Virus record (IMG/VR): IMGVR_UViG_3300020161_000515
Coordinates: 14,409-78,408 of that record
From: a virus
Lineage: Duplodnaviria; Caudoviricetes
DNA length: 64,000 nucleotides
Reading direction: 5' to 3' (one strand)
The notes beneath the pieces are model-generated. The model saw nothing but the letters and a program-made list of their open reading frames with translations. It was not told the origin of the DNA and did not search any database. Numbering within the stretch: position 1 is the first letter of the stretch; each line of letters opens with the position of its first letter. Shown piece by piece: positions 1-64,000 of the stretch. The translations under genes were made by a program, and so were the position numbers.

Positions 1-1
1 A

Positions 2-3000
2 TGACAAGGTGCTGACAATTTCGCCATTAGAAAGAATGTTCTTTGTAGCTATTTGAGGGCTCATCTTGTTAAAAGAAGTAATGCTAAAATTATCAAGAGA
101 TATGTTTTGCAAACTTTCTAAATGAATCTCAGACAGCAACCCTGGTGTTCCCTCTATACTGGATACCTGATCCACAACGAAACTGTCATAATTTGCTACT
201 ACAAATTGGGTAGTAATAGCGTCACCAGGATTAGTGAAAACAGCATCAGCTATATTTCCAGATATGGACATATCCGGAGGAAAGGCTAAAGGTGATATCT
301 CATACTGATGGAACGCCAGAAGTGCTCTGTCATTAGTGGCCCAAGATACATATGCGTATAAGCTAAGAGTTATTACATATGGAGCATCTAACTTACTTAA
401 ATGATTAAGATTATTTAATGCCATAGACTCGCTTACTGTTCCATCAGAAGTTATTAATAATTCTGATGCAGCAGTTGCCACCTTCCTAAACACGTTCATT
501 GAGAAATTGTTAAATGAAATTCCTTTTCTGTCTCCATTTTTATCATAAAATTGTGAAGACTCCATGATAAGCTCAAATTTAAGTCCTGAGTATTTATTAG
601 CGCCCATAGCGGTGGTCTGAACATTTTCTTTATAAAAGGTTTCATAATTAGTTACGCCTATGGAAAAAGCAAGAGCATCTCCTTTACTTAAAAAATCTTT
701 ACCAGGTAATGACGTAACTATTTCTAATGGCCCAGGAAGTGCAGAAGCAGCTATAGAAAAACTCTTTGTTGATAGTATGGAATCAGATGCACCATTAGAT
801 CCTCTTAGAAACATCTTTAATGTGAACTCAAACGGAGCTTTTGCTGCTTGTAGAAGTGAAACAGTTTTCAGATTTAGAGTTGAAGTTTTAGTTCCGCTGG
901 TAGATAAAGATGCTCTCAGTTCATAGTAACCATTGCTAGTAAAATTTGGTAATGTGTCAAAGTTGGCGAAACTTACACCATCAGCAGATTCTAGTGTCAT
1001 ATAAAATATAGCCGGATCATTAACTATTACATCTGTTGCACTTATAGTTATTGATACAGAGTCACCTAACTTAGTAAAAGTTGCATCTCCTATTGACGCT
1101 GTTGCTGCCATTGCAGCGGGTGTGGCAAAGGTCAAAGTTGGTGAATGTCCTAGAGAATGTCCATAAATTGCTCCCACAGCCCTAAATCTAAAAGTCTTTC
1201 CAGCCAGACTTGCTGCTGAAACATTCCAAGGCCTTTGATATCTAATGGTCTTAGTGCGTGTGCCAGGAAATGATACGAACTCTAAAGTGGTTACTATTCG
1301 TGTTGTAGAAAACTCATTATCTACTACTACGAAATCTGTTATAGGTACAACACCTTCTGTAGTAAGATAAATTCTTTCCTCAGGTACGTCTAAGCATGTG
1401 ACTGTTATTTCTAACTCAGCATCTCCGCTAGGATTTACGTTGTTTACAGAAATAGTAGCTGTGTTTGAAACATCCAGAATATAAGAAATATTATATCTCT
1501 GGACTATCATAAACTCGCTCGCAGTTGAGGCATCCGTATAAATAGAGATACCCATTGTCCAGCCAGGTTGTCCTACCGCTGGAACAGTGGTGGAGATGTT
1601 TATTGATTCTCCAGAAACAACTGCCGTTCCGTTAGTCGAAGGTCGTATCCAAGCATTTCCTATAGGACTAACTCTGCCAACATACCAATAAAGAGTTGTT
1701 CCATCAGCTAGTCCAGTTAAACCTGATACTGTAAAAGATATAGCAGTAAGTTCTGGGTAGGAAGCGTTTAAATTAAATGTTGCTGGTAATAGTGCCATAT
1801 TGGGATAATTGTATTCAGGTGGAAAAGCATCAGCAGTTATTAGATACTGTTGAGTAGATAAAAGTGTTCTTGTTTCTGAAGTTCTTGTAAGCTTAGCCCA
1901 CAAAGATAAACTTAACGCATAAGGTGCGCCTGATCTTATCAATCCTGTCAGATTGTCTAACATCAAGTTTGCACTGTATGTCCCATCAGATAATATTCTT
2001 GTAAAGTAACTTCTATTCGTTATCCTAGTTAAGGATGATACATCAAAATTATCAAGATTGGCTACTTGATTTGGATTTGCTGTAAGCTCAATCAATAATC
2101 CATCTACACCCGCTGAACTAGATACTTGTTCCCTTACAAAAGTTTCATAATTTGTAACAGTAAAAGACGCTCTTACAGCATCATGTACCTGGTCAAATAC
2201 TATGTCTGAAAATGAACCTGTTACTGACAAAGCATCTACTGGAGGATCTACTGGAGGTGGAGCAGGGAAGGCGTCAGCAGTAAGAGTATATTGATGTGAT
2301 GCTATTACATCTCTAGCTTCCGATGTTCTGCTTGGTTTAGTAAGTAAAGATATCGTGAAGTCATATGGAGCATTTTCTCTGGAAAGACCAGATAAGTTAT
2401 TTAGCGTTATAGCACTGGTATGTGCTCCATCAGATATTCTAAAAAGCTGACACAATTTTCCAGTAATTCTAGTAAATGATTCTATTGAGAAATTGTAAAA
2501 AGAAATAGCACTATTTGATTCTAATACTAATTCTGTCAATAAACCTGGAATTCCTGGAACACTTGATATTTGAGAATCTTCAAATGCAGTATAATTACTA
2601 ACAGATGCTGATGCTGAAATGCTATCTCCTATTGCATCAAAAAAATTAATGTCTGAGATGCTACCAGTGACAACAGCAAAATTATTTTGATTAAAAGCCG
2701 TAGGAGAAATGTAGAATGTGTCAGACTTTAAAACTAATCTTGTTTCAGAATTCTTTTTTAACTTTGTTTTTAAAGAAAGAGTAAAAAAATTATTAGAATC
2801 TATTCCAGTTAAATCTGAAAGTGCTATAAGAAAAGTTACAAGTCCATCAGATGTAGCGAAGTGCCTGGCAAGATTCTTATTGACCTTAGTCATGTTGGTC
2901 AATGATAGGTTATCAAATGACGCGGAAGTAGGATCCATTGGAACTTTTGAATACGGTTTTAACTCCAACTCAAATAAAAGTCCTGGTGTTCCCTCAATAC

Positions 3001-3820
3001 TTGACCCTTCACTTTCTATAAAAGATGCGATATTGCTTATATTAACCTTAGCATAGATAGAAAACCCTATCTTTGTAAACTCAGTCCTAGCCGACATCTC
3101 GCTAAGAATTTGAACGGATGAGTCTGCATGATAACTTACTGGAGGAGTGTATCCTAAAATAAGACCAGTAGAACTTACTATCTTAAACTGTAACGGAGTG
3201 TCATATAACTGTTGTGAAGATTTGTATTCGTTACTTACCCATTTAAGTTTTACATTAATTGTTCCAGGAAACTCTTCATAAACAACTATTTGGTTATCCC
3301 AAATTCTAGTTGTTGATGAATCTGTTACTAAAGAAAAACAACTAAAGCTCCAGTACGAAGATTCTAAAACAAAGTATATTGATCCTGATGGACTATCTAG
3401 ACACGTTATTGCGTACTCTAGAATGTCACTCTTTCCTGGGGTTAAATCACTAACTTCAACAGTACAAGAATTGTTAACATCAATTATATTACAGAGTGCT
3501 ATGTCATAAACAATTCTGCTAGTGCCTATATTATGTGAATCCGTTACTATAGATAATCCCATCTTTTCATTTCTATACACCATTGGGATGTTGGTGGAAA
3601 TGCTGATAGATTCATCTTGGACTATAGCTGATGTGTAATCTCCTGAATTGAAATTACCTGTTGCTATTGTTCCACCACTACCTGACGGATACACTATCCC
3701 AACAGCCCAGTAAACCGTAGTTCCGTTAGCTATTCCAATTAGACCTGAGACAGTAAATGTAACGGGAGTACCTTCGTCGTAAGAAGGCTCTAAGTTCGTA
3801 GTGATGTTAAGTAATGACAC
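2..3820 (-). CDS. Large virion protein with degenerate Ig-like/beta-sandwich repeats, partial (>=1273 aa, runs off the window start; absent from the ORF track)
   Basis: I translated long stretches of this frame by hand (3820-3480, ~1740-1680, 121-2) and found no stop. Its absence from the track fits a frame with no stop inside the window. It starts VSLLNITTNLEPSYDEGTPVTFTVSGLIGIANGTTVYWAV, and the motif recurs near 1740 as ISFTVSGLTGLADGTTLYWY; VTNYETF and ADAFP also recur. The first codon is a GTG directly after the TAG of the upstream gene. Confidence 0.8.
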   Translation of the reverse strand, partial: MSLLNITTNLEPSYDEGTPVTFTVSGLIGIANGTTVYWAVGIVYPSGSGGTIATGNFNSGDYTSAIVQDESISISTNIPMVYRNEKMGLSIVTDSHNIGTSRIVYDIALCNIIDVNNSCTVEVSDLTPGKSDILEYAITCLDSPSGSIYFVLESSYWSFSCFSLVTDSSTTRIWDNQIVVYEEFPGTINVKLKWVSNEYKSSQQLYDTPLQFKIVSSTGLILGYTPPVSYHADSSVQILSEMSARTEFTKIGFSIYAKVNISNIASFIESEGSSIEGTPGLLFELELKPYSKVPMDPTSASFDNLSLTNMTKVNKNLARHFATSDGLVTFLIALSDLTGIDSNNFFTLSLKTKLKKNSETRLVLKSDTFYISPTAFNQNNFAVVTGSISDINFFDAIGDSISASASVSNYTAFEDSQISSVPGIPGLLTELVLESNSAISFYNFSIESFTRITGKLCQLFRISDGAHTSAITLNNLSGLSRENAPYDFTISLLTKPSRTSEARDVIASHQYTLTADAFPAPPPVDPPVDALSVTGSFSDIVFDQVHDAVRASFTVTNYETFVREQVSSSAGVDGLLIELTANPNQVANLDNFDVSSLTRITNRSYFTRILSDGTYSANLMLDNLTGLIRSGAPYALSLSLWAKLTRTSETRTLLSTQQYLITADAFPPEYNYPNMALLPATFNLNASYPELTAISFTVSGLTGLADGTTLYWYVGRVSPIGNAWIRPSTNGTAVVSGESINISTTVPAVGQPGWTMGISIYTDASTASEFMIVQRYNISYILDVSNTATISVNNVNPSGDAELEITVTCLDVPEERIYLTTEGVVPITDFVVVDNEFSTTRIVTTLEFVSFPGTRTKTIRYQRPWNVSAASLAGKTFRFRAVGAIYGHSLGHSPTLTFATPAAMAATASIGDATFTKLGDSVSITISATDVIVNDPAIFYMTLESADGVSFANFDTLPNFTSNGYYELRASLSTSGTKTSTLNLKTVSLLQAAKAPFEFTLKMFLRGSNGASDSILSTKSFSIAASALPGPLEIVTSLPGKDFLSKGDALAFSIGVTNYETFYKENVQTTAMGANKYSGLKFELIMESSQFYDKNGDRKGISFNNFSMNVFRKVATAASELLITSDGTVSESMALNNLNHLSKLDAPYVITLSLYAYVSWATNDRALLAFHQYEISPLAFPPDMSISGNIADAVFTNPGDAITTQFVVANYDSFVVDQVSSIEGTPGLLSEIHLESLQNISLDNFSITSFNKMSPQIATKNILSNGEIVSTLS

Positions 3821-5311
3821 CTATGGGCTCACTAATAAAGGAAAAGAAAATGTTAACTCATCTATTACGGTAACAGGAGCAGATCTGCAAAATCTCTTTG
3901 CAAATTTTTCTTTCTCGTATGTGTTAGTGATAAGCTCTGACTCTAAGAATGTGTTTTCTGGAACTTCAACGTATTCGTAGTACCCATCATCTTTTAAATG
4001 ATAGTCCATAGGAACTTTTATTTCTACAACATCTCCAGTTAAGAATCCATGAGGTATCGCATTACCACCAGTTATCTCAGCAGTAAAATCATATTGGTCA
4101 TCTAACAGAGTTTCAAGGGAATGGTATGAAACAGATGCATCTGATAAGACTCTGCAAATAGCTAAGAAACCTTCAACTCTAAATTCTATTACAAACGGAG
4201 TAAAATTTTCCCTAACTCTTTCATGTCTTGTTATTTTGAATCTAGTAGGTGAGTCATATTCAACATCGTATGCTCCATTAAAATCGTTAAGATATGTACC
4301 CTTTGGTCTAGCAATAGGATATAAGCAGATTATGGAATCATCAGATAAGAAATGAGGTTCTTCTTCATTTATGTAATATGAAATAATTTCCGCTTTCTTA
4401 TCAAATAAAGAATAGCGTATCAATCCAGATAGTCTGGGTTGAACACTAGGCACTGTAAAAGGATACTCATAGACGAAAGTATAGTCGTCAAGTACCTTTA
4501 CGCTTGCAGTACAGTAGAATGGATGAACCGCTGTTCCTTCAAATTTACTAACATCAATAACATCTCCATTGGAGTATTGATGAGGTACTACAGCACCGTT
4601 CCTAGATATCTGACCTTCAGCATATCCAATCTTAGCCTTTATCTGTACTATCTCTTCATCTATTCTTAATTGTGTAGAGTTAAGATAGTTAACTTCAAAA
4701 AGATCTGCATCTTGTGAAATATACATTGGCTGAACAGCCTGGCGTCCTACTGTAAGATCACTAGCAGTTATTCCTGAACTGTGCTTTAAGTTTAGAACTT
4801 CTAAGTCTTTGAAATTATTTAAGACTGGATCATAGTTGTAATACATGCCATTCTTAAAAACTCTTGTGCTTACTAATCTTAAAATGTACTTTCCAACGCC
4901 TTCTAAAATTACTGGTGATGGATGAACAGTCCAAGGTATAGCTGGACTAAACATTTCAATAGACGATGCTGAGATATTTGACAACTCTGTTATCCTGGTG
5001 CTGAATAAACCCATCACACCATCTTTTATCTTTAGACCTACATAGTTTTTATTAACAGTGTCTCCAAGAACAGGAGTCTTGTTTGAATCGGTTAAGTCAA
5101 ATCCATTGACATCTATTATCTTTACTGAGCCTCCAACAGTGAAAGCAGAGTTATTTGTAACGCTTGTGCTATTACCCAAGGCATAATATTTAGCATTAAA
5201 TTTTGAAACTTTGGTAGAGCTAATTCCACCACCAAGACTAGCCTGAGGATTGGTATTAGCGTCACCACCTGAGTATCTGAATTCTAGGTATGCTGCATTT
5301 ATTTCAGTCAT
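3821..5311 (-). CDS. Putative tail/virion structural protein (496 aa)
   Basis: N-terminus LEFRYSGGDANTNPQASLGGGIS is a motif typical of phage tail proteins. It contains several E1-FCCH-like beta modules (HGFLTGDVVEIK, FNGAYDVEYDSPTRFKI, VTVIDELTFSFP). It lies among tail genes. Confidence 0.6.
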   Translation of the reverse strand: MTEINAAYLEFRYSGGDANTNPQASLGGGISSTKVSKFNAKYYALGNSTSVTNNSAFTVGGSVKIIDVNGFDLTDSNKTPVLGDTVNKNYVGLKIKDGVMGLFSTRITELSNISASSIEMFSPAIPWTVHPSPVILEGVGKYILRLVSTRVFKNGMYYNYDPVLNNFKDLEVLNLKHSSGITASDLTVGRQAVQPMYISQDADLFEVNYLNSTQLRIDEEIVQIKAKIGYAEGQISRNGAVVPHQYSNGDVIDVSKFEGTAVHPFYCTASVKVLDDYTFVYEYPFTVPSVQPRLSGLIRYSLFDKKAEIISYYINEEEPHFLSDDSIICLYPIARPKGTYLNDFNGAYDVEYDSPTRFKITRHERVRENFTPFVIEFRVEGFLAICRVLSDASVSYHSLETLLDDQYDFTAEITGGNAIPHGFLTGDVVEIKVPMDYHLKDDGYYEYVEVPENTFLESELITNTYEKEKFAKRFCRSAPVTVIDELTFSFPLLVSP

Positions 5312-5320
5312 AAGATAGCC

Positions 5321-5430
5321 TTAATTTAAGCCGTTTTAAGCGGCTTTATTAGTTCGCCGCTATGATGGTATTACTTAACTAATTTGTAGCCGTAAATGAC
5401 CAGATTCTTGCCAAATACGGCTATGTTCTC
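5321..5430 (+). repeat. Dispersed structured intergenic element, copy 1
   Basis: 24-bp exact match (aatttaagccgttttaagcggctt, 5323-5346) to the reverse complement of 39949-39972. 18-bp exact match (ccagattcttgccaaata, 5400-5417) to 18148-18165. Core gctatgatggtattacttaac at 5359-5379. Confidence 0.85.
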
Positions 5431-5450
5431 AAGCTACTTAACAACAATTG

Positions 5451-5873
5451 TTAAGCATTGCCTTCAGTGATTGAGGCACTGATAACACTGATTGGGCCAC
5501 CTTGAATAATGTCGGTGCTGTTTAATTTAATATCGCCTGAACCTGAGTTATTGCTAACATCTAAGTCCATAACGAAACCACCGTCACCGTTGCTAATTCT
5601 AGCCCAAGTTGCAGTACCGTTATTATCGGCAGCAGTATCTTGAGCAACAGCAGAGAAGGTAAGAACACCGTTGTCAATACTGGCAGCACAAGGCTTGCTG
5701 AATGTCAGAGTACCTAATAACAAGTTGGTGAATGGGTCAATAGCACCGCCTGAAGTTGCTGGTCTATTACCTGAGTAAATTTTTAATGTACCAGGAGTAG
5801 CACCTGCGTCAATAGCGTTAGCTATTTGGGTTGCACGATTGTTCCGGACACTTGTTGCAAATTTAATAGTCAT
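5451..5873 (-). CDS. Conserved small phage tail/fibre-associated structural protein (140 aa)
   Basis: Pattern SVRNNRATQIANAIDAGATPGTLKIYSGNRPA...LLGTLTFSKP...GTATWARI matches a widespread phage minor structural family; highly-expressed-type codon use. Confidence 0.65.
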   Translation of the reverse strand: MTIKFATSVRNNRATQIANAIDAGATPGTLKIYSGNRPATSGGAIDPFTNLLLGTLTFSKPCAASIDNGVLTFSAVAQDTAADNNGTATWARISNGDGGFVMDLDVSNNSGSGDIKLNSTDIIQGGPISVISASITEGNA

Positions 5874-5909
5874 TGATCTGTTTCCTATAAAGTTTTATAT
5901 CTGTAATTT

Positions 5910-8900
5910 TTAATCGCCTAAAACTACGGTAGTATGAGTTTTAACTCTTCGTTCTGAATCAGGATCGAATACAACCGAGTACTCTCCCTCAATCAAATTT
6001 GTGACCTCAAATGAGACTGTACTCAAATGCTGGACTTGGATCACCTCACCTGTGTCTCCATCATATACTCTTATGTAGCCTTTCTTATCGGAAGGCTTAG
6101 AAGAACTGTCAGGTATTATATCACCTTCAATGCTGTAATAAACATCAGAAATGGCTTCTGCAGGTTTATCATAAACATTGATCCTAGCTGCAAATACAGA
6201 ACCATCTAGCTCACTGAACCAGTGTCCGAAGGTTCTATACATTAATTTTAGTTCTATTGAAATGGATTCAGTTGTAGCGTCAATATATCCTTTGACAGGT
6301 ATATATCCAATAATAACTGGAATCACTGAATCTAATACTAGATCAGCTCTGACACCAATAGGAACTATGTATTCTAAGTTTATATCACTGAGGGCGTTTT
6401 GTAAAGTTGCATCCATATAAGCTCTTGCAACAACAGCTAATCTAAAATCAGCCTGTGCATAATCCATCATGCCAAAGAACTCTAATTCTAACGGTCTTGC
6501 TCTGTTAAGTAAAATACTTGGATAGCACCTTTCTGTTTCAGCATTAAATACAGAATAAGCATCTGTTTGCAATTGAAGGTCTGTTGTAATATCACCAGCC
6601 TTAACCAACATCCATACATCAGTGTTAGATGATCTTGTGTATTTCATCTTGATGTAACATGAGGCATGTCTTAGTGTGTTCTCAAATTTCAGAACAATGT
6701 ATTTAATGGCTAGTTTAAAATCAGCAACAGAATCAGCAGTTACAGGATTGAAAACCTTAATAGCCATTTCAGTTCTAACTCTGAAATTCATCTCAGGTTC
6801 GTCAGGAGTGGCTAAGATAAACATCCAACGGTACTCTCTGACCTCACCAATGATGTGAGTTTTTATATCTGTAGTGCTTGTTCTGATATATCCGAAACAA
6901 TGAAAAGGAACGGTGGCATATATATTAGACGAACTATCTTGAAGCGTTGCTCTGAAGTATGCAGGCATTACTGCTCTCATAGCCATATAAAAATCTATAT
7001 GGTTGGTGAAAACATTGAACATGCCTTCTGCTCCACCAGCTCTAAGTTTTATCTTAGAAGTTGTTTCTTTAGTGGTAAGATGCATTGTTCCTATCATGAC
7101 CTCAAGAACCATTGCAATCAAGCAGTCAACTGTAAGTGCTCCACCACGTTCTTCTAGTATGCCTACTATTGGTATCCGGCCTTTAAATGCGGCAGCAGCA
7201 TCAGAGAATGGCATCTGTGTGCCTTCATACACAAACATTGGAGGATTGTCGTATCCTATATATCCAGGTTCATTTGGTTTGTTTGGTCTAGATCCTAAGT
7301 CAACAATGAAATGACCTTTTACAAGTAATGGAGTATAAAGCTGGATATCTGCTTCCACATACGCAGTACATTTGAGCATGTCATGTTGAATGGCTCTAAA
7401 TCCTTGTAATTCGGACGTGGTGTAACGACCTAACCATCTTGGATCATCAAACTCCTCTTCTGGATCACCTACCAAGTGATCGTATCCTACCATTTTGCCG
7501 TAGGTATTCTCAGCAATAACAAACTGGAATAATCTAAGATCAGCAGTTCTAGTAACAAGCCTAGCAACTATTCTTGATAGAAGTCTTATTTGTGAAGTAG
7601 AATCTTCTAGAACTCTTCTAAAATATATCTGGGTTCTAGGATTCATCAACTCTATTTCAAAGATAACTGATCCAGTGTTTGGATTTAAAACACCTGATAG
7701 ATTTGAGAATAGAATAGTTGACTCAACTCTAGGAGTTGTTCCTATTAATCGCCCCCCTCTGGATACGTCGCCATTAACAGTGATGCCAATATTATGAGTA
7801 GAAGAATCAAGTAATCCGAAGATTCTGTAAGGTACTCTGAGGTAAATGTATATGAATTTAACATTTTCTAATTGAACGTGTGACGTTCCAGTAAAATGAT
7901 TAATGATAGACATTATGTTAATTGTTAACGAAATGTCACCTGTGTTTCCATTCATCTCACCGTGTCTGGTGTGTGGTGATGAGAATAAGAAATTTGAGAA
8001 AGCATCATCTAGTGTACGTTTCAAAAATATAATAATGCTGCCTGATCCTGCTGCATCTAGAACAGCATCAGCAAGAACAGAAGATATCCTCAAACCAGAA
8101 CCTATTACTTTAATCTCAAAAGATATTCGTGTTGTATCTTCAGTAACAGTATTTAATATTAAATCTGTTGTTAGTGCCAAGTTAATAGATGAGTTCAAGA
8201 ATGTCGTAGCATTTAATCTCAAACCTTGAGTTGGATTGTTGGCTAGTATTTTTGACAGAACATCCTGAATTTGTAGTGCGAATCCTGCCTCATAATCTGG
8301 TGGACGAATATAAGTGTTTAATGCAAAGTCTGAAGTAACCTTCTCAGTAATACATTCCAAAATAAAGAATGAGTCCTGCTTACCGTATATTTCAGTAGTG
8401 ATGTTCTTAGTCTTACACTCAATTGTAGCTCTGACATTAACTATCGTCATAGCCTTTATCTTAGGTTCTATATTATCTAGCCTTGGTCTAAATACAGCAT
8501 AGAACGTTAAGCCTTTGAAGACCGGAATAATATTTGGAGTTGTTGGAGTCATTACTCCATACACCGGAACTGCCATTGAAATTACAGACAGTGCTGGATT
8601 TGTTTTGGCTAAGAAAGTTACCAAAGTTCTGAATGGAACTGTTCCTTCTATTTTTGAGATGATGGAAGGTGTTTTAGTTTGTATTCTTCCTATAACAGGA
8701 TGGTTTAATCCTATAGATGCCACGCATGTCTTAGTGGTAACTGCCATTACCATCAAAGATGATTTGCTATTGTGCAGTCTCAAATCCAGCAATACATTGC
8801 TGAGATTAAATTTAAACAGCATATTTAATGGAACTGGAATTCTTCCTTCACCTAAGAAGTAGTCATTCTTTAATTGGCTTGACAGTGTAAATCTGCATAA

Positions 8901-11900
8901 AGAGAATAGTTTAACCGTTGGAGTAATTGTCTCAGTTACAGCATCTAGCGTTATCAGTTGCTCATCTCTGTGAGCAATGTATATCAATACTTCTGGAGTA
9001 TTTGTGTATGCTTGTATTACCCCTGTTTCTAATGGACAGTATATCTTAGGTATGACGAATTGAGTTATTGCCGCCATTGTTCCCTTAATGGCAGTAAACA
9101 TTTTGAATCCACCTGAAACAGATTCAGTGTTCAACATGAAGTTAAGAACTTCTGGAACAGGAGTTTTTAAGTTTATTGATGGAAGAACATCATCTAAATA
9201 TAAATTCAATAAAGTGTTGAACGGTATCCTTGCTTCTATCCTAGCAGTAGAATACAGAACTAAGTGCATGGTTCCTGTATTGGAGGAAAGAACCATATAA
9301 GATTTAGCATTACCAGTGTTGGCTTCTATCTTTCCTATGTTAACAGTTCGCATTAGGAATGATGCACTAGCACCTGGAGTTTTTATTGAAATAAATACAT
9401 CTGTTCTAACTGGATTTCTTAACAGTATGTTAGGTATTACATCTTTTGTGTTCAATAAAAGACTTACTTTAGCAAGTGGTTGAATTATATCTATATCGAA
9501 CTCAACGTCTTTCAATGTTACATTAAATGATCCGTGAACAGAGGAAACTAATCTTATGCCTGGAATAACTCTTTCAAGTAATGATTCTAAAATAAGATCT
9601 CTTGGCTCAGGAAGTAATGCTCTAAAATACGCTTCTGCATCATCTAAGATTGATTTGAAAGTAATGCTGTTTGGATGCATAAGCATCCCATTAAACGCAA
9701 CTCCAAGAGCATACCAATAGTAATCTGTTTTGCCTGAATGAGTTACATTATATTTTGAATCAGCCTCGCCTGAGACTAAAAGCATCGCTACTGAATGACC
9801 TAGTCCTAGCATGTGCATAGAAACATTCTCAAGTCTAGGTGTCATATTGACTAAGTAACTCTGAGCAACTATCCCTTTAATGTCAGCCTTAGCGTATGCG
9901 TAATAGTCAGAATTCATTCTAGCATCAAGTGTTCCCTTTATTGGACCATATCCTGTAAATGTTGCTAAAGCTTGTTGAGTCTCACCATTTAATCTTGCAT
10001 AAAAATTAGCACTTATTATCTCGGGTATAACTGATTCAAGTTCAGAATCTAATCTCAATCTTATTACATGGAATCCTTGAGACTCCATTACAACATCTGG
10101 TGTTGTAGGAATAAGTTTTAAAAGAGTATAAACATTAACCTTAATACCAAGTGCCATTAAGATGTTGTCAGTTACTACAGATAAAAATACACCATTAGAC
10201 ACCATCAATCTTATGTTTGCTAGACAGTTCTCAGTAAAGGTATACAGAGCACCTACTGAAGGACTTTCTAATGAATACGAAACTTCTGAGATATCATCAA
10301 CTTGTTTAACAACATCCATTCCATAAACAACACTGAACAACGTAGAGTCTTGTTTTAAAACTCTTTCGTTTAACAATTCAGTAATGACAGAATCTTCTTT
10401 AAGATATATGTTATTCGATATGTATTCTAGCTGTTCAACAAAAGCAGAATTGCTCAATGACCACGATGGTAAAGAAGTGGAATTAATGCTCTTGCAAATA
10501 CTAGAGTGAGACTTGATAAACGGAATTAGTAACTCTTTAGGTGAATCTAATGAATGTGATTCTTCCATTAAGTTTTCAGAAGTAAAGTGAATGTAGCTAT
10601 ACTCTGCTGTAACTAATTTGCTTACAAAATCAGGTGAATTAAGATCATAAACTAAAGGTATTGAAAGATCAAAACTATTTCTGGCATTACCAAAATAAGA
10701 TATTGTAGAATTCTCTGATAAATATGTTCCGCAGTTTTTCTTATATGAAATAATAAAGTTTACTTCAAATTCTGTTGGAAGCAGAATATCATGATTGGTG
10801 TCAAACTCTAAGAATTTTTCTTGTACTGTCTGAAGGTTGTGTGTAGTGTAAAAACCAAGATCTTTTAGTATCAACGACTTCAAAGAGTTATCTGAGTAAA
10901 AAGAAAGTTGTCTTTCTTTCAGAGTTTCAATTCTATGAATCTCATCAAAAATTATCTCAAATTCTCTGTAAGCATCAATTCTGTAAAAAGAACCTTCAGT
11001 GATAATTGTTAACCCACCAACCGATACATTGTATCCATTAGCTAAGGTAGTTGCTTTGTCATTTAATGCTCTTACTTCTACAAGATCTCTTTCAGTAACA
11101 TTTGAGACACTTCTATCAATCATAGGATAGATATTATTTAAGCTGCTTTCAGCTACGCCTTTTCCAAGAATACCTGACAATGATAATAAATTTAATCTGG
11201 TTAAGGATCCATAACAAAGAATTTCATAAAAAATCTGGCTAAAGATTGGTCTATCTTCTCTTTCAGGATTAAGGACATATCCGAAACTGCTAAGTATCTC
11301 AGAAGAGTCTTTTGCAAGACCGCTTGTTATGGATGACACATTAACAAGATTTGTTTCAGGAGTTAGTACCTTAGAAAGTCGCACAAGATTCGTAGCGACT
11401 ACTTCTTTACATGAAACAGATGCTACCATCGTAACGAAGCTTCCTATCTCCTTCATCATCCTAATTGTAACTGGAGCCGTTACTGCATCAATTATTAATT
11501 CTAGAGGTTGGGCGTGAGCGATTCGTATTAAAGAAACAGGTGATGGTGTTGTTGCACTTAAATCTACTTGGATATTAATAGGTATTACTACATGAAAGTA
11601 CATGCTGCAATTTGTAAGACCTTCTAACTTTCCGGATACTTGGTACGCAAAGGTTGTCATCCTGACTGGAGCTAGATACGATGACCATTGTCCGTATGAA
11701 GTTGAACCTTTAGCCTTAAATATAGCAGAAGGAGTTACAGCAGTAAGAGTTCCTACATATGTGACCGCTTTTATATTTGAAAAAGAATCCTCAAGGGATG
11801 ACACCCATTTTCCAAACAATTGTTTGAGAAGCACGATACTGGATTTAGTATCGGTGCTGACTGTGGATATAAAGTGCCCACTTGTTGGAGGATAGTTATA

Positions 11901-13061
11901 AAGAACAATATCCACAGATGGGTTTACTGTAGAACTTTGTACTCTTACATAAACGTGCTGAGGTATCCTAGCTATAAAAGATGCCAGCGGTGTTGCTGTA
12001 AAGCCTTCAATTGTTAAAGATAAAGGAGCTTTTTGAAACAACGTTCCATTCATAATAACATCAGCCAGAACAGAATCAAGTGGTCCTGATACTGTCATAG
12101 GTGTTGTCATGGTGAATGTAGAAACAACATCAGATAAAAGCGAATCTAAATACATCGCTTTAGTCTTTATGAAAGATAACCTGATTGTTGAGTAAGGCGT
12201 TAATGTGGTAAAACTAAATGTTCCAGTGGTAGGAGCATAGAAGTTTAGCCATTGTCTATAAGTTGCGCTTCCTGTGTTAGCATCAATAATTACATCTACA
12301 GCAAATGCAGTCTTTAAAGATATGGCAGACTGAACTGATCCTGTATTGGCTGATATATCTGCATTAATCGCAATAACAGTCTGTAACGAGATGTCTGATG
12401 TGACTGATTGAGTTGTCACATCTAAAGATATAACGCCTAAAGACTGGCATGTCGCAATTATTGAAAGAGTTACATTATCAAGTGTCTTGCTTAATACACC
12501 TGTCCTAGGTGTTACATGAGTTAGGCTGAATGATCTTGATACGTTGCCAGTAGTGAAAGATAACGTTCCAACATATGGGTCATAAAAATGACATGAGAAC
12601 TCAGCAGTAGCATTATCTAATAATGATGCAAGAGCGTTTTCAGGTATACCAGTTATTATTCCAGATAAAGTTGAATCCTGTAACGTAGGATTCATTCTTA
12701 TTTCAAAGAAGTTTACATAGAATTTGTTGAATTGGAATGGAACAACTCTGCCATTAGGCTGTTCGTAACCATCATCGGTAAAGTTGAAAAGAACAGAAGT
12801 TGGAACTGTATAATATAGTCCGTCATTCGATTTTACTAAGATTGTAGGCGAAATATCTTGAGTTGCTGTAACTAAAGATAATTCTCTTTCTGATGCACTG
12901 GCTAGTAATTGAAAATAAGCACTTGACGATTCTAGAGTAGAATCTAATGTTAACTGTATTCCACCAAGCAGATCAAAATTGATCGCACTCCCACTAGGTG
13001 GATAGTAAGGACCTATAAGATTAAAGTGAATGGCATTGCCATTAGGAGGAGTATAGATCAT
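5910..13061 (-). CDS. Giant beta-repeat virion protein, putative tail fibre/appendage (2383 aa)
   Basis: N-terminal YxPPxGxxIxFxL motifs. Dozens of degenerate ~22-25-aa repeats (TLxxxxxxF / TTxxVxSxIxL). The C-terminal beta-sandwich resembles that of 16641-16994. A ~390-aa non-repeat segment interrupts the repeats. Confidence 0.65.
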   Translation of the reverse strand: MIYTPPNGNAIHFNLIGPYYPPSGSAINFDLLGGIQLTLDSTLESSSAYFQLLASASERELSLVTATQDISPTILVKSNDGLYYTVPTSVLFNFTDDGYEQPNGRVVPFQFNKFYVNFFEIRMNPTLQDSTLSGIITGIPENALASLLDNATAEFSCHFYDPYVGTLSFTTGNVSRSFSLTHVTPRTGVLSKTLDNVTLSIIATCQSLGVISLDVTTQSVTSDISLQTVIAINADISANTGSVQSAISLKTAFAVDVIIDANTGSATYRQWLNFYAPTTGTFSFTTLTPYSTIRLSFIKTKAMYLDSLLSDVVSTFTMTTPMTVSGPLDSVLADVIMNGTLFQKAPLSLTIEGFTATPLASFIARIPQHVYVRVQSSTVNPSVDIVLYNYPPTSGHFISTVSTDTKSSIVLLKQLFGKWVSSLEDSFSNIKAVTYVGTLTAVTPSAIFKAKGSTSYGQWSSYLAPVRMTTFAYQVSGKLEGLTNCSMYFHVVIPINIQVDLSATTPSPVSLIRIAHAQPLELIIDAVTAPVTIRMMKEIGSFVTMVASVSCKEVVATNLVRLSKVLTPETNLVNVSSITSGLAKDSSEILSSFGYVLNPEREDRPIFSQIFYEILCYGSLTRLNLLSLSGILGKGVAESSLNNIYPMIDRSVSNVTERDLVEVRALNDKATTLANGYNVSVGGLTIITEGSFYRIDAYREFEIIFDEIHRIETLKERQLSFYSDNSLKSLILKDLGFYTTHNLQTVQEKFLEFDTNHDILLPTEFEVNFIISYKKNCGTYLSENSTISYFGNARNSFDLSIPLVYDLNSPDFVSKLVTAEYSYIHFTSENLMEESHSLDSPKELLIPFIKSHSSICKSINSTSLPSWSLSNSAFVEQLEYISNNIYLKEDSVITELLNERVLKQDSTLFSVVYGMDVVKQVDDISEVSYSLESPSVGALYTFTENCLANIRLMVSNGVFLSVVTDNILMALGIKVNVYTLLKLIPTTPDVVMESQGFHVIRLRLDSELESVIPEIISANFYARLNGETQQALATFTGYGPIKGTLDARMNSDYYAYAKADIKGIVAQSYLVNMTPRLENVSMHMLGLGHSVAMLLVSGEADSKYNVTHSGKTDYYWYALGVAFNGMLMHPNSITFKSILDDAEAYFRALLPEPRDLILESLLERVIPGIRLVSSVHGSFNVTLKDVEFDIDIIQPLAKVSLLLNTKDVIPNILLRNPVRTDVFISIKTPGASASFLMRTVNIGKIEANTGNAKSYMVLSSNTGTMHLVLYSTARIEARIPFNTLLNLYLDDVLPSINLKTPVPEVLNFMLNTESVSGGFKMFTAIKGTMAAITQFVIPKIYCPLETGVIQAYTNTPEVLIYIAHRDEQLITLDAVTETITPTVKLFSLCRFTLSSQLKNDYFLGEGRIPVPLNMLFKFNLSNVLLDLRLHNSKSSLMVMAVTTKTCVASIGLNHPVIGRIQTKTPSIISKIEGTVPFRTLVTFLAKTNPALSVISMAVPVYGVMTPTTPNIIPVFKGLTFYAVFRPRLDNIEPKIKAMTIVNVRATIECKTKNITTEIYGKQDSFFILECITEKVTSDFALNTYIRPPDYEAGFALQIQDVLSKILANNPTQGLRLNATTFLNSSINLALTTDLILNTVTEDTTRISFEIKVIGSGLRISSVLADAVLDAAGSGSIIIFLKRTLDDAFSNFLFSSPHTRHGEMNGNTGDISLTINIMSIINHFTGTSHVQLENVKFIYIYLRVPYRIFGLLDSSTHNIGITVNGDVSRGGRLIGTTPRVESTILFSNLSGVLNPNTGSVIFEIELMNPRTQIYFRRVLEDSTSQIRLLSRIVARLVTRTADLRLFQFVIAENTYGKMVGYDHLVGDPEEEFDDPRWLGRYTTSELQGFRAIQHDMLKCTAYVEADIQLYTPLLVKGHFIVDLGSRPNKPNEPGYIGYDNPPMFVYEGTQMPFSDAAAAFKGRIPIVGILEERGGALTVDCLIAMVLEVMIGTMHLTTKETTSKIKLRAGGAEGMFNVFTNHIDFYMAMRAVMPAYFRATLQDSSSNIYATVPFHCFGYIRTSTTDIKTHIIGEVREYRWMFILATPDEPEMNFRVRTEMAIKVFNPVTADSVADFKLAIKYIVLKFENTLRHASCYIKMKYTRSSNTDVWMLVKAGDITTDLQLQTDAYSVFNAETERCYPSILLNRARPLELEFFGMMDYAQADFRLAVVARAYMDATLQNALSDINLEYIVPIGVRADLVLDSVIPVIIGYIPVKGYIDATTESISIELKLMYRTFGHWFSELDGSVFAARINVYDKPAEAISDVYYSIEGDIIPDSSSKPSDKKGYIRVYDGDTGEVIQVQHLSTVSFEVTNLIEGEYSVVFDPDSERRVKTHTTVVLGD

Positions 13062-13080
13062 TACTCTTACTGGCTAGAAG

Positions 13081-15504
13081 TTAAGTTGGTGTTAGTTTAT
13101 CATAAACCATCGCATTGTAATCATCATCTGGAACAGCTACCGCAAAATAGTCTGCTTTGTTAGTATTTAAACCTACATAATCAAAAGAAAAGTTACCATT
13201 TGAGTCAGATATAGTGCCAGCTATCTTTCTTCCGGTTCTTCTATGAAACAAAAATACTTTAACTCCAGGTATAGGCACTACTCCGGCCTTTACTGTTCCT
13301 GATAATATTCCTTCTTTGTATCCTGCAGGTACTCTTGTTTCAGTCCAAAATTCACCACCCTCCCACCAAGGTAAAGGTATTGTTTTTTCAAAAATATCTG
13401 CTCTATAAAGATTTGTAGGATTAGGAAGATAAAGAGATTGATTAACCATAGGAACAGGGTCAGTTCCAAAAACCTCTTTTACGGTGGCTGGTGGAATCCA
13501 ACTTCCTACATTCTGTTTGTAGTATCTGTTAGGTATAAAGTTGGATGTATATCTAGCAACTCCTTTAGTAACTCTTAACTCATCACAATAGATAGCGGCA
13601 GGATGGTCAAGTGTGCTAGAATTTCCAAAATAAAGATGAAGTGCCTTTATAGAGTATGTAAATGCAACACTGGAATCAAGTGTTCCATTTATGTAGAAAT
13701 ACAATACATTATTGTATCTTACTACGGCAAGATGATACCAAGTAAGACCATCTGATAAAGTTGCGTTACTTGTAAGAATAACAGTTCCATCATAAAGATA
13801 AAATTTAAAATGAGCAGGTGATGATTCGTTTGGAGCAAAGCCACAATAAAATCCACCAGCCTCACCCACCTGACCAAAATAGAAAAAACATCCTAGGTTT
13901 CCGTAATAATATTTTCCTCCAGTTGACTTAGGCCATACAAATGATTCTATGGTGAAATCTACAGTTCCAAAATTCCAATCATTGCTTTGCGCTGGTTGAA
14001 AAACAGAGTTCCAAGAAGATGTATGAAAAGACCCATAAGGACCTATTACTGCTGCGGTATAAGTGTTTCCACTACCCAGACTAAGTATTTTTCTTCTAGT
14101 AGAACTTAGATCCAAACATGTTATTCCGTCATTTTCTGGACAATACAATACTATATTATTGAAATACGGATCAGATTTATCAATAGGACCTTCAGAAGGA
14201 ATTGAATCTGTTGGAATATCAAATTCACCCCAATATCTAGCAACACCCTTAGTTATTCTAAATTCATCAATGTTACCTACGAAGCATTCTCCATAATTTG
14301 AATCTGCTCCAATATAAACAGTTGTTTGGTTAAAATTAGCATCTACAGCAGGATTGACATAAATAGATCCTCCAGAAGGAGCTCCATTTATATATATAAA
14401 GATATAGCCATCTTTTCTAGTGACTGCTACATGTGTCCATGAATTAGTTGGACATGTAGCACTGGTAGCAACCATCCCTTTCCATCCATTATAATAATAA
14501 TCCACCTCAACTATCATTGGATTAGAAGCACCGCTTCTAGCGATAGCTAGGCATCCGTTGGTGCTATGAGTTCCAAATCTAGCTATAGTGGCCCAGTCAT
14601 AGTTAAGTGCAGTAGGACGTATCCAACATTCAACAGTAAAATCTCCCGAACCTAATGCGAGGTCAGCATGAGTAACTGAAAGTCTGCCTGTTCCTGATGG
14701 AAGATTTAAGCACGAAGATCCTATTTTACTCTGAGATGTTATTATAGTTGAATTATAGACTGTTACCGTTTTAGGAGTAGATGAGCTATCTGTTACAGTG
14801 GTAGATCCATCAGTATCTTCAAAGTGAAGCAAAAGAACTGTATCAGCATCTGCAGAGTATTCAGTAGTTTGTGGAACAAATCGTGGGAGTCCTGACCAGT
14901 ATCTGCATACCATAGAATATCTAAGGCAATCCATATAACCGTTATAGTCATAACTGGATCCTCCTATCTGTGATCCGATCTGAATATATGCAGGTACATT
15001 CATTAAGGAGCAGTTAGTTGAAGAAGAAATGTCCATCAGTCCATCAATGTAAATTCTGTAATCATTATCCTTTCTACAGAAGGCTATATGATGCCAGACA
15101 TTGTCATTTATTATTTTTACTCCATAAATATTATACCAATATCCACTATACCACACAAGTCTTCCAGCACTGTTTATGTAACAATGCCATGAGGATGTTC
15201 CTTGAGTAATATCAAACAAAGACGCATTAATGTCTGTTGTTTTAATAAACATTTCTAATGTAAAATCATTCCTATACGTAGGCCAGACCGACTCATCTAA
15301 GTTAGTGACAACTCTTATGTAATCACCTGACCCATCAAAATAAGCACAAGAGTTTCCGAACTTCTTTTCTGCTGTTACTATTTTGACATTTCCCATAGCC
15401 TCAATAGTTTTAGGAGAGGGAGATTCGTCTGTAAAGACAGTAGACTGATCTGCACCTTCAAAATTAAGAAGTAACTTTACAGAACTCCAATATGTGTCAG
15501 ACAT
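13081..15504 (-). CDS. Triple LamG/concanavalin A-like domain protein, putative carbohydrate-binding tail protein (807 aa)
   Basis: Three LamG-like units start VKLLLNFEG, TVLLLHFED and IVLYCPEND. Each has a WxHxAxxR core and ends DCLRYS, IDEFRITKGVARY or CDELRVTKGVARY. C-terminal GTVKAGVVPIPGVKVFLFHRRTG...SDSNGNFSF domain. Confidence 0.85.
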   Translation of the reverse strand: MSDTYWSSVKLLLNFEGADQSTVFTDESPSPKTIEAMGNVKIVTAEKKFGNSCAYFDGSGDYIRVVTNLDESVWPTYRNDFTLEMFIKTTDINASLFDITQGTSSWHCYINSAGRLVWYSGYWYNIYGVKIINDNVWHHIAFCRKDNDYRIYIDGLMDISSSTNCSLMNVPAYIQIGSQIGGSSYDYNGYMDCLRYSMVCRYWSGLPRFVPQTTEYSADADTVLLLHFEDTDGSTTVTDSSSTPKTVTVYNSTIITSQSKIGSSCLNLPSGTGRLSVTHADLALGSGDFTVECWIRPTALNYDWATIARFGTHSTNGCLAIARSGASNPMIVEVDYYYNGWKGMVATSATCPTNSWTHVAVTRKDGYIFIYINGAPSGGSIYVNPAVDANFNQTTVYIGADSNYGECFVGNIDEFRITKGVARYWGEFDIPTDSIPSEGPIDKSDPYFNNIVLYCPENDGITCLDLSSTRRKILSLGSGNTYTAAVIGPYGSFHTSSWNSVFQPAQSNDWNFGTVDFTIESFVWPKSTGGKYYYGNLGCFFYFGQVGEAGGFYCGFAPNESSPAHFKFYLYDGTVILTSNATLSDGLTWYHLAVVRYNNVLYFYINGTLDSSVAFTYSIKALHLYFGNSSTLDHPAAIYCDELRVTKGVARYTSNFIPNRYYKQNVGSWIPPATVKEVFGTDPVPMVNQSLYLPNPTNLYRADIFEKTIPLPWWEGGEFWTETRVPAGYKEGILSGTVKAGVVPIPGVKVFLFHRRTGRKIAGTISDSNGNFSFDYVGLNTNKADYFAVAVPDDDYNAMVYDKLTPT

Positions 15505-16632
15505 CTATGTGTACCAGGAGTTTGAAATTTCTAAAAATATCTGACCGTCAGAATAAATATTCCAAGCCATAAAAGTTCTATGTGAATCTACTCCCGTTCC
15601 TTGAAAGATGTCACCATGAGCTAGAGGCTTGTAATGAAACGGATTCCACAATCCAGGAATCTTTCCTCTTATTCCCAAAGGATCTCCTATATATACTGGA
15701 GAGTAATGAAGCTTTCCATCCATTGGATGGGGAAAAGAATACCCTCCTGTTCCCAATCCAGTAACTAATCCTGGATTAGGTGAAAGCTTTGAAATGTTTC
15801 TAGAAGATCCTATTCCTCCATATCTTCTAGCTACATAGTGATAGGAGTTAGTTCCACTATAGTTGGTTAATGCTGCGAAGCTTTGTGGAGAGTTGTTGTA
15901 TTGATTACCTATTGAAATTGTAGCGTAAGGGTCTGTTGGATCAACTGGTAGAATATCTCCAAAGAAGTTTGGAGACCAATATGAGTTTGATGCGACAGAT
16001 GTGCTGTAATCTGCAAGCCATATTAAAAATTCTTCTGATGCCAAAAGCATCCAAAATCTAGGGGTAGAAGAATCAGATTTCCACCAAAACATTCCACCGG
16101 ACATCTGAGTATCTGTTGGAAAGAGTGAAACAAGTGTGTTTATATCTGCGGCAGATTCACATCCTCTGAATTTAGTAGTACCAGCAACGGAATCATCCAT
16201 GTGCATACAGAATAAATTACTTCCGGCACCTTGTTTATACACAACTTTATTAGATGCTGAAAACAGCTTAGTCCAGTTAGCTGGTGCTACTTTAGCAGAT
16301 ATTGTTCCGGTAGCGGGTGTTGCAGGAGTACCTGTAACCTGAATAGTAACAGCATTAGCAGTTGTTGGAGTGGCTTCAAACTGACCATTATATTCCACCT
16401 CATTCGCACCAGCTATTAAGATCTGAGGATGAACACAAGGGTTACCTAAAACGAATCCGTGTGCTACTGGAAAATTTATAGTAGCTGTTGAACCTGATCT
16501 TGTGATGGTTACTGTTTGTGCTCCATATCCATTAACCAAACAAGCATCAAGTAGATTTATCATTGAGCCTACTGTACTGATGCTAGTAGGTGCTCCATAA
16601 TCTGTACTTCTAAAAACGCAAACTGTTGGCAT
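15505..16632 (-). CDS. Phage virion/tail-fibre protein of the STDxGAP...LDACLVNG type (375 aa)
   Basis: N-terminal FRSTDYGAP...INLLDACLVNGYG, an E1-FCCH-like insert, and C-terminal RGKIPGLW...HGDIF; clear paralog of 16994-18061. Confidence 0.7.
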   Translation of the reverse strand: MPTVCVFRSTDYGAPTSISTVGSMINLLDACLVNGYGAQTVTITRSGSTATINFPVAHGFVLGNPCVHPQILIAGANEVEYNGQFEATPTTANAVTIQVTGTPATPATGTISAKVAPANWTKLFSASNKVVYKQGAGSNLFCMHMDDSVAGTTKFRGCESAADINTLVSLFPTDTQMSGGMFWWKSDSSTPRFWMLLASEEFLIWLADYSTSVASNSYWSPNFFGDILPVDPTDPYATISIGNQYNNSPQSFAALTNYSGTNSYHYVARRYGGIGSSRNISKLSPNPGLVTGLGTGGYSFPHPMDGKLHYSPVYIGDPLGIRGKIPGLWNPFHYKPLAHGDIFQGTGVDSHRTFMAWNIYSDGQIFLEISNSWYT

Positions 16633-16640
16633 ATTCTTTC

Positions 16641-16994
16641 CTAAACTGGTTGTAATAGATCATAAATAAGGGCGTTGTATTTTTCTGGATCAGTAAAAGG
16701 CCCTTTTAAATATGACACAGCATAATAATCTTTAGATGATCTGTCTAATGTTTTAAATGTGAAATTACCTAATGAATCTGTCAACGTACTAAACATTAAC
16801 CTTCCTGTTGGCCTGTAATACAGAAACACAATTTCGCCAGGTTGTGGAATTCCATTTAACGAAACATTGCCTGATATTGTTCCTTCTACGTCAATAGCAG
16901 ACCAAGGTGTTATAGCAAGACCGTTTATCCAACTTGGTAAAACTTTTGTCTTTGTTACTGGATATGCTATTGCCAATACGTTAAGGTGAGCCAT
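16641..16994 (-). CDS. Small beta-sandwich partner protein, carboxypeptidase-regulatory/transthyretin-like (117 aa)
   Basis: GTISGNVSLNGIPQPGEIVFLYYRPTG...TDSLGNFTF...YYAV...YNALIYDLLQP is nearly colinear with the C-terminal domain of 13081-15504. Confidence 0.65.
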   Translation of the reverse strand: MAHLNVLAIAYPVTKTKVLPSWINGLAITPWSAIDVEGTISGNVSLNGIPQPGEIVFLYYRPTGRLMFSTLTDSLGNFTFKTLDRSSKDYYAVSYLKGPFTDPEKYNALIYDLLQPV

Positions 16995-18061
16995 TATGAT
17001 ACATCCGAGACTTCAAATGCCAGACTACCCGCCCCAGTCTGAACATACAAAAAGATTTTACCAGCCAACTCACCTGATCCATAAAAAGTGTCATAGTTGG
17101 TCATAGGAAGATTGTGAAGAATAGCCCAGCATCCTGGGATAACACCTCGTCTTGCTCCTACCTGCTCTGAAATATAAATAGGAGCAAGTAATACACCACC
17201 AGTAACAGGCTCTGGAAATGGGTACCCTGAGTTATATCCAGAATATGATGAGCAAATTCTATCAGAAGTCATAGCCATTAAAATACTTCCGCCTACCTGA
17301 GTATAACTTCTAGCCATGTATCGGTATGAGTAAGATGCGTCAGGTCGTTCTAAATAGCTAGTAGAACCACCTTCTATTAAAATTGTGTGGTAGGCATCAC
17401 CAATCTTAAATGACTTAATATCTCCAAAGCACATTCCACAACTCCAAGGATTGTGTATTATGAAATGAAAGATATTATTAACGGCTATCAATGTCCATGG
17501 GTAGTTTCCTCTCCATAAATTGCCACCGTCACCACCTAATTGAGCTGTTGATGGAAAAAGACCTGTTCCTGTGTCAATATCCGTCATAGTCTCATAACCT
17601 CTGAAGTATGTTCCAGAGGTGCTTCCTGTGTCTATCATTCTCAAATAAAATCCATTAGAACCTGCAGGCTGTTTAAATGCCGCACTGTTTGTTCCTACAA
17701 ATTCCTTAGTCCAACCTGCTGGAGATCTTTTTACTGAAAGAGTTCCTGATGCTGGTGAATTTGGTGTTCCTGAAATTGTGTATGTAAAAGAATTAGGACT
17801 TGTAATGGTACAAGTGAAAGCTCCATTATATGCAGGATCAAGTGACCCTGAGATAGTGAGATGGGCTGGCATGATTGTAGAATAGCCATGATCTGCTGAT
17901 GTTATAGCAGTAACTAGATTTCCAACTCTAGTTAAAGATAATAAATTTAATGACCCATATCCAGTAACTAAACAGGCTTCTAAAATTGCAACAGATTGAC
18001 CAGCATTGGCAACACTTGAAGGTGCTCCGTAGTCGGTACTCTTATATACGAATGTTGCCAT
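16994..18061 (-). CDS. Phage virion/tail-fibre protein, paralog of 15505-16632 (355 aa)
   Basis: YKSTDYGAP...ILEACLVTGYG; FRGYETMTDIDTGTGLFP; RGVIPGCW; coupled to the next gene by a TAATG overlap. Confidence 0.7.
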   Translation of the reverse strand: MATFVYKSTDYGAPSSVANAGQSVAILEACLVTGYGSLNLLSLTRVGNLVTAITSADHGYSTIMPAHLTISGSLDPAYNGAFTCTITSPNSFTYTISGTPNSPASGTLSVKRSPAGWTKEFVGTNSAAFKQPAGSNGFYLRMIDTGSTSGTYFRGYETMTDIDTGTGLFPSTAQLGGDGGNLWRGNYPWTLIAVNNIFHFIIHNPWSCGMCFGDIKSFKIGDAYHTILIEGGSTSYLERPDASYSYRYMARSYTQVGGSILMAMTSDRICSSYSGYNSGYPFPEPVTGGVLLAPIYISEQVGARRGVIPGCWAILHNLPMTNYDTFYGSGELAGKIFLYVQTGAGSLAFEVSDVS

Positions 18062-18075
18062 GTTTTCCTCAAAAT

Positions 18076-18170
18076 AGCGGCTGTTTAAGCCGTGATTTGT
18101 TGCGGTGCTACGTTGGTATTACTTAACAGCCAATCACGCTTAAACAGCCAGATTCTTGCCAAATATAGCC
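18076..18170 (+). repeat. Dispersed structured intergenic element, copy 2
   Basis: Core gctacgttggtattacttaac (18107-18127) is enclosed by an ~18-bp inverted repeat (18079-18097 / 18132-18149). ccagattcttgccaaata at 18148-18165 is identical to copy 1. Confidence 0.85.
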
Positions 18171-18174
18171 AGGT

Positions 18175-18408
18175 TTAAATGTAGTATCGCTTCAAACTCG
18201 TCTCCGGTTGAAGTCGTCCTACAATAACACCATTCTCGATATGAACTTGATCGCCTTCTCCTAGTGTTGAAAGCAATGTACTCTTACAATCAAGCTGACC
18301 TTTAATGGTGCTAACTTTAACTCTGTCGCCTTGAATATTTACAACTTTCCCAGTAGAGTAAGATCTAACTGGATTAAGAACGCCTCGTAATTCGTCAATT
18401 ATGCTCAT
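18175..18408 (-). CDS. Small OB-fold-like tail-tip protein (77 aa)
   Basis: TGKVVNIQGDRVKVST...GEGDQVHIENGVIVG resembles short spike or tip OB-fold proteins; last gene of the tail-tip cluster. Confidence 0.5.
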   Translation of the reverse strand: MSIIDELRGVLNPVRSYSTGKVVNIQGDRVKVSTIKGQLDCKSTLLSTLGEGDQVHIENGVIVGRLQPETSLKRYYI

Positions 18409-18417
18409 AAAAAACCT

Positions 18418-18768
18418 TTACATCTCATCAGTAGCAACAAAATACTTGGAAGGTTTTTTAACTTTGAGATTCGTCAATGCTAATAGTGATGAAGAGCCTA
18501 TCTGGACTTTATGACTTATGCCAGTTATTTTCCCCCGCCAAGTGGTATTTAGAATTGAATCTTCCACCTCTATAATCTGACCTAATCGAATATTCTTGGT
18601 AAATGGGATGTCAAACGAAACGACTTGATGACCCACCCCAGATTCATCAAGCACTGATCTACCTCGACATAAAGCACATTCTTCGCCTTGAATGAGAACA
18701 TCATACACATCCTCATGTTTATAAGGATGTGCTCCAGTTCTTTGTACTATTACATCAGTTAAGATCAT
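18418..18768 (-). CDS. Tail-tip/hub-like protein (116 aa)
   Basis: RGRSVLDE...IRLGQIIEVED...GKITGISHKV resembles the C-terminal part of phage hub/Tal proteins; synteny. Confidence 0.5.
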   Translation of the reverse strand: MILTDVIVQRTGAHPYKHEDVYDVLIQGEECALCRGRSVLDESGVGHQVVSFDIPFTKNIRLGQIIEVEDSILNTTWRGKITGISHKVQIGSSSLLALTNLKVKKPSKYFVATDEM

Positions 18769-19334
18769 TAAACAGGCTCGTCAAACATTGCAGCAACAAA
18801 GACAACAATATCATATTTATCCAAACCAAGTGGAGAATGTGACAAGGTATATACTTGTGCAGATGCTGTATATGACACTTCTAGCAATCCTATAGCCCCG
18901 TACTTATCAAATGCAGCACCACCACCTGAGAATGTGATAGTTGACTGTCCACCTGATGGTGCAGTAATAGCCGCACGAATTCCACCGCTGCCTAACCAAT
19001 TTGCAGAAAATCCGCTTGAACATGGATAGTTAAGTGATGTTTCTTTTACTCCACCAACAGTGATTGTGTCATTAATCTCAACAGAAGCAGTACCACCACC
19101 TGTATTTGATCCGTGACTAGCAAAGATGTCTGTGATAGATACGTTATTAGATTTGAATAATAACCACTGTACGGAATCACCTGGTCTAAATGACGTTGAG
19201 GAATTAAGACCTCCATCAGCAGGATCTCTTGAGTCTACTTCAGCCTTAAGTTCACCTTTAGCAGAGCCACTTGTTGAGAACGAAAAGTTTACGTTAAAGC
19301 TGGATGTAACCTGGGTTTTTTTAAATTTAGCCAT
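18768..19334 (-). CDS. Tail-tip structural protein (188 aa)
   Basis: Starts KKTQVTSSFNVNF, as does 19347-19874; DTITVGGVKETSLNYP module; TAATG coupling. Confidence 0.55.
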   Translation of the reverse strand: MAKFKKTQVTSSFNVNFSFSTSGSAKGELKAEVDSRDPADGGLNSSTSFRPGDSVQWLLFKSNNVSITDIFASHGSNTGGGTASVEINDTITVGGVKETSLNYPCSSGFSANWLGSGGIRAAITAPSGGQSTITFSGGGAAFDKYGAIGLLEVSYTASAQVYTLSHSPLGLDKYDIVVFVAAMFDEPV

Positions 19335-19346
19335 TGTGAATACCTT

Positions 19347-19874
19347 TTATTTTCTAGTACCTATCGCCATAATATCTATGGAGTAATTATCTTTGTAGGC
19401 GGAAGGAACCGGATGAGTTAATTCGTAGTAATCGCCTATTGCAGTATATTTTATAACAACAGAAGCAAGAACGTATGCAACCGCATCACTTGATTTTTTA
19501 GGAATAAGTAGTCCTTCTTTAAGCTCCACTCCTGCGTAGTTGTATCCTCTTCCTACTGCCTCTATGCTATTTAGAGTCACTATCTCATATTGCGTGTTTA
19601 CTGGATTTATTCCTGTTATAGAAACAAACTCAGTTCGTTCTAAATTCTTCTTTCCAAGATATGTTATGTTTCCAAGAGTACAAATTAATTGAACATCCTC
19701 AATTCTAGTCTTGTCGAAGAAAACATAAAACCTCTTTGGTGATCCAGGTATTGATGAATCAAAATTTGAATCAGTTTCTAACTTAATGTCACCACTTGTC
19801 TTTCCAGATGTGGTTGCAGTTCCTCTGTCAAAACCTACTGTAAAATTAGATGTTACTTGAGTCTTTTTAGACAT
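19347..19874 (-). CDS. Tail-tip structural protein (175 aa)
   Basis: Starts KKTQVTSNFTVGF; the paralogous N-terminus and YxLxH C-terminal motif are shared with 18768-19334. Confidence 0.55.
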   Translation of the reverse strand: MSKKTQVTSNFTVGFDRGTATTSGKTSGDIKLETDSNFDSSIPGSPKRFYVFFDKTRIEDVQLICTLGNITYLGKKNLERTEFVSITGINPVNTQYEIVTLNSIEAVGRGYNYAGVELKEGLLIPKKSSDAVAYVLASVVIKYTAIGDYYELTHPVPSAYKDNYSIDIMAIGTRK

Positions 19875-20934
19875 TAGGATCTACCGTTAAAAACTGTGCT
19901 TCATATGCTTCTGGAGCATGAACATTCCAAGAATAAAAACGTGTTCTATATGTGATAACTGCTAACGAATACGCCATTAATGGATCAGTAGAATATACGT
20001 TTTTAGTGTATTGGTCAAATATTATTCCTTGTAAAGAAACATCTTGCCACTTAACTGAAATGATCTCATAGACAGGTTGCTTGGTACTGGCTGTTCCGTC
20101 AGTAAATGTTATCAGCTCATCTTCTTCTATATTGAATCCTTCTTGTTTTGAACCGTAGTCCAAATTAATAAGATATGAAGTAGTCTCTAAATTTATGTCT
20201 CTAAACGGATATGGGTATATACGAATGATTCCTTTTAGATTTTGATCTTCAGGATTCCAAACAACTTCATATGTGTCAGAAGGTTCCGAATTATTAGTGT
20301 TTCGGATCCTCACATAATCATAATAAGATTCAAGAGTGTAATCATAAGAAATTTTAATAAGATTTTCTACTTCAGTGAAAGAATGCTCTGGAACAATAAG
20401 ATCATACTGAAGTGGTGAGATGCTGAATAAAGGTCTTGCTACGAATGTTCCGTCAGGCTCACATTCAAGTACGCCACCAGCAGCCTCAACTATTTTCTTA
20501 GCTATTGAAATTCTGCTTGAATTAGTCTCAGCCAATGAGAATTTACTTAACGTCCAATCGAGTTGATTAAAGAATGAATCTTTTAATAACCAGTTTATAG
20601 GTCTAAAATCAAGTAGCTCATCAACCACTTCTCTAGCCCTTCTATCTGTTAACAAAGTGTATGACAAAGGTACTTTAAAAGGAGGTTCAAGTAAACACGT
20701 TGAGGATCTTCCTACTATAGTAAAAGAAGCGTTAGCTGGGCCTGATCTATCTAACTTTTTACTCTCTACAATAAATGTCCAGACTTCATCTGTAATCTGA
20801 ATATCAAAGAAGCTTCCTTTATCTATGGAATCGAAGTCGTCAAGATCTCCTACTGTAGCTGTGCATGACCAGTATGGAGAATTTTCGTCAATTGATATTT
20901 CTGCTGACAGAATATTTAGTAATAATGCTGGCAT
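19867..20934 (-). CDS. Putative tail hub/baseplate-hub (Tal/gp27-like) protein (355 aa)
   Basis: ISIDENSPYWSCTATV...WTFIVE...GRSSTCLL...RISIAKKIVEAAGGVLECEPDGTFVARP is a hub-like architecture; position downstream of the tape measure gene. Confidence 0.55.
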   Translation of the reverse strand: MPALLLNILSAEISIDENSPYWSCTATVGDLDDFDSIDKGSFFDIQITDEVWTFIVESKKLDRSGPANASFTIVGRSSTCLLEPPFKVPLSYTLLTDRRAREVVDELLDFRPINWLLKDSFFNQLDWTLSKFSLAETNSSRISIAKKIVEAAGGVLECEPDGTFVARPLFSISPLQYDLIVPEHSFTEVENLIKISYDYTLESYYDYVRIRNTNNSEPSDTYEVVWNPEDQNLKGIIRIYPYPFRDINLETTSYLINLDYGSKQEGFNIEEDELITFTDGTASTKQPVYEIISVKWQDVSLQGIIFDQYTKNVYSTDPLMAYSLAVITYRTRFYSWNVHAPEAYEAQFLTVDPNV

Positions 20935-20935
20935 A

Positions 20936-22312
20936 TTATGGAGTTGTCATAATGATGTTGAAATTATTATCTTCTTCTGCATCGTTAAAGAACTCAGCAT
21001 AGTTAGATACAGGTACTGTGTTTTCAAATGTACTGTTCTCTAGTAAGAACGATGATACATAATTTTTGCAATCATTTAATGACTCTAGAGAACTTGAAAC
21101 TTCTAATGAATCAAAACTTATAGAAAGAAAAGAAGATACATTTGAATAACAATTATTATAGAGAACAATGTTATTTGTGATATGTACGCCACAGGTTGAA
21201 TCCAATATAAATGAAGATGAGACTAATGATGGATCTGAAGTAACAGAAACAAAATAACTAGATAAGCTTATAGAAGAATCTGAAATAGAAGATAATGCGT
21301 TAGCCACCGTCATGGATGAATCTGAAAGGGATGCTAGTGCATTATTCACTGTAACAGAACAGTCTGCTATTGATGAGAAAGCGTTATTAACAGATGACAG
21401 GTATTCTACAAAGGAATACAAGGCATTAGAAACAGGAACAGAATAATTAGTGATTGAGTCTAAAGTGCTTCTGGTAGAAGAAGTATCGTTACAGATTACA
21501 TTAAATATAGAAGATGCAGTAATGGAACATCTATTAATAAATGAAACATATTCTGCGGCAGAAACTGAATAGCTACTGAGTGCTTCTAATTTGTTAGATA
21601 ACTTAGTAGAAGAACCATATGCTATTGCTAAATCATTAAATGATCTTGTAGAGTATGTTGATCCAACACTTAAATCTTGAGTGGCTTTAAACGTATAAGA
21701 ATTTTGTACCAATAATTGAGCTGGGTCTATTCTGTTAGCAAATGTTGAGAATATTAAAACAGGTGCAGAAGTTGGAACTGAGTGCAGATTGAAACAAGTA
21801 AAAGAGTTCTTAATAGACCCAAGAAATGCGTATGATACTTCTAAAGATTTTCTAGGATTATATGCGAAGTAAGAGCTTATATCTAAAGGATTGGCAACTA
21901 CTAATGCGAAGCTATTGTCTGCGTTAAAGATGTTTCTAGGCCACGAAGCTTGCTCGTCCAGCATGTCAAAAGATGATTTAATTTCAAATCTTGTGAATAG
22001 TTCTAGGTACGATCTAGGTTTTTCAAATTCGTAAAATGAAGTAAGATTGCTTTTTAAAAAGTGCGTGTATGCAGGAGCGTTAAAGGAAGCAGCACCTTTG
22101 ACTCTGTATGTTAGTTTCTGAACTAAGAATGAGTCAGTTTTAAATTTATCTGTAAATGATAAAAAAGATGTTGCTTTCATATTTATATTAGGATCCAGTA
22201 AGAAGTCAACATTATTAGATACAGGTGACTCATATGCCTTATCAAAGACAAAATAGAACGCAGAAGTTTCTAATGAATTTTCTGCAACTAAGTATGATGA
22301 GATCCTGTTCAT
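20936..22312 (-). CDS. Ser-rich repeat structural protein (458 aa)
   Basis: N-terminal YESPVSNNVDF motif like that of 5910-13061; ~14-aa repeats such as SVTVNNALASLSDS / SMTVANALSSISDS. Confidence 0.55.
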   Translation of the reverse strand: MNRISSYLVAENSLETSAFYFVFDKAYESPVSNNVDFLLDPNINMKATSFLSFTDKFKTDSFLVQKLTYRVKGAASFNAPAYTHFLKSNLTSFYEFEKPRSYLELFTRFEIKSSFDMLDEQASWPRNIFNADNSFALVVANPLDISSYFAYNPRKSLEVSYAFLGSIKNSFTCFNLHSVPTSAPVLIFSTFANRIDPAQLLVQNSYTFKATQDLSVGSTYSTRSFNDLAIAYGSSTKLSNKLEALSSYSVSAAEYVSFINRCSITASSIFNVICNDTSSTRSTLDSITNYSVPVSNALYSFVEYLSSVNNAFSSIADCSVTVNNALASLSDSSMTVANALSSISDSSISLSSYFVSVTSDPSLVSSSFILDSTCGVHITNNIVLYNNCYSNVSSFLSISFDSLEVSSSLESLNDCKNYVSSFLLENSTFENTVPVSNYAEFFNDAEEDNNFNIIMTTP

Positions 22313-22668
22313 TAAATTGCTTTAGATTTTCCATCACTTTCAATTTCTGTTATAAACATATCTGCCAATTTTTTAGCCGCACTAGGTAGGTAATGTTTGC
22401 CATCTTCGTGAGCTTCTTGAACTTCCGCAGTCCTCATCTTAACTTCAGCCGGTGTGTACGGAGTTATTGACCTACTGGCTGACTTAGCTGGAGGCGGATT
22501 AAATGTCATAGTAGTTAACTTTCCAGTAACATCATCTATGAACATAATTCTGTGAACAACCTCTATATCTAATACTGGGCCGTCATAGTCTGAAGGTAAT
22601 TGATTCTCATGAAACAATCCTTCATTAGTTAAATGCAGTATAGAGTATTTACGTTTGTATTCTATCAT
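22312..22668 (-). CDS. Hypothetical protein (118 aa)
   Basis: Overlaps both neighbours by coupled start/stop codons; no motif recognised. Confidence 0.6.
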   Translation of the reverse strand: MIEYKRKYSILHLTNEGLFHENQLPSDYDGPVLDIEVVHRIMFIDDVTGKLTTMTFNPPPAKSASRSITPYTPAEVKMRTAEVQEAHEDGKHYLPSAAKKLADMFITEIESDGKSKAI

Positions 22669-24731
22669 TGTGATTGACCAAATAAGTCTCTAAGATATTT
22701 TATTTCTTTCTTGCTAACAGTGTTATTAACCGATAGATCAGACACAGTTTCACCAGTAACAGAAAACCCATCAGAAAAATATCTAAACATATATTGAACA
22801 TTATGAGTTGGATCTCTAAACGCAGTTTTAGGAAGAACGTAATTTAACTCATATACAGAATAACGAATGTTGTATGTGACTTTGATACTTCCGGAACAAC
22901 TAACCATTACTCCATTTTTATCAACTAATGCGAACTCATCAGGACGAAGATACTTTGTTCCGGTTATTCTGAAAGTTCGCTTATACCCATCATACTCACC
23001 TTCATACACTTGAGATTTCTTTGCTCCAAATGCAACGTATATCCCACTAGACCCACCTTCTATTGGAACGTCAGGAGTAAAAGGTCCTATAGGACTCCAA
23101 GTGGGATCAATCGGTATAGATTTAAGTTTGCCTGAGTTGGCTGATTTGATTGGTAATGTCTCTGTATATGGTTGAACCTTGTTATAGACTTTAGTGGCCC
23201 TTAAAGATATGCTTTTAACATCACCACCAGAAGTATTTCCAAAGATTCCACTCTTTATACTGTATGCCGCTATGTCAAACTCATACTGACCATATCCTTT
23301 TAAAAGAACATACTCTCTGACCTTAATATCTTTTGGCCCCATATCTTCTATGCGTGATTCATATTCTTCTTTAGCAGATATAGCCTCACACTGAACGACA
23401 TAGTTCTCAGCAACGTAACCTTCTTTCTTCATATCAGGACAACAAGATGAATCTCTGTCAACCTGAACAGTTCCAACAGTTCCGTTTGAGTATTCTAAGA
23501 AAAGCAATCCTTTAGATTTTTCTTCTTTATACTTTCTGCTTTCAGGAGAGTCATTGTTGTCAGGACAATAGTCGGTACTGAACTCTATCAAGTAGTCATA
23601 TCTTTTTGCCGTATATGACACAACAACAGCACCGAAGTATTTTGGTTCTACAATCCAAATGTCTTTGGCTGCCTCAATAGCATTGGTATCTTTGTTATAT
23701 GCAAGACTAGGAGCTCCCATAGAATTGGAATATTCGCCCTTAGTTGGATTCTTAAATTCAACATCTTCAGGATCATAAATAGCATAATACCCAGATCCTC
23801 TGAACTCTGACATATCCTCTATAATAACAGTTCCTTGTGCAGGATGCTGTAACGAAACAGAAGTAGATCCGTTGAAGATTAATGTTTCTTCAAAGTATTC
23901 AGAATAACCACCGTAGTCCTCAGTAGATGCAATAGGGCCTTTGATTATATCAATCTTAGATGCCTCAACTCCATACACATGAAGAACTTTAATACAGCCA
24001 TTTGATGCACCAGAAGAGGTCTGACCTGTAATCATGTTTCCAGATACAGGCTGCGTTTTATCATCAATCTTTTTCTTTTTATCGGAGCAACACTGAGAAT
24101 CTCTACCGCCTGATGCTGAAGAAGCACCATTTGAAAACAGAGCAGTTATGGTAAAATTTGTTTCTATTGGAGCTGTTACACCTTTAGTCTCAGGACATGG
24201 CAATCCATCAAGATTAACAAAATATAAAGTCTTGCTAGTAGAATAAGTAGCTACAAAATTACCATAGAACTTATCTGCATCATTTTCACTTAATGAGATC
24301 ATTCCTCCACTCTTAACAACTGGAGTTACATTAGATGATGATCCTACAAACTTCTTAGTAGAGTTAGGTAATATTTCTTCTTTTATTAATGTGAGATTAA
24401 CTTCTGAGAACGAAACTCCACCTTTTGGAACTCCTGATGTTTGTGCCGTATTAGAACCTGATACAGATATTGTTTCTTTGAAAGATTCTGTTCCTCCACT
24501 AGAATGAGTAAATGATCCATGACCAGAATGAAATACTTGTGACGGAGCTTCTCCATACGAATGAAAGACTGTGACGCATTTGTTCTTAGCAATGGACTCA
24601 GGAATCGCCACTTCTTTAGAAGATGAGTACCCACTTCTTATTGAAGGAACGGCTGATCCTGAGCTTGCTCCTTTGGCACTAGAAGTAAACTTATAGGTCA
24701 AAGAAGCTGTTGCAAACTTATCCTCAGACAT
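22665..24731 (-). CDS. Tail-tip structural protein with three related modules (688 aa)
   Basis: Repeated module ETISVSGSNTAQTS / EETLIFNGSTSVSLQHP / ETLPIKSANSGKLKSIP, each ending VxYx; CCP/CCS linkers; related to 18768-19334. Confidence 0.55.
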   Translation of the reverse strand: MSEDKFATASLTYKFTSSAKGASSGSAVPSIRSGYSSSKEVAIPESIAKNKCVTVFHSYGEAPSQVFHSGHGSFTHSSGGTESFKETISVSGSNTAQTSGVPKGGVSFSEVNLTLIKEEILPNSTKKFVGSSSNVTPVVKSGGMISLSENDADKFYGNFVATYSTSKTLYFVNLDGLPCPETKGVTAPIETNFTITALFSNGASSASGGRDSQCCSDKKKKIDDKTQPVSGNMITGQTSSGASNGCIKVLHVYGVEASKIDIIKGPIASTEDYGGYSEYFEETLIFNGSTSVSLQHPAQGTVIIEDMSEFRGSGYYAIYDPEDVEFKNPTKGEYSNSMGAPSLAYNKDTNAIEAAKDIWIVEPKYFGAVVVSYTAKRYDYLIEFSTDYCPDNNDSPESRKYKEEKSKGLLFLEYSNGTVGTVQVDRDSSCCPDMKKEGYVAENYVVQCEAISAKEEYESRIEDMGPKDIKVREYVLLKGYGQYEFDIAAYSIKSGIFGNTSGGDVKSISLRATKVYNKVQPYTETLPIKSANSGKLKSIPIDPTWSPIGPFTPDVPIEGGSSGIYVAFGAKKSQVYEGEYDGYKRTFRITGTKYLRPDEFALVDKNGVMVSCSGSIKVTYNIRYSVYELNYVLPKTAFRDPTHNVQYMFRYFSDGFSVTGETVSDLSVNNTVSKKEIKYLRDLFGQSQ

Positions 24732-24733
24732 TC

Positions 24734-25738
24734 TTATTCTGACTCGCCTTCAACCACGATAACGAATTTGTTGCCTGTGAAGCTTTGTGTTCCAGCAGGT
24801 ACGATTCGTTTAAACCACAATGGAATTGATTGTGATACCGTCTTGAAAACAATGGTGTCATTAGCAGCGAATGTTCCAGATAGCCCAGCTAGTGGTAATC
24901 TGAAGTACGCAGCAGAATAAGTTGGATTGGTTGGTGCAATATCAGCGGCAGCAGATACAGAACCTAATGATCCAATGGTGTCACCAGAAATAGTAGCCTG
25001 GGTAGCACTTGTGAAAGTGATAGTCCAAGTTTGGTCAATGGTGGCCTTGGATGACAACTGAATAGGATGATCTGTGCTGTTATAAACACCAGCAGTAGAT
25101 GACACTAAAAGATTAGTGATGCTGGTCTCAACGTCACCAGCCTGATAAACTGAAGAAACTCTTGTGTTAGATGATGTGTAAGCACTCACTAACGGAGCAG
25201 CAAGTGTAATGGTTATCAAGTCATCTTGTCTGACTGGGTTGCCATTAACAGCATGATATTCTTCAGTAGTTCCGGCAGTTGTGTCGTCGATAGTTGCCTT
25301 GTTGCTGATTCTTATTAAATCACCATCTTTGAAAATATCAACAGTAGTGCTTTCAACCTGGACTACTATAGTAGATGCTCCAGCAGAAGCATTTGAACTC
25401 AGGTGTCCGCACCCATAAACCCTTTCAGTACCAGTGATAGTAGATTGAGTATCAGTTTTAGTAGCAGGAAAAAAGAAGACCATATCCTGAGCTGGGGTTG
25501 GATTCTCAATATAAACTTTTGCATCTATCATCGGTAATGACTGAACAGGTTCTAACTGAGCGAATATCTTTCTAAACTTTTCAGAACCAGCGGCACGTTC
25601 TGCAAAGGTGATAACCGGAAAGAGTTGGTTAGATGCACCTGATATGATTTGAGTGTTGCTTCGTCTACCACCGTTGCCAGAAGTATCATTGTAGGCTAAG
25701 CTTTTGTAATATTTAATGTCTGTTCTTTCAATTGACAT
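24734..25738 (-). CDS. Conserved phage tail structural protein (334 aa)
   Basis: MSIERTDIKYYKS...GNGGRRS...SNQLFPVITFAERAAGSEKFRKIF and C-terminal IPLWFKRIVPAG match a siphophage minor tail protein family. Confidence 0.7.
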   Translation of the reverse strand: MSIERTDIKYYKSLAYNDTSGNGGRRSNTQIISGASNQLFPVITFAERAAGSEKFRKIFAQLEPVQSLPMIDAKVYIENPTPAQDMVFFFPATKTDTQSTITGTERVYGCGHLSSNASAGASTIVVQVESTTVDIFKDGDLIRISNKATIDDTTAGTTEEYHAVNGNPVRQDDLITITLAAPLVSAYTSSNTRVSSVYQAGDVETSITNLLVSSTAGVYNSTDHPIQLSSKATIDQTWTITFTSATQATISGDTIGSLGSVSAAADIAPTNPTYSAAYFRLPLAGLSGTFAANDTIVFKTVSQSIPLWFKRIVPAGTQSFTGNKFVIVVEGESE

Positions 25739-25779
25739 ACTAACCTCAGATTGTTATTAATTTAATTTAATAATAGATA

Positions 25780-26514
25780 TTAATCATCTATTTCTACTTT
25801 ATAATCTATAAGAGCTGTATAAACTTTAGGATCAATATATTCTTTATACAATTCAGCAACTCTTTTAATTTCAGATTCTTTAGCTTCTTTATAGGCTTGA
25901 AAGGCTAATAACTCGGTTTCAAAACATCCTAAATAAATATTTTCATTATTTATTCTACAATCAGCTCTATATGAATTTTTACATCTAGTATTAATGCTAA
26001 CACCTATTGGAAGACCTCCTCTAGAAGATCCACATTTTGTAAAAAGCTTATTAACATCTTGTGGAACTAAACAACACCTTTCTTTTGAATAAAGTTTATT
26101 GCCTTTTATTAAAATATCTTTATCTAATTGCCAATTTAATAATGAACCTACCATCTGTTCATAATCGTGTGCAAAATTCTGAAAGTTGTACCAAGATTCT
26201 GAAACAAAACAACCTTCGTATGTAGGATGATCTTTTAAAGAAAGAGTATCATAACATCTTTGAAGCAAATTAGTCCAGATACTATAAAGTTTTTTATGTG
26301 AATTTTTTGAAAAATTTCCTACACCATAAAAGCCTATTCCACAAACAGAAGGAAAATAAGGATTTTTTACATTTCCTTTTCTTAAATTACCTGTTTCACA
26401 ATAAGTTTCATAACCATCTTCAAAAATAACTCTTACATTAAGAGCGTTTAAATACTCTACAACAGTACAAAGACCTGAATTTGTTTTAAAAACATCGCCA
26501 ACAGATGGTTTCAT
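25780..26514 (-). CDS. Free-standing HNH-type homing endonuclease with C-terminal AP2 DNA-binding domain (244 aa)
   Basis: YSIWTNLLQRCY...HPTYEGCFVSESWYNFQNF...WQLDKDILIKGNKLYSKERCCLVP, then LPIGVS...YLGCFETELLAFQAY. Visibly more AT-rich than the flanking genes. Confidence 0.85.
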   Translation of the reverse strand: MKPSVGDVFKTNSGLCTVVEYLNALNVRVIFEDGYETYCETGNLRKGNVKNPYFPSVCGIGFYGVGNFSKNSHKKLYSIWTNLLQRCYDTLSLKDHPTYEGCFVSESWYNFQNFAHDYEQMVGSLLNWQLDKDILIKGNKLYSKERCCLVPQDVNKLFTKCGSSRGGLPIGVSINTRCKNSYRADCRINNENIYLGCFETELLAFQAYKEAKESEIKRVAELYKEYIDPKVYTALIDYKVEIDD

Positions 26515-26535
26515 CGTAATACCTATTAATAAATT

Positions 26536-26910
26536 TTAAAGAGTTATTAGTTTTATAGTACCGAAATGATAATCAGATGGTTCTTCACCATCTACGAATG
26601 GTTCAAGCTCAACAGCAGGACTATCTTGATGCCTAAACATGACATTAGCAAAAAACCCATGATACTCGAAAGTATAAGACATTCCTGAAGAGTTTGCTAG
26701 TGCTATTATTGAGTCTACTTGAGAGGCAGTAAGCCAGCCTTGAGTCTGAGTAGCCTGCAACGTGATGTGTCGCCCATTAACAGCAGCAACAGATTGCATA
26801 ATAGTCTTTCCACCAAGAGTAACGACTGAGCCTTGATATACTGGACTATGTTTATGCTTGTCACTCCAGATCATCTCTGGAGGAAGTATTAAGTTTGATA
26901 TTTTTATCAT
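26536..26910 (-). CDS. Putative distal tail (Dit-like) protein (124 aa)
   Basis: First gene after the tape measure; LPPEMIWSD...TLGGKTIMQ...GRHITL...GTIKLIT is typical of short Dit-like proteins. Confidence 0.6.
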   Translation of the reverse strand: MIKISNLILPPEMIWSDKHKHSPVYQGSVVTLGGKTIMQSVAAVNGRHITLQATQTQGWLTASQVDSIIALANSSGMSYTFEYHGFFANVMFRHQDSPAVELEPFVDGEEPSDYHFGTIKLITL

Positions 26911-29900
26911 CTTACGTTCTTCAATACTTTTAAGAGTTCGTGAGCTGTATCTCTATCTGACTTCATAGAGAATGGATTTGGATTATCGCCAACCTTCAAA
27001 TGAACCTCAACAACATCGTGCGAATCGTTTGAGGCTGGCTTAGAAGTCTGAACATATCCACCTGAGCTATAATGTGCGATAGCTCTTGGGTCATAGTTTA
27101 AGCTAGAAGTTACTGAACTCCTAATGCCTGATATTACTCCACCACTTTGTTTAAACTGCAGAACACCATTGTTTAAGGCATCCATGAAGTTGATGCCAAA
27201 CTTGTTAACAGCAGTCTTACGCATTATAAACTCACCAGCCTCAAGCATGGCAGGAACTTTGTCACCATCACCAGCACCAGGAACAACTGAGTAGTTTGGC
27301 TTAGTGAATACGTCTCCACCAGTGGCAAAATGAGCCACCTGCATAGGTTCTATGACACCTCCGAAGTGGTGGCCTGGAGCTCCTGATGAAGTGTATCTAG
27401 TAACAATGTCAACCACCTTTCCACGAATATCATTAATCGCAGATTTAATTCTATCAAGAACTGAAGTAGCCTTATCTTGAACTTCTATAGGAATCTTGGC
27501 ATTGGCAGCGGTAAGCTCTGATAACTTCTGAGCAACCTTCTCAAGTTCTGGTGAAGCATTATCTGTTATAAAAATACCGTTTTCTTTAGTGGCTTGTAAC
27601 TTGGTATTGATGGTAGATAACTTAGTCATTATCTCTTCTGAACCAGGGAACGATACTGGCATATTAAAACCATCAACAGCCTGAGTCACCCATGATTCTT
27701 TTAATGCTGATAACTTTTGTTCTGCTGGAGCTGTATCAGCGTTTATCTTTATACCTTTTTCAGATACATCTGTAAATGCCTGTGATACCTCAGTGACCTT
27801 GGTTTTCAACTGATCTAGTTCGTCTCTTGTTCCAGGTAGTCCTATTGTTCCAACAGGTAGGTTTATTTTAAATTTATCATCAGCATTTACCTGATCTGGA
27901 AGTTGTTTTAATTCTTCAGAAGCCTTATTTACATCAACAGTAGGTTCAATTTTTATAGTAGATGCAACATTGGTTACTACTTCGGTAAGTTCTTCTAAAT
28001 TTGACATTCCTCTATCAATAGCAGCCTTTGGAATTATTTCTGCATTGACAGGAGTATTGATCTTATTGGTAAGCTCTACTAATTGATTACCAACATCCAT
28101 CAAGTTTTGTTGATAGTCTTTTATACCTGAATCAGGTACTGTAGAAGCCTTGCCAAGAAACTCTATAGCCTTAACCTTAACAGCATCTAACGATTGTGAT
28201 AGTCCGTTTTTAACTAAGTCATTATAGGCAGATAATTTTGAGTATGCCTCAGGCGAAACAACTCCAGTTATCTTACCACTCTCTAATGTGGCCTGACTAA
28301 CCCGTAAGTTTCGCATAGCATTATCAATTAATCCTAACTGGTTTTTAAGACTATCAAGGTCAGATACATCAGCTATTTCACCAATACTTATTCCAGTAAA
28401 ACCCATTAAAACATTTTTAGCGAATGTTGCATTACTAGATAGTTTAGTAAATCCATCTAAAGTAGTAGCATCAACCAATGGAGGAACTTTCGGTATTGTA
28501 TCTACTTGTTGTTTTATGGTTGAGGCAAATTCTAGGAATTTCTGCAAGTTTGGATTAATGTCAACTTGAGGTTCTATTTTAATAGTACCCGCAGTCTTTT
28601 CTACCGCTAGAGTTAATTCCTTTAGTTTCTCTATTCCGCCAGTAATATTACTGTCAGGCAGAAAATTAAAATCTGCAGGTTGAGCCAATTTTGCAACTAA
28701 TTTATCAACTTGTTTACTTGTATGCTCCATGCTGTAGTCAAACGATTGAAATGTATCTTGAAACATAGAATCAGGAATCTTAAAGACTTCACCTGTTTTT
28801 ACATCAATCTCAGCTAACGATTTAACAATTCCATTTTTTAGAAGCTCATTATAAGCAGTTAATTTTTCATACTCACCATCTTTTAGCCCTCCAGATATCT
28901 TGAGAGCATCCAGCATAGAGTGAACTTTAAGTACGTCATAGTATGCTGCATCTACTTTAAAAAGTTCCTTCTCAAGATTTCTCCAGCTATTTCCTTGCTC
29001 TTGTATTCCTTGGATACTTATTCCTGTAAATTCTTTAAGAACACCTTCAGCAAACTTAACATCTTCAGACATCTTAGCAAAGCCAGATAATGTGGTAGCG
29101 TCTACTAATTTTGGAAACTTAGGTACATCTAGTATGTTTTTGTTTAGTGTTGTAGTGAAGTTTAAGAAAGATTGTAATGCTGGAGCTGTATCTACTTTAG
29201 GTATGAAAGGTTCAGCTTTCATTAATCCAGTAAATTCTTTGAACTTTTCTGCAACAGGTTGTAATGCCTGAACAAGTGAGTCTGGTGAAACTGGTTGAAT
29301 AACAGGTGGTTCTATAGGCGGTAATTCAACTTTAGGTATCTCAACCGTAGGAGTTATTACCACAGGTGGCACTTCTGCTTTAGGTATCTCTACCTTAGGC
29401 ATTTCTATTTTAGGAGTTATTACTACAGGTGGTATTTCTGCTTTAGGTACTTCAACCTTGGGTATTTCAACTTTAGGTGCTACCACTATCGGTTTATTTA
29501 AAAGATCAGTTTGAGTCTTAAGAATAAGCTCATTCATATCTTTAAGCCTTTGGCTACCTTGTTCTATTCCATCAGTGGTCACGCTAAGGCTTATTGCTCT
29601 ATTTTTAGTATAGTCGAAAGATTCTTGTAACTTTCCTTTCATTATATCTATGACTTCATTCACTTTCGTAAACTCTTTTATGTCAATAGCTCCACTTGAA
29701 AAGTCAGCAGCAAGAGCAGTTTGAACTTTATCTAGATCAGCTACAGCATTTGAAACATCTTGAAGTTGTTTTTCAGCCTCACTAAAATTAGATATTACTC
29801 CTATATTTAACTTATCGTATCTAGTCAAGGCTTGTAAGGCATTATCAAAGGCTCTGGTATCCACCATTGCTTCTTTTAGCTTGGTAGTATCAATGCTGAA

Positions 29901-32900
29901 AGCCTGTCTAGCTGATGGTTCAACCTTGGTATAGGTGACCATTGATTTTTGAAGATCACCAGCTAATTTCAATCCATCTGAATACTTGCTAACACCATCA
30001 GTAAGAACTCTTACAGCTTTGTTAGTCTGTTCAAATTCTCTTGATTGAGCAGTTGCGAACTTAGCGGAATCAATCTCTTTGACTTTCATTCCAAGAGCGT
30101 CATACACCGCTATAACGTTGCCTAATTTATCTTTGACATTATTAAGCGATTCAGTTTTGAAATCTAATGGAACAGGTTTGGCTAAAGTGTTTTTAACAGT
30201 CTCAACAATAGGAGCCTGTTTAGCCATTTCATTCCCAACATTTGTGGCAGCAGCGGCAATACCTTCCACTCCGGCAGCAGCACCTTTGGCAGAATCTTCA
30301 ATAGCTTTTGCTCCAGCGGCAACCTGTTCTCCTGATTTCTTTGCTGCATCTCCTTGTTGCTCAGTAGAAGTTTTAGCTTCGTCAGTCTTGGTTTTAAGCT
30401 CAACCATGCTCTTAGGCACGTTTTTAGCAGATTCTGCAATAGCTCTATTCTTAGCTTCAACGGCATCTAAGGCTGGTTGTAATGCCATAGCTGTTTCAGA
30501 AGCCCTGCCATAATCTAACAATTCTGTAGACTTTCTTACACGATCTATGACTCGTATCTGCTCTTCAATAGCCATAGTGGTAGTACGAATGTTCTTTTTA
30601 AATTCGTCATTACCAGAAGTCCTTCCTAGATTTTTATACATGTCCTCTAGGTCTTTTTTGACTTTCTTCAGAGCTTCTAGATCAAGATCTTTTGCAGCGT
30701 CTTTTACTACATTTGTTTGACCTTCTTTTAATCCTTTTCCAAGCTCTATATCTACCTTTATAGGTATTACTGATAGTATGTCAGTAAAATGTTTTGAGGC
30801 TTCTTTAGCCTTAGCTGCAATATCTTCTTTATTTAGAACAAGATCAAGCCCTTTCATCTCAGTAAAAGTATCTAACTGACCTTGCATCAACTCTTTATAA
30901 GTTTTTACATCATCTAAAGCCTTGGTCAAAGAAGCCTTTTGCTTTTCATTTTTAACTTCTGGCAGTATAAGAGATAACGCATCTTCTAGCTTCTGAAGAT
31001 CTTTTACTTGATCTTCAGCAAGCCTTGATGTTAGTTCCAATTGTTTCTGAGCGTTACCTGAATCCCAAGATGAATCTAAGACATCATTGAACGCACTTGC
31101 AAAATTTGACTGAGCTAGGTTGGCTTCTGCGACAGCTTTCTCAAGATTATTATAATAATCTATAGCAGCCATATTCTCGGTTGCAGATTTTATAGGTGCT
31201 GCATTCTTTACTAGCTCATCTCTCTTTTCAATAACAGCATTAAGTTCTTCTAAAGCCTTTTTATCGTCAAGCAATCCTTTCTGGATACTAACAGTGCCAT
31301 TAGCAATATCCGCAAAACCTCCAGATTTTACTGCTAACTTCTCAAATAACGAAATAAGCTTCTCAATAGCTGCAACCATTTTATCGCTTGTTTCTTGTAT
31401 TATTTGTCCAGTCTTTGCTATCTCCTCCTGAAGTTTTCTTTGTGCCTCCACAAGCATTTGAGTTGCGCCATCTTTAGCAGAATTCCAAATGCTTCGGATT
31501 TCATCAACCTGTTGTTTAACAGAAGTGACTAATCCACTATCACCTGATTTAGCAATGTCAGATTGTTTAGCCTTTAGTAGATCAGCAGCCTCTTCTGCAA
31601 GACTCATTGCCTTGGCATAATGACCAGCTTCTGCTTCTGTTCTAGCCTCAGCAGACTTTTTAGTAGCTTCTACCTTAGCCTGCTCAATGCTATCAAATCC
31701 TCCCATGTCAAAAGGATCTTTAGAAATTGCAGTTGAAAACTTATCCAATGACTTATTGAACGAAACTGCCTTAGCCTCTAGTGAGTTAATAGCGGTAGCT
31801 AAATTCTCGCTTTGAGAAATCATCTGATCCATTGACTCTTTATACACATCTTCAGATTTCTTAAGAGTGGCTATAAATTTGTTATATGAATCTATCTGAG
31901 CTTCAGCAAGACCAGCAGAACCTGTTCCAGTAACACTGGTCTCAGCTAATGCCTTTCTTATTGACTCTTCTTTCCGTAGTGATTCCGTTATTATAGTTTC
32001 ACGTCTTTGATTTTGCTCTATTATCCTATCTGTTACAAAAGCCTCGTAAGTACCAGTTTCATCTGCCTTCAGTTTCTCAGCGGCTATTGTAGCCTTGGTA
32101 GTTCTGGATAATAAATCCAACTTAGTTTTATTTATTTCAGCATCTTTTCTAGCATTAGCATCTAATTGTTTATCTATAGAATCAAAGGCTTTTTTGTAGT
32201 CAGATTCTATTTTTTTAGAAACTTCGCCAGCAGATTTTTCAAGCTCTTTAAATGACTCTTCTAATTTCGCAGTATTGGTTTGCAGTTCTAACGAAACTGC
32301 TATTACTGATTTAATGTCTCCGGTGTCACTAAGAGACTTTTTAAAATCTTTTATTTCTTTCTCAAACTTCTCAGTTAATTGGTTTATCTCTGTTTGACCA
32401 ATTTTTCCTTGGGCTACAAGCCTGTCAATCCAAAGTTTTAAACGTTCTGAAATAGCGTCATCTAACTGGGCGTCCTTAGTGATATACGATAAACTTTCCA
32501 AAGATTGTCTGAACGCAGATACCATCACTTCTGTATTGGCTAATACTTCTTGAGAATCTTGTGCTGAAAACTCTGCTTTCTTTAGCCATCTGTTCTTGTT
32601 TTTATTTAAAGCATCTGCAAGTATTAATGCCTTTGCATCTATCGCTTGAACAAGAGTTTCTATACTTGTCTTTTCTATTTCTTGTCTGCTCTTAGATACG
32701 AACTTTTCCATAGCTAATGGATCAATAATTCCATTTTCCATTAGCTTCAGTCTGGTAGTTTCTTTTAATCCGGCAAATGCAACGTCAATCCCTTCAAGTT
32801 TTATTCCATTCATTTTATAAGTAAATGTTACATCTTTGTTGCCAGTTTTCTCAAAGATGCTTTTTATCTTATCTATTTTTTCTTTAGAAATCGTGTCACC

Positions 32901-35900
32901 TTTTATATCAAGATCAATATTAGATGCACCTCTTTTACTAGCCTCAATCCAGTTTTTTAAAGCCTTTTCAGCATCCTTAATATCGTTTGCATACTTAACC
33001 ATAGATTCAGATTGCTTATCCATGTTAAGAGCAGTTTCTTTAGCACGTTCTACTTGCGTAAAGTATCTGTATAAACCATAAACAGCAGTACCTAGAGCAG
33101 CCAGGGCTATTATTGCAGCGATGTATGGATTAGCCATCATAGACAAGCTTAATGCCATAAATGCTTCTGAAAGCACTCCAAGACTAGCAGTTGCCATTGC
33201 TAATCTTCCTACTAGCACCGCTAGTCCTGTTCCAAATCCAGCAATAGTCTTAGCAATGCCAGTCATTATTGTTGAACCAAGAAGCAGTAGTGCAGATCCG
33301 AAAGAGTTTACCTTTTCTCTTAATACTGAAACACCTGCGGCAGCAGACTTAGACGCTCCAACTGCCAGAGCAGCCTCACCTGTCATAACTTGACCAGCAG
33401 CAATGACTGTCTGAGTTGTTCCTAAAGTCTTAGTAGCTGAGGTAAGCCCGTTCATGACTACTGTAGCTCTAGCAGCAGAGCTACCCAAGACATTCAATGC
33501 AGCGGCATGAGCAAACGTAGAAGCAGCAGAAATTCCAGTGGCGGCAGCCTCAGCATGTAGAAGCACTATGCCAGCGGCTAATGTTTTCATAAAGATATTC
33601 ATAGCCCCAACAAACTGAGCTACTGGAACTATTACTAAGAACCATGCGAAGGTCATTGATCCTAATGCAGCCATAGCAGCAGCAATAGAAGCGGCAACAA
33701 CATCTAGCACTTTAGCAACAGGGCCTAGTGCGCTATGAATATTTGCGAAAGTTTGGACAACTGATGTTCCTACATCTAACAAAAGTTTTAAAGGGCCTTC
33801 TAGATTGGATGAGATTGTGTGCATCAAACTTTGAATTGATCTTGTAAACAATTCAAATTTTCCTTGCAATGTGTTCTGCATTACATCTGCCATTGCAGCA
33901 GTTGTTCCACCAGCAGTATCTAGCCTACCTATAAATTCGTCTAATGCACCAGATCCTTGTCTTAGTAATGCAGCAACACCAGGACCAGCTCTTTGACCAA
34001 ACAACGCTAGAACTTCATCTGATTTTATTCCAGCCTTTTCTAATTGACGTAATACTTCCGCAAAGCCTATAAAGTCACCATTGGCATTTTTAATCTGTAA
34101 TCCTGCACCACCTATTCTGTCGCCAAGATCACTCATCAACTTGGCTTCTTCTTTGGTTGGATTGAATAAATGCTCTAACATTCCGCGTAATGCAGTACCA
34201 GCCATTGTGCCTTGTAGGCCAGCATTAGATAAAACACCAATAGTTCCTACAGTTTCTTGTAACGAAACCCCAAACCCTTTGGATAACGCACCAACGTATG
34301 TAAATGCGTGTCCTATATCTGAAACACTGGCAGTAGATTCGTTAGCGGCTTTTACTAGAACATCTGAAGCTACGGATGTTTCTTTAACAGATAATCCATA
34401 AGTATTCATCATGTGGGTTACAGTGGTGGCAGCCTCACCTACACCGATAGCAGCACCTTGGGCTAATCTAAGTACAGTAGGTAAAGCACCTATAGCATCT
34501 TTAGCTGAAAAACCAGCCCTTGATAATTCTTCTAAACCTTTAGTAGCTTCTACTGGACTAAATCTTGAAAACGCTGTCAAGTTAAGAGTTGTATGAACCA
34601 GTTCTTTCATTGATTCGTTAGAAGCCTCAGTAACACCTTGGACGACACCCATTGCATCACTGAAAGAAGAAAAGTCTTTTACTGCCTTAGCAAAAGGAGC
34701 AAGCATGGCCTGACCCATCATCATGATACCCATTGACCATGTGACAACACCAGATCTTAATCGAACGAATTGATCCTCTAACTCAGTTAGACCCATTTCT
34801 AGGTCTTTGATTGCATTTTTAGAAACTCCTAAATCTTTAGCCAGATTAGTGAAGTAGTTGCTAATCATTTTAGATAACAACGATCCTTCTTCAGTAACAG
34901 CTCTCATGGTGGCTCGTAAGCCAACAAGTTGTTCTATAGCCTTGCTGAAAACAGAAGTAGATTTTAGAATTTCTGAGTTCATCTCAGAAGTGTTACCTAA
35001 TCCTATTCTCTGAGACTGCATTCTTACCTGCATCTCATCAAGTGATTTCAAAATAGTCTTAATGCTTTCTTCTGCATTATTAGCATTAAGCTTAATATTG
35101 TATTCTTTCTCTAGACTGGCAACAAACTCTTTATCTATTTTTAAAAGTTTTTCAAACTGAGTAAAGGCTTCTGAATTAAGTCTGATATTAGTGAAGTATT
35201 CTTGAAGCCTTGTTACTTCTTTTTCTGCAGTAGCTAGATCTTTTAATACTTCTTTTATCTGTAAATTAGAAAACTTTAACTCAAAGTTGGTAGCCTGTTT
35301 AGCATTGAAGATATGTGCATTATTTAATGTTGCCGCTACTTCACCTATTCTAGTCAATTCACTAGATAAGTTCTTTAGCTGTCCTGGCAACTCTTTCATG
35401 GAAGTTTGCATACCACGAAACATCGTGGTCTCATTAACTTTCTTCATTCCATCGGCTAGTGTCTTAGTAACACCACCTAATTCAGAAAGAACAACTTTTA
35501 AAGCATTTGCTCTAGTAGTCTCTGAGACAGTTTCGTCAGTTAAGATTTTTAACTGATTTATAAGCGTTTCTATTCCGGAAACATTAATTCCAAAGGATGA
35601 AAATAAAGATCTGAAATCTTCAAATGATTTGGTAAGAACACTAAGAGTATTTAAAACTTCTGTTCCATTAAGTCTGATATGTAGTGACTCATCAGCCGTA
35701 CCAGAAGCCATCTGTTTTAGGTAATTGAAACTACTAACAACAGTGGAAATTGCTGCAGATATTGAAACTTCAGATTGTTTAGCAGAAGCATTTAATTTGT
35801 TGAATAAGTTTACATTTGTGCCTTCTGCACTTAACTGGGTTAAAGTCTGAACCATCTTGCTCAGATTTGACTCTAATCCTTTAATTGATGATGCAGTAGA

Positions 35901-38900
35901 AGATACTTGAGCAGACCATCCACCAATGCTAGGAAGCAATGTTAGTTTAGATGCTTCTGCTAAGGCTTCTTCTGACCTAACAACTGCATCTATAGCAGCC
36001 TTTACAGCCTTCAGATCATCATCAGCCTTTCTAATATCAAGATTCTGGAACGCATTCTTTATATCTCCAAATCCTGTAAAGGTTGCATTATTTCCAGTTA
36101 ATTTTTTATACAAAATAGCTATCTGGTTAGCACCATTTGAAATAACATCTTTGATAGCATTTACTTCTTTTTCAACACTATTTTTTGTAGTGACCAGGCT
36201 TTGTGGTAAGAACTCTAATCCTGATTTAGCAGTAATCTTGCCGGAAGAAAGTTTATCAGTATTGGCTATTAAATCTTTAATAGTCTTTGAAACAGACTCC
36301 ATTGACGCAACAACGGATTTGTTTGCAGATATTTCTTGCGCTTCGGCATCAGTAAAAGCTTTCTTCTTTTCAGCGGCCTTGGTGTAGGCATCAACATTTG
36401 CACTTACTTCTGTAGTAAGAGCAGCCATCTCAGCAACCATCACCTGAACGGTAGATGCTGAACTTGATGGAAGTACCGAAGATTTGCTAAGGTCGTTAAA
36501 ACTATTTGCAAGAGTTGTTGCCTCAGCCTGCAGCCTATTCATTAACCTAAGAACGTTGGAAAACTCAGCTCCATTATTAAGACTATCTACAGCAGGTAAA
36601 GTTGCTAATTGCTCTTTAATGCCTTTAAGTCGTGTAGAATAATTTGATAGTGATTCTTCTGAAACCTTAATATCACGGGTAAATGCGTTTATCGAAGAAA
36701 TGGCAGCTTCAGATCCTTCTTTAAACTGGTTGAGTATTCTCAACATCTCCTGAAACGTCTGTATCTCACCTTGATCTTGAGATACAGACATTTTCATGTT
36801 GATTAATGCAGCAGCCTCAGCTATCTGTCTGGTAAGTTCTTCACGTTTCTTTAATGCAGTAAGAACGTCAGCTTCAGTTTTAAACTCTTCAAGCTCACCT
36901 CTAAGCAATTGCTCATGGTCACTTACTATGTTCTTTATTCTGCCATTAATATTAGCGTAGACTTTATCTTGGTCATCAAGTCCTTTTGTCATTGACTTAA
37001 TGATCTGCTCACCAACTTGGAATAGTTTTATTTGATTGGCAACAGCAGGGTTTTCTGTAGTCTCAGCTTTGTTTGCTCTTATTAAGAATGAAGTGTATTC
37101 GTTTACTTTCTCAAGTAGTGCGTTCCACGAAGTTAATGTTTTTGGATTGACAGAAGGACCTAGTTCAGCCTTCATCATATTGGCTATCGAACTATCTGGC
37201 TTTAATGCGTCTAAGAAAGCCTTCAGTGATTTAGCTTTGGTCTGAGCTTTATCTAGGTTGTCAGTTAGTAAAGATGGGCCACTCTTTGTTCCAAAGTTAG
37301 CCAATACTTTCTGTGCAGTTTCTACCGACGCAGAAAAAGCTCTCACCTTTGCAACAGCAGTAGTGATCTGAGCTTCGTCTATGAATTTTGGAGTTGTTGT
37401 TTGTTTGAACTCTACTGCCTTGGCAGCGTCTCTAGCCATTGTAGCTAGTTGAGATAACATTCCTTTTTCTTTCTCAAGAAGCATTAATACGTTAGTAGCA
37501 GCCTCACCAACTCTAAACTGACTCTCAGCAATAGCATTTGAGAAGCTTGTTATCTGATTAAATGATGCTGCTAAACTACTTATGCTCTCCGCAATTCCAG
37601 CAATATCAATCAGTTTTACAGGTTGACCAGCTTTAGATTTTAATGAGCTGAAGAATGACTCTAAACCAGAAGCAGCGGCAAGACTTTCAAATAGACCAAC
37701 TTGCTCTCTTAGAGCAACATTCTTCGTTGACATTGCAGCAGATAATGCCCATTCTTCTGCCGCTATTGCAGAAAGTTTTTGAGCTATACCAGATACGTTC
37801 CTTGATAATCTGTCAAAATGACCAGCCTGAGTTCCTACAGAGGTATCACTTATAATATCTTCAAGGTTTACATTAATGCCTTTTAGATTTTCTACGACTG
37901 CTTCTTGCATAGCCTTTTTCATGCCAAGAAGTCTGTCTTTGAAAAAGTCTGATCCAGGTAGTGTTATATTTATTCTTGTTTCTTGAACAGCTTTTAATCC
38001 GTCAAAGATAGCCTTTAAATCTGCTACTGAAAGTTTAACCTTTGCAATAGATTCAGTCATTTTGTTGGCATATTCAGTAAAAGGATCTGCTTGTATCTTT
38101 ACACCTAGAATTGCCTGAATATCTTTTTGAAATGGTTTAAAGTTTCTTTCTACCTGTTCTACGGCTGTTTTTAAAGACTCATTAAATCTTCCGTAACCTA
38201 TTCCAGGAAGTTCTACTTTGTTTTCTTTCTTGTTGAAAAATTCATTCAATGCAACCTGAACAGATTGAGCATACGCCTGTATCTGCTCATTACCTTGTTT
38301 AGGTACTTCTACCTTACCTAATCTAAAGTTGATTGGAATAGTTCCAACAGCCAAAAACTCTGAGCGAATGTCATCTAATTTTCTTTCTGCTGCCCTTCTG
38401 GCTTCTTCTAACGAATTGATAAAAGGTCTGAAATCAGCTTCATGTATAGTAAGATTAGAAAACTTTAATAAACCCTCATTATTCCTTTGAAGTTCTGCTG
38501 CTAAACCTAATAATTTACTGAAAGCCTGTGTTACAGAAGTGGCAGTTCCTCTAAATTTTTTAAGATCAGTCTCAGACTTGGTCATGGCGGTCATGTTCTC
38601 GCCAATCTTCTTAATGCCTGATGCTACTGTGCCAAGACTTCCACCCACTGAAGCATCACGCAATCTGCCTACGGCAGTCGCAAGATCTCCAACACTGGAT
38701 ATAGTGCCTTTATTAATCTTTATATTGTTTAGAGGTTCTTTGAGATTAGTCGTCGAAGTGTTTACATCTCTTACAAGCTTGTCCATTGCACCTTTAAAGG
38801 TCTGCAACGGAGCAAATGACTCTGTGATTATGGCGGGGATTTCTTTAAAACTGTTTCCAACAGATTTAGTTACGTCTTTGGCCTCAGATGATAACCTAGT

Positions 38901-39017
38901 AAATCCATCTATTGATTCTTTTACACTCGCAAGCAGGGTAGTTAAGCTCTCAGCGGCAGCTTGGGTGTCTGCCAGAACTTTTACGTCTAATACGCCTAAG
39001 ATATTATTATCAGCCAT
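26907..39017 (-). CDS. Tail tape measure protein (~4036 aa)
   Basis: TP901-family core (FSDAMGVVQGVT...FSPVEATKGLEELSRAG...SNAGLQGTMAGTALRGML), long amphipathic helices, and C-terminal HFATGG...VPAMLEAGEFIMRKTAV. The ATG at 39017 with a GGTGA RBS is preferred over the GTG at 39026. Confidence 0.95.
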   Translation of the reverse strand: MADNNILGVLDVKVLADTQAAAESLTTLLASVKESIDGFTRLSSEAKDVTKSVGNSFKEIPAIITESFAPLQTFKGAMDKLVRDVNTSTTNLKEPLNNIKINKGTISSVGDLATAVGRLRDASVGGSLGTVASGIKKIGENMTAMTKSETDLKKFRGTATSVTQAFSKLLGLAAELQRNNEGLLKFSNLTIHEADFRPFINSLEEARRAAERKLDDIRSEFLAVGTIPINFRLGKVEVPKQGNEQIQAYAQSVQVALNEFFNKKENKVELPGIGYGRFNESLKTAVEQVERNFKPFQKDIQAILGVKIQADPFTEYANKMTESIAKVKLSVADLKAIFDGLKAVQETRINITLPGSDFFKDRLLGMKKAMQEAVVENLKGINVNLEDIISDTSVGTQAGHFDRLSRNVSGIAQKLSAIAAEEWALSAAMSTKNVALREQVGLFESLAAASGLESFFSSLKSKAGQPVKLIDIAGIAESISSLAASFNQITSFSNAIAESQFRVGEAATNVLMLLEKEKGMLSQLATMARDAAKAVEFKQTTTPKFIDEAQITTAVAKVRAFSASVETAQKVLANFGTKSGPSLLTDNLDKAQTKAKSLKAFLDALKPDSSIANMMKAELGPSVNPKTLTSWNALLEKVNEYTSFLIRANKAETTENPAVANQIKLFQVGEQIIKSMTKGLDDQDKVYANINGRIKNIVSDHEQLLRGELEEFKTEADVLTALKKREELTRQIAEAAALINMKMSVSQDQGEIQTFQEMLRILNQFKEGSEAAISSINAFTRDIKVSEESLSNYSTRLKGIKEQLATLPAVDSLNNGAEFSNVLRLMNRLQAEATTLANSFNDLSKSSVLPSSSASTVQVMVAEMAALTTEVSANVDAYTKAAEKKKAFTDAEAQEISANKSVVASMESVSKTIKDLIANTDKLSSGKITAKSGLEFLPQSLVTTKNSVEKEVNAIKDVISNGANQIAILYKKLTGNNATFTGFGDIKNAFQNLDIRKADDDLKAVKAAIDAVVRSEEALAEASKLTLLPSIGGWSAQVSSTASSIKGLESNLSKMVQTLTQLSAEGTNVNLFNKLNASAKQSEVSISAAISTVVSSFNYLKQMASGTADESLHIRLNGTEVLNTLSVLTKSFEDFRSLFSSFGINVSGIETLINQLKILTDETVSETTRANALKVVLSELGGVTKTLADGMKKVNETTMFRGMQTSMKELPGQLKNLSSELTRIGEVAATLNNAHIFNAKQATNFELKFSNLQIKEVLKDLATAEKEVTRLQEYFTNIRLNSEAFTQFEKLLKIDKEFVASLEKEYNIKLNANNAEESIKTILKSLDEMQVRMQSQRIGLGNTSEMNSEILKSTSVFSKAIEQLVGLRATMRAVTEEGSLLSKMISNYFTNLAKDLGVSKNAIKDLEMGLTELEDQFVRLRSGVVTWSMGIMMMGQAMLAPFAKAVKDFSSFSDAMGVVQGVTEASNESMKELVHTTLNLTAFSRFSPVEATKGLEELSRAGFSAKDAIGALPTVLRLAQGAAIGVGEAATTVTHMMNTYGLSVKETSVASDVLVKAANESTASVSDIGHAFTYVGALSKGFGVSLQETVGTIGVLSNAGLQGTMAGTALRGMLEHLFNPTKEEAKLMSDLGDRIGGAGLQIKNANGDFIGFAEVLRQLEKAGIKSDEVLALFGQRAGPGVAALLRQGSGALDEFIGRLDTAGGTTAAMADVMQNTLQGKFELFTRSIQSLMHTISSNLEGPLKLLLDVGTSVVQTFANIHSALGPVAKVLDVVAASIAAAMAALGSMTFAWFLVIVPVAQFVGAMNIFMKTLAAGIVLLHAEAAATGISAASTFAHAAALNVLGSSAARATVVMNGLTSATKTLGTTQTVIAAGQVMTGEAALAVGASKSAAAGVSVLREKVNSFGSALLLLGSTIMTGIAKTIAGFGTGLAVLVGRLAMATASLGVLSEAFMALSLSMMANPYIAAIIALAALGTAVYGLYRYFTQVERAKETALNMDKQSESMVKYANDIKDAEKALKNWIEASKRGASNIDLDIKGDTISKEKIDKIKSIFEKTGNKDVTFTYKMNGIKLEGIDVAFAGLKETTRLKLMENGIIDPLAMEKFVSKSRQEIEKTSIETLVQAIDAKALILADALNKNKNRWLKKAEFSAQDSQEVLANTEVMVSAFRQSLESLSYITKDAQLDDAISERLKLWIDRLVAQGKIGQTEINQLTEKFEKEIKDFKKSLSDTGDIKSVIAVSLELQTNTAKLEESFKELEKSAGEVSKKIESDYKKAFDSIDKQLDANARKDAEINKTKLDLLSRTTKATIAAEKLKADETGTYEAFVTDRIIEQNQRRETIITESLRKEESIRKALAETSVTGTGSAGLAEAQIDSYNKFIATLKKSEDVYKESMDQMISQSENLATAINSLEAKAVSFNKSLDKFSTAISKDPFDMGGFDSIEQAKVEATKKSAEARTEAEAGHYAKAMSLAEEAADLLKAKQSDIAKSGDSGLVTSVKQQVDEIRSIWNSAKDGATQMLVEAQRKLQEEIAKTGQIIQETSDKMVAAIEKLISLFEKLAVKSGGFADIANGTVSIQKGLLDDKKALEELNAVIEKRDELVKNAAPIKSATENMAAIDYYNNLEKAVAEANLAQSNFASAFNDVLDSSWDSGNAQKQLELTSRLAEDQVKDLQKLEDALSLILPEVKNEKQKASLTKALDDVKTYKELMQGQLDTFTEMKGLDLVLNKEDIAAKAKEASKHFTDILSVIPIKVDIELGKGLKEGQTNVVKDAAKDLDLEALKKVKKDLEDMYKNLGRTSGNDEFKKNIRTTTMAIEEQIRVIDRVRKSTELLDYGRASETAMALQPALDAVEAKNRAIAESAKNVPKSMVELKTKTDEAKTSTEQQGDAAKKSGEQVAAGAKAIEDSAKGAAAGVEGIAAAATNVGNEMAKQAPIVETVKNTLAKPVPLDFKTESLNNVKDKLGNVIAVYDALGMKVKEIDSAKFATAQSREFEQTNKAVRVLTDGVSKYSDGLKLAGDLQKSMVTYTKVEPSARQAFSIDTTKLKEAMVDTRAFDNALQALTRYDKLNIGVISNFSEAEKQLQDVSNAVADLDKVQTALAADFSSGAIDIKEFTKVNEVIDIMKGKLQESFDYTKNRAISLSVTTDGIEQGSQRLKDMNELILKTQTDLLNKPIVVAPKVEIPKVEVPKAEIPPVVITPKIEMPKVEIPKAEVPPVVITPTVEIPKVELPPIEPPVIQPVSPDSLVQALQPVAEKFKEFTGLMKAEPFIPKVDTAPALQSFLNFTTTLNKNILDVPKFPKLVDATTLSGFAKMSEDVKFAEGVLKEFTGISIQGIQEQGNSWRNLEKELFKVDAAYYDVLKVHSMLDALKISGGLKDGEYEKLTAYNELLKNGIVKSLAEIDVKTGEVFKIPDSMFQDTFQSFDYSMEHTSKQVDKLVAKLAQPADFNFLPDSNITGGIEKLKELTLAVEKTAGTIKIEPQVDINPNLQKFLEFASTIKQQVDTIPKVPPLVDATTLDGFTKLSSNATFAKNVLMGFTGISIGEIADVSDLDSLKNQLGLIDNAMRNLRVSQATLESGKITGVVSPEAYSKLSAYNDLVKNGLSQSLDAVKVKAIEFLGKASTVPDSGIKDYQQNLMDVGNQLVELTNKINTPVNAEIIPKAAIDRGMSNLEELTEVVTNVASTIKIEPTVDVNKASEELKQLPDQVNADDKFKINLPVGTIGLPGTRDELDQLKTKVTEVSQAFTDVSEKGIKINADTAPAEQKLSALKESWVTQAVDGFNMPVSFPGSEEIMTKLSTINTKLQATKENGIFITDNASPELEKVAQKLSELTAANAKIPIEVQDKATSVLDRIKSAINDIRGKVVDIVTRYTSSGAPGHHFGGVIEPMQVAHFATGGDVFTKPNYSVVPGAGDGDKVPAMLEAGEFIMRKTAVNKFGINFMDALNNGVLQFKQSGGVISGIRSSVTSSLNYDPRAIAHYSSGGYVQTSKPASNDSHDVVEVHLKVGDNPNPFSMKSDRDTAHELLKVLKNVR
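29295..29493 (-). repeat. Pro/Lys/Glu-rich pentapeptide repeats inside the tape measure gene
   Basis: PKVEI PKVEV PKAEI PPVVIT PKIEM PKVEI PKAEV PPVVIT PTVEI PKVEL PPIEPP. Confidence 0.85.
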
Positions 39018-39058
39018 CTCATTCACCAGTATAGGAATTCTCTAGTGAATAATAGCAT

Positions 39059-39094
39059 AAAAAAACCTCCAGCAGCAAAAGCCACTAAAGGTTT
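39059..39094 (-). terminator. Intrinsic terminator between the chaperone and tape measure genes
   Basis: Minus strand AAACCUUUAGUGGC-UUUU-GCUGCUGGAGGUUU followed by a U-run; the stem closes only with G.U pairs on this strand. Confidence 0.7.
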
Positions 39095-39097
39095 AGT

Positions 39098-39846
39098 TTA
39101 AACTCTAGAAAAAGCGGCAGCTAAACGCATCCATTCTTTCTTGTTAGCATCTGGATCTTCTTGTTTCGGTATCTTACTTTCTCGCTTCTTAACAAGACCT
39201 TTTATGTAATCACCCGAACCATTCGTACCCATCCAAGAATTTATTATGAACGAATCGTTTTCTTCCTCTTCTATCCTTATACACTCTCTGACAAAAACTC
39301 CAACTTCAGACAGTGTATAAGTTCTTATATCTTTCCAGCTATGGTTATGTTCAATTAAAAATTGAATTAACTTACCAATGGAATCCTGGTCTGAGGGGAC
39401 GTTACTTTTGTTCCCATGAACTGGGATATCCGATCCCCCAGACCGTTGAAGTTTTTTATTAATGAATCTTGAGACTCAATATTCACATCAAGGCAGAAGT
39501 TAAATAAGTCAAGAGCTTTATCTAACGGCAATGATTTAATATCTTCAACGTCAAGTCCTGACATGTCTGAAAGTATATCTGGACTTTCTTGCATAATGAT
39601 TCGCAGCAACGCCAGGATGGTCAATGAAGTCTGAGTGGCTTCATCTGCACCTTCAACCGGAGCAGGAATGTTGTCTTGAATTTTATCTGAAATGAGCGAA
39701 AGCTTGTCAAGTATTGACGCTAATTCCTCAATACTCAATGGAGTAATTTCAACTTCTGTTGCTCCAATTGTGTATTTTTTGTTAGGAAAAAGAGCAGCCC
39801 AGTCAGAGTCTTGAAGTCTTACTTTTTGTTTAGTTTGCCTTGCCAT
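39098..39846 (-). CDS. Tail assembly chaperone, -1 frameshifted long form (gpGT-like, ~249 aa)
   Basis: After A-AAA-AAC at 39457-39451 the -1 frame stays open to the TAA at 39098 and encodes LIQFLIEHNHSWKDIRTYTLSEVGVF...EWMRLAAAFSRV, typical of gpT-like segments. This frame is not in the ORF track. Confidence 0.85.
39367..39846 (-). CDS. Tail assembly chaperone (gpG-like, 159 aa)
   Basis: Directly upstream of the tape measure gene; GATEVEITPLSIEEL...LPLDKALDLFNFCLDVN; carries the slippery site near its 3' end. Confidence 0.85.
   Translation of the reverse strand: MARQTKQKVRLQDSDWAALFPNKKYTIGATEVEITPLSIEELASILDKLSLISDKIQDNIPAPVEGADEATQTSLTILALLRIIMQESPDILSDMSGLDVEDIKSLPLDKALDLFNFCLDVNIESQDSLIKNFNGLGDRISQFMGTKVTSPQTRIPLVS
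39451..39457 (-). promoter_or_regulatory. Programmed -1 ribosomal frameshift heptamer A AAA AAC
   Basis: In-phase X XXY YYZ heptamer (ATA AAA AAC = I-K-N) in the chaperone gene. Confidence 0.8.
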
Positions 39847-39859
39847 ACGTCACCGTAAA

Positions 39860-39975
39860 TTGATTAAAAACATAGCGAGAATTTCAACGTCAGTCGGTCA
39901 AATTTCAACGATATTTTGAAAGTAATACCATCGTAGCACCAAGCTATTAAGCCGCTTAAAACGGCTTAAATTGAC
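39860..39975 (-). repeat. Dispersed structured intergenic element, copy 3 (inverted relative to copies 1 and 2)
   Basis: The minus strand reads aatttaagccgttttaagcggctt...ggtgctacgatggtattactt...tgacc...aaat...gctatgtt, colinear with copy 1. Confidence 0.85.
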
Positions 39976-39992
39976 ACGATCTTGATATTGAT

Positions 39993-40021
39993 ATTATATA
40001 TAAAATTCAGGTAGCAATCAA
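39993..40021 (-). promoter_or_regulatory. Sigma70-like promoter upstream of the tail assembly chaperone
   Basis: Minus strand TTGATT-17 bp-TATAAT (perfect -10, 4/6 -35) in an intergenic gap. Confidence 0.55.
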
Positions 40022-40027
40022 GGATTA

Positions 40028-40540
40028 TTATGATCTTACTTTAAAGATCAATTTGTCCTTAAAACGATTATAAAGACCAGCAGGACTGATCTGAGTATCT
40101 ACTGAATATCCACCCAAATTCAAAAATCTTGCTACCAGTGTACTACATACCTCGCCTTTGAAGTCAGGCAGTTTAAGTTTCAAACTTTCACCTAAACCAA
40201 TGCTTATAAAGTCTCCGTAAGCATACGGAACTTTACCTGTGCTTTCGATCAAATGTGGGGACAATTTAACAAAGTCTATGTCCAATCTGAATAAGTCGAA
40301 GTCACAATAAGTAGACAAAGATACTATCCGTTGACCACCAATATGCTGCTCTAACACCATCCATCTAACTTCTTCTCCAACACGAATACTGAAGACAATT
40401 GCTGCATGAAAGTATGGTGATTTAGTCCACAGTTTCGTAACCTTACTCATCAAATTACCTTTTCCTTTGACTAAGATAAAATCTCCACTTTTTAAGAAAG
40501 GTCTTATATCTGTATATTTAGAATAAAGAATAGTTTCCAT
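40028..40540 (-). CDS. Permuted papain-like (NlpC/P60, YiiX/YebB-like) amidase (170 aa)
   Basis: KSGDFILVKG...WTKSPYFHAAIV (His) precedes KVPYAY...EVCSTLVARF (Cys), which is the circularly permuted order. Confidence 0.8.
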   Translation of the reverse strand: METILYSKYTDIRPFLKSGDFILVKGKGNLMSKVTKLWTKSPYFHAAIVFSIRVGEEVRWMVLEQHIGGQRIVSLSTYCDFDLFRLDIDFVKLSPHLIESTGKVPYAYGDFISIGLGESLKLKLPDFKGEVCSTLVARFLNLGGYSVDTQISPAGLYNRFKDKLIFKVRS

Positions 40541-40543
40541 AAG

Positions 40544-41374
40544 TTACACCGTATGATTTCTATACATCCCAACAATAAAACAAGCCCTTAAATTATCCGT
40601 AGTATTCATGTTTTCAACTTTAAAACGGATCTTATAAGGGTAAGGAATCATTTGTGGCTCTGGAGCCTCAATATGCCCGTAATGAGAATCTCTCATCATT
40701 GCGTAGCTGGTTATGAACCTGTTTACCAATGTTTCGGTAGGTAAAATAAAATACTTACCTGTTCCGGTAGCATTAGGCACCCATGATCCATTGTAATCAT
40801 TATTACCACCAGTTCCGTTTGGTGCTGGGAATGGTATTCCAGCAGGACAGATAATTTCAACACTGAAATGGCAATGATCTTCTACGCCCCAATAATGTAC
40901 CTGACAATCCTTAATCCAAACATCTTCAAGGAACTGCATATCGTTTTGATATTCTTCACCAGGAGGAATCAAGAACGTCATATGATTGCCTTCACCAATC
41001 GTATGATTAACAAGATCGTCACCTTTACTTGAGTAGTACCATAATTTGTCTTTTGGTCTATCTGAAGTGGTACATATCTGATTACCGTCTTTAGTTACTT
41101 GAGATACAATTGTATTGGCAGATAATATTGTAAGGTGAGCGCAAGAAGTAGAAGCTCCTGAACCTAAATTTTGTTTAAGATCAAGAGCTGCCTGAACAGC
41201 AGAAGAGATGGGCTTGTTAATGTCAGAAGTATTGTCTACATTGCCAAGACCTATATTTTCTTTTGTTAAGATTGAAGGATCTAGATCTTCCAACAATACC
41301 GTATAGTTCTTAATATCTGCCGTTGTTACAGTATCGTCACGAATCTGTGCGCCGGTTATTGTAGTCGTAGGCAT
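40544..41374 (-). CDS. Putative fibre/appendage protein (276 aa)
   Basis: N-terminal TITGAQIRDDTVT motif; tail-fibre repeat ENIGLGNVDNTSDINKPISSAVQAALDLK. Confidence 0.6.
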   Translation of the reverse strand: MPTTTITGAQIRDDTVTTADIKNYTVLLEDLDPSILTKENIGLGNVDNTSDINKPISSAVQAALDLKQNLGSGASTSCAHLTILSANTIVSQVTKDGNQICTTSDRPKDKLWYYSSKGDDLVNHTIGEGNHMTFLIPPGEEYQNDMQFLEDVWIKDCQVHYWGVEDHCHFSVEIICPAGIPFPAPNGTGGNNDYNGSWVPNATGTGKYFILPTETLVNRFITSYAMMRDSHYGHIEAPEPQMIPYPYKIRFKVENMNTTDNLRACFIVGMYRNHTV

Positions 41375-41450
41375 TATTTTCCCATAGATACTAATAGTTA
41401 GATTTAATATCCTTCAATTATAAACAATTTATAAATTTAGTAAAGAACTA

Positions 41451-42293
41451 TTACAAAGATGTAGTTCTATAACTAACTAATAAACTATCTACTGATTGCG
41501 GAACCATATCATTCGAGAATGTTATGGTATCAGCAGCAATAGTGTAGTCTACTGTTCCGCCAGCGTTCATAAGCATCCCATTTAGGAATACATGTTCGCT
41601 GTTGGCATCTGGAGTATGTGATAGTACAAACTGTTTGTTTACACCATCCATACTTCCGGTTATGCCAGAACCTATGGTCTGTTTATCATAGAACGTTGTA
41701 GCAGATGCGGCAGCAACAGCACCAGAAACAGCTTCTGAAACAGTCTTACCAATGTAAACATAGGCTTGAACTGTGCCAGTTGATCCATAATTAATCATTG
41801 AAGCAGGTACGTCAGTTTCCTGAGTAACTACACCAGCGAAACAATCTATAAACCAATCAGATGAATCTAATGGGGTTGTTTCTGTTGCACCGTTGAACAA
41901 CTTGGGTCGGTACGCCGCCCCAGCAGAAGCAGGAATGATGTTCCCGATTCTATCATTGGCAGCATAAGCGACACCTGTTCTTGGATTTATTTTACCCACC
42001 AAATCGGCAGGTACTGTAGAATCCAGATAGCAGAAGTAAGCTGAAGGAGTACCAGTCCCATCGGTTCCAGATACAGCAGTCAATTTCAATGTTAATAAAC
42101 TGGATACTATTCCAGCATTACTAGCATGAGCAGGATCTGTAGCATGGAACTTTTCAGCCCAAGAGAACTGTCCCATCGAAATGGGTAAAGTTCCTTCTGG
42201 TTCGTTAAAAGACTCACGACCATTATTGGTATGAATCTTACCTAGTGCCAGCTTGTAGGCGATATTGGCTTTTGTTTGATCTGTAAATGACAT
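41451..42293 (-). CDS. Putative virion appendage protein (280 aa)
   Basis: C-terminal DGVNKQFVLSHTP...VFLNG...DYTI...ITF domain shared with 51491-52732. Confidence 0.6.
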   Translation of the reverse strand: MSFTDQTKANIAYKLALGKIHTNNGRESFNEPEGTLPISMGQFSWAEKFHATDPAHASNAGIVSSLLTLKLTAVSGTDGTGTPSAYFCYLDSTVPADLVGKINPRTGVAYAANDRIGNIIPASAGAAYRPKLFNGATETTPLDSSDWFIDCFAGVVTQETDVPASMINYGSTGTVQAYVYIGKTVSEAVSGAVAAASATTFYDKQTIGSGITGSMDGVNKQFVLSHTPDANSEHVFLNGMLMNAGGTVDYTIAADTITFSNDMVPQSVDSLLVSYRTTSL

Positions 42294-42305
42294 GATCTAT
42301 TCTCC

Positions 42306-44252
42306 TTATAGCCAAGTTAATGCAATGTTAGAAATCTTACCAGTCCATGTAGGACTTGCAGTAATTCTAACTACGATAACTTTACCAGAAGTAGAAGTAT
42401 TTTTAGAACCAAGTGTCAAGCCCCAGTTTGTTGGTCTGGAATTTCCAAAGGTACTAGCATAACATCCAATATCTGTATCATTGCCGCTATGAGCCACACA
42501 AGCATCTTTCCATTCAACCGTACCACCAGCATTCTTCGTAGTATTAGGAGCTAATACTTCTAATGTTACGTTGGTCCCACTAGCACCTGTAGCAACAGGA
42601 ACAAATGTAGTTCCGGTAGCAGTAACATTAAGTCTGAAGTTGCTTCTGGACGCAGCATCATAAAAATATCGAAGATAAGTTCTGTTTCCAGATGCTGTTG
42701 AATAGTTTGGATTTGAACCGTATCCATTTGCAGCCGCCGAGAAGTCTCCATTGGTAATAGTTCCAATGTGTGAAGTAGCCTTAGGATAGGTCAACTCACC
42801 AAATGAAACAAGCAATCCAGATACATGATTTGCATTACCAGTTAACAAGTTCTGAGCTGAATCCCAAGTGTAGGATGAAGCACCCATTCCACCTGCGCCA
42901 TAGCTAGTATCTGTTAACGAAATTCCACCATGAATACGGAAGCCTTCACCGTTGAAAGTCTCGGTTGTTACGTTAGCATCATCTGCCACTGAGTCTAACA
43001 ACAATCCAGTGATGGATGCTGAACCAGATGTCAGTGTAGATTGAACTGTTCGCAAGACGGAAGTGGTCAATGAAAACCCTACGTTGTAAAGTCTGCTATT
43101 GTTGACAGTAACAGTCTTTCCAGTTAAGATCACATCGTCTGTATAAGCGTTAGCAGCAGGCATAGACTGTGCAGCAGCAGTACAGTTAGTTCCGTTAAAT
43201 GAGATAGCGGAAGCACTGGCAGAGTAGGTATTCTTGTAAGCGTTTGAGATCGTAATAGCGTAACTTGCAGTTGCGCCAGTATGATATCTTACACCTGACA
43301 AGTATTTACTTCCAGTTGCATTTAACGCAGATAAAGCACCTGTGTTAAATGCTGTTGCAGTTGCATCGTTGTCCACAATCCAGGAAGTAACGTTAGTGTC
43401 ACGATACAAGCCTGTGGCATATTCGTGTCTAACTCTTACTGAGTTGTAGCCAGGACGCATAGAAGCAGCAGCAACGTTGACAGTTCCAGTTCTGTATTTA
43501 AACAAATCTAAGAATGTACCTTTGTCAAATTTAACAGCGGTAGCAGTAGTTAAATTGAATCCAGAACCATTTGCGTTTACTGATGCTCCAGAAGCGAAAG
43601 CTGTTAAATCCACTGAGTGGACAACAGTTCCATTAACTTCTAAATGCAACGTACCTTTATCACCGTCACCAAACGCATAGTTTGGATGAGGACGATCATT
43701 GGTATAGTTAGGTACAACATTCTGAGCCAGGGTAGCTGTAACAGCCGTAGCAGCATTGATAATACCTCTAATATCACCAGCAGGTGAGTAAGAGCTGTTA
43801 ATCAGTGACGATGGATGGCTTGTTAAACCTGGAATAGAATGTGACGGGTCAAAGCTAAGTTTACCTGATACTCCAGCAGTTGCAGAAGTAGCGTTAACTA
43901 AGTTTGGAGCCGGGCTTGGAGCCAATGCACCTAAGATCTCATTGAAACGGTCTACAGCCGTACCAATGGGAGTGGTTGGAACGAAGTCGGTAAAGATCCC
44001 GTCAACATATTGCCCATCTTCAGCAGCGCCTATAACGCCGCTTGCTTGAGCAGAGAATGTTTGTAAATATCTTTTATTAACAACGTCCAAATCGTTTACA
44101 GGATCAGGAATACCAGTGATAGTACCCGGATCAACTGTGTTGCCGTCATTGATGTTCCAATCTTGCGATTTAAGGAAATCTAATTCCAGCCTTCCCAGAT
44201 CAAGAGTATTACCTCTTATCTGTTCTTTTGCGTGAATAGTTGATCTAGACAT
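42306..44252 (-). CDS. Putative tail fibre/appendage protein (648 aa)
   Basis: N-terminal TIHAKEQIRGNTL motif, fibre motif ITGIPDPVNDLDVVNKRY, and an Ala/Thr/Ser/Gly-rich beta body. Confidence 0.65.
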   Translation of the reverse strand: MSRSTIHAKEQIRGNTLDLGRLELDFLKSQDWNINDGNTVDPGTITGIPDPVNDLDVVNKRYLQTFSAQASGVIGAAEDGQYVDGIFTDFVPTTPIGTAVDRFNEILGALAPSPAPNLVNATSATAGVSGKLSFDPSHSIPGLTSHPSSLINSSYSPAGDIRGIINAATAVTATLAQNVVPNYTNDRPHPNYAFGDGDKGTLHLEVNGTVVHSVDLTAFASGASVNANGSGFNLTTATAVKFDKGTFLDLFKYRTGTVNVAAASMRPGYNSVRVRHEYATGLYRDTNVTSWIVDNDATATAFNTGALSALNATGSKYLSGVRYHTGATASYAITISNAYKNTYSASASAISFNGTNCTAAAQSMPAANAYTDDVILTGKTVTVNNSRLYNVGFSLTTSVLRTVQSTLTSGSASITGLLLDSVADDANVTTETFNGEGFRIHGGISLTDTSYGAGGMGASSYTWDSAQNLLTGNANHVSGLLVSFGELTYPKATSHIGTITNGDFSAAANGYGSNPNYSTASGNRTYLRYFYDAASRSNFRLNVTATGTTFVPVATGASGTNVTLEVLAPNTTKNAGGTVEWKDACVAHSGNDTDIGCYASTFGNSRPTNWGLTLGSKNTSTSGKVIVVRITASPTWTGKISNIALTWL

Positions 44253-44265
44253 GAGGAGTTCTCAA

Positions 44266-44622
44266 TTAGACGATTGAAACTAATCCAGATACTGCAATTT
44301 CAGAAGCAGTTGCAACATACAAGACACCTTCCACAACAGTAGCTTTATGCTCTACTGGAATGTTATCACTCACCCATTGAATAAAGTCAGCAGGCGGTGT
44401 TTCACTAGCATAGAAGAAGTAAGGGTCGATGACTTCTTCTCTGAAGGTAGTGACTTCTTGTTCTTCAACAATGTCAGCACCAACAGTTAAAACAGTAACT
44501 CCATCATCAGCCATAACGTCTGGGTTTTTGCCCACAACAACTGGTTGAATTGATTTTTCTTCGTGTTGGATAACTTGAAGACCTTTTCCAAACACATCAA
44601 ATAATTCTTCTTTAGTTTTCAT
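44266..44622 (-). CDS. Hypothetical acidic protein (118 aa)
   Basis: RBS-like AGGAAAAGGT before the ATG; codon use like its neighbours; no motif recognised. Confidence 0.6.
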   Translation of the reverse strand: MKTKEELFDVFGKGLQVIQHEEKSIQPVVVGKNPDVMADDGVTVLTVGADIVEEQEVTTFREEVIDPYFFYASETPPADFIQWVSDNIPVEHKATVVEGVLYVATASEIAVSGLVSIV

Positions 44623-44680
44623 ACCTTTTCCTATATTGGAGTTAAAACGAAATATAAGCTCTTATATTGTATCAGGGATT

Positions 44681-45142
44681 TTAAGATCCCCAAACGAATT
44701 TTGCGTTTCTAGCATTTACAACCTCATCCATTAGTGCAGAGATTAATGACTCAAAAACACCTGTAGCAGCAAACTCTGTGTCATCGCTTACCCCTTGAAG
44801 AGTAGGTGTAGAGAAGTTTGTCAGCCAGTAGATATTTTGTGAAACAGAGTTGCTAGAATTTGTACTAGCATAAAGCGGTGTAGTAAATTCTAGAACATCA
44901 GAACCTACCGGAGTGCTTAATGAAAAGTTAGTCAGCCAGTAGATATTTTGTGAAACAGAGTTGTTAGAATTTGTACTAGCATAAAGCGGTGTTGAAAACT
45001 CCAACGTATCTGATCCAACAGGAGAACTTACTGAGAAGTTTGTCAACCAGTAAATGTTCTGTGAAATAGCATTGTTAGAATCTGTACTAGCATAAAGCGG
45101 TGTATTAAATTCTAAAGTGTCAGTATCACCTTGATCCGCCAT
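44681..45142 (-). CDS. Small repeat protein ending FVWGS (153 aa)
   Basis: Three 37-aa repeats; GGAGAACGTT RBS. Confidence 0.7.
   Translation of the reverse strand: MADQGDTDTLEFNTPLYASTDSNNAISQNIYWLTNFSVSSPVGSDTLEFSTPLYASTNSNNSVSQNIYWLTNFSLSTPVGSDVLEFTTPLYASTNSSNSVSQNIYWLTNFSTPTLQGVSDDTEFAATGVFESLISALMDEVVNARNAKFVWGS
44810..45121 (-). repeat. Three tandem 111-bp (37-aa) repeats
   Basis: gtactagcataaagcggtgt recurs at 44862, 44973 and 45084 (period 111); peptide DxLEFxTPLYASTxSxNxxSQNIYWLTNFS. Confidence 0.9.
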
Positions 45143-45152
45143 AACGTTCTCC

Positions 45153-46307
45153 TTATGCTGGGATTATAAAATTGTTGCCTAAGTAGTAATGAGCCAAAAC
45201 AGATCCTGATTCAGAATGAAACTGTTCTGCGTCAACTTTAACATTGACTGTATCCAACATAGCCCAATCCTTTCCCATGCCAGCTATTTTAATACCAAAC
45301 ATTCTGCCTCGGTATGTCTTAAGGGCATTACAATTTGTCAGATCCATTTCAAGAACATGAGGTGTTATACAATACGGCAAACTTGTTGATGGGTTATTGC
45401 CAGTTGGAAGTATGTCGATAATAGTCTGAGACATCATCATACCATTAGTTCCATTACCATACTGCCAGTTATCAAACTCAGTATAAACAATAGCATTCTG
45501 GCCTTGAGGAGAAGTATAACTGGCATTATTAGTGGACGAAATGGCGCAAATCTTAGGATGAGAATACATGACCTGAAGATTAGAAACTCTTTCAGCGTTA
45601 TCACCTGTATCACCTGAGGTTGTTCTAGGCAAAGATAAGTATCTGTATCCTATGTTAGCAGTACCAGCAGCGTCTTTCATCGTAAGCATGGATACGATAT
45701 TGTAGACATTGACAGGCATATTAGATAAGGATGCTGGTACTTGAGATCCACCATTTCCAGAGAATGTAGTGAAATATCCAAAATTTGGATACGTTCCGGC
45801 AACTTCTCCATTATCAAGAGAAAACTCAACACAACCTATCGCAAAAGGTTTACTTGAGGCTGAGGGAACATATGAAGCGGAATATCCCCAGTTGCCATTG
45901 CTATTTATTCTAGATAAAAGAATAAGATATCTAGAATTGGCAAAAATGTAAAGATACCCACCGTTAACAGTATCCATAGATAATGATCTGTAAGTAGATC
46001 CTTTATAAAGATACGCCTCATTCGTTCCTACATGAGAAGTTGCATTCCAGTTCTCAAAAACTCTTATTACTAAGGATGGGTTTCCTGAAGAGTAATACTC
46101 TAGTAAAACGTATTTAAACTTTGAAGGATATTGAGAAAGTGGAGCTTTGTAAACCCTTCCACTATTTGGAGCGTTTTCGTCATGCAGTTCCCAACCATGA
46201 GCAACGATAACATCTTCAACAGACTGTTTAATAGCAGGTACTGTTTCGCCTGCTGTATATGCTACATACCACGAATTACTTCCTAGTGCTTGTGTGTTAA
46301 TTGTCAT
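45153..46307 (-). CDS. Tandem paralog P4, putative receptor-binding/virion protein (384 aa)
   Basis: MTINTQALGSNSWYVAYTAGET...GWELHD...FENWNATSHVGTNE...RGRMFGIK...DTVNVKVD...HYYLGNNFIIPA. Confidence 0.7.
   Translation of the reverse strand: MTINTQALGSNSWYVAYTAGETVPAIKQSVEDVIVAHGWELHDENAPNSGRVYKAPLSQYPSKFKYVLLEYYSSGNPSLVIRVFENWNATSHVGTNEAYLYKGSTYRSLSMDTVNGGYLYIFANSRYLILLSRINSNGNWGYSASYVPSASSKPFAIGCVEFSLDNGEVAGTYPNFGYFTTFSGNGGSQVPASLSNMPVNVYNIVSMLTMKDAAGTANIGYRYLSLPRTTSGDTGDNAERVSNLQVMYSHPKICAISSTNNASYTSPQGQNAIVYTEFDNWQYGNGTNGMMMSQTIIDILPTGNNPSTSLPYCITPHVLEMDLTNCNALKTYRGRMFGIKIAGMGKDWAMLDTVNVKVDAEQFHSESGSVLAHYYLGNNFIIPA
46242..46307 (-). repeat. Perfect 66-bp direct repeat, copy A (5' end of P4)
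   Basis: Identical to 47408-47473, including synonymous positions. Confidence 0.9.
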
Positions 46308-46318
46308 AAAGATACCTA

Positions 46319-47473
46319 TTAAGCTGGAATTACTACATTATTACCAAGATAATAATGAGAATGAGAAGTTCCTAAAGAACTGTGAAACAAATCAGAGTCA
46401 ACTAAAACATTAACCGAATCCAGCCAGTTCCAATTTTTACCCATTCCGGCGTACTTAACACCAAACATTCTGCCTCTGTATGATGACACCTTGTTAACAT
46501 CAGCCGTACTCATCTCAATTACTCTGGGAGTGATACACCAAGGCATGTTAGTAAGAGAGTTATTGCCAGTTGGAAGTATGTCTTTAACGTTCCAAGAAAA
46601 AATAGGAGCTACTCTATCTATAGTATAATATGAAGGATATGCTGCCATGTACTGATTATATCCACCAGGACCTGCTACATAACAACCACTACCCCAAGGA
46701 CAATGAAAGAACGCTGATTTTTTTATAGTTGATCGCGGGTGGTCGTATAATGCCTGAACGTTAGACTTTCTTTCTGCTAGAACAGACAGTGATCCATCAA
46801 CTGATCTTGGGATACTCAAATATCTAAAACCAATGACTGGGCAACTAGCAAAGCTTGTATCAGTGTAATTAACTCCACCTTTAGCAATTCCTGAAAATTG
46901 AGCCGGAGTGTGAAGATTTCCATTAAGAGAATTAGAACTGAATAATCCAAAGTTAGGATACGTTCCAACTGTTTCAAAATCATTTTCAATTGCGAATTCT
47001 ACACAGCCCGTAGCAAACTGGTACGCCAGGTTTCCATATCCCCAATAGCCAGTTGAGATTATCTTATTTAAGAATATAGCATATCTTGCTGTAGCGAAGA
47101 TATAAATATATCCTCCACCAACTAAATCAATCCCTTGTGAGCCATAATACCAACCTGCTGGATTACTAAACGCAGACCCATTAAGAGCACACTCATTTGT
47201 TCCAACGTGTGTTGAGGCATTCCAAGTTTCAAATACTCTGGGAGCCATGTATGAAGCATTGCTCCAATCAAGCATCAAATATTTGAATGTGCCTGAGTTG
47301 GCTACAGGCGCCTTGTAAACGATTTTATCAGTCCCTGCGGCTGAGTCATGCACTGACCAGCCAGCGTTTAAAATAACCGCCTCAACGGCTGTTTTAAGGG
47401 CAGAAGTTGTTTCGCCTGCTGTATATGCTACATACCACGAATTACTTCCTAGTGCTTGTGTGTTAATTGTCAT
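46319..47473 (-). CDS. Tandem paralog P3, putative receptor-binding/virion protein (384 aa)
   Basis: Same termini and length as P4, with a divergent middle. Confidence 0.7.
   Translation of the reverse strand: MTINTQALGSNSWYVAYTAGETTSALKTAVEAVILNAGWSVHDSAAGTDKIVYKAPVANSGTFKYLMLDWSNASYMAPRVFETWNASTHVGTNECALNGSAFSNPAGWYYGSQGIDLVGGGYIYIFATARYAIFLNKIISTGYWGYGNLAYQFATGCVEFAIENDFETVGTYPNFGLFSSNSLNGNLHTPAQFSGIAKGGVNYTDTSFASCPVIGFRYLSIPRSVDGSLSVLAERKSNVQALYDHPRSTIKKSAFFHCPWGSGCYVAGPGGYNQYMAAYPSYYTIDRVAPIFSWNVKDILPTGNNSLTNMPWCITPRVIEMSTADVNKVSSYRGRMFGVKYAGMGKNWNWLDSVNVLVDSDLFHSSLGTSHSHYYLGNNVVIPA
47408..47473 (-). repeat. Perfect 66-bp direct repeat, copy B (5' end of P3)
   Basis: Identical to 46242-46307; offset 1166 bp. 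Confidence 0.9.
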
Positions 47474-47683
47474 TTAAGACCCCCATGAAAAGCTTAATGT
47501 GCGAACAGGAACTACTTTATAACTGGCCTTCAGCATGTTAGGTGAAAGAGTATCACCTAAATTAGCGAACAGTATTTTCTGTTCTTGAGAAGTCAGAAAT
47601 TGTCTTCCAAATGTGTTAGAGTTTACTGTTGTATTATCTGATGCAACAGAGTTTGGGGAATAAAAAGAACCAAGAGATGCCAT
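47474..47683 (-). CDS. Small protein MASLGSF...FSWGS (69 aa)
   Basis: The ATG at 47683 overlaps the upstream stop (TAATG), so it is preferred over the track start at 47695; termini match 47683-48006. Confidence 0.65.
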   Translation of the reverse strand: MASLGSFYSPNSVASDNTTVNSNTFGRQFLTSQEQKILFANLGDTLSPNMLKASYKVVPVRTLSFSWGS

Positions 47684-48006
47684 TATTTCCCCCAACTAAA
47701 TTTTGTTAGAATTATTTCTTGTAAATCAGGAAGTCCTGTACTCACAAAAAGCCCATCAAAAGGGCCTTTTGGAGTGAAGAACATTTTAAGTCTTGAAGCA
47801 GATACAAACAATGAAGCTAGAACAGAATCATTTGTAGCGTAGTTGTTTGGCAGAGCAGGATCAAAAACAGGTTCCATCACTCCCTTAGGAGTGAAGAACA
47901 TATTTAATCTTGATGACGAGACAAACATAGCAACAGATTGCTGATTAGTGGTGTTTGTGCTTCCCACTAAATTATCTATAACTTCAAATGATCCTAGACT
48001 AGCCAT
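47683..48006 (-). CDS. Small protein MASLGSF...FSWGK with two internal repeats (107 aa)
   Basis: FVSSSRLNMFFTPKG / FVSASRLKMFFTPKG, DNA period 117 bp. Confidence 0.7.
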   Translation of the reverse strand: MASLGSFEVIDNLVGSTNTTNQQSVAMFVSSSRLNMFFTPKGVMEPVFDPALPNNYATNDSVLASLFVSASRLKMFFTPKGPFDGLFVSTGLPDLQEIILTKFSWGK

Positions 48007-48015
48007 AAACCCTTC

Positions 48016-49353
48016 TTATGCTGGAAGCATTATTCCGTGTGGAGTCATATAGTGATTCGTTACTGTTCCGGTAGCAGCAGGGAACATATCTGAATCAACT
48101 TTCAACGTACAAGTATCCATAGGATTATAAGTGATAGCGGTATCAGTAACCTTCAGTCCATAAATGCGACCAAGCTTATCTTTTACTTTCATTCTGGTCT
48201 CAGCCAGAAAGTAATCTGACCGTGAGGCAGTAGCATAAAGACCTGTTCCACCTGTAACATTAAATCCTCTGTTAGGACACATTTCCCTTTTGAAAACAGA
48301 AAGTGACTCTGATTCGCTAAACGAAATAACCTGAGGTGTAAATGCCCAATATGTGTTTCCACCACTTTTATTAGTCATACTTGATAAAACTCTTTGAGTA
48401 ACATCAAGTAGATTTCCATAAAGTTTAGTATGGATTTTGGTCTTCCATCCAGTGAACACAAATCCGCCACTTAGGTTATATTTAATGCTAGAAGAACATG
48501 CCTGAACACTTCTGGTAGGGAATCTGTTTTCAACCCAAGGTAAAATAGCAGCAAGATATTTAGCACCAGCACCAGTATAACCTTCTATGGTTCGTGGCAT
48601 AGCTAACTGACCAAGGCCAATGAATCCAGCAGGAGTGTGAGTGGCAGCATTGTCATAATGTCCAAAAGGTACTGATAGTTCTGTAGCTACTTTTAAATCA
48701 AGAACGCCTGCAGCCGAGTTACCTAAAACATAGCCCATCTTGGCAAAGCCAGCATCTTCAGCAACAGCCCCAGTCAATGGATACTGACCAAAGCACTTAT
48801 TCATATTAAGAGGAGCTCTTAAGTATTTGCTGTTGATATACAAGAAGTTAGTTGAAGCGTTACTTGCTCTGGAATCATCTACTGACAACTCAAAACATCC
48901 GATAACACCGTTTCCATATGTTCCATTAGCAGTACCATAAAGGTTGTTGCTTAATTTTGCGTTAACAGCAAAGTATCTGTTAGTTGCAAATAAATAAACA
49001 ACTCCACCAATAGATACACCTCCATTCAATGAAATGGCCTGATACACTGAAGTTGGTGCTTCTGGATAACTACACTCATTTGTCCCAACATGAGTAGTTG
49101 CGTTCCAAGTTTCGTACACTCTAACCTTAACACCAGATGCGTCAATGATAAAACGAATATATTTATATGACGATCCATTCTTACAGATCGCTTTGTAAAT
49201 AACATCTTGGTTTGCAGTAACGGTGTCATGAAGTGTCCAACCGTGAGCAACTATCCAATCATTACAAGCGGAAAACAATGCTGAAGGTGTTTCTGTGTAT
49301 GAATACGAAATCATCACAGAATTACTTCCTAATGATAATACATCAATTGTCAT
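48016..49353 (-). CDS. Tandem paralog P2, putative receptor-binding/virion protein (445 aa)
   Basis: MTIDVLSLGSNS...HGWTLHD...VYETWNATTHVGTNE...GRIYGLKV...NPMDTCTLKVDS...LPA. Confidence 0.7.
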   Translation of the reverse strand: MTIDVLSLGSNSVMISYSYTETPSALFSACNDWIVAHGWTLHDTVTANQDVIYKAICKNGSSYKYIRFIIDASGVKVRVYETWNATTHVGTNECSYPEAPTSVYQAISLNGGVSIGGVVYLFATNRYFAVNAKLSNNLYGTANGTYGNGVIGCFELSVDDSRASNASTNFLYINSKYLRAPLNMNKCFGQYPLTGAVAEDAGFAKMGYVLGNSAAGVLDLKVATELSVPFGHYDNAATHTPAGFIGLGQLAMPRTIEGYTGAGAKYLAAILPWVENRFPTRSVQACSSSIKYNLSGGFVFTGWKTKIHTKLYGNLLDVTQRVLSSMTNKSGGNTYWAFTPQVISFSESESLSVFKREMCPNRGFNVTGGTGLYATASRSDYFLAETRMKVKDKLGRIYGLKVTDTAITYNPMDTCTLKVDSDMFPAATGTVTNHYMTPHGIMLPA

Positions 49354-49363
49354 GTTGTTCTCC

Positions 49364-50740
49364 TTATGCTGGTAACAGGATTGAGTAACCTGTTAAATAA
49401 TGGGTTGCATCAGTGCCGTTAGTAGCAGGGAATTGTTCTGAGTCTACTTTCAACGTGCAGGTGTCCATAGGATTAAAATCTATAGAAGTATCAGCAACCT
49501 TGATGCCATAAATTCTTCCATAATACTTCTTAACCAGCATAGTTTGTTCTATGGAATATGTCTTTATCGTACATTTTGGACTGTAGGTTAAGTATGATGC
49601 AAAAAGAGACTGTTCTGATGTATCGTGCAAAAGAAGCTTAGAAACAGTATCAAACTCTATCAAGTTTGGAGTAAACGCCAAGTAGTTTCCATTAGGGCCT
49701 ACAGCAGATATTGGCTCATGTGATCTTTGAGACAAGTCTAAAGGTCTGTCTATTTTATTGGAGTTAAACCAGTTGGTAGGAGAATCATAATAGAATCCGC
49801 TGCTTGGGGCATTACCTTCAAATTCCTGACGACTACCTTCATATAGCTCAGTCCATCTTGGAATAGGTATTTCATGTTCAGGAAGAACCGCCATAAGATT
49901 GTTATAAGTAGTCACACTTGTAGAACCTAAAGAAGTTCTAGGACAAGATAATTGTTTAAATCCTACAAAATAATTCTGAAGCCATGCGTTAGCCTGTGCA
50001 TCAGTGTAACTATACCAGTTATTATGGGAATGAAGATAACTTATTACATCTGGATCGTGAGTAAGATACTGCTGAGTTCTCTCATGGTTGTATGGATTCC
50101 TAAAAGTCTCACCTTGAATCATAACACACGCTGTTCCGTCAGAGCTTAAACGCCCATCATCATTAGCGACCTCGAAGCATCCGATAATACCTAATGAGTA
50201 ATGAGTTCCAGGATTGCCATTAACACCCCAACCAGTTGGATCACCATTTGACCAATTTGCTCTTAATGTGCCTACCGAAGTTTTCCATCCAGTAACATGA
50301 CCAGTAGGCCACACAGCATTGCTGTATCTGCCCCACATAGCAAGGTATCGTGCTGTTGCAAACAAGTATAAAACTCCACCTATAGCAGAACCACCGCCCA
50401 ATGACACCACAGGACCTTCGAAAGCACTACCACCGGATATAATATTAATTGCCATGTTGGTAGGTGAATTACTTGTAGCGTTCCAGTTTTCATACACCGT
50501 AAAGCAAAGAGTATTTGGAATATATCCAGCCTGAACCAGTACATACTTAAAGGCAGTCCCATCCTTGGTTGGAGATTTAAATACTCTAAAAGGATTTACA
50601 CCGTCTTGAAAATCGTGTAATGTCCACCCATGTGACACTATCCACATTTGAATAGCTGTTAATAACTCTATATGAGTTGTGTCATAGCTATACACAATCA
50701 TTGTAGAATTAGAACCTAAATCTGTTGTTTCGATAGTCAT
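49364..50740 (-). CDS. Tandem paralog P1, putative receptor-binding/virion protein (458 aa)
   Basis: MTIETTDLGSNS...HGWTLHD...VYENWNAT...GRIYGIKV...NPMDTCTLKVDS...LPA. Confidence 0.7.
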   Translation of the reverse strand: MTIETTDLGSNSTMIVYSYDTTHIELLTAIQMWIVSHGWTLHDFQDGVNPFRVFKSPTKDGTAFKYVLVQAGYIPNTLCFTVYENWNATSNSPTNMAINIISGGSAFEGPVVSLGGGSAIGGVLYLFATARYLAMWGRYSNAVWPTGHVTGWKTSVGTLRANWSNGDPTGWGVNGNPGTHYSLGIIGCFEVANDDGRLSSDGTACVMIQGETFRNPYNHERTQQYLTHDPDVISYLHSHNNWYSYTDAQANAWLQNYFVGFKQLSCPRTSLGSTSVTTYNNLMAVLPEHEIPIPRWTELYEGSRQEFEGNAPSSGFYYDSPTNWFNSNKIDRPLDLSQRSHEPISAVGPNGNYLAFTPNLIEFDTVSKLLLHDTSEQSLFASYLTYSPKCTIKTYSIEQTMLVKKYYGRIYGIKVADTSIDFNPMDTCTLKVDSEQFPATNGTDATHYLTGYSILLPA

Positions 50741-50751
50741 TTAGGTCACCT

Positions 50752-51411
50752 TTATACTGAGTAAACTACGAAGATTGACAAATCTTTTCCACCACCAGCT
50801 TGTAAAACAGATGTAGTTAAGTAGTCTGCAGGAGTCATAGCGACTGCAATATCTACTCTATTACTTTTGAATTGACCAACAGGTATGCTTGGCTTAGTTG
50901 CACCGAAAATTGATGATCCATTTTTAAGAATATCAACAACGATAGCTCCAGTAGATGGAGCAGTACCGACAGAGCAGTAAACGGAAATTAATCCAATACT
51001 AACATACGGATACCATCTGCTATCACTAACGGCAGGGACGATTTCACCGGAAAATGATCCTACGAAGAATCTGCTCTGCTTATCAGCAAGAGCGTTTAAC
51101 GCAACATTGTCTGCATCACCGTAGAATATTGTAAATTGTTCTGCTTCTTCTGCGGCAGCATGAAGCGAGATGTTACCTGCACCAAGATCATATTCTGAGC
51201 TATTCATCAGAACACCGTTTCGATAAACGGCTACATTGGTAACAGGTTGGAAATTTGAATTGGATAGAAGCGTCTGACCTACGGATGCAACAAAGTCAAC
51301 CCTTAACTCTTGGCGAGTTAAAAGAGCAACAACTTCTGGAGCTAATTTTTCGAGGGTAACACTTGCATCCCTGACCTGGGTCTGCGCCCGGACTAGAGTT
51401 CTTTCAGCCAT
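50752..51411 (-). CDS. Putative appendage adaptor protein (219 aa)
   Basis: N-terminal RAQTQVRDASVTLEKL, a central VYRNGVLM...EY domain, and a C-terminal VDILKNGSSIF...DYLT domain common in phage tail proteins. Confidence 0.6.
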   Translation of the reverse strand: MAERTLVRAQTQVRDASVTLEKLAPEVVALLTRQELRVDFVASVGQTLLSNSNFQPVTNVAVYRNGVLMNSSEYDLGAGNISLHAAAEEAEQFTIFYGDADNVALNALADKQSRFFVGSFSGEIVPAVSDSRWYPYVSIGLISVYCSVGTAPSTGAIVVDILKNGSSIFGATKPSIPVGQFKSNRVDIAVAMTPADYLTTSVLQAGGGKDLSIFVVYSV

Positions 51412-51428
51412 AACGTTCTCCTAATTAG

Positions 51429-51469
51429 AAAAAAAGCGCACCCAACTGGGGTATGAGTCGGGTACGCTT
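51429..51469 (-). terminator. Intrinsic terminator
   Basis: Minus strand 14-bp stem AAGCGUACCCGACU / AGUUGGGUGCGCUU (two G.U pairs), 8-nt loop, then a U-run. Confidence 0.8.
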
Positions 51470-51490
51470 CCCTTAAACAATCACTTCAGA

Positions 51491-52732
51491 TTAAGCTTTG
51501 AAATAAATCACTTTCACTTTGTCACCGCTGAAAGGAGCAGAGCCAAAAGTAACAGTAGTAGAAGACAAAGTGTAGTCGTCTGATAATTCTTGCAAGACAC
51601 CGTTTAAGAACACTTGAACGGTAGATGCAATAGGAGTGTTAGCCAAAGTAAATGCGGTGTTAGTTCCGTCAATAGAACCCACTGGGGTTTCACGAACGTA
51701 GGTGTCACCAACAGATTTGCTGTTGACTTCATTGATAGCAGATACTAAATCGCCTTTAGCGGTAGTAGTCAGGTTAGCTTTAACACCGATAGCATCTGTG
51801 TTAGTTTTAACTTGAGTATCTAAAGCGATAGTAGCGGCTTTAATACTGGCAGCAGCATCCAAATAGCTTGTGCCTGAGTAAGCAACCAAGTTACCAGAAG
51901 TGTCTAAACCAGTAGCGGTTTGAGCATTTGAAGCTTCTGTTTCCAAAGTAGTAACGCGATCTTTGAAAGCAGTTGCAATGTCAACAGTAAAACCAGTGTC
52001 TGAAGAACCAGTAACAGCTACGAAGGTTGCAGTACCAGCTACATTAGAGTTAGTGTTGTCGATAATGTCAACGCCAGCAGAAGTGTTCCATACTAAACCA
52101 TCGTTTTGGTTTACATAAAACTCTGCACCAGCGCCTACTTTAAAATAGCCAGCAACGTTAACCTTGTAGTAGTCACCAGCGTTTTTACCAGCAGCAGCCA
52201 ACAGAGCTAAATCTGTAGCTGAACCAGTTGCGCCACCATCTAAAGTACCAACGTAGTTGAACGCATTACCTAATGAAGTAATGGAGTTTTCAACTGCATC
52301 AATAGCGTTATCTACATAAAGCATTGTAGCAGCATCAGTAGGATTAACTGGAGCTGGAACAATTACTTCGCCAGTATAGGTAACAGTACCTGTAACGGTT
52401 TTGCCGCCCATGTCAACAGAAGAGTTGAACTGTGCGCCGCCAGTGATAGCATTGTCACCGATCTTAGCAGCAGTAACCGCTTTATCTGCTAATTTAGGAG
52501 TGGTGACGTTGGCATCAAGGATTTTTACAGTGATGACGGAATCAGCAGCTAATTTAGCATCTGTTACGGCAGCATCTGCAAGTTTGGCAGTTGTTACATT
52601 AGCATCTACGATTTTAGTGGTAGATACTGAGTTGGTAGCAAGCAATTCTTCAATAATTGCTGCAAGTTGAATTTTAACAGATGAAATCTCACGATCTTTA
52701 ATCTGCGCACCACGGATTTGAGTAATAGCCAT
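51491..52732 (-). CDS. Putative fibre/whisker protein (413 aa)
   Basis: N-terminal TQIRGAQIKD; six decapeptide repeats K[IL]xDxxVTxx; PVNPTDAATMLYVD; LTTTAKGDLVSAINEV; C-terminal DGTNTAFTLANTP...VFLNG...DYTL domain. Strong highly-expressed codon bias and its own terminator. Confidence 0.75.
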   Translation of the reverse strand: MAITQIRGAQIKDREISSVKIQLAAIIEELLATNSVSTTKIVDANVTTAKLADAAVTDAKLAADSVITVKILDANVTTPKLADKAVTAAKIGDNAITGGAQFNSSVDMGGKTVTGTVTYTGEVIVPAPVNPTDAATMLYVDNAIDAVENSITSLGNAFNYVGTLDGGATGSATDLALLAAAGKNAGDYYKVNVAGYFKVGAGAEFYVNQNDGLVWNTSAGVDIIDNTNSNVAGTATFVAVTGSSDTGFTVDIATAFKDRVTTLETEASNAQTATGLDTSGNLVAYSGTSYLDAAASIKAATIALDTQVKTNTDAIGVKANLTTTAKGDLVSAINEVNSKSVGDTYVRETPVGSIDGTNTAFTLANTPIASTVQVFLNGVLQELSDDYTLSSTTVTFGSAPFSGDKVKVIYFKA

Positions 52733-52757
52733 GAGTTTATAACCTCTAAGTCACAAT

Positions 52758-52979
52758 TTAAGTTCTCGAACCACGCTTTATATCGCGTAGTCTAATAATG
52801 TGATTATCGAATCTTCGCTCTTTACTAACGTTGTAATTTCTCGTTAATTCGCTGATAGACCAAGGTGAGTTCACAAAATATTCACCCCTCTCGTATTTAA
52901 TCAATTCCCCGCCATTATGCAATGCAAAAGCAGCTAAAGCAATACGTCTAGTATGGATTGTTTGTATATTTTCAGCCAT
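52758..52979 (-). CDS. Small basic hypothetical protein (73 aa), resembles DUF5659-type small phage proteins
   Basis: TRRIALAAFALHNGGELI...F pattern; the family call is tentative. Confidence 0.45.
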   Translation of the reverse strand: MAENIQTIHTRRIALAAFALHNGGELIKYERGEYFVNSPWSISELTRNYNVSKERRFDNHIIRLRDIKRGSRT

Positions 52980-52994
52980 TACACTACTTCACAT

Positions 52995-53480
52995 CTATGT
53001 GGAAAACCAGGTTATCATTATTGAATCCCCTTCTTTTGCAGGATAGGTCATTATAACATCAAGCCCGTTTAAGGAATACTCATGTTGTAACAGACCATTT
53101 CTACTTATTAAGACGATTCCTCCTGCGGGAGCAGAAGTGATTGCAAATGTATCCTGAACTGGGTCAGTTACATCATAGAAGATTTGTTTTGGAAGAGTTG
53201 CACCTAGACCGGATTCACCTTTTGGTCCTGGATCACCTTGAACGCCTGGATCACCTTTAGGACCTGGTGGCCCCGGAGGGCCTTGAATACCTAACTCAAC
53301 GTACTCTATTCCTGAACCAATTTCAACAGTTTCAAGAACGTTAATGGTTTCGACAATCTGAATACCACCAATCTGAGACTCTACTATTTCTAGAGTACCA
53401 GTATTGTCAGTAGCTTCTAGAGAACTCCCTACCTCTACAAATTCTACTATCGTATTAGAATCGACTATATCTGAACTCAT
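52995..53480 (-). CDS. Collagen-like repeat protein (161 aa)
   Basis: Gly-X-Y run GIQGPPGPPGPKGDPGVQGDPGPKGESG; VEIxE-rich N-terminus; C-terminal RNGLLQHEY domain. Confidence 0.8.
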   Translation of the reverse strand: MSSDIVDSNTIVEFVEVGSSLEATDNTGTLEIVESQIGGIQIVETINVLETVEIGSGIEYVELGIQGPPGPPGPKGDPGVQGDPGPKGESGLGATLPKQIFYDVTDPVQDTFAITSAPAGGIVLISRNGLLQHEYSLNGLDVIMTYPAKEGDSIMITWFST

Positions 53481-53836
53481 CTGCTAACATCTTGAGTAAT
53501 TTTTAATTTACCGTCAATGTAGGTTCTTACAGATGAATTAGGACTTGTTATTTGAACATCGAAATAATAGATTCCTACTCCAGCACTAGATATCTCCGCC
53601 CCTGAGGCTCTCAGAACAATATTAGGATATACTCCTATGTTAGACAGATCAACGGTAAGAGCACCATCAATCACATCTAACGCTTTATTCTTCTTGAATT
53701 GGCAAAGTCCTGTGCAGCCAGTAAAATCTACATACGTTCCCGTACCGTCCTTCCAACCTATAGGAACATATAGGTCGTCTCCAGATATAGCTGTAATATT
53801 TAATTCATAAACATTAGGTTTAAATACTTGAGCCAT
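53477..53836 (-). CDS. Small beta-sandwich structural protein, BppU-N/LtfC-like (119 aa)
   Basis: ISGDDLYVPIGWKD...VDFTGCT...GIYYFDVQIT...TYIDGKLKITQDVSR. Confidence 0.6.
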   Translation of the reverse strand: MAQVFKPNVYELNITAISGDDLYVPIGWKDGTGTYVDFTGCTGLCQFKKNKALDVIDGALTVDLSNIGVYPNIVLRASGAEISSAGVGIYYFDVQITSPNSSVRTYIDGKLKITQDVSR

Positions 53837-53865
53837 ACTTTATCTCTTTAAGAGTTGTTACATAT

Positions 53866-53903
53866 AAAAAAACCGCTATAAGTGTTAATTATAACGGTTT
53901 TTT
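53866..53903 (-). terminator. Intrinsic terminator after the major tail protein gene
   Basis: Minus strand AAAAAACCGUUAUAA-7 nt-UUAUAGCGGUUUUUUU with one G.U pair. Confidence 0.85.
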
Positions 53904-53931
53904 CTAGAATATCAAACCGCAGTTTGTAGTC

Positions 53932-54924
53932 TTAGTTGACGATGATTTCCATGTATGGCTGATCTGGATGATTTACTTTATCTTCCAAGATTTCGCAAGT
54001 GAATTTCACCTCAGCCCATTTGTCACCAATAAAGGCAGTATCGCCATTTGGTTTCAATGAACATTTCCAAGCTTGGAATGTGTACTGTGAACCTTCAGGG
54101 TTGTCAGAAACGAATCTGATTTTACCGTTCAAAGATACATTTGAAATTGCGTTGATCTTTTTGTAAGAATCAGCTTCATTTGCAAAGTAAACAGTTCCAG
54201 CACCGACCAAGGTAGAAGCAGCACCGATTTTGATACGACCCAGAGCTGAATCAACAGTGAATTCTGAACCAGCTTCAAACCATGCCGCACCCTCTTTAAT
54301 AACAGCCGCCTTATTGTCAAATACAGGAGCAGCAGCGATGGTAGCGATTTTGCTGGTGCCTACATATACATCACCAGCAACCAAGCCAGTACCAGCCTTA
54401 GCTTTCAAATAAACGTTATTTCCGATTGCGGTAATAACTGTCCAAGTGTTTACTGCTCCGCCGCTAGTGTTAGTAACAACAGCGTCAGCAGGTAAATCAA
54501 CAGCCGCCTTGCCTGCTTCATACGCAACTACAGCTTTCCAAATACCGACTTTTCTAATGCCCAGGTCATAGTACAAGCCTTTTGACACAGCAGCAGGAAG
54601 AGCAGAAGATTTGAAGTCAGATGCAGCTTGGGTCATCGTAACAGCATCACCGTAGAACAACATGCCTAAGTTATCTTCATTGATCTCATCCAACATGAAA
54701 GTGAATGTAGGAGTGATCTGTTTGGTAACTTGTTTGTCTTTTGAAGAGATACCTGAACGACTTGAGAAGTGGTCAAGCATGTCAACAGACATATTGAAAG
54801 TCAACTCTGGAGCGTTACCTAAGTCACGTTCACCAGTAACGTTTCCGTTAGCGTCGAATTTGTCGAAATATAAGACACCTTTACCTAAAGTGTAGTTTTC
54901 AGGATTTGGGGAAGTAAATGCCAT
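53932..54924 (-). CDS. Major tail (tube) protein (330 aa)
   Basis: PENYTLGKGVLYF...ERDLGNAPELTF...DHFSSRSG...LNGKIRFVSDNPEG...LKPNGD...WAEVKF is the typical siphophage tube family; terminator downstream. Confidence 0.85.
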   Translation of the reverse strand: MAFTSPNPENYTLGKGVLYFDKFDANGNVTGERDLGNAPELTFNMSVDMLDHFSSRSGISSKDKQVTKQITPTFTFMLDEINEDNLGMLFYGDAVTMTQAASDFKSSALPAAVSKGLYYDLGIRKVGIWKAVVAYEAGKAAVDLPADAVVTNTSGGAVNTWTVITAIGNNVYLKAKAGTGLVAGDVYVGTSKIATIAAAPVFDNKAAVIKEGAAWFEAGSEFTVDSALGRIKIGAASTLVGAGTVYFANEADSYKKINAISNVSLNGKIRFVSDNPEGSQYTFQAWKCSLKPNGDTAFIGDKWAEVKFTCEILEDKVNHPDQPYMEIIVN

Positions 54925-54952
54925 TGTCTTTTCCTCTTTATAATGTTAAAAA

Positions 54953-55417
54953 TTAATGTCTAGAATCTTCATAACCATAATAAACATCTGTGAATCTGAA
55001 AATATACAGAACAGCAACATCTAATATGGCAGGTAATGGTATCTGAATTTCCTCAGCACCACAAAAATACTCAACTGTAAGATCAGATCCTTGTGTTACT
55101 AAACCTTTGTTTTTAGTAAATCTTTCGTCTAATTCAATAGCCTGTTGAAGCAAGTACATTTTAGCACGACCCTCAGTATAACAGGCATCTTGTTTCATGA
55201 GCTTGTTAACAAACTCTAATTGAATTGGAAGCTCTACAAAATACTTTCCAGGCTTAACTAATTCTTTTTTAGAGACTTGTTCAAAAATATGAATACATGG
55301 AACTTTTCTATCCCATGTTCCCCATATACCACCAGTGCCTTCAATGATCGGTATGCCAGGAAACTTCAGAAGTATTCTTCTTTTAAGTTCGGCTATGATA
55401 TCTTCACGTTTAGACAT
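54953..55417 (-). CDS. Tail terminator protein (gpU-like, 154 aa)
   Basis: MSKREDIIAELKRRI...VPCIHIFE..., directly upstream of the tube gene. Confidence 0.65.
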   Translation of the reverse strand: MSKREDIIAELKRRILLKFPGIPIIEGTGGIWGTWDRKVPCIHIFEQVSKKELVKPGKYFVELPIQLEFVNKLMKQDACYTEGRAKMYLLQQAIELDERFTKNKGLVTQGSDLTVEYFCGAEEIQIPLPAILDVAVLYIFRFTDVYYGYEDSRH

Positions 55418-56039
55418 TGGTATCTAGTCCCGATGCAACTCTGTTTAAGAACTTTCTGATCCAGCCTGTAGCAGGTGTATTAAAGGATTCTGTCAAATAT
55501 GCTATTGGTTCCCACTTGCCACCTTTAAGCTTACCAGACATAACTAAACCTTTACCACCAGAAGCTTCTTTGTATTGAAGCTTTAACTTTCCATTATCAC
55601 CAGTGGCAACGTTGGACTGAATAAACTGATGGACAATATTTGGATCACCTTTAGCACTTTTGGCATAACCGACAATAGTGTAAGGTCCTTTATTGAACGG
55701 TATCGCCATCCATCCACCAGGATGAGAATTAATACGACCACCAATATCAATCTTTCTAGCCCACTTTTCTACTCCACCTTCTTCAGCATTTGGAGTCAGT
55801 GCCAGTGTTATTCTTATTCCAGTTGGAGTTTCTTGAATAGTTCTACCGGAAAGAAGAATGTTTCGTTTTAAAACACCTACTCGCTTTTCAGATATTTTGT
55901 AGGATTGGCTTGACATTAAATCAAGTTCTTTCCTAAACGAAGGAATTGCTCTTTCTTTTAAAGTTTTCTTTACTTTGTTGGCAGCTCTAGTGTTTAAGTC
56001 TTTTCCAAACTGCAGAACAATGTCATATACATTAGACAT
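55410..56039 (-). CDS. Neck/tail-completion protein (~209 aa)
   Basis: RVGVLKRNI...WARKIDIGGRI...WMAIP...PATGWIRKFL resembles virion morphogenesis neck proteins; the ATG at 56039 is preferred over the track start at 56051. Confidence 0.6.
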   Translation of the reverse strand: MSNVYDIVLQFGKDLNTRAANKVKKTLKERAIPSFRKELDLMSSQSYKISEKRVGVLKRNILLSGRTIQETPTGIRITLALTPNAEEGGVEKWARKIDIGGRINSHPGGWMAIPFNKGPYTIVGYAKSAKGDPNIVHQFIQSNVATGDNGKLKLQYKEASGGKGLVMSGKLKGGKWEPIAYLTESFNTPATGWIRKFLNRVASGLDTNV

Positions 56040-56691
56040 AATCCGCGTCACTATAGTTGACGTATTGAGACATTATCGTGGTAACAGAGTCGAGCAAGTC
56101 ACCTAAATTAGATGCTGCTCCAATAGAAGATGCTCCTGCGTTTCCTGCTACGGTAGCTACTCCAAGAGTAGACCGTCTGTTATACCAAGCAATTGTCTGC
56201 AATAGAATAGCATTATAAAGATCATAATGTTCTTCAGCCAATTCAACTCCACCTGTGTATTTAACTACTACATCTCTAGTTTTCTTATGAGAAGTATTAG
56301 GTAAAGACAAAGGACTGTAAGGATCTACAGCATTTGTATCAAATGAATCTAATCGTCCTACCGGAGGCGGAAGCAGTATAGCAATACTGTTTCCGGCAAC
56401 CGTATAGTCCGTTCCTAAAACTAATTCAACATCATCTATCCAAACATTTAATACTTGAACAACTGGCGTTTGCCTTAATCTTATTCTTGTTTTAACGCTA
56501 TGATATTCTTCTATAAACGTATCTTGCATAAACCTTCTGTTGCAGTACGCACAAATATGTGAATACGCAACTCCGGATAAAGTACGAACAAGAGGATCGT
56601 CATCTACCCCACCAGAAATGGAAGGATCAGATATCTGAATCGTCTCGACCGCCTTTGTAACAAGATTGTCTATAAAAGATTCGATAGGCAT
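56032..56691 (-). CDS. Head-tail connector/adaptor protein (219 aa)
   Basis: HICAYCNRRF...LRQTPVVQV...VVVKYTGG...LYNAILLQTIAWYNRR, a gp6/gp15-like pattern; synteny. Confidence 0.75.
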   Translation of the reverse strand: MPIESFIDNLVTKAVETIQISDPSISGGVDDDPLVRTLSGVAYSHICAYCNRRFMQDTFIEEYHSVKTRIRLRQTPVVQVLNVWIDDVELVLGTDYTVAGNSIAILLPPPVGRLDSFDTNAVDPYSPLSLPNTSHKKTRDVVVKYTGGVELAEEHYDLYNAILLQTIAWYNRRSTLGVATVAGNAGASSIGAASNLGDLLDSVTTIMSQYVNYSDADYV

Positions 56692-57014
56692 TATTTTTGT
56701 TCGCCTGGTTCCAGAACAGCTTTGTTTGGAATATTCAAACGGGCAGTATCTTTAACTGGTGGAGCTGGTGGAGCAGGAGGTACTTCTGGTTCAACAACCT
56801 TAGGTTCTTCAACCAGAGCTTCCTTAGCCGCAGATTCAACAGTAAAGCCTACTTTAATCACATCCACGTTGTTAGGGCAGAAAGTTTCTTCCTTCAACGT
56901 AGATCCGATTCTGGCGACCCATTCTTTGTTTTCAGTGTCAACGAAGTTTCCAACTTTTGGATGGATTCCGTTTTCATTGTCAACAAAAGTGTGCATAACT
57001 CTATAAAAAGCCAT
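56691..57014 (-). CDS. Small protein downstream of the capsid gene (107 aa)
   Basis: AGGAGAGAAT RBS; Pro/Glu-rich tail; typical position after an HK97-type capsid gene. Confidence 0.65.
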   Translation of the reverse strand: MAFYRVMHTFVDNENGIHPKVGNFVDTENKEWVARIGSTLKEETFCPNNVDVIKVGFTVESAAKEALVEEPKVVEPEVPPAPPAPPVKDTARLNIPNKAVLEPGEQK

Positions 57015-57027
57015 ATTCTCTCCTATA

Positions 57028-57055
57028 AGTGGTTAGTAATTGATTACTAACCACT
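57028..57055. other. Perfect 13-bp inverted repeat after the capsid gene
   Basis: agtggttagtaat-tg-attactaaccact; no U-tract on the minus strand. Confidence 0.75.
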
Positions 57056-57066
57056 ATACCTCGCTA

Positions 57067-58221
57067 TTAAGCAGCAGCAGTCTTGATAACCAAGAAGTTT
57101 TCTGGCATAGCGCAAGCTAAACCTTCGCGTTGGATGATACGCAAGAAGATCTTGTCTTGTGCAAAACCTACGTGCTCTGAACGAGCCATAGATAATGCCA
57201 TTCTATCACCGATGTAATAGTTTGACAAATTACCAAAGAACATAAATGGTTTACCTGCGCCAGATTCAGCAATTGTAGGCAATACTTCTGAAAGCACGAT
57301 TGGGTAACCCCAAAGTGTTCCAGGAGTGCGTAAATCACCAGAATCGTCGGAGAAGATATACTCACCAGTACCAGAATATTTTAATTTTCTGATAGCGTTA
57401 AGTACAGTTCTGTGCATGTAGAAAGCAGCGCCTTCTGTTGAGGCAGGGATCATTGTGGTTGTTATATCAGCCAACATATCCGCAGTCAAGTCTGTGAACT
57501 GAGTTTTACCTGCAGGCATCACGAAAGTATTGACCGCTGGATCGTAGAACACACCGTTGAACGGATCACCTAATGCTGTGTTACCTTTGAAAATAACACG
57601 ATCTTCTTCTTGCATTAACGCTCTAGCGAATAGCATAGAGATTAAGTTTGCAATCGGAATAACACTGTCCGATAACAGTTCAGAAGTAATTGGAACTAAT
57701 GCCGCCAATTTCTTGACGATCATTCTGAACTCACCAAAAGATGGTTGAGTTTGCGGAATGGTTTGACCCTCACCGATCCAAAATACTTGCACCCCGTTAA
57801 GCAACTTAGGCATTGTGATCTCTTCACGCGGAATCGGAATAACCGTACAACGTGGACGAGCAATACCATAAGTATTGAACAGCGTAATTAAACGAGATGT
57901 AACTTCGACAGGAACTAAATAGCCCCCTTCTGAGTCAACACCTTCGGTTAAATCTTTTACCATTGCATCATTGCGTAAAAAGATACCTTTACACAAATCC
58001 ACAAAGTTTTTGGCGTCTGCCTTATTTGTAAAACCTACGTTACCGTTAGCATGTGGCAAAATAAGTTCTTTACTGTTAGCAAGCGTCAATTTTGACTCTA
58101 AGTCCTGAACCATATTTTTCAGAAGAGCGATTTCGTCTGACTGGGTTTTGAACTGAGTTAGAGCACTTTTAACGCTAGTGCTAAATTCTTCAAAAACTTC
58201 TGCTGAGATAGATGCTGCCAT
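57067..58221 (-). CDS. Major capsid protein, HK97 family (384 aa)
   Basis: Coiled-coil delta domain, then K-DLTEGVDSEGGYLVP, WIGEGQTIP, VKKLAALVPITSELLSDS, LWGYPIVLSE and FFGNLSNY. Confidence 0.95.
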   Translation of the reverse strand: MAASISAEVFEEFSTSVKSALTQFKTQSDEIALLKNMVQDLESKLTLANSKELILPHANGNVGFTNKADAKNFVDLCKGIFLRNDAMVKDLTEGVDSEGGYLVPVEVTSRLITLFNTYGIARPRCTVIPIPREEITMPKLLNGVQVFWIGEGQTIPQTQPSFGEFRMIVKKLAALVPITSELLSDSVIPIANLISMLFARALMQEEDRVIFKGNTALGDPFNGVFYDPAVNTFVMPAGKTQFTDLTADMLADITTTMIPASTEGAAFYMHRTVLNAIRKLKYSGTGEYIFSDDSGDLRTPGTLWGYPIVLSEVLPTIAESGAGKPFMFFGNLSNYYIGDRMALSMARSEHVGFAQDKIFLRIIQREGLACAMPENFLVIKTAAA

Positions 58222-58246
58222 TTTTATTACTCCAATTATTTATTAA

Positions 58247-59656
58247 TTAAGAACTTTTCAGAAAATCGTTCAATGACTTTAATTGTTCATCTAAAGTTGC
58301 ATAGGTTTCAGTTTCAGGTTCGCCATCTTCATCAGACTGGCTCTCATCATCTTCATCAGCATTTTTCTCTTCAGAAATCTTTAGTGATTTTACGTCACTG
58401 TGGATAGAATCTAGTGTATCAGCAAGTAGGGCAAAACGCAACCTGATTACTTCATCAAACTCAACCAGAGTCGAAAGAATCTGTTTTAAAACGTCATCTT
58501 TGCTTTCTGGTGGAGTTTCGGAAGTTTCTTCGGAAGTTTCTTCTTCGCCTTCTTTTGCTTCCCACTCTTCACCTTCGGCAATAGCCTTCAATTGTGCCTC
58601 AGTGTAGTCGATTTCAAATGGCGGAGCTTTTTTGCCAGCATCTTCGTAGTGACCTACCAAATGCTCATAAACGCCTTTAGCATCAGATCCCAAAGCTTCT
58701 TTGTGACCCAATACGTCAGCCATTGCTCTTGTAACGCCTTTATATACAGCTACCACTTCTTTATCCACAATAATGTGATGCGGGTATTTATAGCTTGAAA
58801 GTTTTTCTGCATTGTTAATATCTACAAATGCGAAACCCTTTGAGTATAAACCCCAGTCGATTGTTTCTTTCTCGCCAGAACCGTCAGTGCTAGACCACTT
58901 AGCCATAGACGCCTGAGCTCTTAATGAGTCCCATGCTTTTTCCATATCAACAGCAGACTTGACGTATTTAATAACACTGTCAGGTTTTGCATCGGCAGTA
59001 AATTTAAAGAAAGCATCAATTTGATCTTGTAATGAACGCATTTTAAGATCAGCGTCAGATTCCATGATCTGTGCAGCGCCTTTGCTTAAATGTTGTTCAA
59101 CAGATTTGCGAACGATGTTTTCTTTAGCTCTCATAAGTAACGCTTCTGGGTTACTTGGAACTGGAACCGGACTGATTTCCAGTAATTCCCATGCTAACAC
59201 GATACGATCTGGCTTGACCTTGTATTTGGTCATGTCAAACATATCTTTAGTACCGTCTGGGAATGCAACTTCAAACTGATCTGGAGTTTGTTCATCAACC
59301 CACATTGATTTTTGTGGATACAAACCAACACTGAAAGCACTCATGAATCCAGAGTCATATAAACCTTTCAGTTCGTTACCTAACTCAGTATTGGCAAATT
59401 CAAACGTGAAAGAAACAGCTTCTTTAGTCACATTGATTGAAGTCACCTTACCTACAGGAACTTGCTTGTATTGATGGATAAAAAGCATAACCGGATTCTT
59501 CATAAAGTTCTCGGTTATAGCTCCTTTAGGAAGAAGGACTTCTCTATCACGATCTAGAGCAGCAGTTGAAGCAATTGCTCTGTACGTTGTAGCACCGTCT
59601 GCTCCCTTCTCAGTTTTAGACTTCTGGTCTATTGAAAAGATTAAAGAATGTGACAT
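58247..59656 (-). CDS. Prohead maturation protease, HK97 family, with C-terminal extension (469 aa)
   Basis: ASTAALDRDREV, NPVMLFIH, PVGKV, FSVG (Ser) and ELLEISPVPVPSNPEAL, followed by a KWSS...DWGLYSKGF...YKYPHH domain and an acidic tail. Confidence 0.9.
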   Translation of the reverse strand: MSHSLIFSIDQKSKTEKGADGATTYRAIASTAALDRDREVLLPKGAITENFMKNPVMLFIHQYKQVPVGKVTSINVTKEAVSFTFEFANTELGNELKGLYDSGFMSAFSVGLYPQKSMWVDEQTPDQFEVAFPDGTKDMFDMTKYKVKPDRIVLAWELLEISPVPVPSNPEALLMRAKENIVRKSVEQHLSKGAAQIMESDADLKMRSLQDQIDAFFKFTADAKPDSVIKYVKSAVDMEKAWDSLRAQASMAKWSSTDGSGEKETIDWGLYSKGFAFVDINNAEKLSSYKYPHHIIVDKEVVAVYKGVTRAMADVLGHKEALGSDAKGVYEHLVGHYEDAGKKAPPFEIDYTEAQLKAIAEGEEWEAKEGEEETSEETSETPPESKDDVLKQILSTLVEFDEVIRLRFALLADTLDSIHSDVKSLKISEEKNADEDDESQSDEDGEPETETYATLDEQLKSLNDFLKSS

Positions 59657-59668
59657 TTTAAAAACCTC

Positions 59669-61276
59669 TTATTTTATTTTAAATTCTTTCATTGTTTTAT
59701 CGGCAATGGATGAAACAAGTACATTTGCAAACTTCTGGGATTCATGTTGAACCGTATGAAGCGAAAGTTTACCATCCAATAACAGCTTTACAAAATTATT
59801 ACAACATTCTAAAGCATGATCTACATTGTATTGATTCGCAATACAGAACTTTTCTACTTCTGACGACACGATAGATTCAAACTCAGCAATCCATCGTTTT
59901 TTATTCAAAACGGGTGATCTACCTTTAATAAGGATTGCTGACCTTGAAAACTGTTTTAAGACAGTGCTTAAGAAATTTTCTAATTCTTTTTTAGGTGCAT
60001 TTTGCACATTTGACGGATTGCCTGGGTTGTCAATTGGCTTGCCAGGTTTCGGACGTCTGTTTGCTTGAGGTATCGGCTTGTTGTTGTTGCCGCCAGGACC
60101 TGCAGGAAGCTTTGGAGTGCGATCTTCAAGTTTAAAGCTGGCTAATTCTGGCAATTTAAGCAAGGTAGCCAAGTCTTTTACACCTACACCCATATCATAA
60201 TATACCTTAGCAGCATTGGCAACATCAGCAGCATCAGGTTTTAATCCATAAATATTTGACGTATCCCATTTAGCGTAAACATTAGGAAAGTTCTTTTCTA
60301 ATACGTTAACCTGGACTAAATCTAGAATCATTGACATCTTTGGAAGTAGTGTATTCTCCCAAAATATCTTACGCTGTTCTCTTGTGTTTGAGAAGTTAGC
60401 GTACTCAAATATACCTACCAATGCTGGAGGAACACCGTAAATAGAGCATATTTCCTCTCTATTAAACTTCTTACCTTCTATAAAATCAATATCTTTCTGT
60501 GATACTGTCAGTGGAGTTACTTCCATACCACCTTGAACAATCAATGCTCCGTGAGCACCTTCAATACCACTATAGTAATTAACTATCTCTTTACGAAGGT
60601 CGGCTTTCTGTTCTTTAGTTAAATTACCTTTAGCCTTCAACAATAATGGAGTTTTCATGCCTGTTTTAAAGAAACTGGAGTTCCAACCGTTGATGCTATT
60701 CTCTTGTTCTAAGCTTATTCTGGCAGCAGATAATGGACTTAAACCTGTTACTGGTACGTTAGCTGAACCTAAATCCTTTGGATTATAGTACACTATTGGC
60801 AATACTTGTTCTGGAGTGTACTTGGTTTCGCCTAATTCGTTTGTTTCTTTCCAACCAATAAGCTTGCCAGACGAACCGTTTGCTAATATTGGCGAAAGAT
60901 TGCCTTTTATATCAATCTCAGCATACTTACCATCTTTCTTTATAAATACCCAAAATACTCTACCAGATATGCCTAAATGCAGAAATGTTCTAAAAATCAG
61001 CTCTCTTAATGACGGAATAAATGGTGGCTTTGGTGGGTTAAACAGTAGTGTTGCTGGGTGTTTTGGATCCTTTATCCTGGTCTTTTCAGTCATATCAGGA
61101 CTAGAATAGAACGCTAATGGTGCGCTAGATGCTACTGTTGCGATAGTATTGATACACGCATACACCCAACTAACTCTCTCATAAGAGTTCTTTATTATGT
61201 TAGAACGCTGGTTTGCACTACCACCTTCGTCTAACCAATCCATGAATGAAAAATTTTGTTGACTGTTTCTGCTCAT
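59669..61276 (-). CDS. Portal protein, HK97 family (535 aa)
   Basis: VYACINTIA, GLSPLSAAR, NSSFFKTG, QKDIDFIEGKKFNREEICSIYGVPPALVG and FWENTLLP. Confidence 0.95.
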   Translation of the reverse strand: MSRNSQQNFSFMDWLDEGGSANQRSNIIKNSYERVSWVYACINTIATVASSAPLAFYSSPDMTEKTRIKDPKHPATLLFNPPKPPFIPSLRELIFRTFLHLGISGRVFWVFIKKDGKYAEIDIKGNLSPILANGSSGKLIGWKETNELGETKYTPEQVLPIVYYNPKDLGSANVPVTGLSPLSAARISLEQENSINGWNSSFFKTGMKTPLLLKAKGNLTKEQKADLRKEIVNYYSGIEGAHGALIVQGGMEVTPLTVSQKDIDFIEGKKFNREEICSIYGVPPALVGIFEYANFSNTREQRKIFWENTLLPKMSMILDLVQVNVLEKNFPNVYAKWDTSNIYGLKPDAADVANAAKVYYDMGVGVKDLATLLKLPELASFKLEDRTPKLPAGPGGNNNKPIPQANRRPKPGKPIDNPGNPSNVQNAPKKELENFLSTVLKQFSRSAILIKGRSPVLNKKRWIAEFESIVSSEVEKFCIANQYNVDHALECCNNFVKLLLDGKLSLHTVQHESQKFANVLVSSIADKTMKEFKIK

Positions 61277-61278
61277 CT

Positions 61279-61566
61279 TTATTTCACTATTGATAGTTTT
61301 CTAGAATAATTCGTAAATTCAGCTAGTTTTTTATTTTTATTTAGAATGTCTTGCTCTCTGTCTCTTTTTGGAATTATATTTCTTTCTTCTAGAATATTAA
61401 CAATTGCCAAAAAATCATTTATTTCCTTTGCAAGATCATCGCCGTTAGTTCTTTCAGTACCAGGGTACCCATCAGAAACTCCAAATCTAAGAACTTTGCT
61501 TGTAGCAAGACTTACTTCTGCTGCTTCTTCAGCCAAACAAATTAAAAGGTATTGTTCTTCAGTCAT
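61279..61566 (-). CDS. MazG-like NTP pyrophosphohydrolase (95 aa)
   Basis: LAEEAAEV...SKVLRFG...LAKEINDFLA: the EExxE and ExxD metal-binding motifs of the all-alpha NTP-PPase fold. Confidence 0.75.
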   Translation of the reverse strand: MTEEQYLLICLAEEAAEVSLATSKVLRFGVSDGYPGTERTNGDDLAKEINDFLAIVNILEERNIIPKRDREQDILNKNKKLAEFTNYSRKLSIVK

Positions 61567-61570
61567 TATA

Positions 61571-63091
61571 CTACCTAAAGGAACTATCTAAAACATTAAC
61601 GTTATATCCTAAGAATTGCTGCCATTCATCTTCAGACATTATCTTTTCTTCTTTCTTTTCCTGAACACCAGGAACATACTCGATTTCAGGTGGCCCACCA
61701 CCTGGATCCTCAAATGCCATAACGCAAGCATCATAATAGTCTGGTGAACGACCAAGCTCTTTCTTAATATCTTCTTTAGAGATTAACTGAATTTTACCTG
61801 TCGATGTGATCTTGTATTTCTGAACACGAAGATCCTCTTTAAGCAGATCACAAGTTTCTTCATCGTTCTCGGCTATTCGTTTTAATCCGATGTTAAAGTT
61901 ATCGAATCGGAAACGTAAAGCCCACGCCATCTCAGCACGAACGTTGGCGTACCGTTCTTTATCTATTACTGACTTATTTTCAGCATTGTTAATTGGGTTT
62001 ACTGGGTAGTCTTGTTCCGCTAACCTATCATAAACACCAGCACCGACACCAATAACGTCTATCTTGATACTGGTTACAGGCTTTTCATACTTTTCTTCTA
62101 AGTATCTGACGAACTCGATGGTCTCACCAGCAGTTTGCATCAGGTCGTTACCAGTGCGCCGCTTTATTTCAAGACCCATTGTTCCAGTCTTAGCAAACCA
62201 TACAGTTGAGTCTAAACCGGAACGTGCAACGTCAAGACCTATTTGAATATCTACACCTTCAATGCCCTCATGGTCAAACGCTGGATCAATTAAATGTCCA
62301 GGTATGACAGACATTTGTGATGAAAGAACAAACTCAGCTAAAATAAAGATCTTATATAAAGGATCGTCACGACCCCAAGCTTTTCTTCTTTTCTCAACCC
62401 AGTCGTATGATATTAAACCAGGATATAAGTTCTTTTTAGCAACTACGTTCGGAGATTCGTCAGCACAAATTTTGATAACGTTCCATGTACCAAATCTTGT
62501 CTTACGTTCTGGAATACAAATGTTTGCAAACTCTGAATCTGAGATAGCTGTGTTTGAAATAGCTAACCATCGGCAGTTTGCGGAAGTCATCAAACCTTCG
62601 GCAGCTTCCCAAAACATAGGTGGTAAACCGGCTGCCTGATCGAAGATAACAAGTTGGTTGGGTGAGTGATAACCAGTGAACATATCCATGTTGTTTGCAT
62701 CTGTGCTAAATCCTATAGCAAACTGTTCATCATTCAGCTTTAAAGATAGCTGTAAACATTCACCACCCAAAGGCATTTTGCTTCGGGCGTGCATGTTACG
62801 AATTTCTGACCACAATAGGTCACGCACCTGACGAAACGTTGGTGCAGTAGAAATAACCTTGGCTGGCTTGAAGTTGTATAGCCACCAAAGAGCCAGACAA
62901 GCTGAAATAAAAGTCTTGCCGACACCAAAAGATGCCGGACAAGCAGTTCTTTCGTGATCTCTTACAGATTCACAAAGTTCTTTCTGTTTTGACCAAAGTT
63001 TCTGACCAAGAACATTCTCGATCCACCATACAGGGTCCTTTTGAGACTTTTCTAGTAAACCTACTTTCCAGTTACTACCTTTCTCAGCCAT
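61571..63091 (-). CDS. terL: Terminase large subunit (~506 aa)
   Basis: Walker A SFGVGKT, SAPTFRQV, Walker B-like LVIFDQA, and RNase H-like nuclease GLDVARSGLDST, IDVIGVGAGVYDRL, GRSPDYYDA. The ATG at 63091 overlaps the upstream stop and is preferred over 63127. Confidence 0.95.
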   Translation of the reverse strand: MAEKGSNWKVGLLEKSQKDPVWWIENVLGQKLWSKQKELCESVRDHERTACPASFGVGKTFISACLALWWLYNFKPAKVISTAPTFRQVRDLLWSEIRNMHARSKMPLGGECLQLSLKLNDEQFAIGFSTDANNMDMFTGYHSPNQLVIFDQAAGLPPMFWEAAEGLMTSANCRWLAISNTAISDSEFANICIPERKTRFGTWNVIKICADESPNVVAKKNLYPGLISYDWVEKRRKAWGRDDPLYKIFILAEFVLSSQMSVIPGHLIDPAFDHEGIEGVDIQIGLDVARSGLDSTVWFAKTGTMGLEIKRRTGNDLMQTAGETIEFVRYLEEKYEKPVTSIKIDVIGVGAGVYDRLAEQDYPVNPINNAENKSVIDKERYANVRAEMAWALRFRFDNFNIGLKRIAENDEETCDLLKEDLRVQKYKITSTGKIQLISKEDIKKELGRSPDYYDACVMAFEDPGGGPPEIEYVPGVQEKKEEKIMSEDEWQQFLGYNVNVLDSSFR

Positions 63092-63377
63092 AAGCTTTGG
63101 TGAATCTAGACGCCATATAATTTTCACCAGTCTCAGGGTTCATCTGGAGTGTTACTTCAACATTATAAACAGGACAGTGACACCCTTCTGGAACTTCTTC
63201 AAAATTTGGACTAAATCCTATGTATTCAAACTTATTCTCAGCATAAAGAAAATCTACTTTAGTTGGAATAAAATCAAGCTCTTTAAAGACTGCAAGAAGT
63301 TCTATAAAATCAGTTTCAGTGAAGAAATGTGCATCCACATGAAACTTGCCTCTGTTTTTTCTGCTAAAGTCTGCCAT
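63084..63377 (-). CDS. Hypothetical phage protein (97 aa)
   Basis: Tightly packed between neighbours; pattern GKF...FEYIGFSPNFEEVPEG...PVY. Confidence 0.65.
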   Translation of the reverse strand: MADFSRKNRGKFHVDAHFFTETDFIELLAVFKELDFIPTKVDFLYAENKFEYIGFSPNFEEVPEGCHCPVYNVEVTLQMNPETGENYMASRFTKAYG

Positions 63378-63379
63378 TA

Positions 63380-63571
63380 TTAATCTCTTTGTCTGATAAC
63401 GATATACTGATCTTCGCCAGCGTAGAACTCACTAAGATCAGTAGGTACGTTTAAATACTGTTGAGCAACCAATACATCTGGTGCGCCATCTCCCACCTTC
63501 TTCCATGTCTGTGCCATAAGATCCTGTGATGCTGAGTCAGATTGTCTAACTCTTATTTTATGAAGTGCCAT
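63380..63571 (-). CDS. Hypothetical protein (63 aa)
   Basis: GAGGTATAGT RBS; 2-bp gap to the next gene. Confidence 0.6.
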   Translation of the reverse strand: MALHKIRVRQSDSASQDLMAQTWKKVGDGAPDVLVAQQYLNVPTDLSEFYAGEDQYIVIRQRD

Positions 63572-63595
63572 ACTATACCTCGTTATATTAAAAAA

Positions 63596-64000
63596 TTACT
63601 CATCTGGTCTATCACCATCAGCAAATCCTAACAAATCTGCCCATGTTTTTGGTGAATTACCTCCGCCAATAACATCTTGGGCTTTAGTAGTAGCCAAGAT
63701 ATTAGCCCTAACTAGCGACTCATATGCTTGCGAAAGTTGCTTTAGATCACCTACAGACGTAATAGCAAATGGTAGACCTAAGGAACACTGTTCCATGTCA
63801 TCCATCAGTTTTTGCATCTGTCCTACTAATCTGTTTCGGATTTCCCTTGACTTTTCACGATATGATTCTTCAACCATACGTTCCAAGTCTTTATTGCGCT
63901 CAAGGATCTTTTCATCCCAAGCATACCCTTCTCGCCATTGCTGTAGGTCATGTAATGGTATACCTGACTTCTGGTGAATCGGCAATAATGATCTGGTGGG
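63596..64000 (-). CDS. Probable terminase small subunit, 5'-truncated by the window edge
   Basis: The frame is open to 64000 (PTRSLLPIHQKSGIPLHDLQQWREGYAW), an HTH-like segment followed by helical coiled coil; it lies upstream of terL. Confidence 0.5.
   Translation of the reverse strand, partial: PTRSLLPIHQKSGIPLHDLQQWREGYAWDEKILERNKDLERMVEESYREKSREIRNRLVGQMQKLMDDMEQCSLGLPFAITSVGDLKQLSQAYESLVRANILATTKAQDVIGGGNSPKTWADLLGFADGDRPDE

Follow-up and report, generated by a model that had tools for sequence, protein, structure and literature searches.

The window, a 64,000-nt stretch of phage DNA, carries three copies of an intergenic cassette, and these are members of an old ~125-bp cassette family of one phage lineage. 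Gene control, not mobility, is the most likely role of the cassette. The reading that we favor, still tentatively, is that of a transcription-control cassette with fold-back arms, resembling the promoter-early stem-loops (PeSLs) of T4-type phages. Internal control points are a necessity for large lytic phages whose genes are arranged in long one-directional blocks. To our knowledge, very few such signals have been described outside T4 (PeSLs, MotA boxes) and the mycobacteriophages (SAS/ESAS, stoperators), and we know of none for this uncultivated clade of ~156-kb, very-long-tailed phages. Located at the edges of tail-fibre modules, the cassette can help to map the transcription units of these phages and, as a candidate binding site, to find their regulator; it may also be a joint for swapping host-range modules. 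Before a member of the clade is brought into culture, or the cassette into a reporter, it will be of limited practical use.

Cassette copies and their boxes

Exact pattern matching located the core GCTAYGWTGGTATTACTT at 5359-5376 (+), 18107-18124 (+) and 39920-39937 (-). When up to two mismatches were allowed there were still three matches, against 0.00 in 100 shuffles, and the 78-kb record holds no core matches beyond these three. The first-pass annotation had described three copies with a conserved core, and its three positions proved exact, as did the 24 identical bases that it reported for copies 1 and 3 (AATTTAAGCCGTTTTAAGCGGCTT) and the 18 for copies 1 and 2 (CCAGATTCTTGCCAAATA). It gave the element a size of ~100-115 bp; the element is real, but the homologous unit found by nhmmer is longer, ~125 nt. 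Each copy occupies one of the few gaps separating the minus-strand genes, between tail genes of this uncultivated long-tailed phage. Further copies exist elsewhere. The family comprises at least seven full copies of ~125 nt each, all intergenic, in G000 and G001, which are two fragments of one ~156-kb phage clade, and ~8 more diverged copies occur in the complete relative G008.

The cassette is built of three modules. The left module contains TTTAAGC-type motifs, which are fused as Box A (TTGGCAAGAATCTGG) in type I copies. In the middle lies the core, which is asymmetric (box 1, AAGTAATACCA-N-CRTAGC), while the right module, 23-25 nt past box 1, bears box 2 (GCTTAAAAC) and a second GCTTAAA one helical turn apart. 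The left and right modules are mutually inverted, so that most copies are able to fold back. Box A is exactly 23 nt from box 1 in copies 1 and 2 and in the 23-kb copy of G001, and in 12 instances box 1 is followed by box 2 after 23-25 nt. The 7-mer GCTTAAA/TTTAAGC behaves as an intergenic signal: its matches fall in the intergenic 1.7% of G000 in 6 of 20 cases, and in the intergenic 7.8% of G008 in 15 of 29.

Copy 1 is a type I cassette in gene direction (5317..5442, minus strand; nhmmer with a profile of the copies), lying between the stop codon of a 140-aa virion protein gene (5451-5873) and an ATG at 5311. Its core reads AAGTAATACCATCATAGC on the minus strand (5359..5376, exact pattern match), with box 1 at 5366-5376 (minus strand). 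Box 2 (5333..5341, minus strand) is located 24 nt past box 1 and 21 nt ahead of the ATG, and is contained in a small hairpin (5328-5346). Box A (5400..5414, minus strand) ends exactly 23 nt ahead of box 1 and includes a -10-like AAGAAT (5404-5409, minus strand); a -35-like TTGAGA is found at 5427-5432 (minus strand).

Copy 2, also of type I and in gene direction (18067..18187, minus strand; nhmmer profile), lies upstream of a 355-aa tail-fibre-module gene with its ATG at 18061. The core, AAGTAATACCAACGTAGC on the minus strand (18107..18124, exact pattern match), is enclosed by a fold-back (18079..18149, no strand assigned) with arms 18079-18090 and 18138-18149, a perfect 12-nt inverted repeat (12/12 paired), and by a second pair of 12-nt arms (18091-18102 and 18127-18138) that is 83% paired; an enclosing stem had been proposed for this copy. 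Box 2 reads GCTTAAACA on the minus strand (18082-18090) and is itself the fold-back arm, and Box A (18148..18162, minus strand) ends 23 nt ahead of box 1.

Copy 3 is a type II cassette running opposite to the genes (39853..39978, plus strand; nhmmer), and was found at E = 7.6e-7 by a profile built without it. Close to its left end, at a distance of ~7-25 nt, is the start codon of the tail assembly chaperone gene (ATG at 39846, minus strand). The core reads AAGTAATACCATCGTAGC on the plus strand (39920..39937, exact pattern match) and is followed by box 2 (39954-39962, plus strand) and, 10 nt beyond it, the second GCTTAAA (39964-39970, plus strand), with a small hairpin at 39947-39969. In the left module, as read from the sequence, two direct AATTTCAACG motifs 21 nt apart (39880..39910, plus strand) replace Box A, and GAGAATTTCAACGT is common to this module and the 0-kb copy of G001. 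A predicted sigma-70-like promoter, TTGATT-17-TATAAT (39993..40021, minus strand; 10/12 positions by consensus match only), would point through the inverted copy 3 to the chaperone and tape-measure genes.

Orientation follows subtype. Type I copies mostly run in gene direction and abut a ribosome site, box 2 being 20-21 nt from the ATG in copy 1, copy 2 and the 23-kb copy of G001, and 22 nt in the 28-kb copy of G008. Type II copies (copy 3 and the 0-kb copy of G001) run opposite to the genes. Sense copies stop ~20 nt short of the start codon, whereas the 3' end of the inverted copies does not abut it. Three of the seven full copies (copy 3 and those at 0 and 39 kb of G001) are set against their flanking genes, as are the G008 cassette at 104 kb and the L141 cassette. 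The presence of both orientations had been taken as an argument for a DNA-level role; this argument is weaker than claimed, since orientation tracks subtype and recurs in G008.

Conserved boxes and variable folds

Covarying stems had also been proposed; as a family-wide feature they were not confirmed, and the covariation is weak. No consensus fold was obtained with RNAalifold from the seven copies (-0.39 kcal/mol, 3 invariant pairs). When the copy 2 stem was mapped on all copies, 65.5% of the cells paired, compared with 60.9 +/- 2.3% in shuffles (reached by 24 of 500), and the covariation score was 0.188 versus 0.118 (reached by 10 of 500). Both sides had changed in 10 of the 21 mapped pairs, versus 6.2 +/- 1.6 in shuffles; the mapped structure comes from one of the seven related sequences, which inflates this signal. 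The folds of individual copies are heterogeneous, with z-scores from +0.8 to about -4.2. The enclosing stem suggested for copy 1 is not used in its minimum-energy fold, and the small hairpin of copy 2, described as having swapped arms, is the same box (GCTTAAAAC / GCTTAAACA) paired in another register, with no compensatory change. Only the TTTAAGC/GCTTAAA part of the arms is common to the copies, and the extensions differ from copy to copy.

These data bear on an explanation at the RNA level. Whichever way a cassette is oriented, its inverted arms could pair into a long stem within the polycistronic transcript and serve as an RNase III-type processing site and/or a stabilizer of mRNA ends, the boxes being kept by common descent. 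In T7, the intercistronic RNase III sites all have one orientation and a common, defined architecture of stem and internal loop. The present cassettes share with them intercistronic hairpins, some common sequence and a genome transcribed one way, but have no common fold. Such a module would account for the mixed orientations, as an inverted repeat folds either way round, and processing would be useful for genes arranged in long one-way blocks. Copy 2 has a stem of ~23 bp, and the folding of several copies is significantly better than that of shuffles (z -3 to -4.3). Arm matching is real in some (copy 2 and those at 0 and 39 kb of G001), the box 2 variants of copy 2 and of the 0-kb copy of G001 (GCTCAAATC) fitting their own left arms. 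The excess of pairs changed on both sides is in its favor too, subject to the inflation mentioned above. The stem-loop is strong in copy 2, the 0-kb copy of G001 and G002 and weak or absent in others. However, some copies fold no better than shuffles (z +0.8, -0.35 and -0.6), and no consensus structure spans the copies. Moreover, the hairpin of G002 and L042 stands ahead of the core rather than enclosing it. A stem alone would also leave unexplained the fixed spacing and strict conservation of box 2 and of the core, which lies in the loop where a stem encloses it. We consider the RNA-level explanation unlikely.

The conserved feature is a set of sequence boxes at fixed spacing, without one common RNA fold, and this fits recognition as DNA or as a protein-binding site. 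In this respect the DNA-level, protein-binding interpretation of the first-pass annotation is supported, while its mobile-unit part is not. The element had been regarded as undescribed, in agreement with Rfam, in which the window has no matches at gathering scores and nothing relevant around the copies at E up to 5.

Conservation of the loci in related phages

Four loci can be compared with the complete relative G008, which is ~65-70% identical in aligned gene segments. At each of them G008 has a copy in matching orientation, and this holds for the inverted copy 3 as well. Box 1 is exchanged for other sequence in two of the G008 copies. Pairwise identity among copies is 48-70%, and the copies are accordingly old. 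They appear to sit at module joints: a 12.7-kb tail-fibre cassette lies between copies 1 and 2, and copy 3 forms the edge of a 14-kb block missing from G008 (one genome pair being comparable). As cassettes are present in both replication and structural modules, they are not markers of one temporal class.

At two loci, presence or absence varies among G001, G002 and G008. The gap downstream of the DNA polymerase gene contains a cassette in G002, a plain hairpin in G001 and TTGCAT-17-TATAAT in G008, and the gap at the radical-SAM gene has a plain terminator in G002. At orthologous gaps the cassette is thus interchangeable with ordinary signals. The "empty" gaps contain other signals and are too diverged to define element edges.

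This distribution is relevant to the mobile-unit proposal, namely a MITE/REP-like non-autonomous element inserted in intergenic gaps either way round. Bacterial repeats of this type, such as Correia elements, ERIC, RUP and REP/BIME, are likewise short intergenic units with inverted arms that occur in both orientations and fold back, and the cassettes have CTTAAA-like motifs near both ends; the variable presence at two loci would also be in line with mobility. The bacterial repeats are high-copy, often near-identical, associated with target duplications and with cognate transposases or RAYTs, and found in cellular genomes, whereas the cassette family is low-copy (~8 per 156 kb), old, position-conserved and confined to phages. 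The identity among copies argues against a recent burst. Reading of the flanks gave no consistent target duplication, the element ends being fuzzy. No transposase-like gene turned up among the annotated proteins, where HNH homing endonucleases were the only candidates. The flanks of the arms match within a copy and differ between copies, which is the opposite of transposase-bound terminal repeats. Finally, a scan of 185,579 bacterial and archaeal species, one genome each, yielded three matches, which is the chance level. Because the copies are old, keep their loci and orientations in G008 and are absent from bacterial genomes beyond chance, a mobile element is very improbable.

The cassette could also act as DNA in some process unrelated to transcription, either as a phased GCTTAAA array bound by a protein of replication, recombination or partition, or through a core targeted by the multi-copy HNH homing endonuclease. 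The GCTTAAA motif does repeat in helical phase (10- and 21-bp periods), and both orientations occur. The HNH gene has 12 copies in G008, of which 4-5 directly adjoin a cassette; a different HNH gene occupies the copy-1 locus there, and the two G008 cassettes adjoining HNH genes at the copy-1 and copy-3 loci have an altered core. Nevertheless, most HNH copies of G008 are inserted away from cassettes, e.g. between the polymerase gene and its neighbor, and the single HNH gene of G000 (25780-26514) has no cassette beside it. Sense copies tightly abut ribosome sites, which is unexpected for an origin or partition site, and the binding protein is only putative. A role of this kind is quite unlikely.

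Proposed transcription control and known phage systems

In the transcription-control reading, the boxes would be recognized as DNA by the host RNA polymerase and/or a putative phage DNA-binding factor, and would start or gate transcription of the directly following gene. The fold-back arms would form a hairpin insulating the unit from upstream transcription and capping the 5' end of the new mRNA, and the dispersed patches of homology may act as joints for the exchange of tail-fibre modules. We infer DNA recognition, promoter/operator activity, the binding factor and the recombination role from these patterns. In its simple form, a promoter for the next gene cannot explain the copies that point against their flanking genes.

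Type I copies carry sigma-70-like hexamers, with a -35 of TTGAGA, TTTAAA or TTGAAA separated by 16-17 nt from a -10 of AAGAAT or GAAAAT, and this pair is kept at the copy-2 locus of G008 despite diverged sequence. A -35 match of at least 4/6 is present in four of the seven copies, versus a background of 15.5%. The -35 scores range from 3 to 5 of 6, with only 3/6 in three type I copies, and the -10 AAGAAT scores 4/6. No consensus sigma-70 early promoter (-35 plus -10) was found inside the cassette, only partial hexamers; none of the boxes matches a known promoter consensus well, and sites from a generic promoter scan were not in excess over shuffled sequence. As for possible factors, the complete relative G008 has neither a T7-like RNA polymerase nor a sigma-70 region 2, and the search of G000, G001 and G008 for sigma-54 activators gave no score that exceeded the family cut-off.

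PeSLs are ~100-bp composite promoter and stem-loop motifs of T4-type phages that end in a Shine-Dalgarno sequence and ATG, with a stem-loop of variable position (Arbiol et al. 2010, PMC2839356; Comeau et al. 2014, PMC4122927). The cassette, conserved over ~125 nt, is likewise a repeated intergenic composite with conserved boxes and, in some copies, a stem-loop of varying position, seems to lie at the edges of variable gene modules and, in its sense copies only, ends at the Shine-Dalgarno sequence and start codon of the gene that follows. In contrast, PeSLs possess a consensus sigma-70 early promoter and tested promoter and terminator activity, while the present boxes match no known consensus. 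PeSLs also number in the dozens and belong to hyperplastic regions of myoviruses, as opposed to ~8 per genome, some inverted, in replication and tail modules of a siphovirus-like phage.

The SAS/ESAS repeats of Cluster K mycobacteriophages (Pope et al. 2011, PMC3203893) offer a second parallel. They too are asymmetric motifs located shortly before the start codon of certain genes, some with imperfect inverted repeats and a variable spacer upstream and a few on the other strand, and they precede the same genes across related genomes; here, box 2 keeps its 20-22 nt from the ATG in four sense copies, and loci are kept between G000/G001 and G008. The sequences are unrelated, which makes this an analogy and not membership. 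In addition, SAS takes in the ribosome site, with 11-19 occurrences per genome, and the ESAS spacer is 4-13 bp, compared with ~45 bp containing a conserved core in the cassette.

A minimal unit, defined as box 1, N23-25 and box 2, was also found in other phages. It is conceivable, if doubtful, that AAGTAATACCA, 23-25 bp and GCTTAAAAC represent a new promoter/operator class, common to the otherwise unrelated uncultivated phages G002, G003, G004, L042, L141 and L118/L038 and read by a phage-encoded factor that would redirect the host RNA polymerase, as MotA/AsiA do in T4. The minimal unit is located where promoters are located. It lies ahead of a gene after a terminator in L042 and after a hairpin with a 15-bp stem in G002, where another unit is found between two tRNA genes, and in G001 it heads the leftward gene block of a divergent region.

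Cassette copies in the window and their anatomy

The analysis indicated that the intergenic cassette family is real and conserved within one phage clade. The 18-nt core reported by the first-pass annotation occurs at exactly the three places described and nowhere else in the viral record (G000); with up to two mismatches allowed, there were still only three matches, compared with none in 100 shuffled sequences. The 24-nt identity between copies 1 and 3 and the 18-nt identity between copies 1 and 2 were also found as described. All substantial ORFs of the window lie on the minus strand and leave about a dozen gaps of at least 40 nt, and among the four largest internal gaps, three are filled by the copies. 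The unit is a real element, but the proposed size of ~100-115 bp was too short. With a profile trained on copy 1, copy 2 and one foreign copy, each unit measured ~125 nt (5317-5442 and 18067-18187, minus strand; 39853-39978, plus strand), and copy 3, which was not among the training sequences, was recovered at E = 7.6e-7.

Described in the direction from box 1 to box 2, the cassette comprises a left end (AAAC(C/A)TAGC), a left module of subtype I or II, a variable stretch of 13 nt between left module and core, the core AAGTAATACCA-N-CRTAGC, which starts with box 1, then box 2 (GCTTAAAAC) 23-25 nt past box 1 and a second GCTTAAA 10 nt past box 2. The type I left module, TTGGCAAGAATCTGG followed by (G)GCTGTTTAAGC, is found in copies 1 and 2 and in the copies at 23 kb, 56 kb and 39 kb of the viral fragment G001. 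In the complete relative G008, the counterpart of this stretch is a tandem pair of GGCTGTTTAAGCC units, 21 nt apart. The type II left module, GAGAATTTCAACGT, characterizes copy 3, which bears the AATTTCAACG motif twice with a spacing of 21 nt, and the G001 copy at 0 kb. The distance from the end of the fused type I box (Box A) to box 1 is exactly 23 nt in copies 1 and 2 and in the G001 copy at 23 kb. The 7-mer GCTTAAA/TTTAAGC is strongly enriched between genes: 6 of its 20 matches in G000 fall within the intergenic 1.7%, and 15 of 29 in G008 within the intergenic 7.8%.

G000 is 78,408 bp long, of which the window covers bases 14409-78408, and has an estimated completeness of 56% (CheckV). In transcription order, the minus-strand genes begin with terminase, portal, protease and major head protein (61571-57067), followed by the major tail protein (53932-54924), a run of tail-fibre-like genes, the tail assembly chaperone (39367-39846), a 4,039-aa tape measure protein (26907-39026; PF10145) and large distal tail and fibre genes. 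No close cultured relative was found, the best matches of the major head protein and polymerase being ~30% identical. The gaps after the major head protein (57015-57066) and major tail protein (53837-53931) genes contain ordinary minus-strand hairpins unlike the cassette, the latter followed by a T-run, and a GC-rich terminator-like hairpin at 51412-51490 (minus strand) is likewise an ordinary signal unlike the cassette. Between the chaperone and tape measure genes, 340 nt without a long ORF (39027-39366, minus strand) probably represent a frameshift extension of the chaperone, of the G/GT type, and are closed by a 14-pair terminator-like hairpin (39063-39094, minus strand). A ~14-kb block of tail-fibre-like genes (40028-53836) separates the major tail protein gene from the chaperone gene. 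Since in G008 nothing but one HNH gene and a cassette stands between the two, the block is an indel, and copy 3 borders it.

Distribution across the phage clade and beyond

The exact core is present in further IMG/VR contigs, including G001 (65 kb), which has a full-length counterpart resembling copies 1 and 2, and the 23-kb fragment G002. The replication genes of these fragments encode helicases, an SbcD-like nuclease subunit, a UvsX-like recombinase, a DNA polymerase and a queuine tRNA-ribosyltransferase-like protein, and no protein common to G000 and either of them was found. G008 is complete (156,133 bp, with a terminal direct repeat); its structural half aligns to G000 and its replication half to G001/G002, at ~65-70% nucleotide identity, so that the four sequences sample one ~156-kb phage clade. 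Three further G001 copies, outside the profile training set, were recovered at E = 8e-11, 8e-10 and 2e-8. In total, G000 and G001 carry seven full copies, G008 has about eight more diverged ones, and identity among copies is 48-70%.

Every comparable locus (n = 4) has a copy in G008. The cassette is in sense orientation at the copy-1 locus (141013-141127) and, in diverged form, at the copy-2 locus upstream of a P-family fibre gene. The ortholog of the G001 23-kb copy, upstream of a radical-SAM gene, still has both boxes, 22 nt ahead of the ATG, and the copy-3 counterpart, upstream of the tail chaperone, is again inverted. Orientation is thus an inherited trait linked to subtype, with type II copies pointing against the genes and type I copies along them, the one exception being the type I copy at 39 kb of G001. 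The first-pass annotation had taken the presence of both orientations as favouring a DNA-level role; copy 3 is indeed inverted, but this inherited, subtype-linked orientation weakens the argument. Turnover appears at deeper divergence. A cassette site of G001 and G008 is a plain terminator in G002, and downstream of the polymerase gene there is a cassette in G002, a plain hairpin in G001 and a near-consensus TTGCAT-17-TATAAT in G008.

A scan of bacteria and archaea, with one genome for each of 185,579 species, gave three matches, which is the chance level, and the cassette is thus not a host repeat. A metagenome scan gave no contig other than G002. The search for closer relatives at the loci of copies 2 and 3 yielded only G008/G009 and distant high-GC phages that lack the element. 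Relatives of the gene upstream of copy 1 (L145-L148) are uninformative, since their operon ends there in a bidirectional terminator. Taken together, the age of the copies, their conserved loci and orientation, their turnover and their absence from bacteria argue against a MITE, making the mobile MITE/REP-like unit, one of the options proposed at first, very improbable, and for a maintained phage signal. The cassette is most likely neither a MITE nor a single structured RNA.

Another DNA-level role, including a link to homing endonucleases, was also considered. The 244-aa gene at 25780-26514 (minus strand) encodes a free-standing HNH homing endonuclease (PHROG 953, E = 8e-67), which has 12 copies in G008 (50-56% amino-acid identity) dispersed between genes. 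Four or five of these 12 directly adjoin cassettes, and the G008 copy-1 locus hosts a different HNH gene. A role of the cassette as homing-endonuclease target receives weak support; however, most of the G008 HNH copies lie where the cassette is absent. Overall, a DNA-level role other than transcription control, this one included, seems unlikely. We take the association to reflect a common preference for the few regulatory gaps.

A minimal unit that lacks the left module and has only box 1 and, 23-25 nt on, box 2 was found in G002 and in other phages, the latter having few proteins in common with the clade; of the matches picked on both boxes, some may be chance, since ~4 are expected. In G002, one unit lies between a 15-bp-stem hairpin (5') and a gene (3'), and another, with a 13-bp-stem hairpin, between the last two tRNA genes of an array (L021:1-920). 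This array contains tRNA-Leu, tRNA-Arg and, according to Rfam, two more tRNAs, of which ARAGORN missed one. In contig L042 and its near-identical relatives, an intrinsic terminator is immediately 5' of the unit and an ORF is 3'. The unit is also present in two related phages (L118, L038) and in L141, where it comes after a hairpin within 740 nt of non-coding DNA and is oriented against the genes on either side. Core-only forms occur as a tandem pair upstream of an operon in G003 (box 2 degenerate) and in a divergent region of G004 (box 2 not recognisable). An initial two-box scan of viral contigs gave more than 113 matches, nearly all from the reverse strand of one widespread phage protein-coding motif (…FKLW.EQIFGWYYF…; L025-L136), which matches AAGTAATACCA-N23-GCTTAAA by chance and swamps scans; this artefact was excluded by a refined two-box pattern.

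Fold-back potential of the two modules

Because a single motif recurs in inverted form in the left and the right module, the cassette has the potential to fold back on itself. Copy 2 can form a near-perfect 23-bp stem enclosing the core, and the fold-back arms pair at 16 of 18 positions in the G001 copy at 0 kb and at ~14 of 16 in that at 39 kb. RNAalifold found no structure shared across the copies, the excess of pairing and covariation was weak when the copy-2 stem was mapped onto all of them, per-copy fold z-scores ranged from +0.8 to -4.2, and Rfam gave no match for the cassette. Of the covarying stems initially proposed, what holds is a recurrent potential for fold-back that appears at times locally compensated. 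The supposed swap of hairpin arms between copies 1 and 2 proved to be a difference in the pairing register of one and the same box 2 sequence, and the minimum-energy fold of copy 1 pairs otherwise than in the suggested enclosing stem. The family is defined by sequence boxes and spacing, not by a single fold. A purely RNA-level hairpin function is considered rather unlikely.

Candidate function in transcription control

We infer a function in transcription control, and the best explanation, held tentatively, is that the cassette may be a control element recognised as DNA. Type I copies carry modest matches to sigma-70-like hexamers (-35 TTGAGA, TTTAAA or TTGAAA; 16-17 nt; -10 AAGAAT or GAAAAT), and the pair is retained at the G008 copy-2 locus despite sequence divergence. 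If transcription began a few bases past AAGAAT, the mRNA would carry the fold-back arms at its 5' end. A generic promoter scan showed no surplus of promoter-like sites, and neither a phage-type RNA polymerase (PF00940) nor sigma-70 region 2 was found in G000, G001, G002 or the complete G008. Copies in inverted orientation cannot act as promoters of the gene that follows. A predicted sigma-70-like promoter of near-consensus sequence (TTGATT-17-TATAAT; 39993-40021, minus strand) lies just upstream of inverted copy 3 and is aimed at the chaperone and tape-measure genes; copy 3, located between this promoter and the chaperone gene, would thus be transcribed as a structured leader.

Several other readings were rejected. 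Box A as a sigma-54 promoter (TGGCA-N6-TGGC) fits the -24/-12 spacing, but GG and GC are both kept in only three of seven copies, and no sigma-54 activator was found above the cut-off. An extended -10 on the plus orientation of the first-pass annotation (TGgTATTAC) has a hexamer ending in C instead of T and no consistent -35, and in most cases would point against the genes. Reading AAGTAATACCA as a tRNA-like 3' end failed for want of a T-arm and of any ARAGORN or Rfam match. The core can also be read as a mini-ORF, (A/T)TG GTA TTA CTT (M-V-L-L…), of 6-24 codons with an ATG or TTG start (5363-5383, 18113-18124 and 39911-39931, on the strand reading GCTAYGWTGG…); most copies have it, but it is lost in three of G001, and it is probably a coincidence, since in copies 1 and 2 it would be read antisense to the genes.

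In its behaviour the cassette resembles the promoter-early stem-loops (PeSLs) of T4-type phages, but a sequence match is absent. PeSLs are ~100-bp composites of a promoter and a stem-loop of variable position, end in a Shine-Dalgarno sequence and ATG, and are located at module borders (PMC2839356; PMC4122927). The cassette also resembles the start-associated SAS/ESAS repeats of Cluster K mycobacteriophages (PMC3203893), with no sequence match to ESAS.

Two further features of G001 were observed. A Ro60 ortholog with TROVE and Ro60 vWA domains (L019:727-2352, minus strand) is preceded, ~630 nt upstream on the same strand, by a 125-nt tRNA-like RNA with a long anticodon-arm insert (L019:2981-3105), which looks like a YrlA-type Y RNA. 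The queuine tRNA-ribosyltransferase-like gene (L017:18216-19847, minus strand) and a weak radical-SAM-like gene (L018:2389-3339, minus strand; PHROG E = 6.7e-6) suggest 7-deazaguanine modification of phage DNA in the clade.
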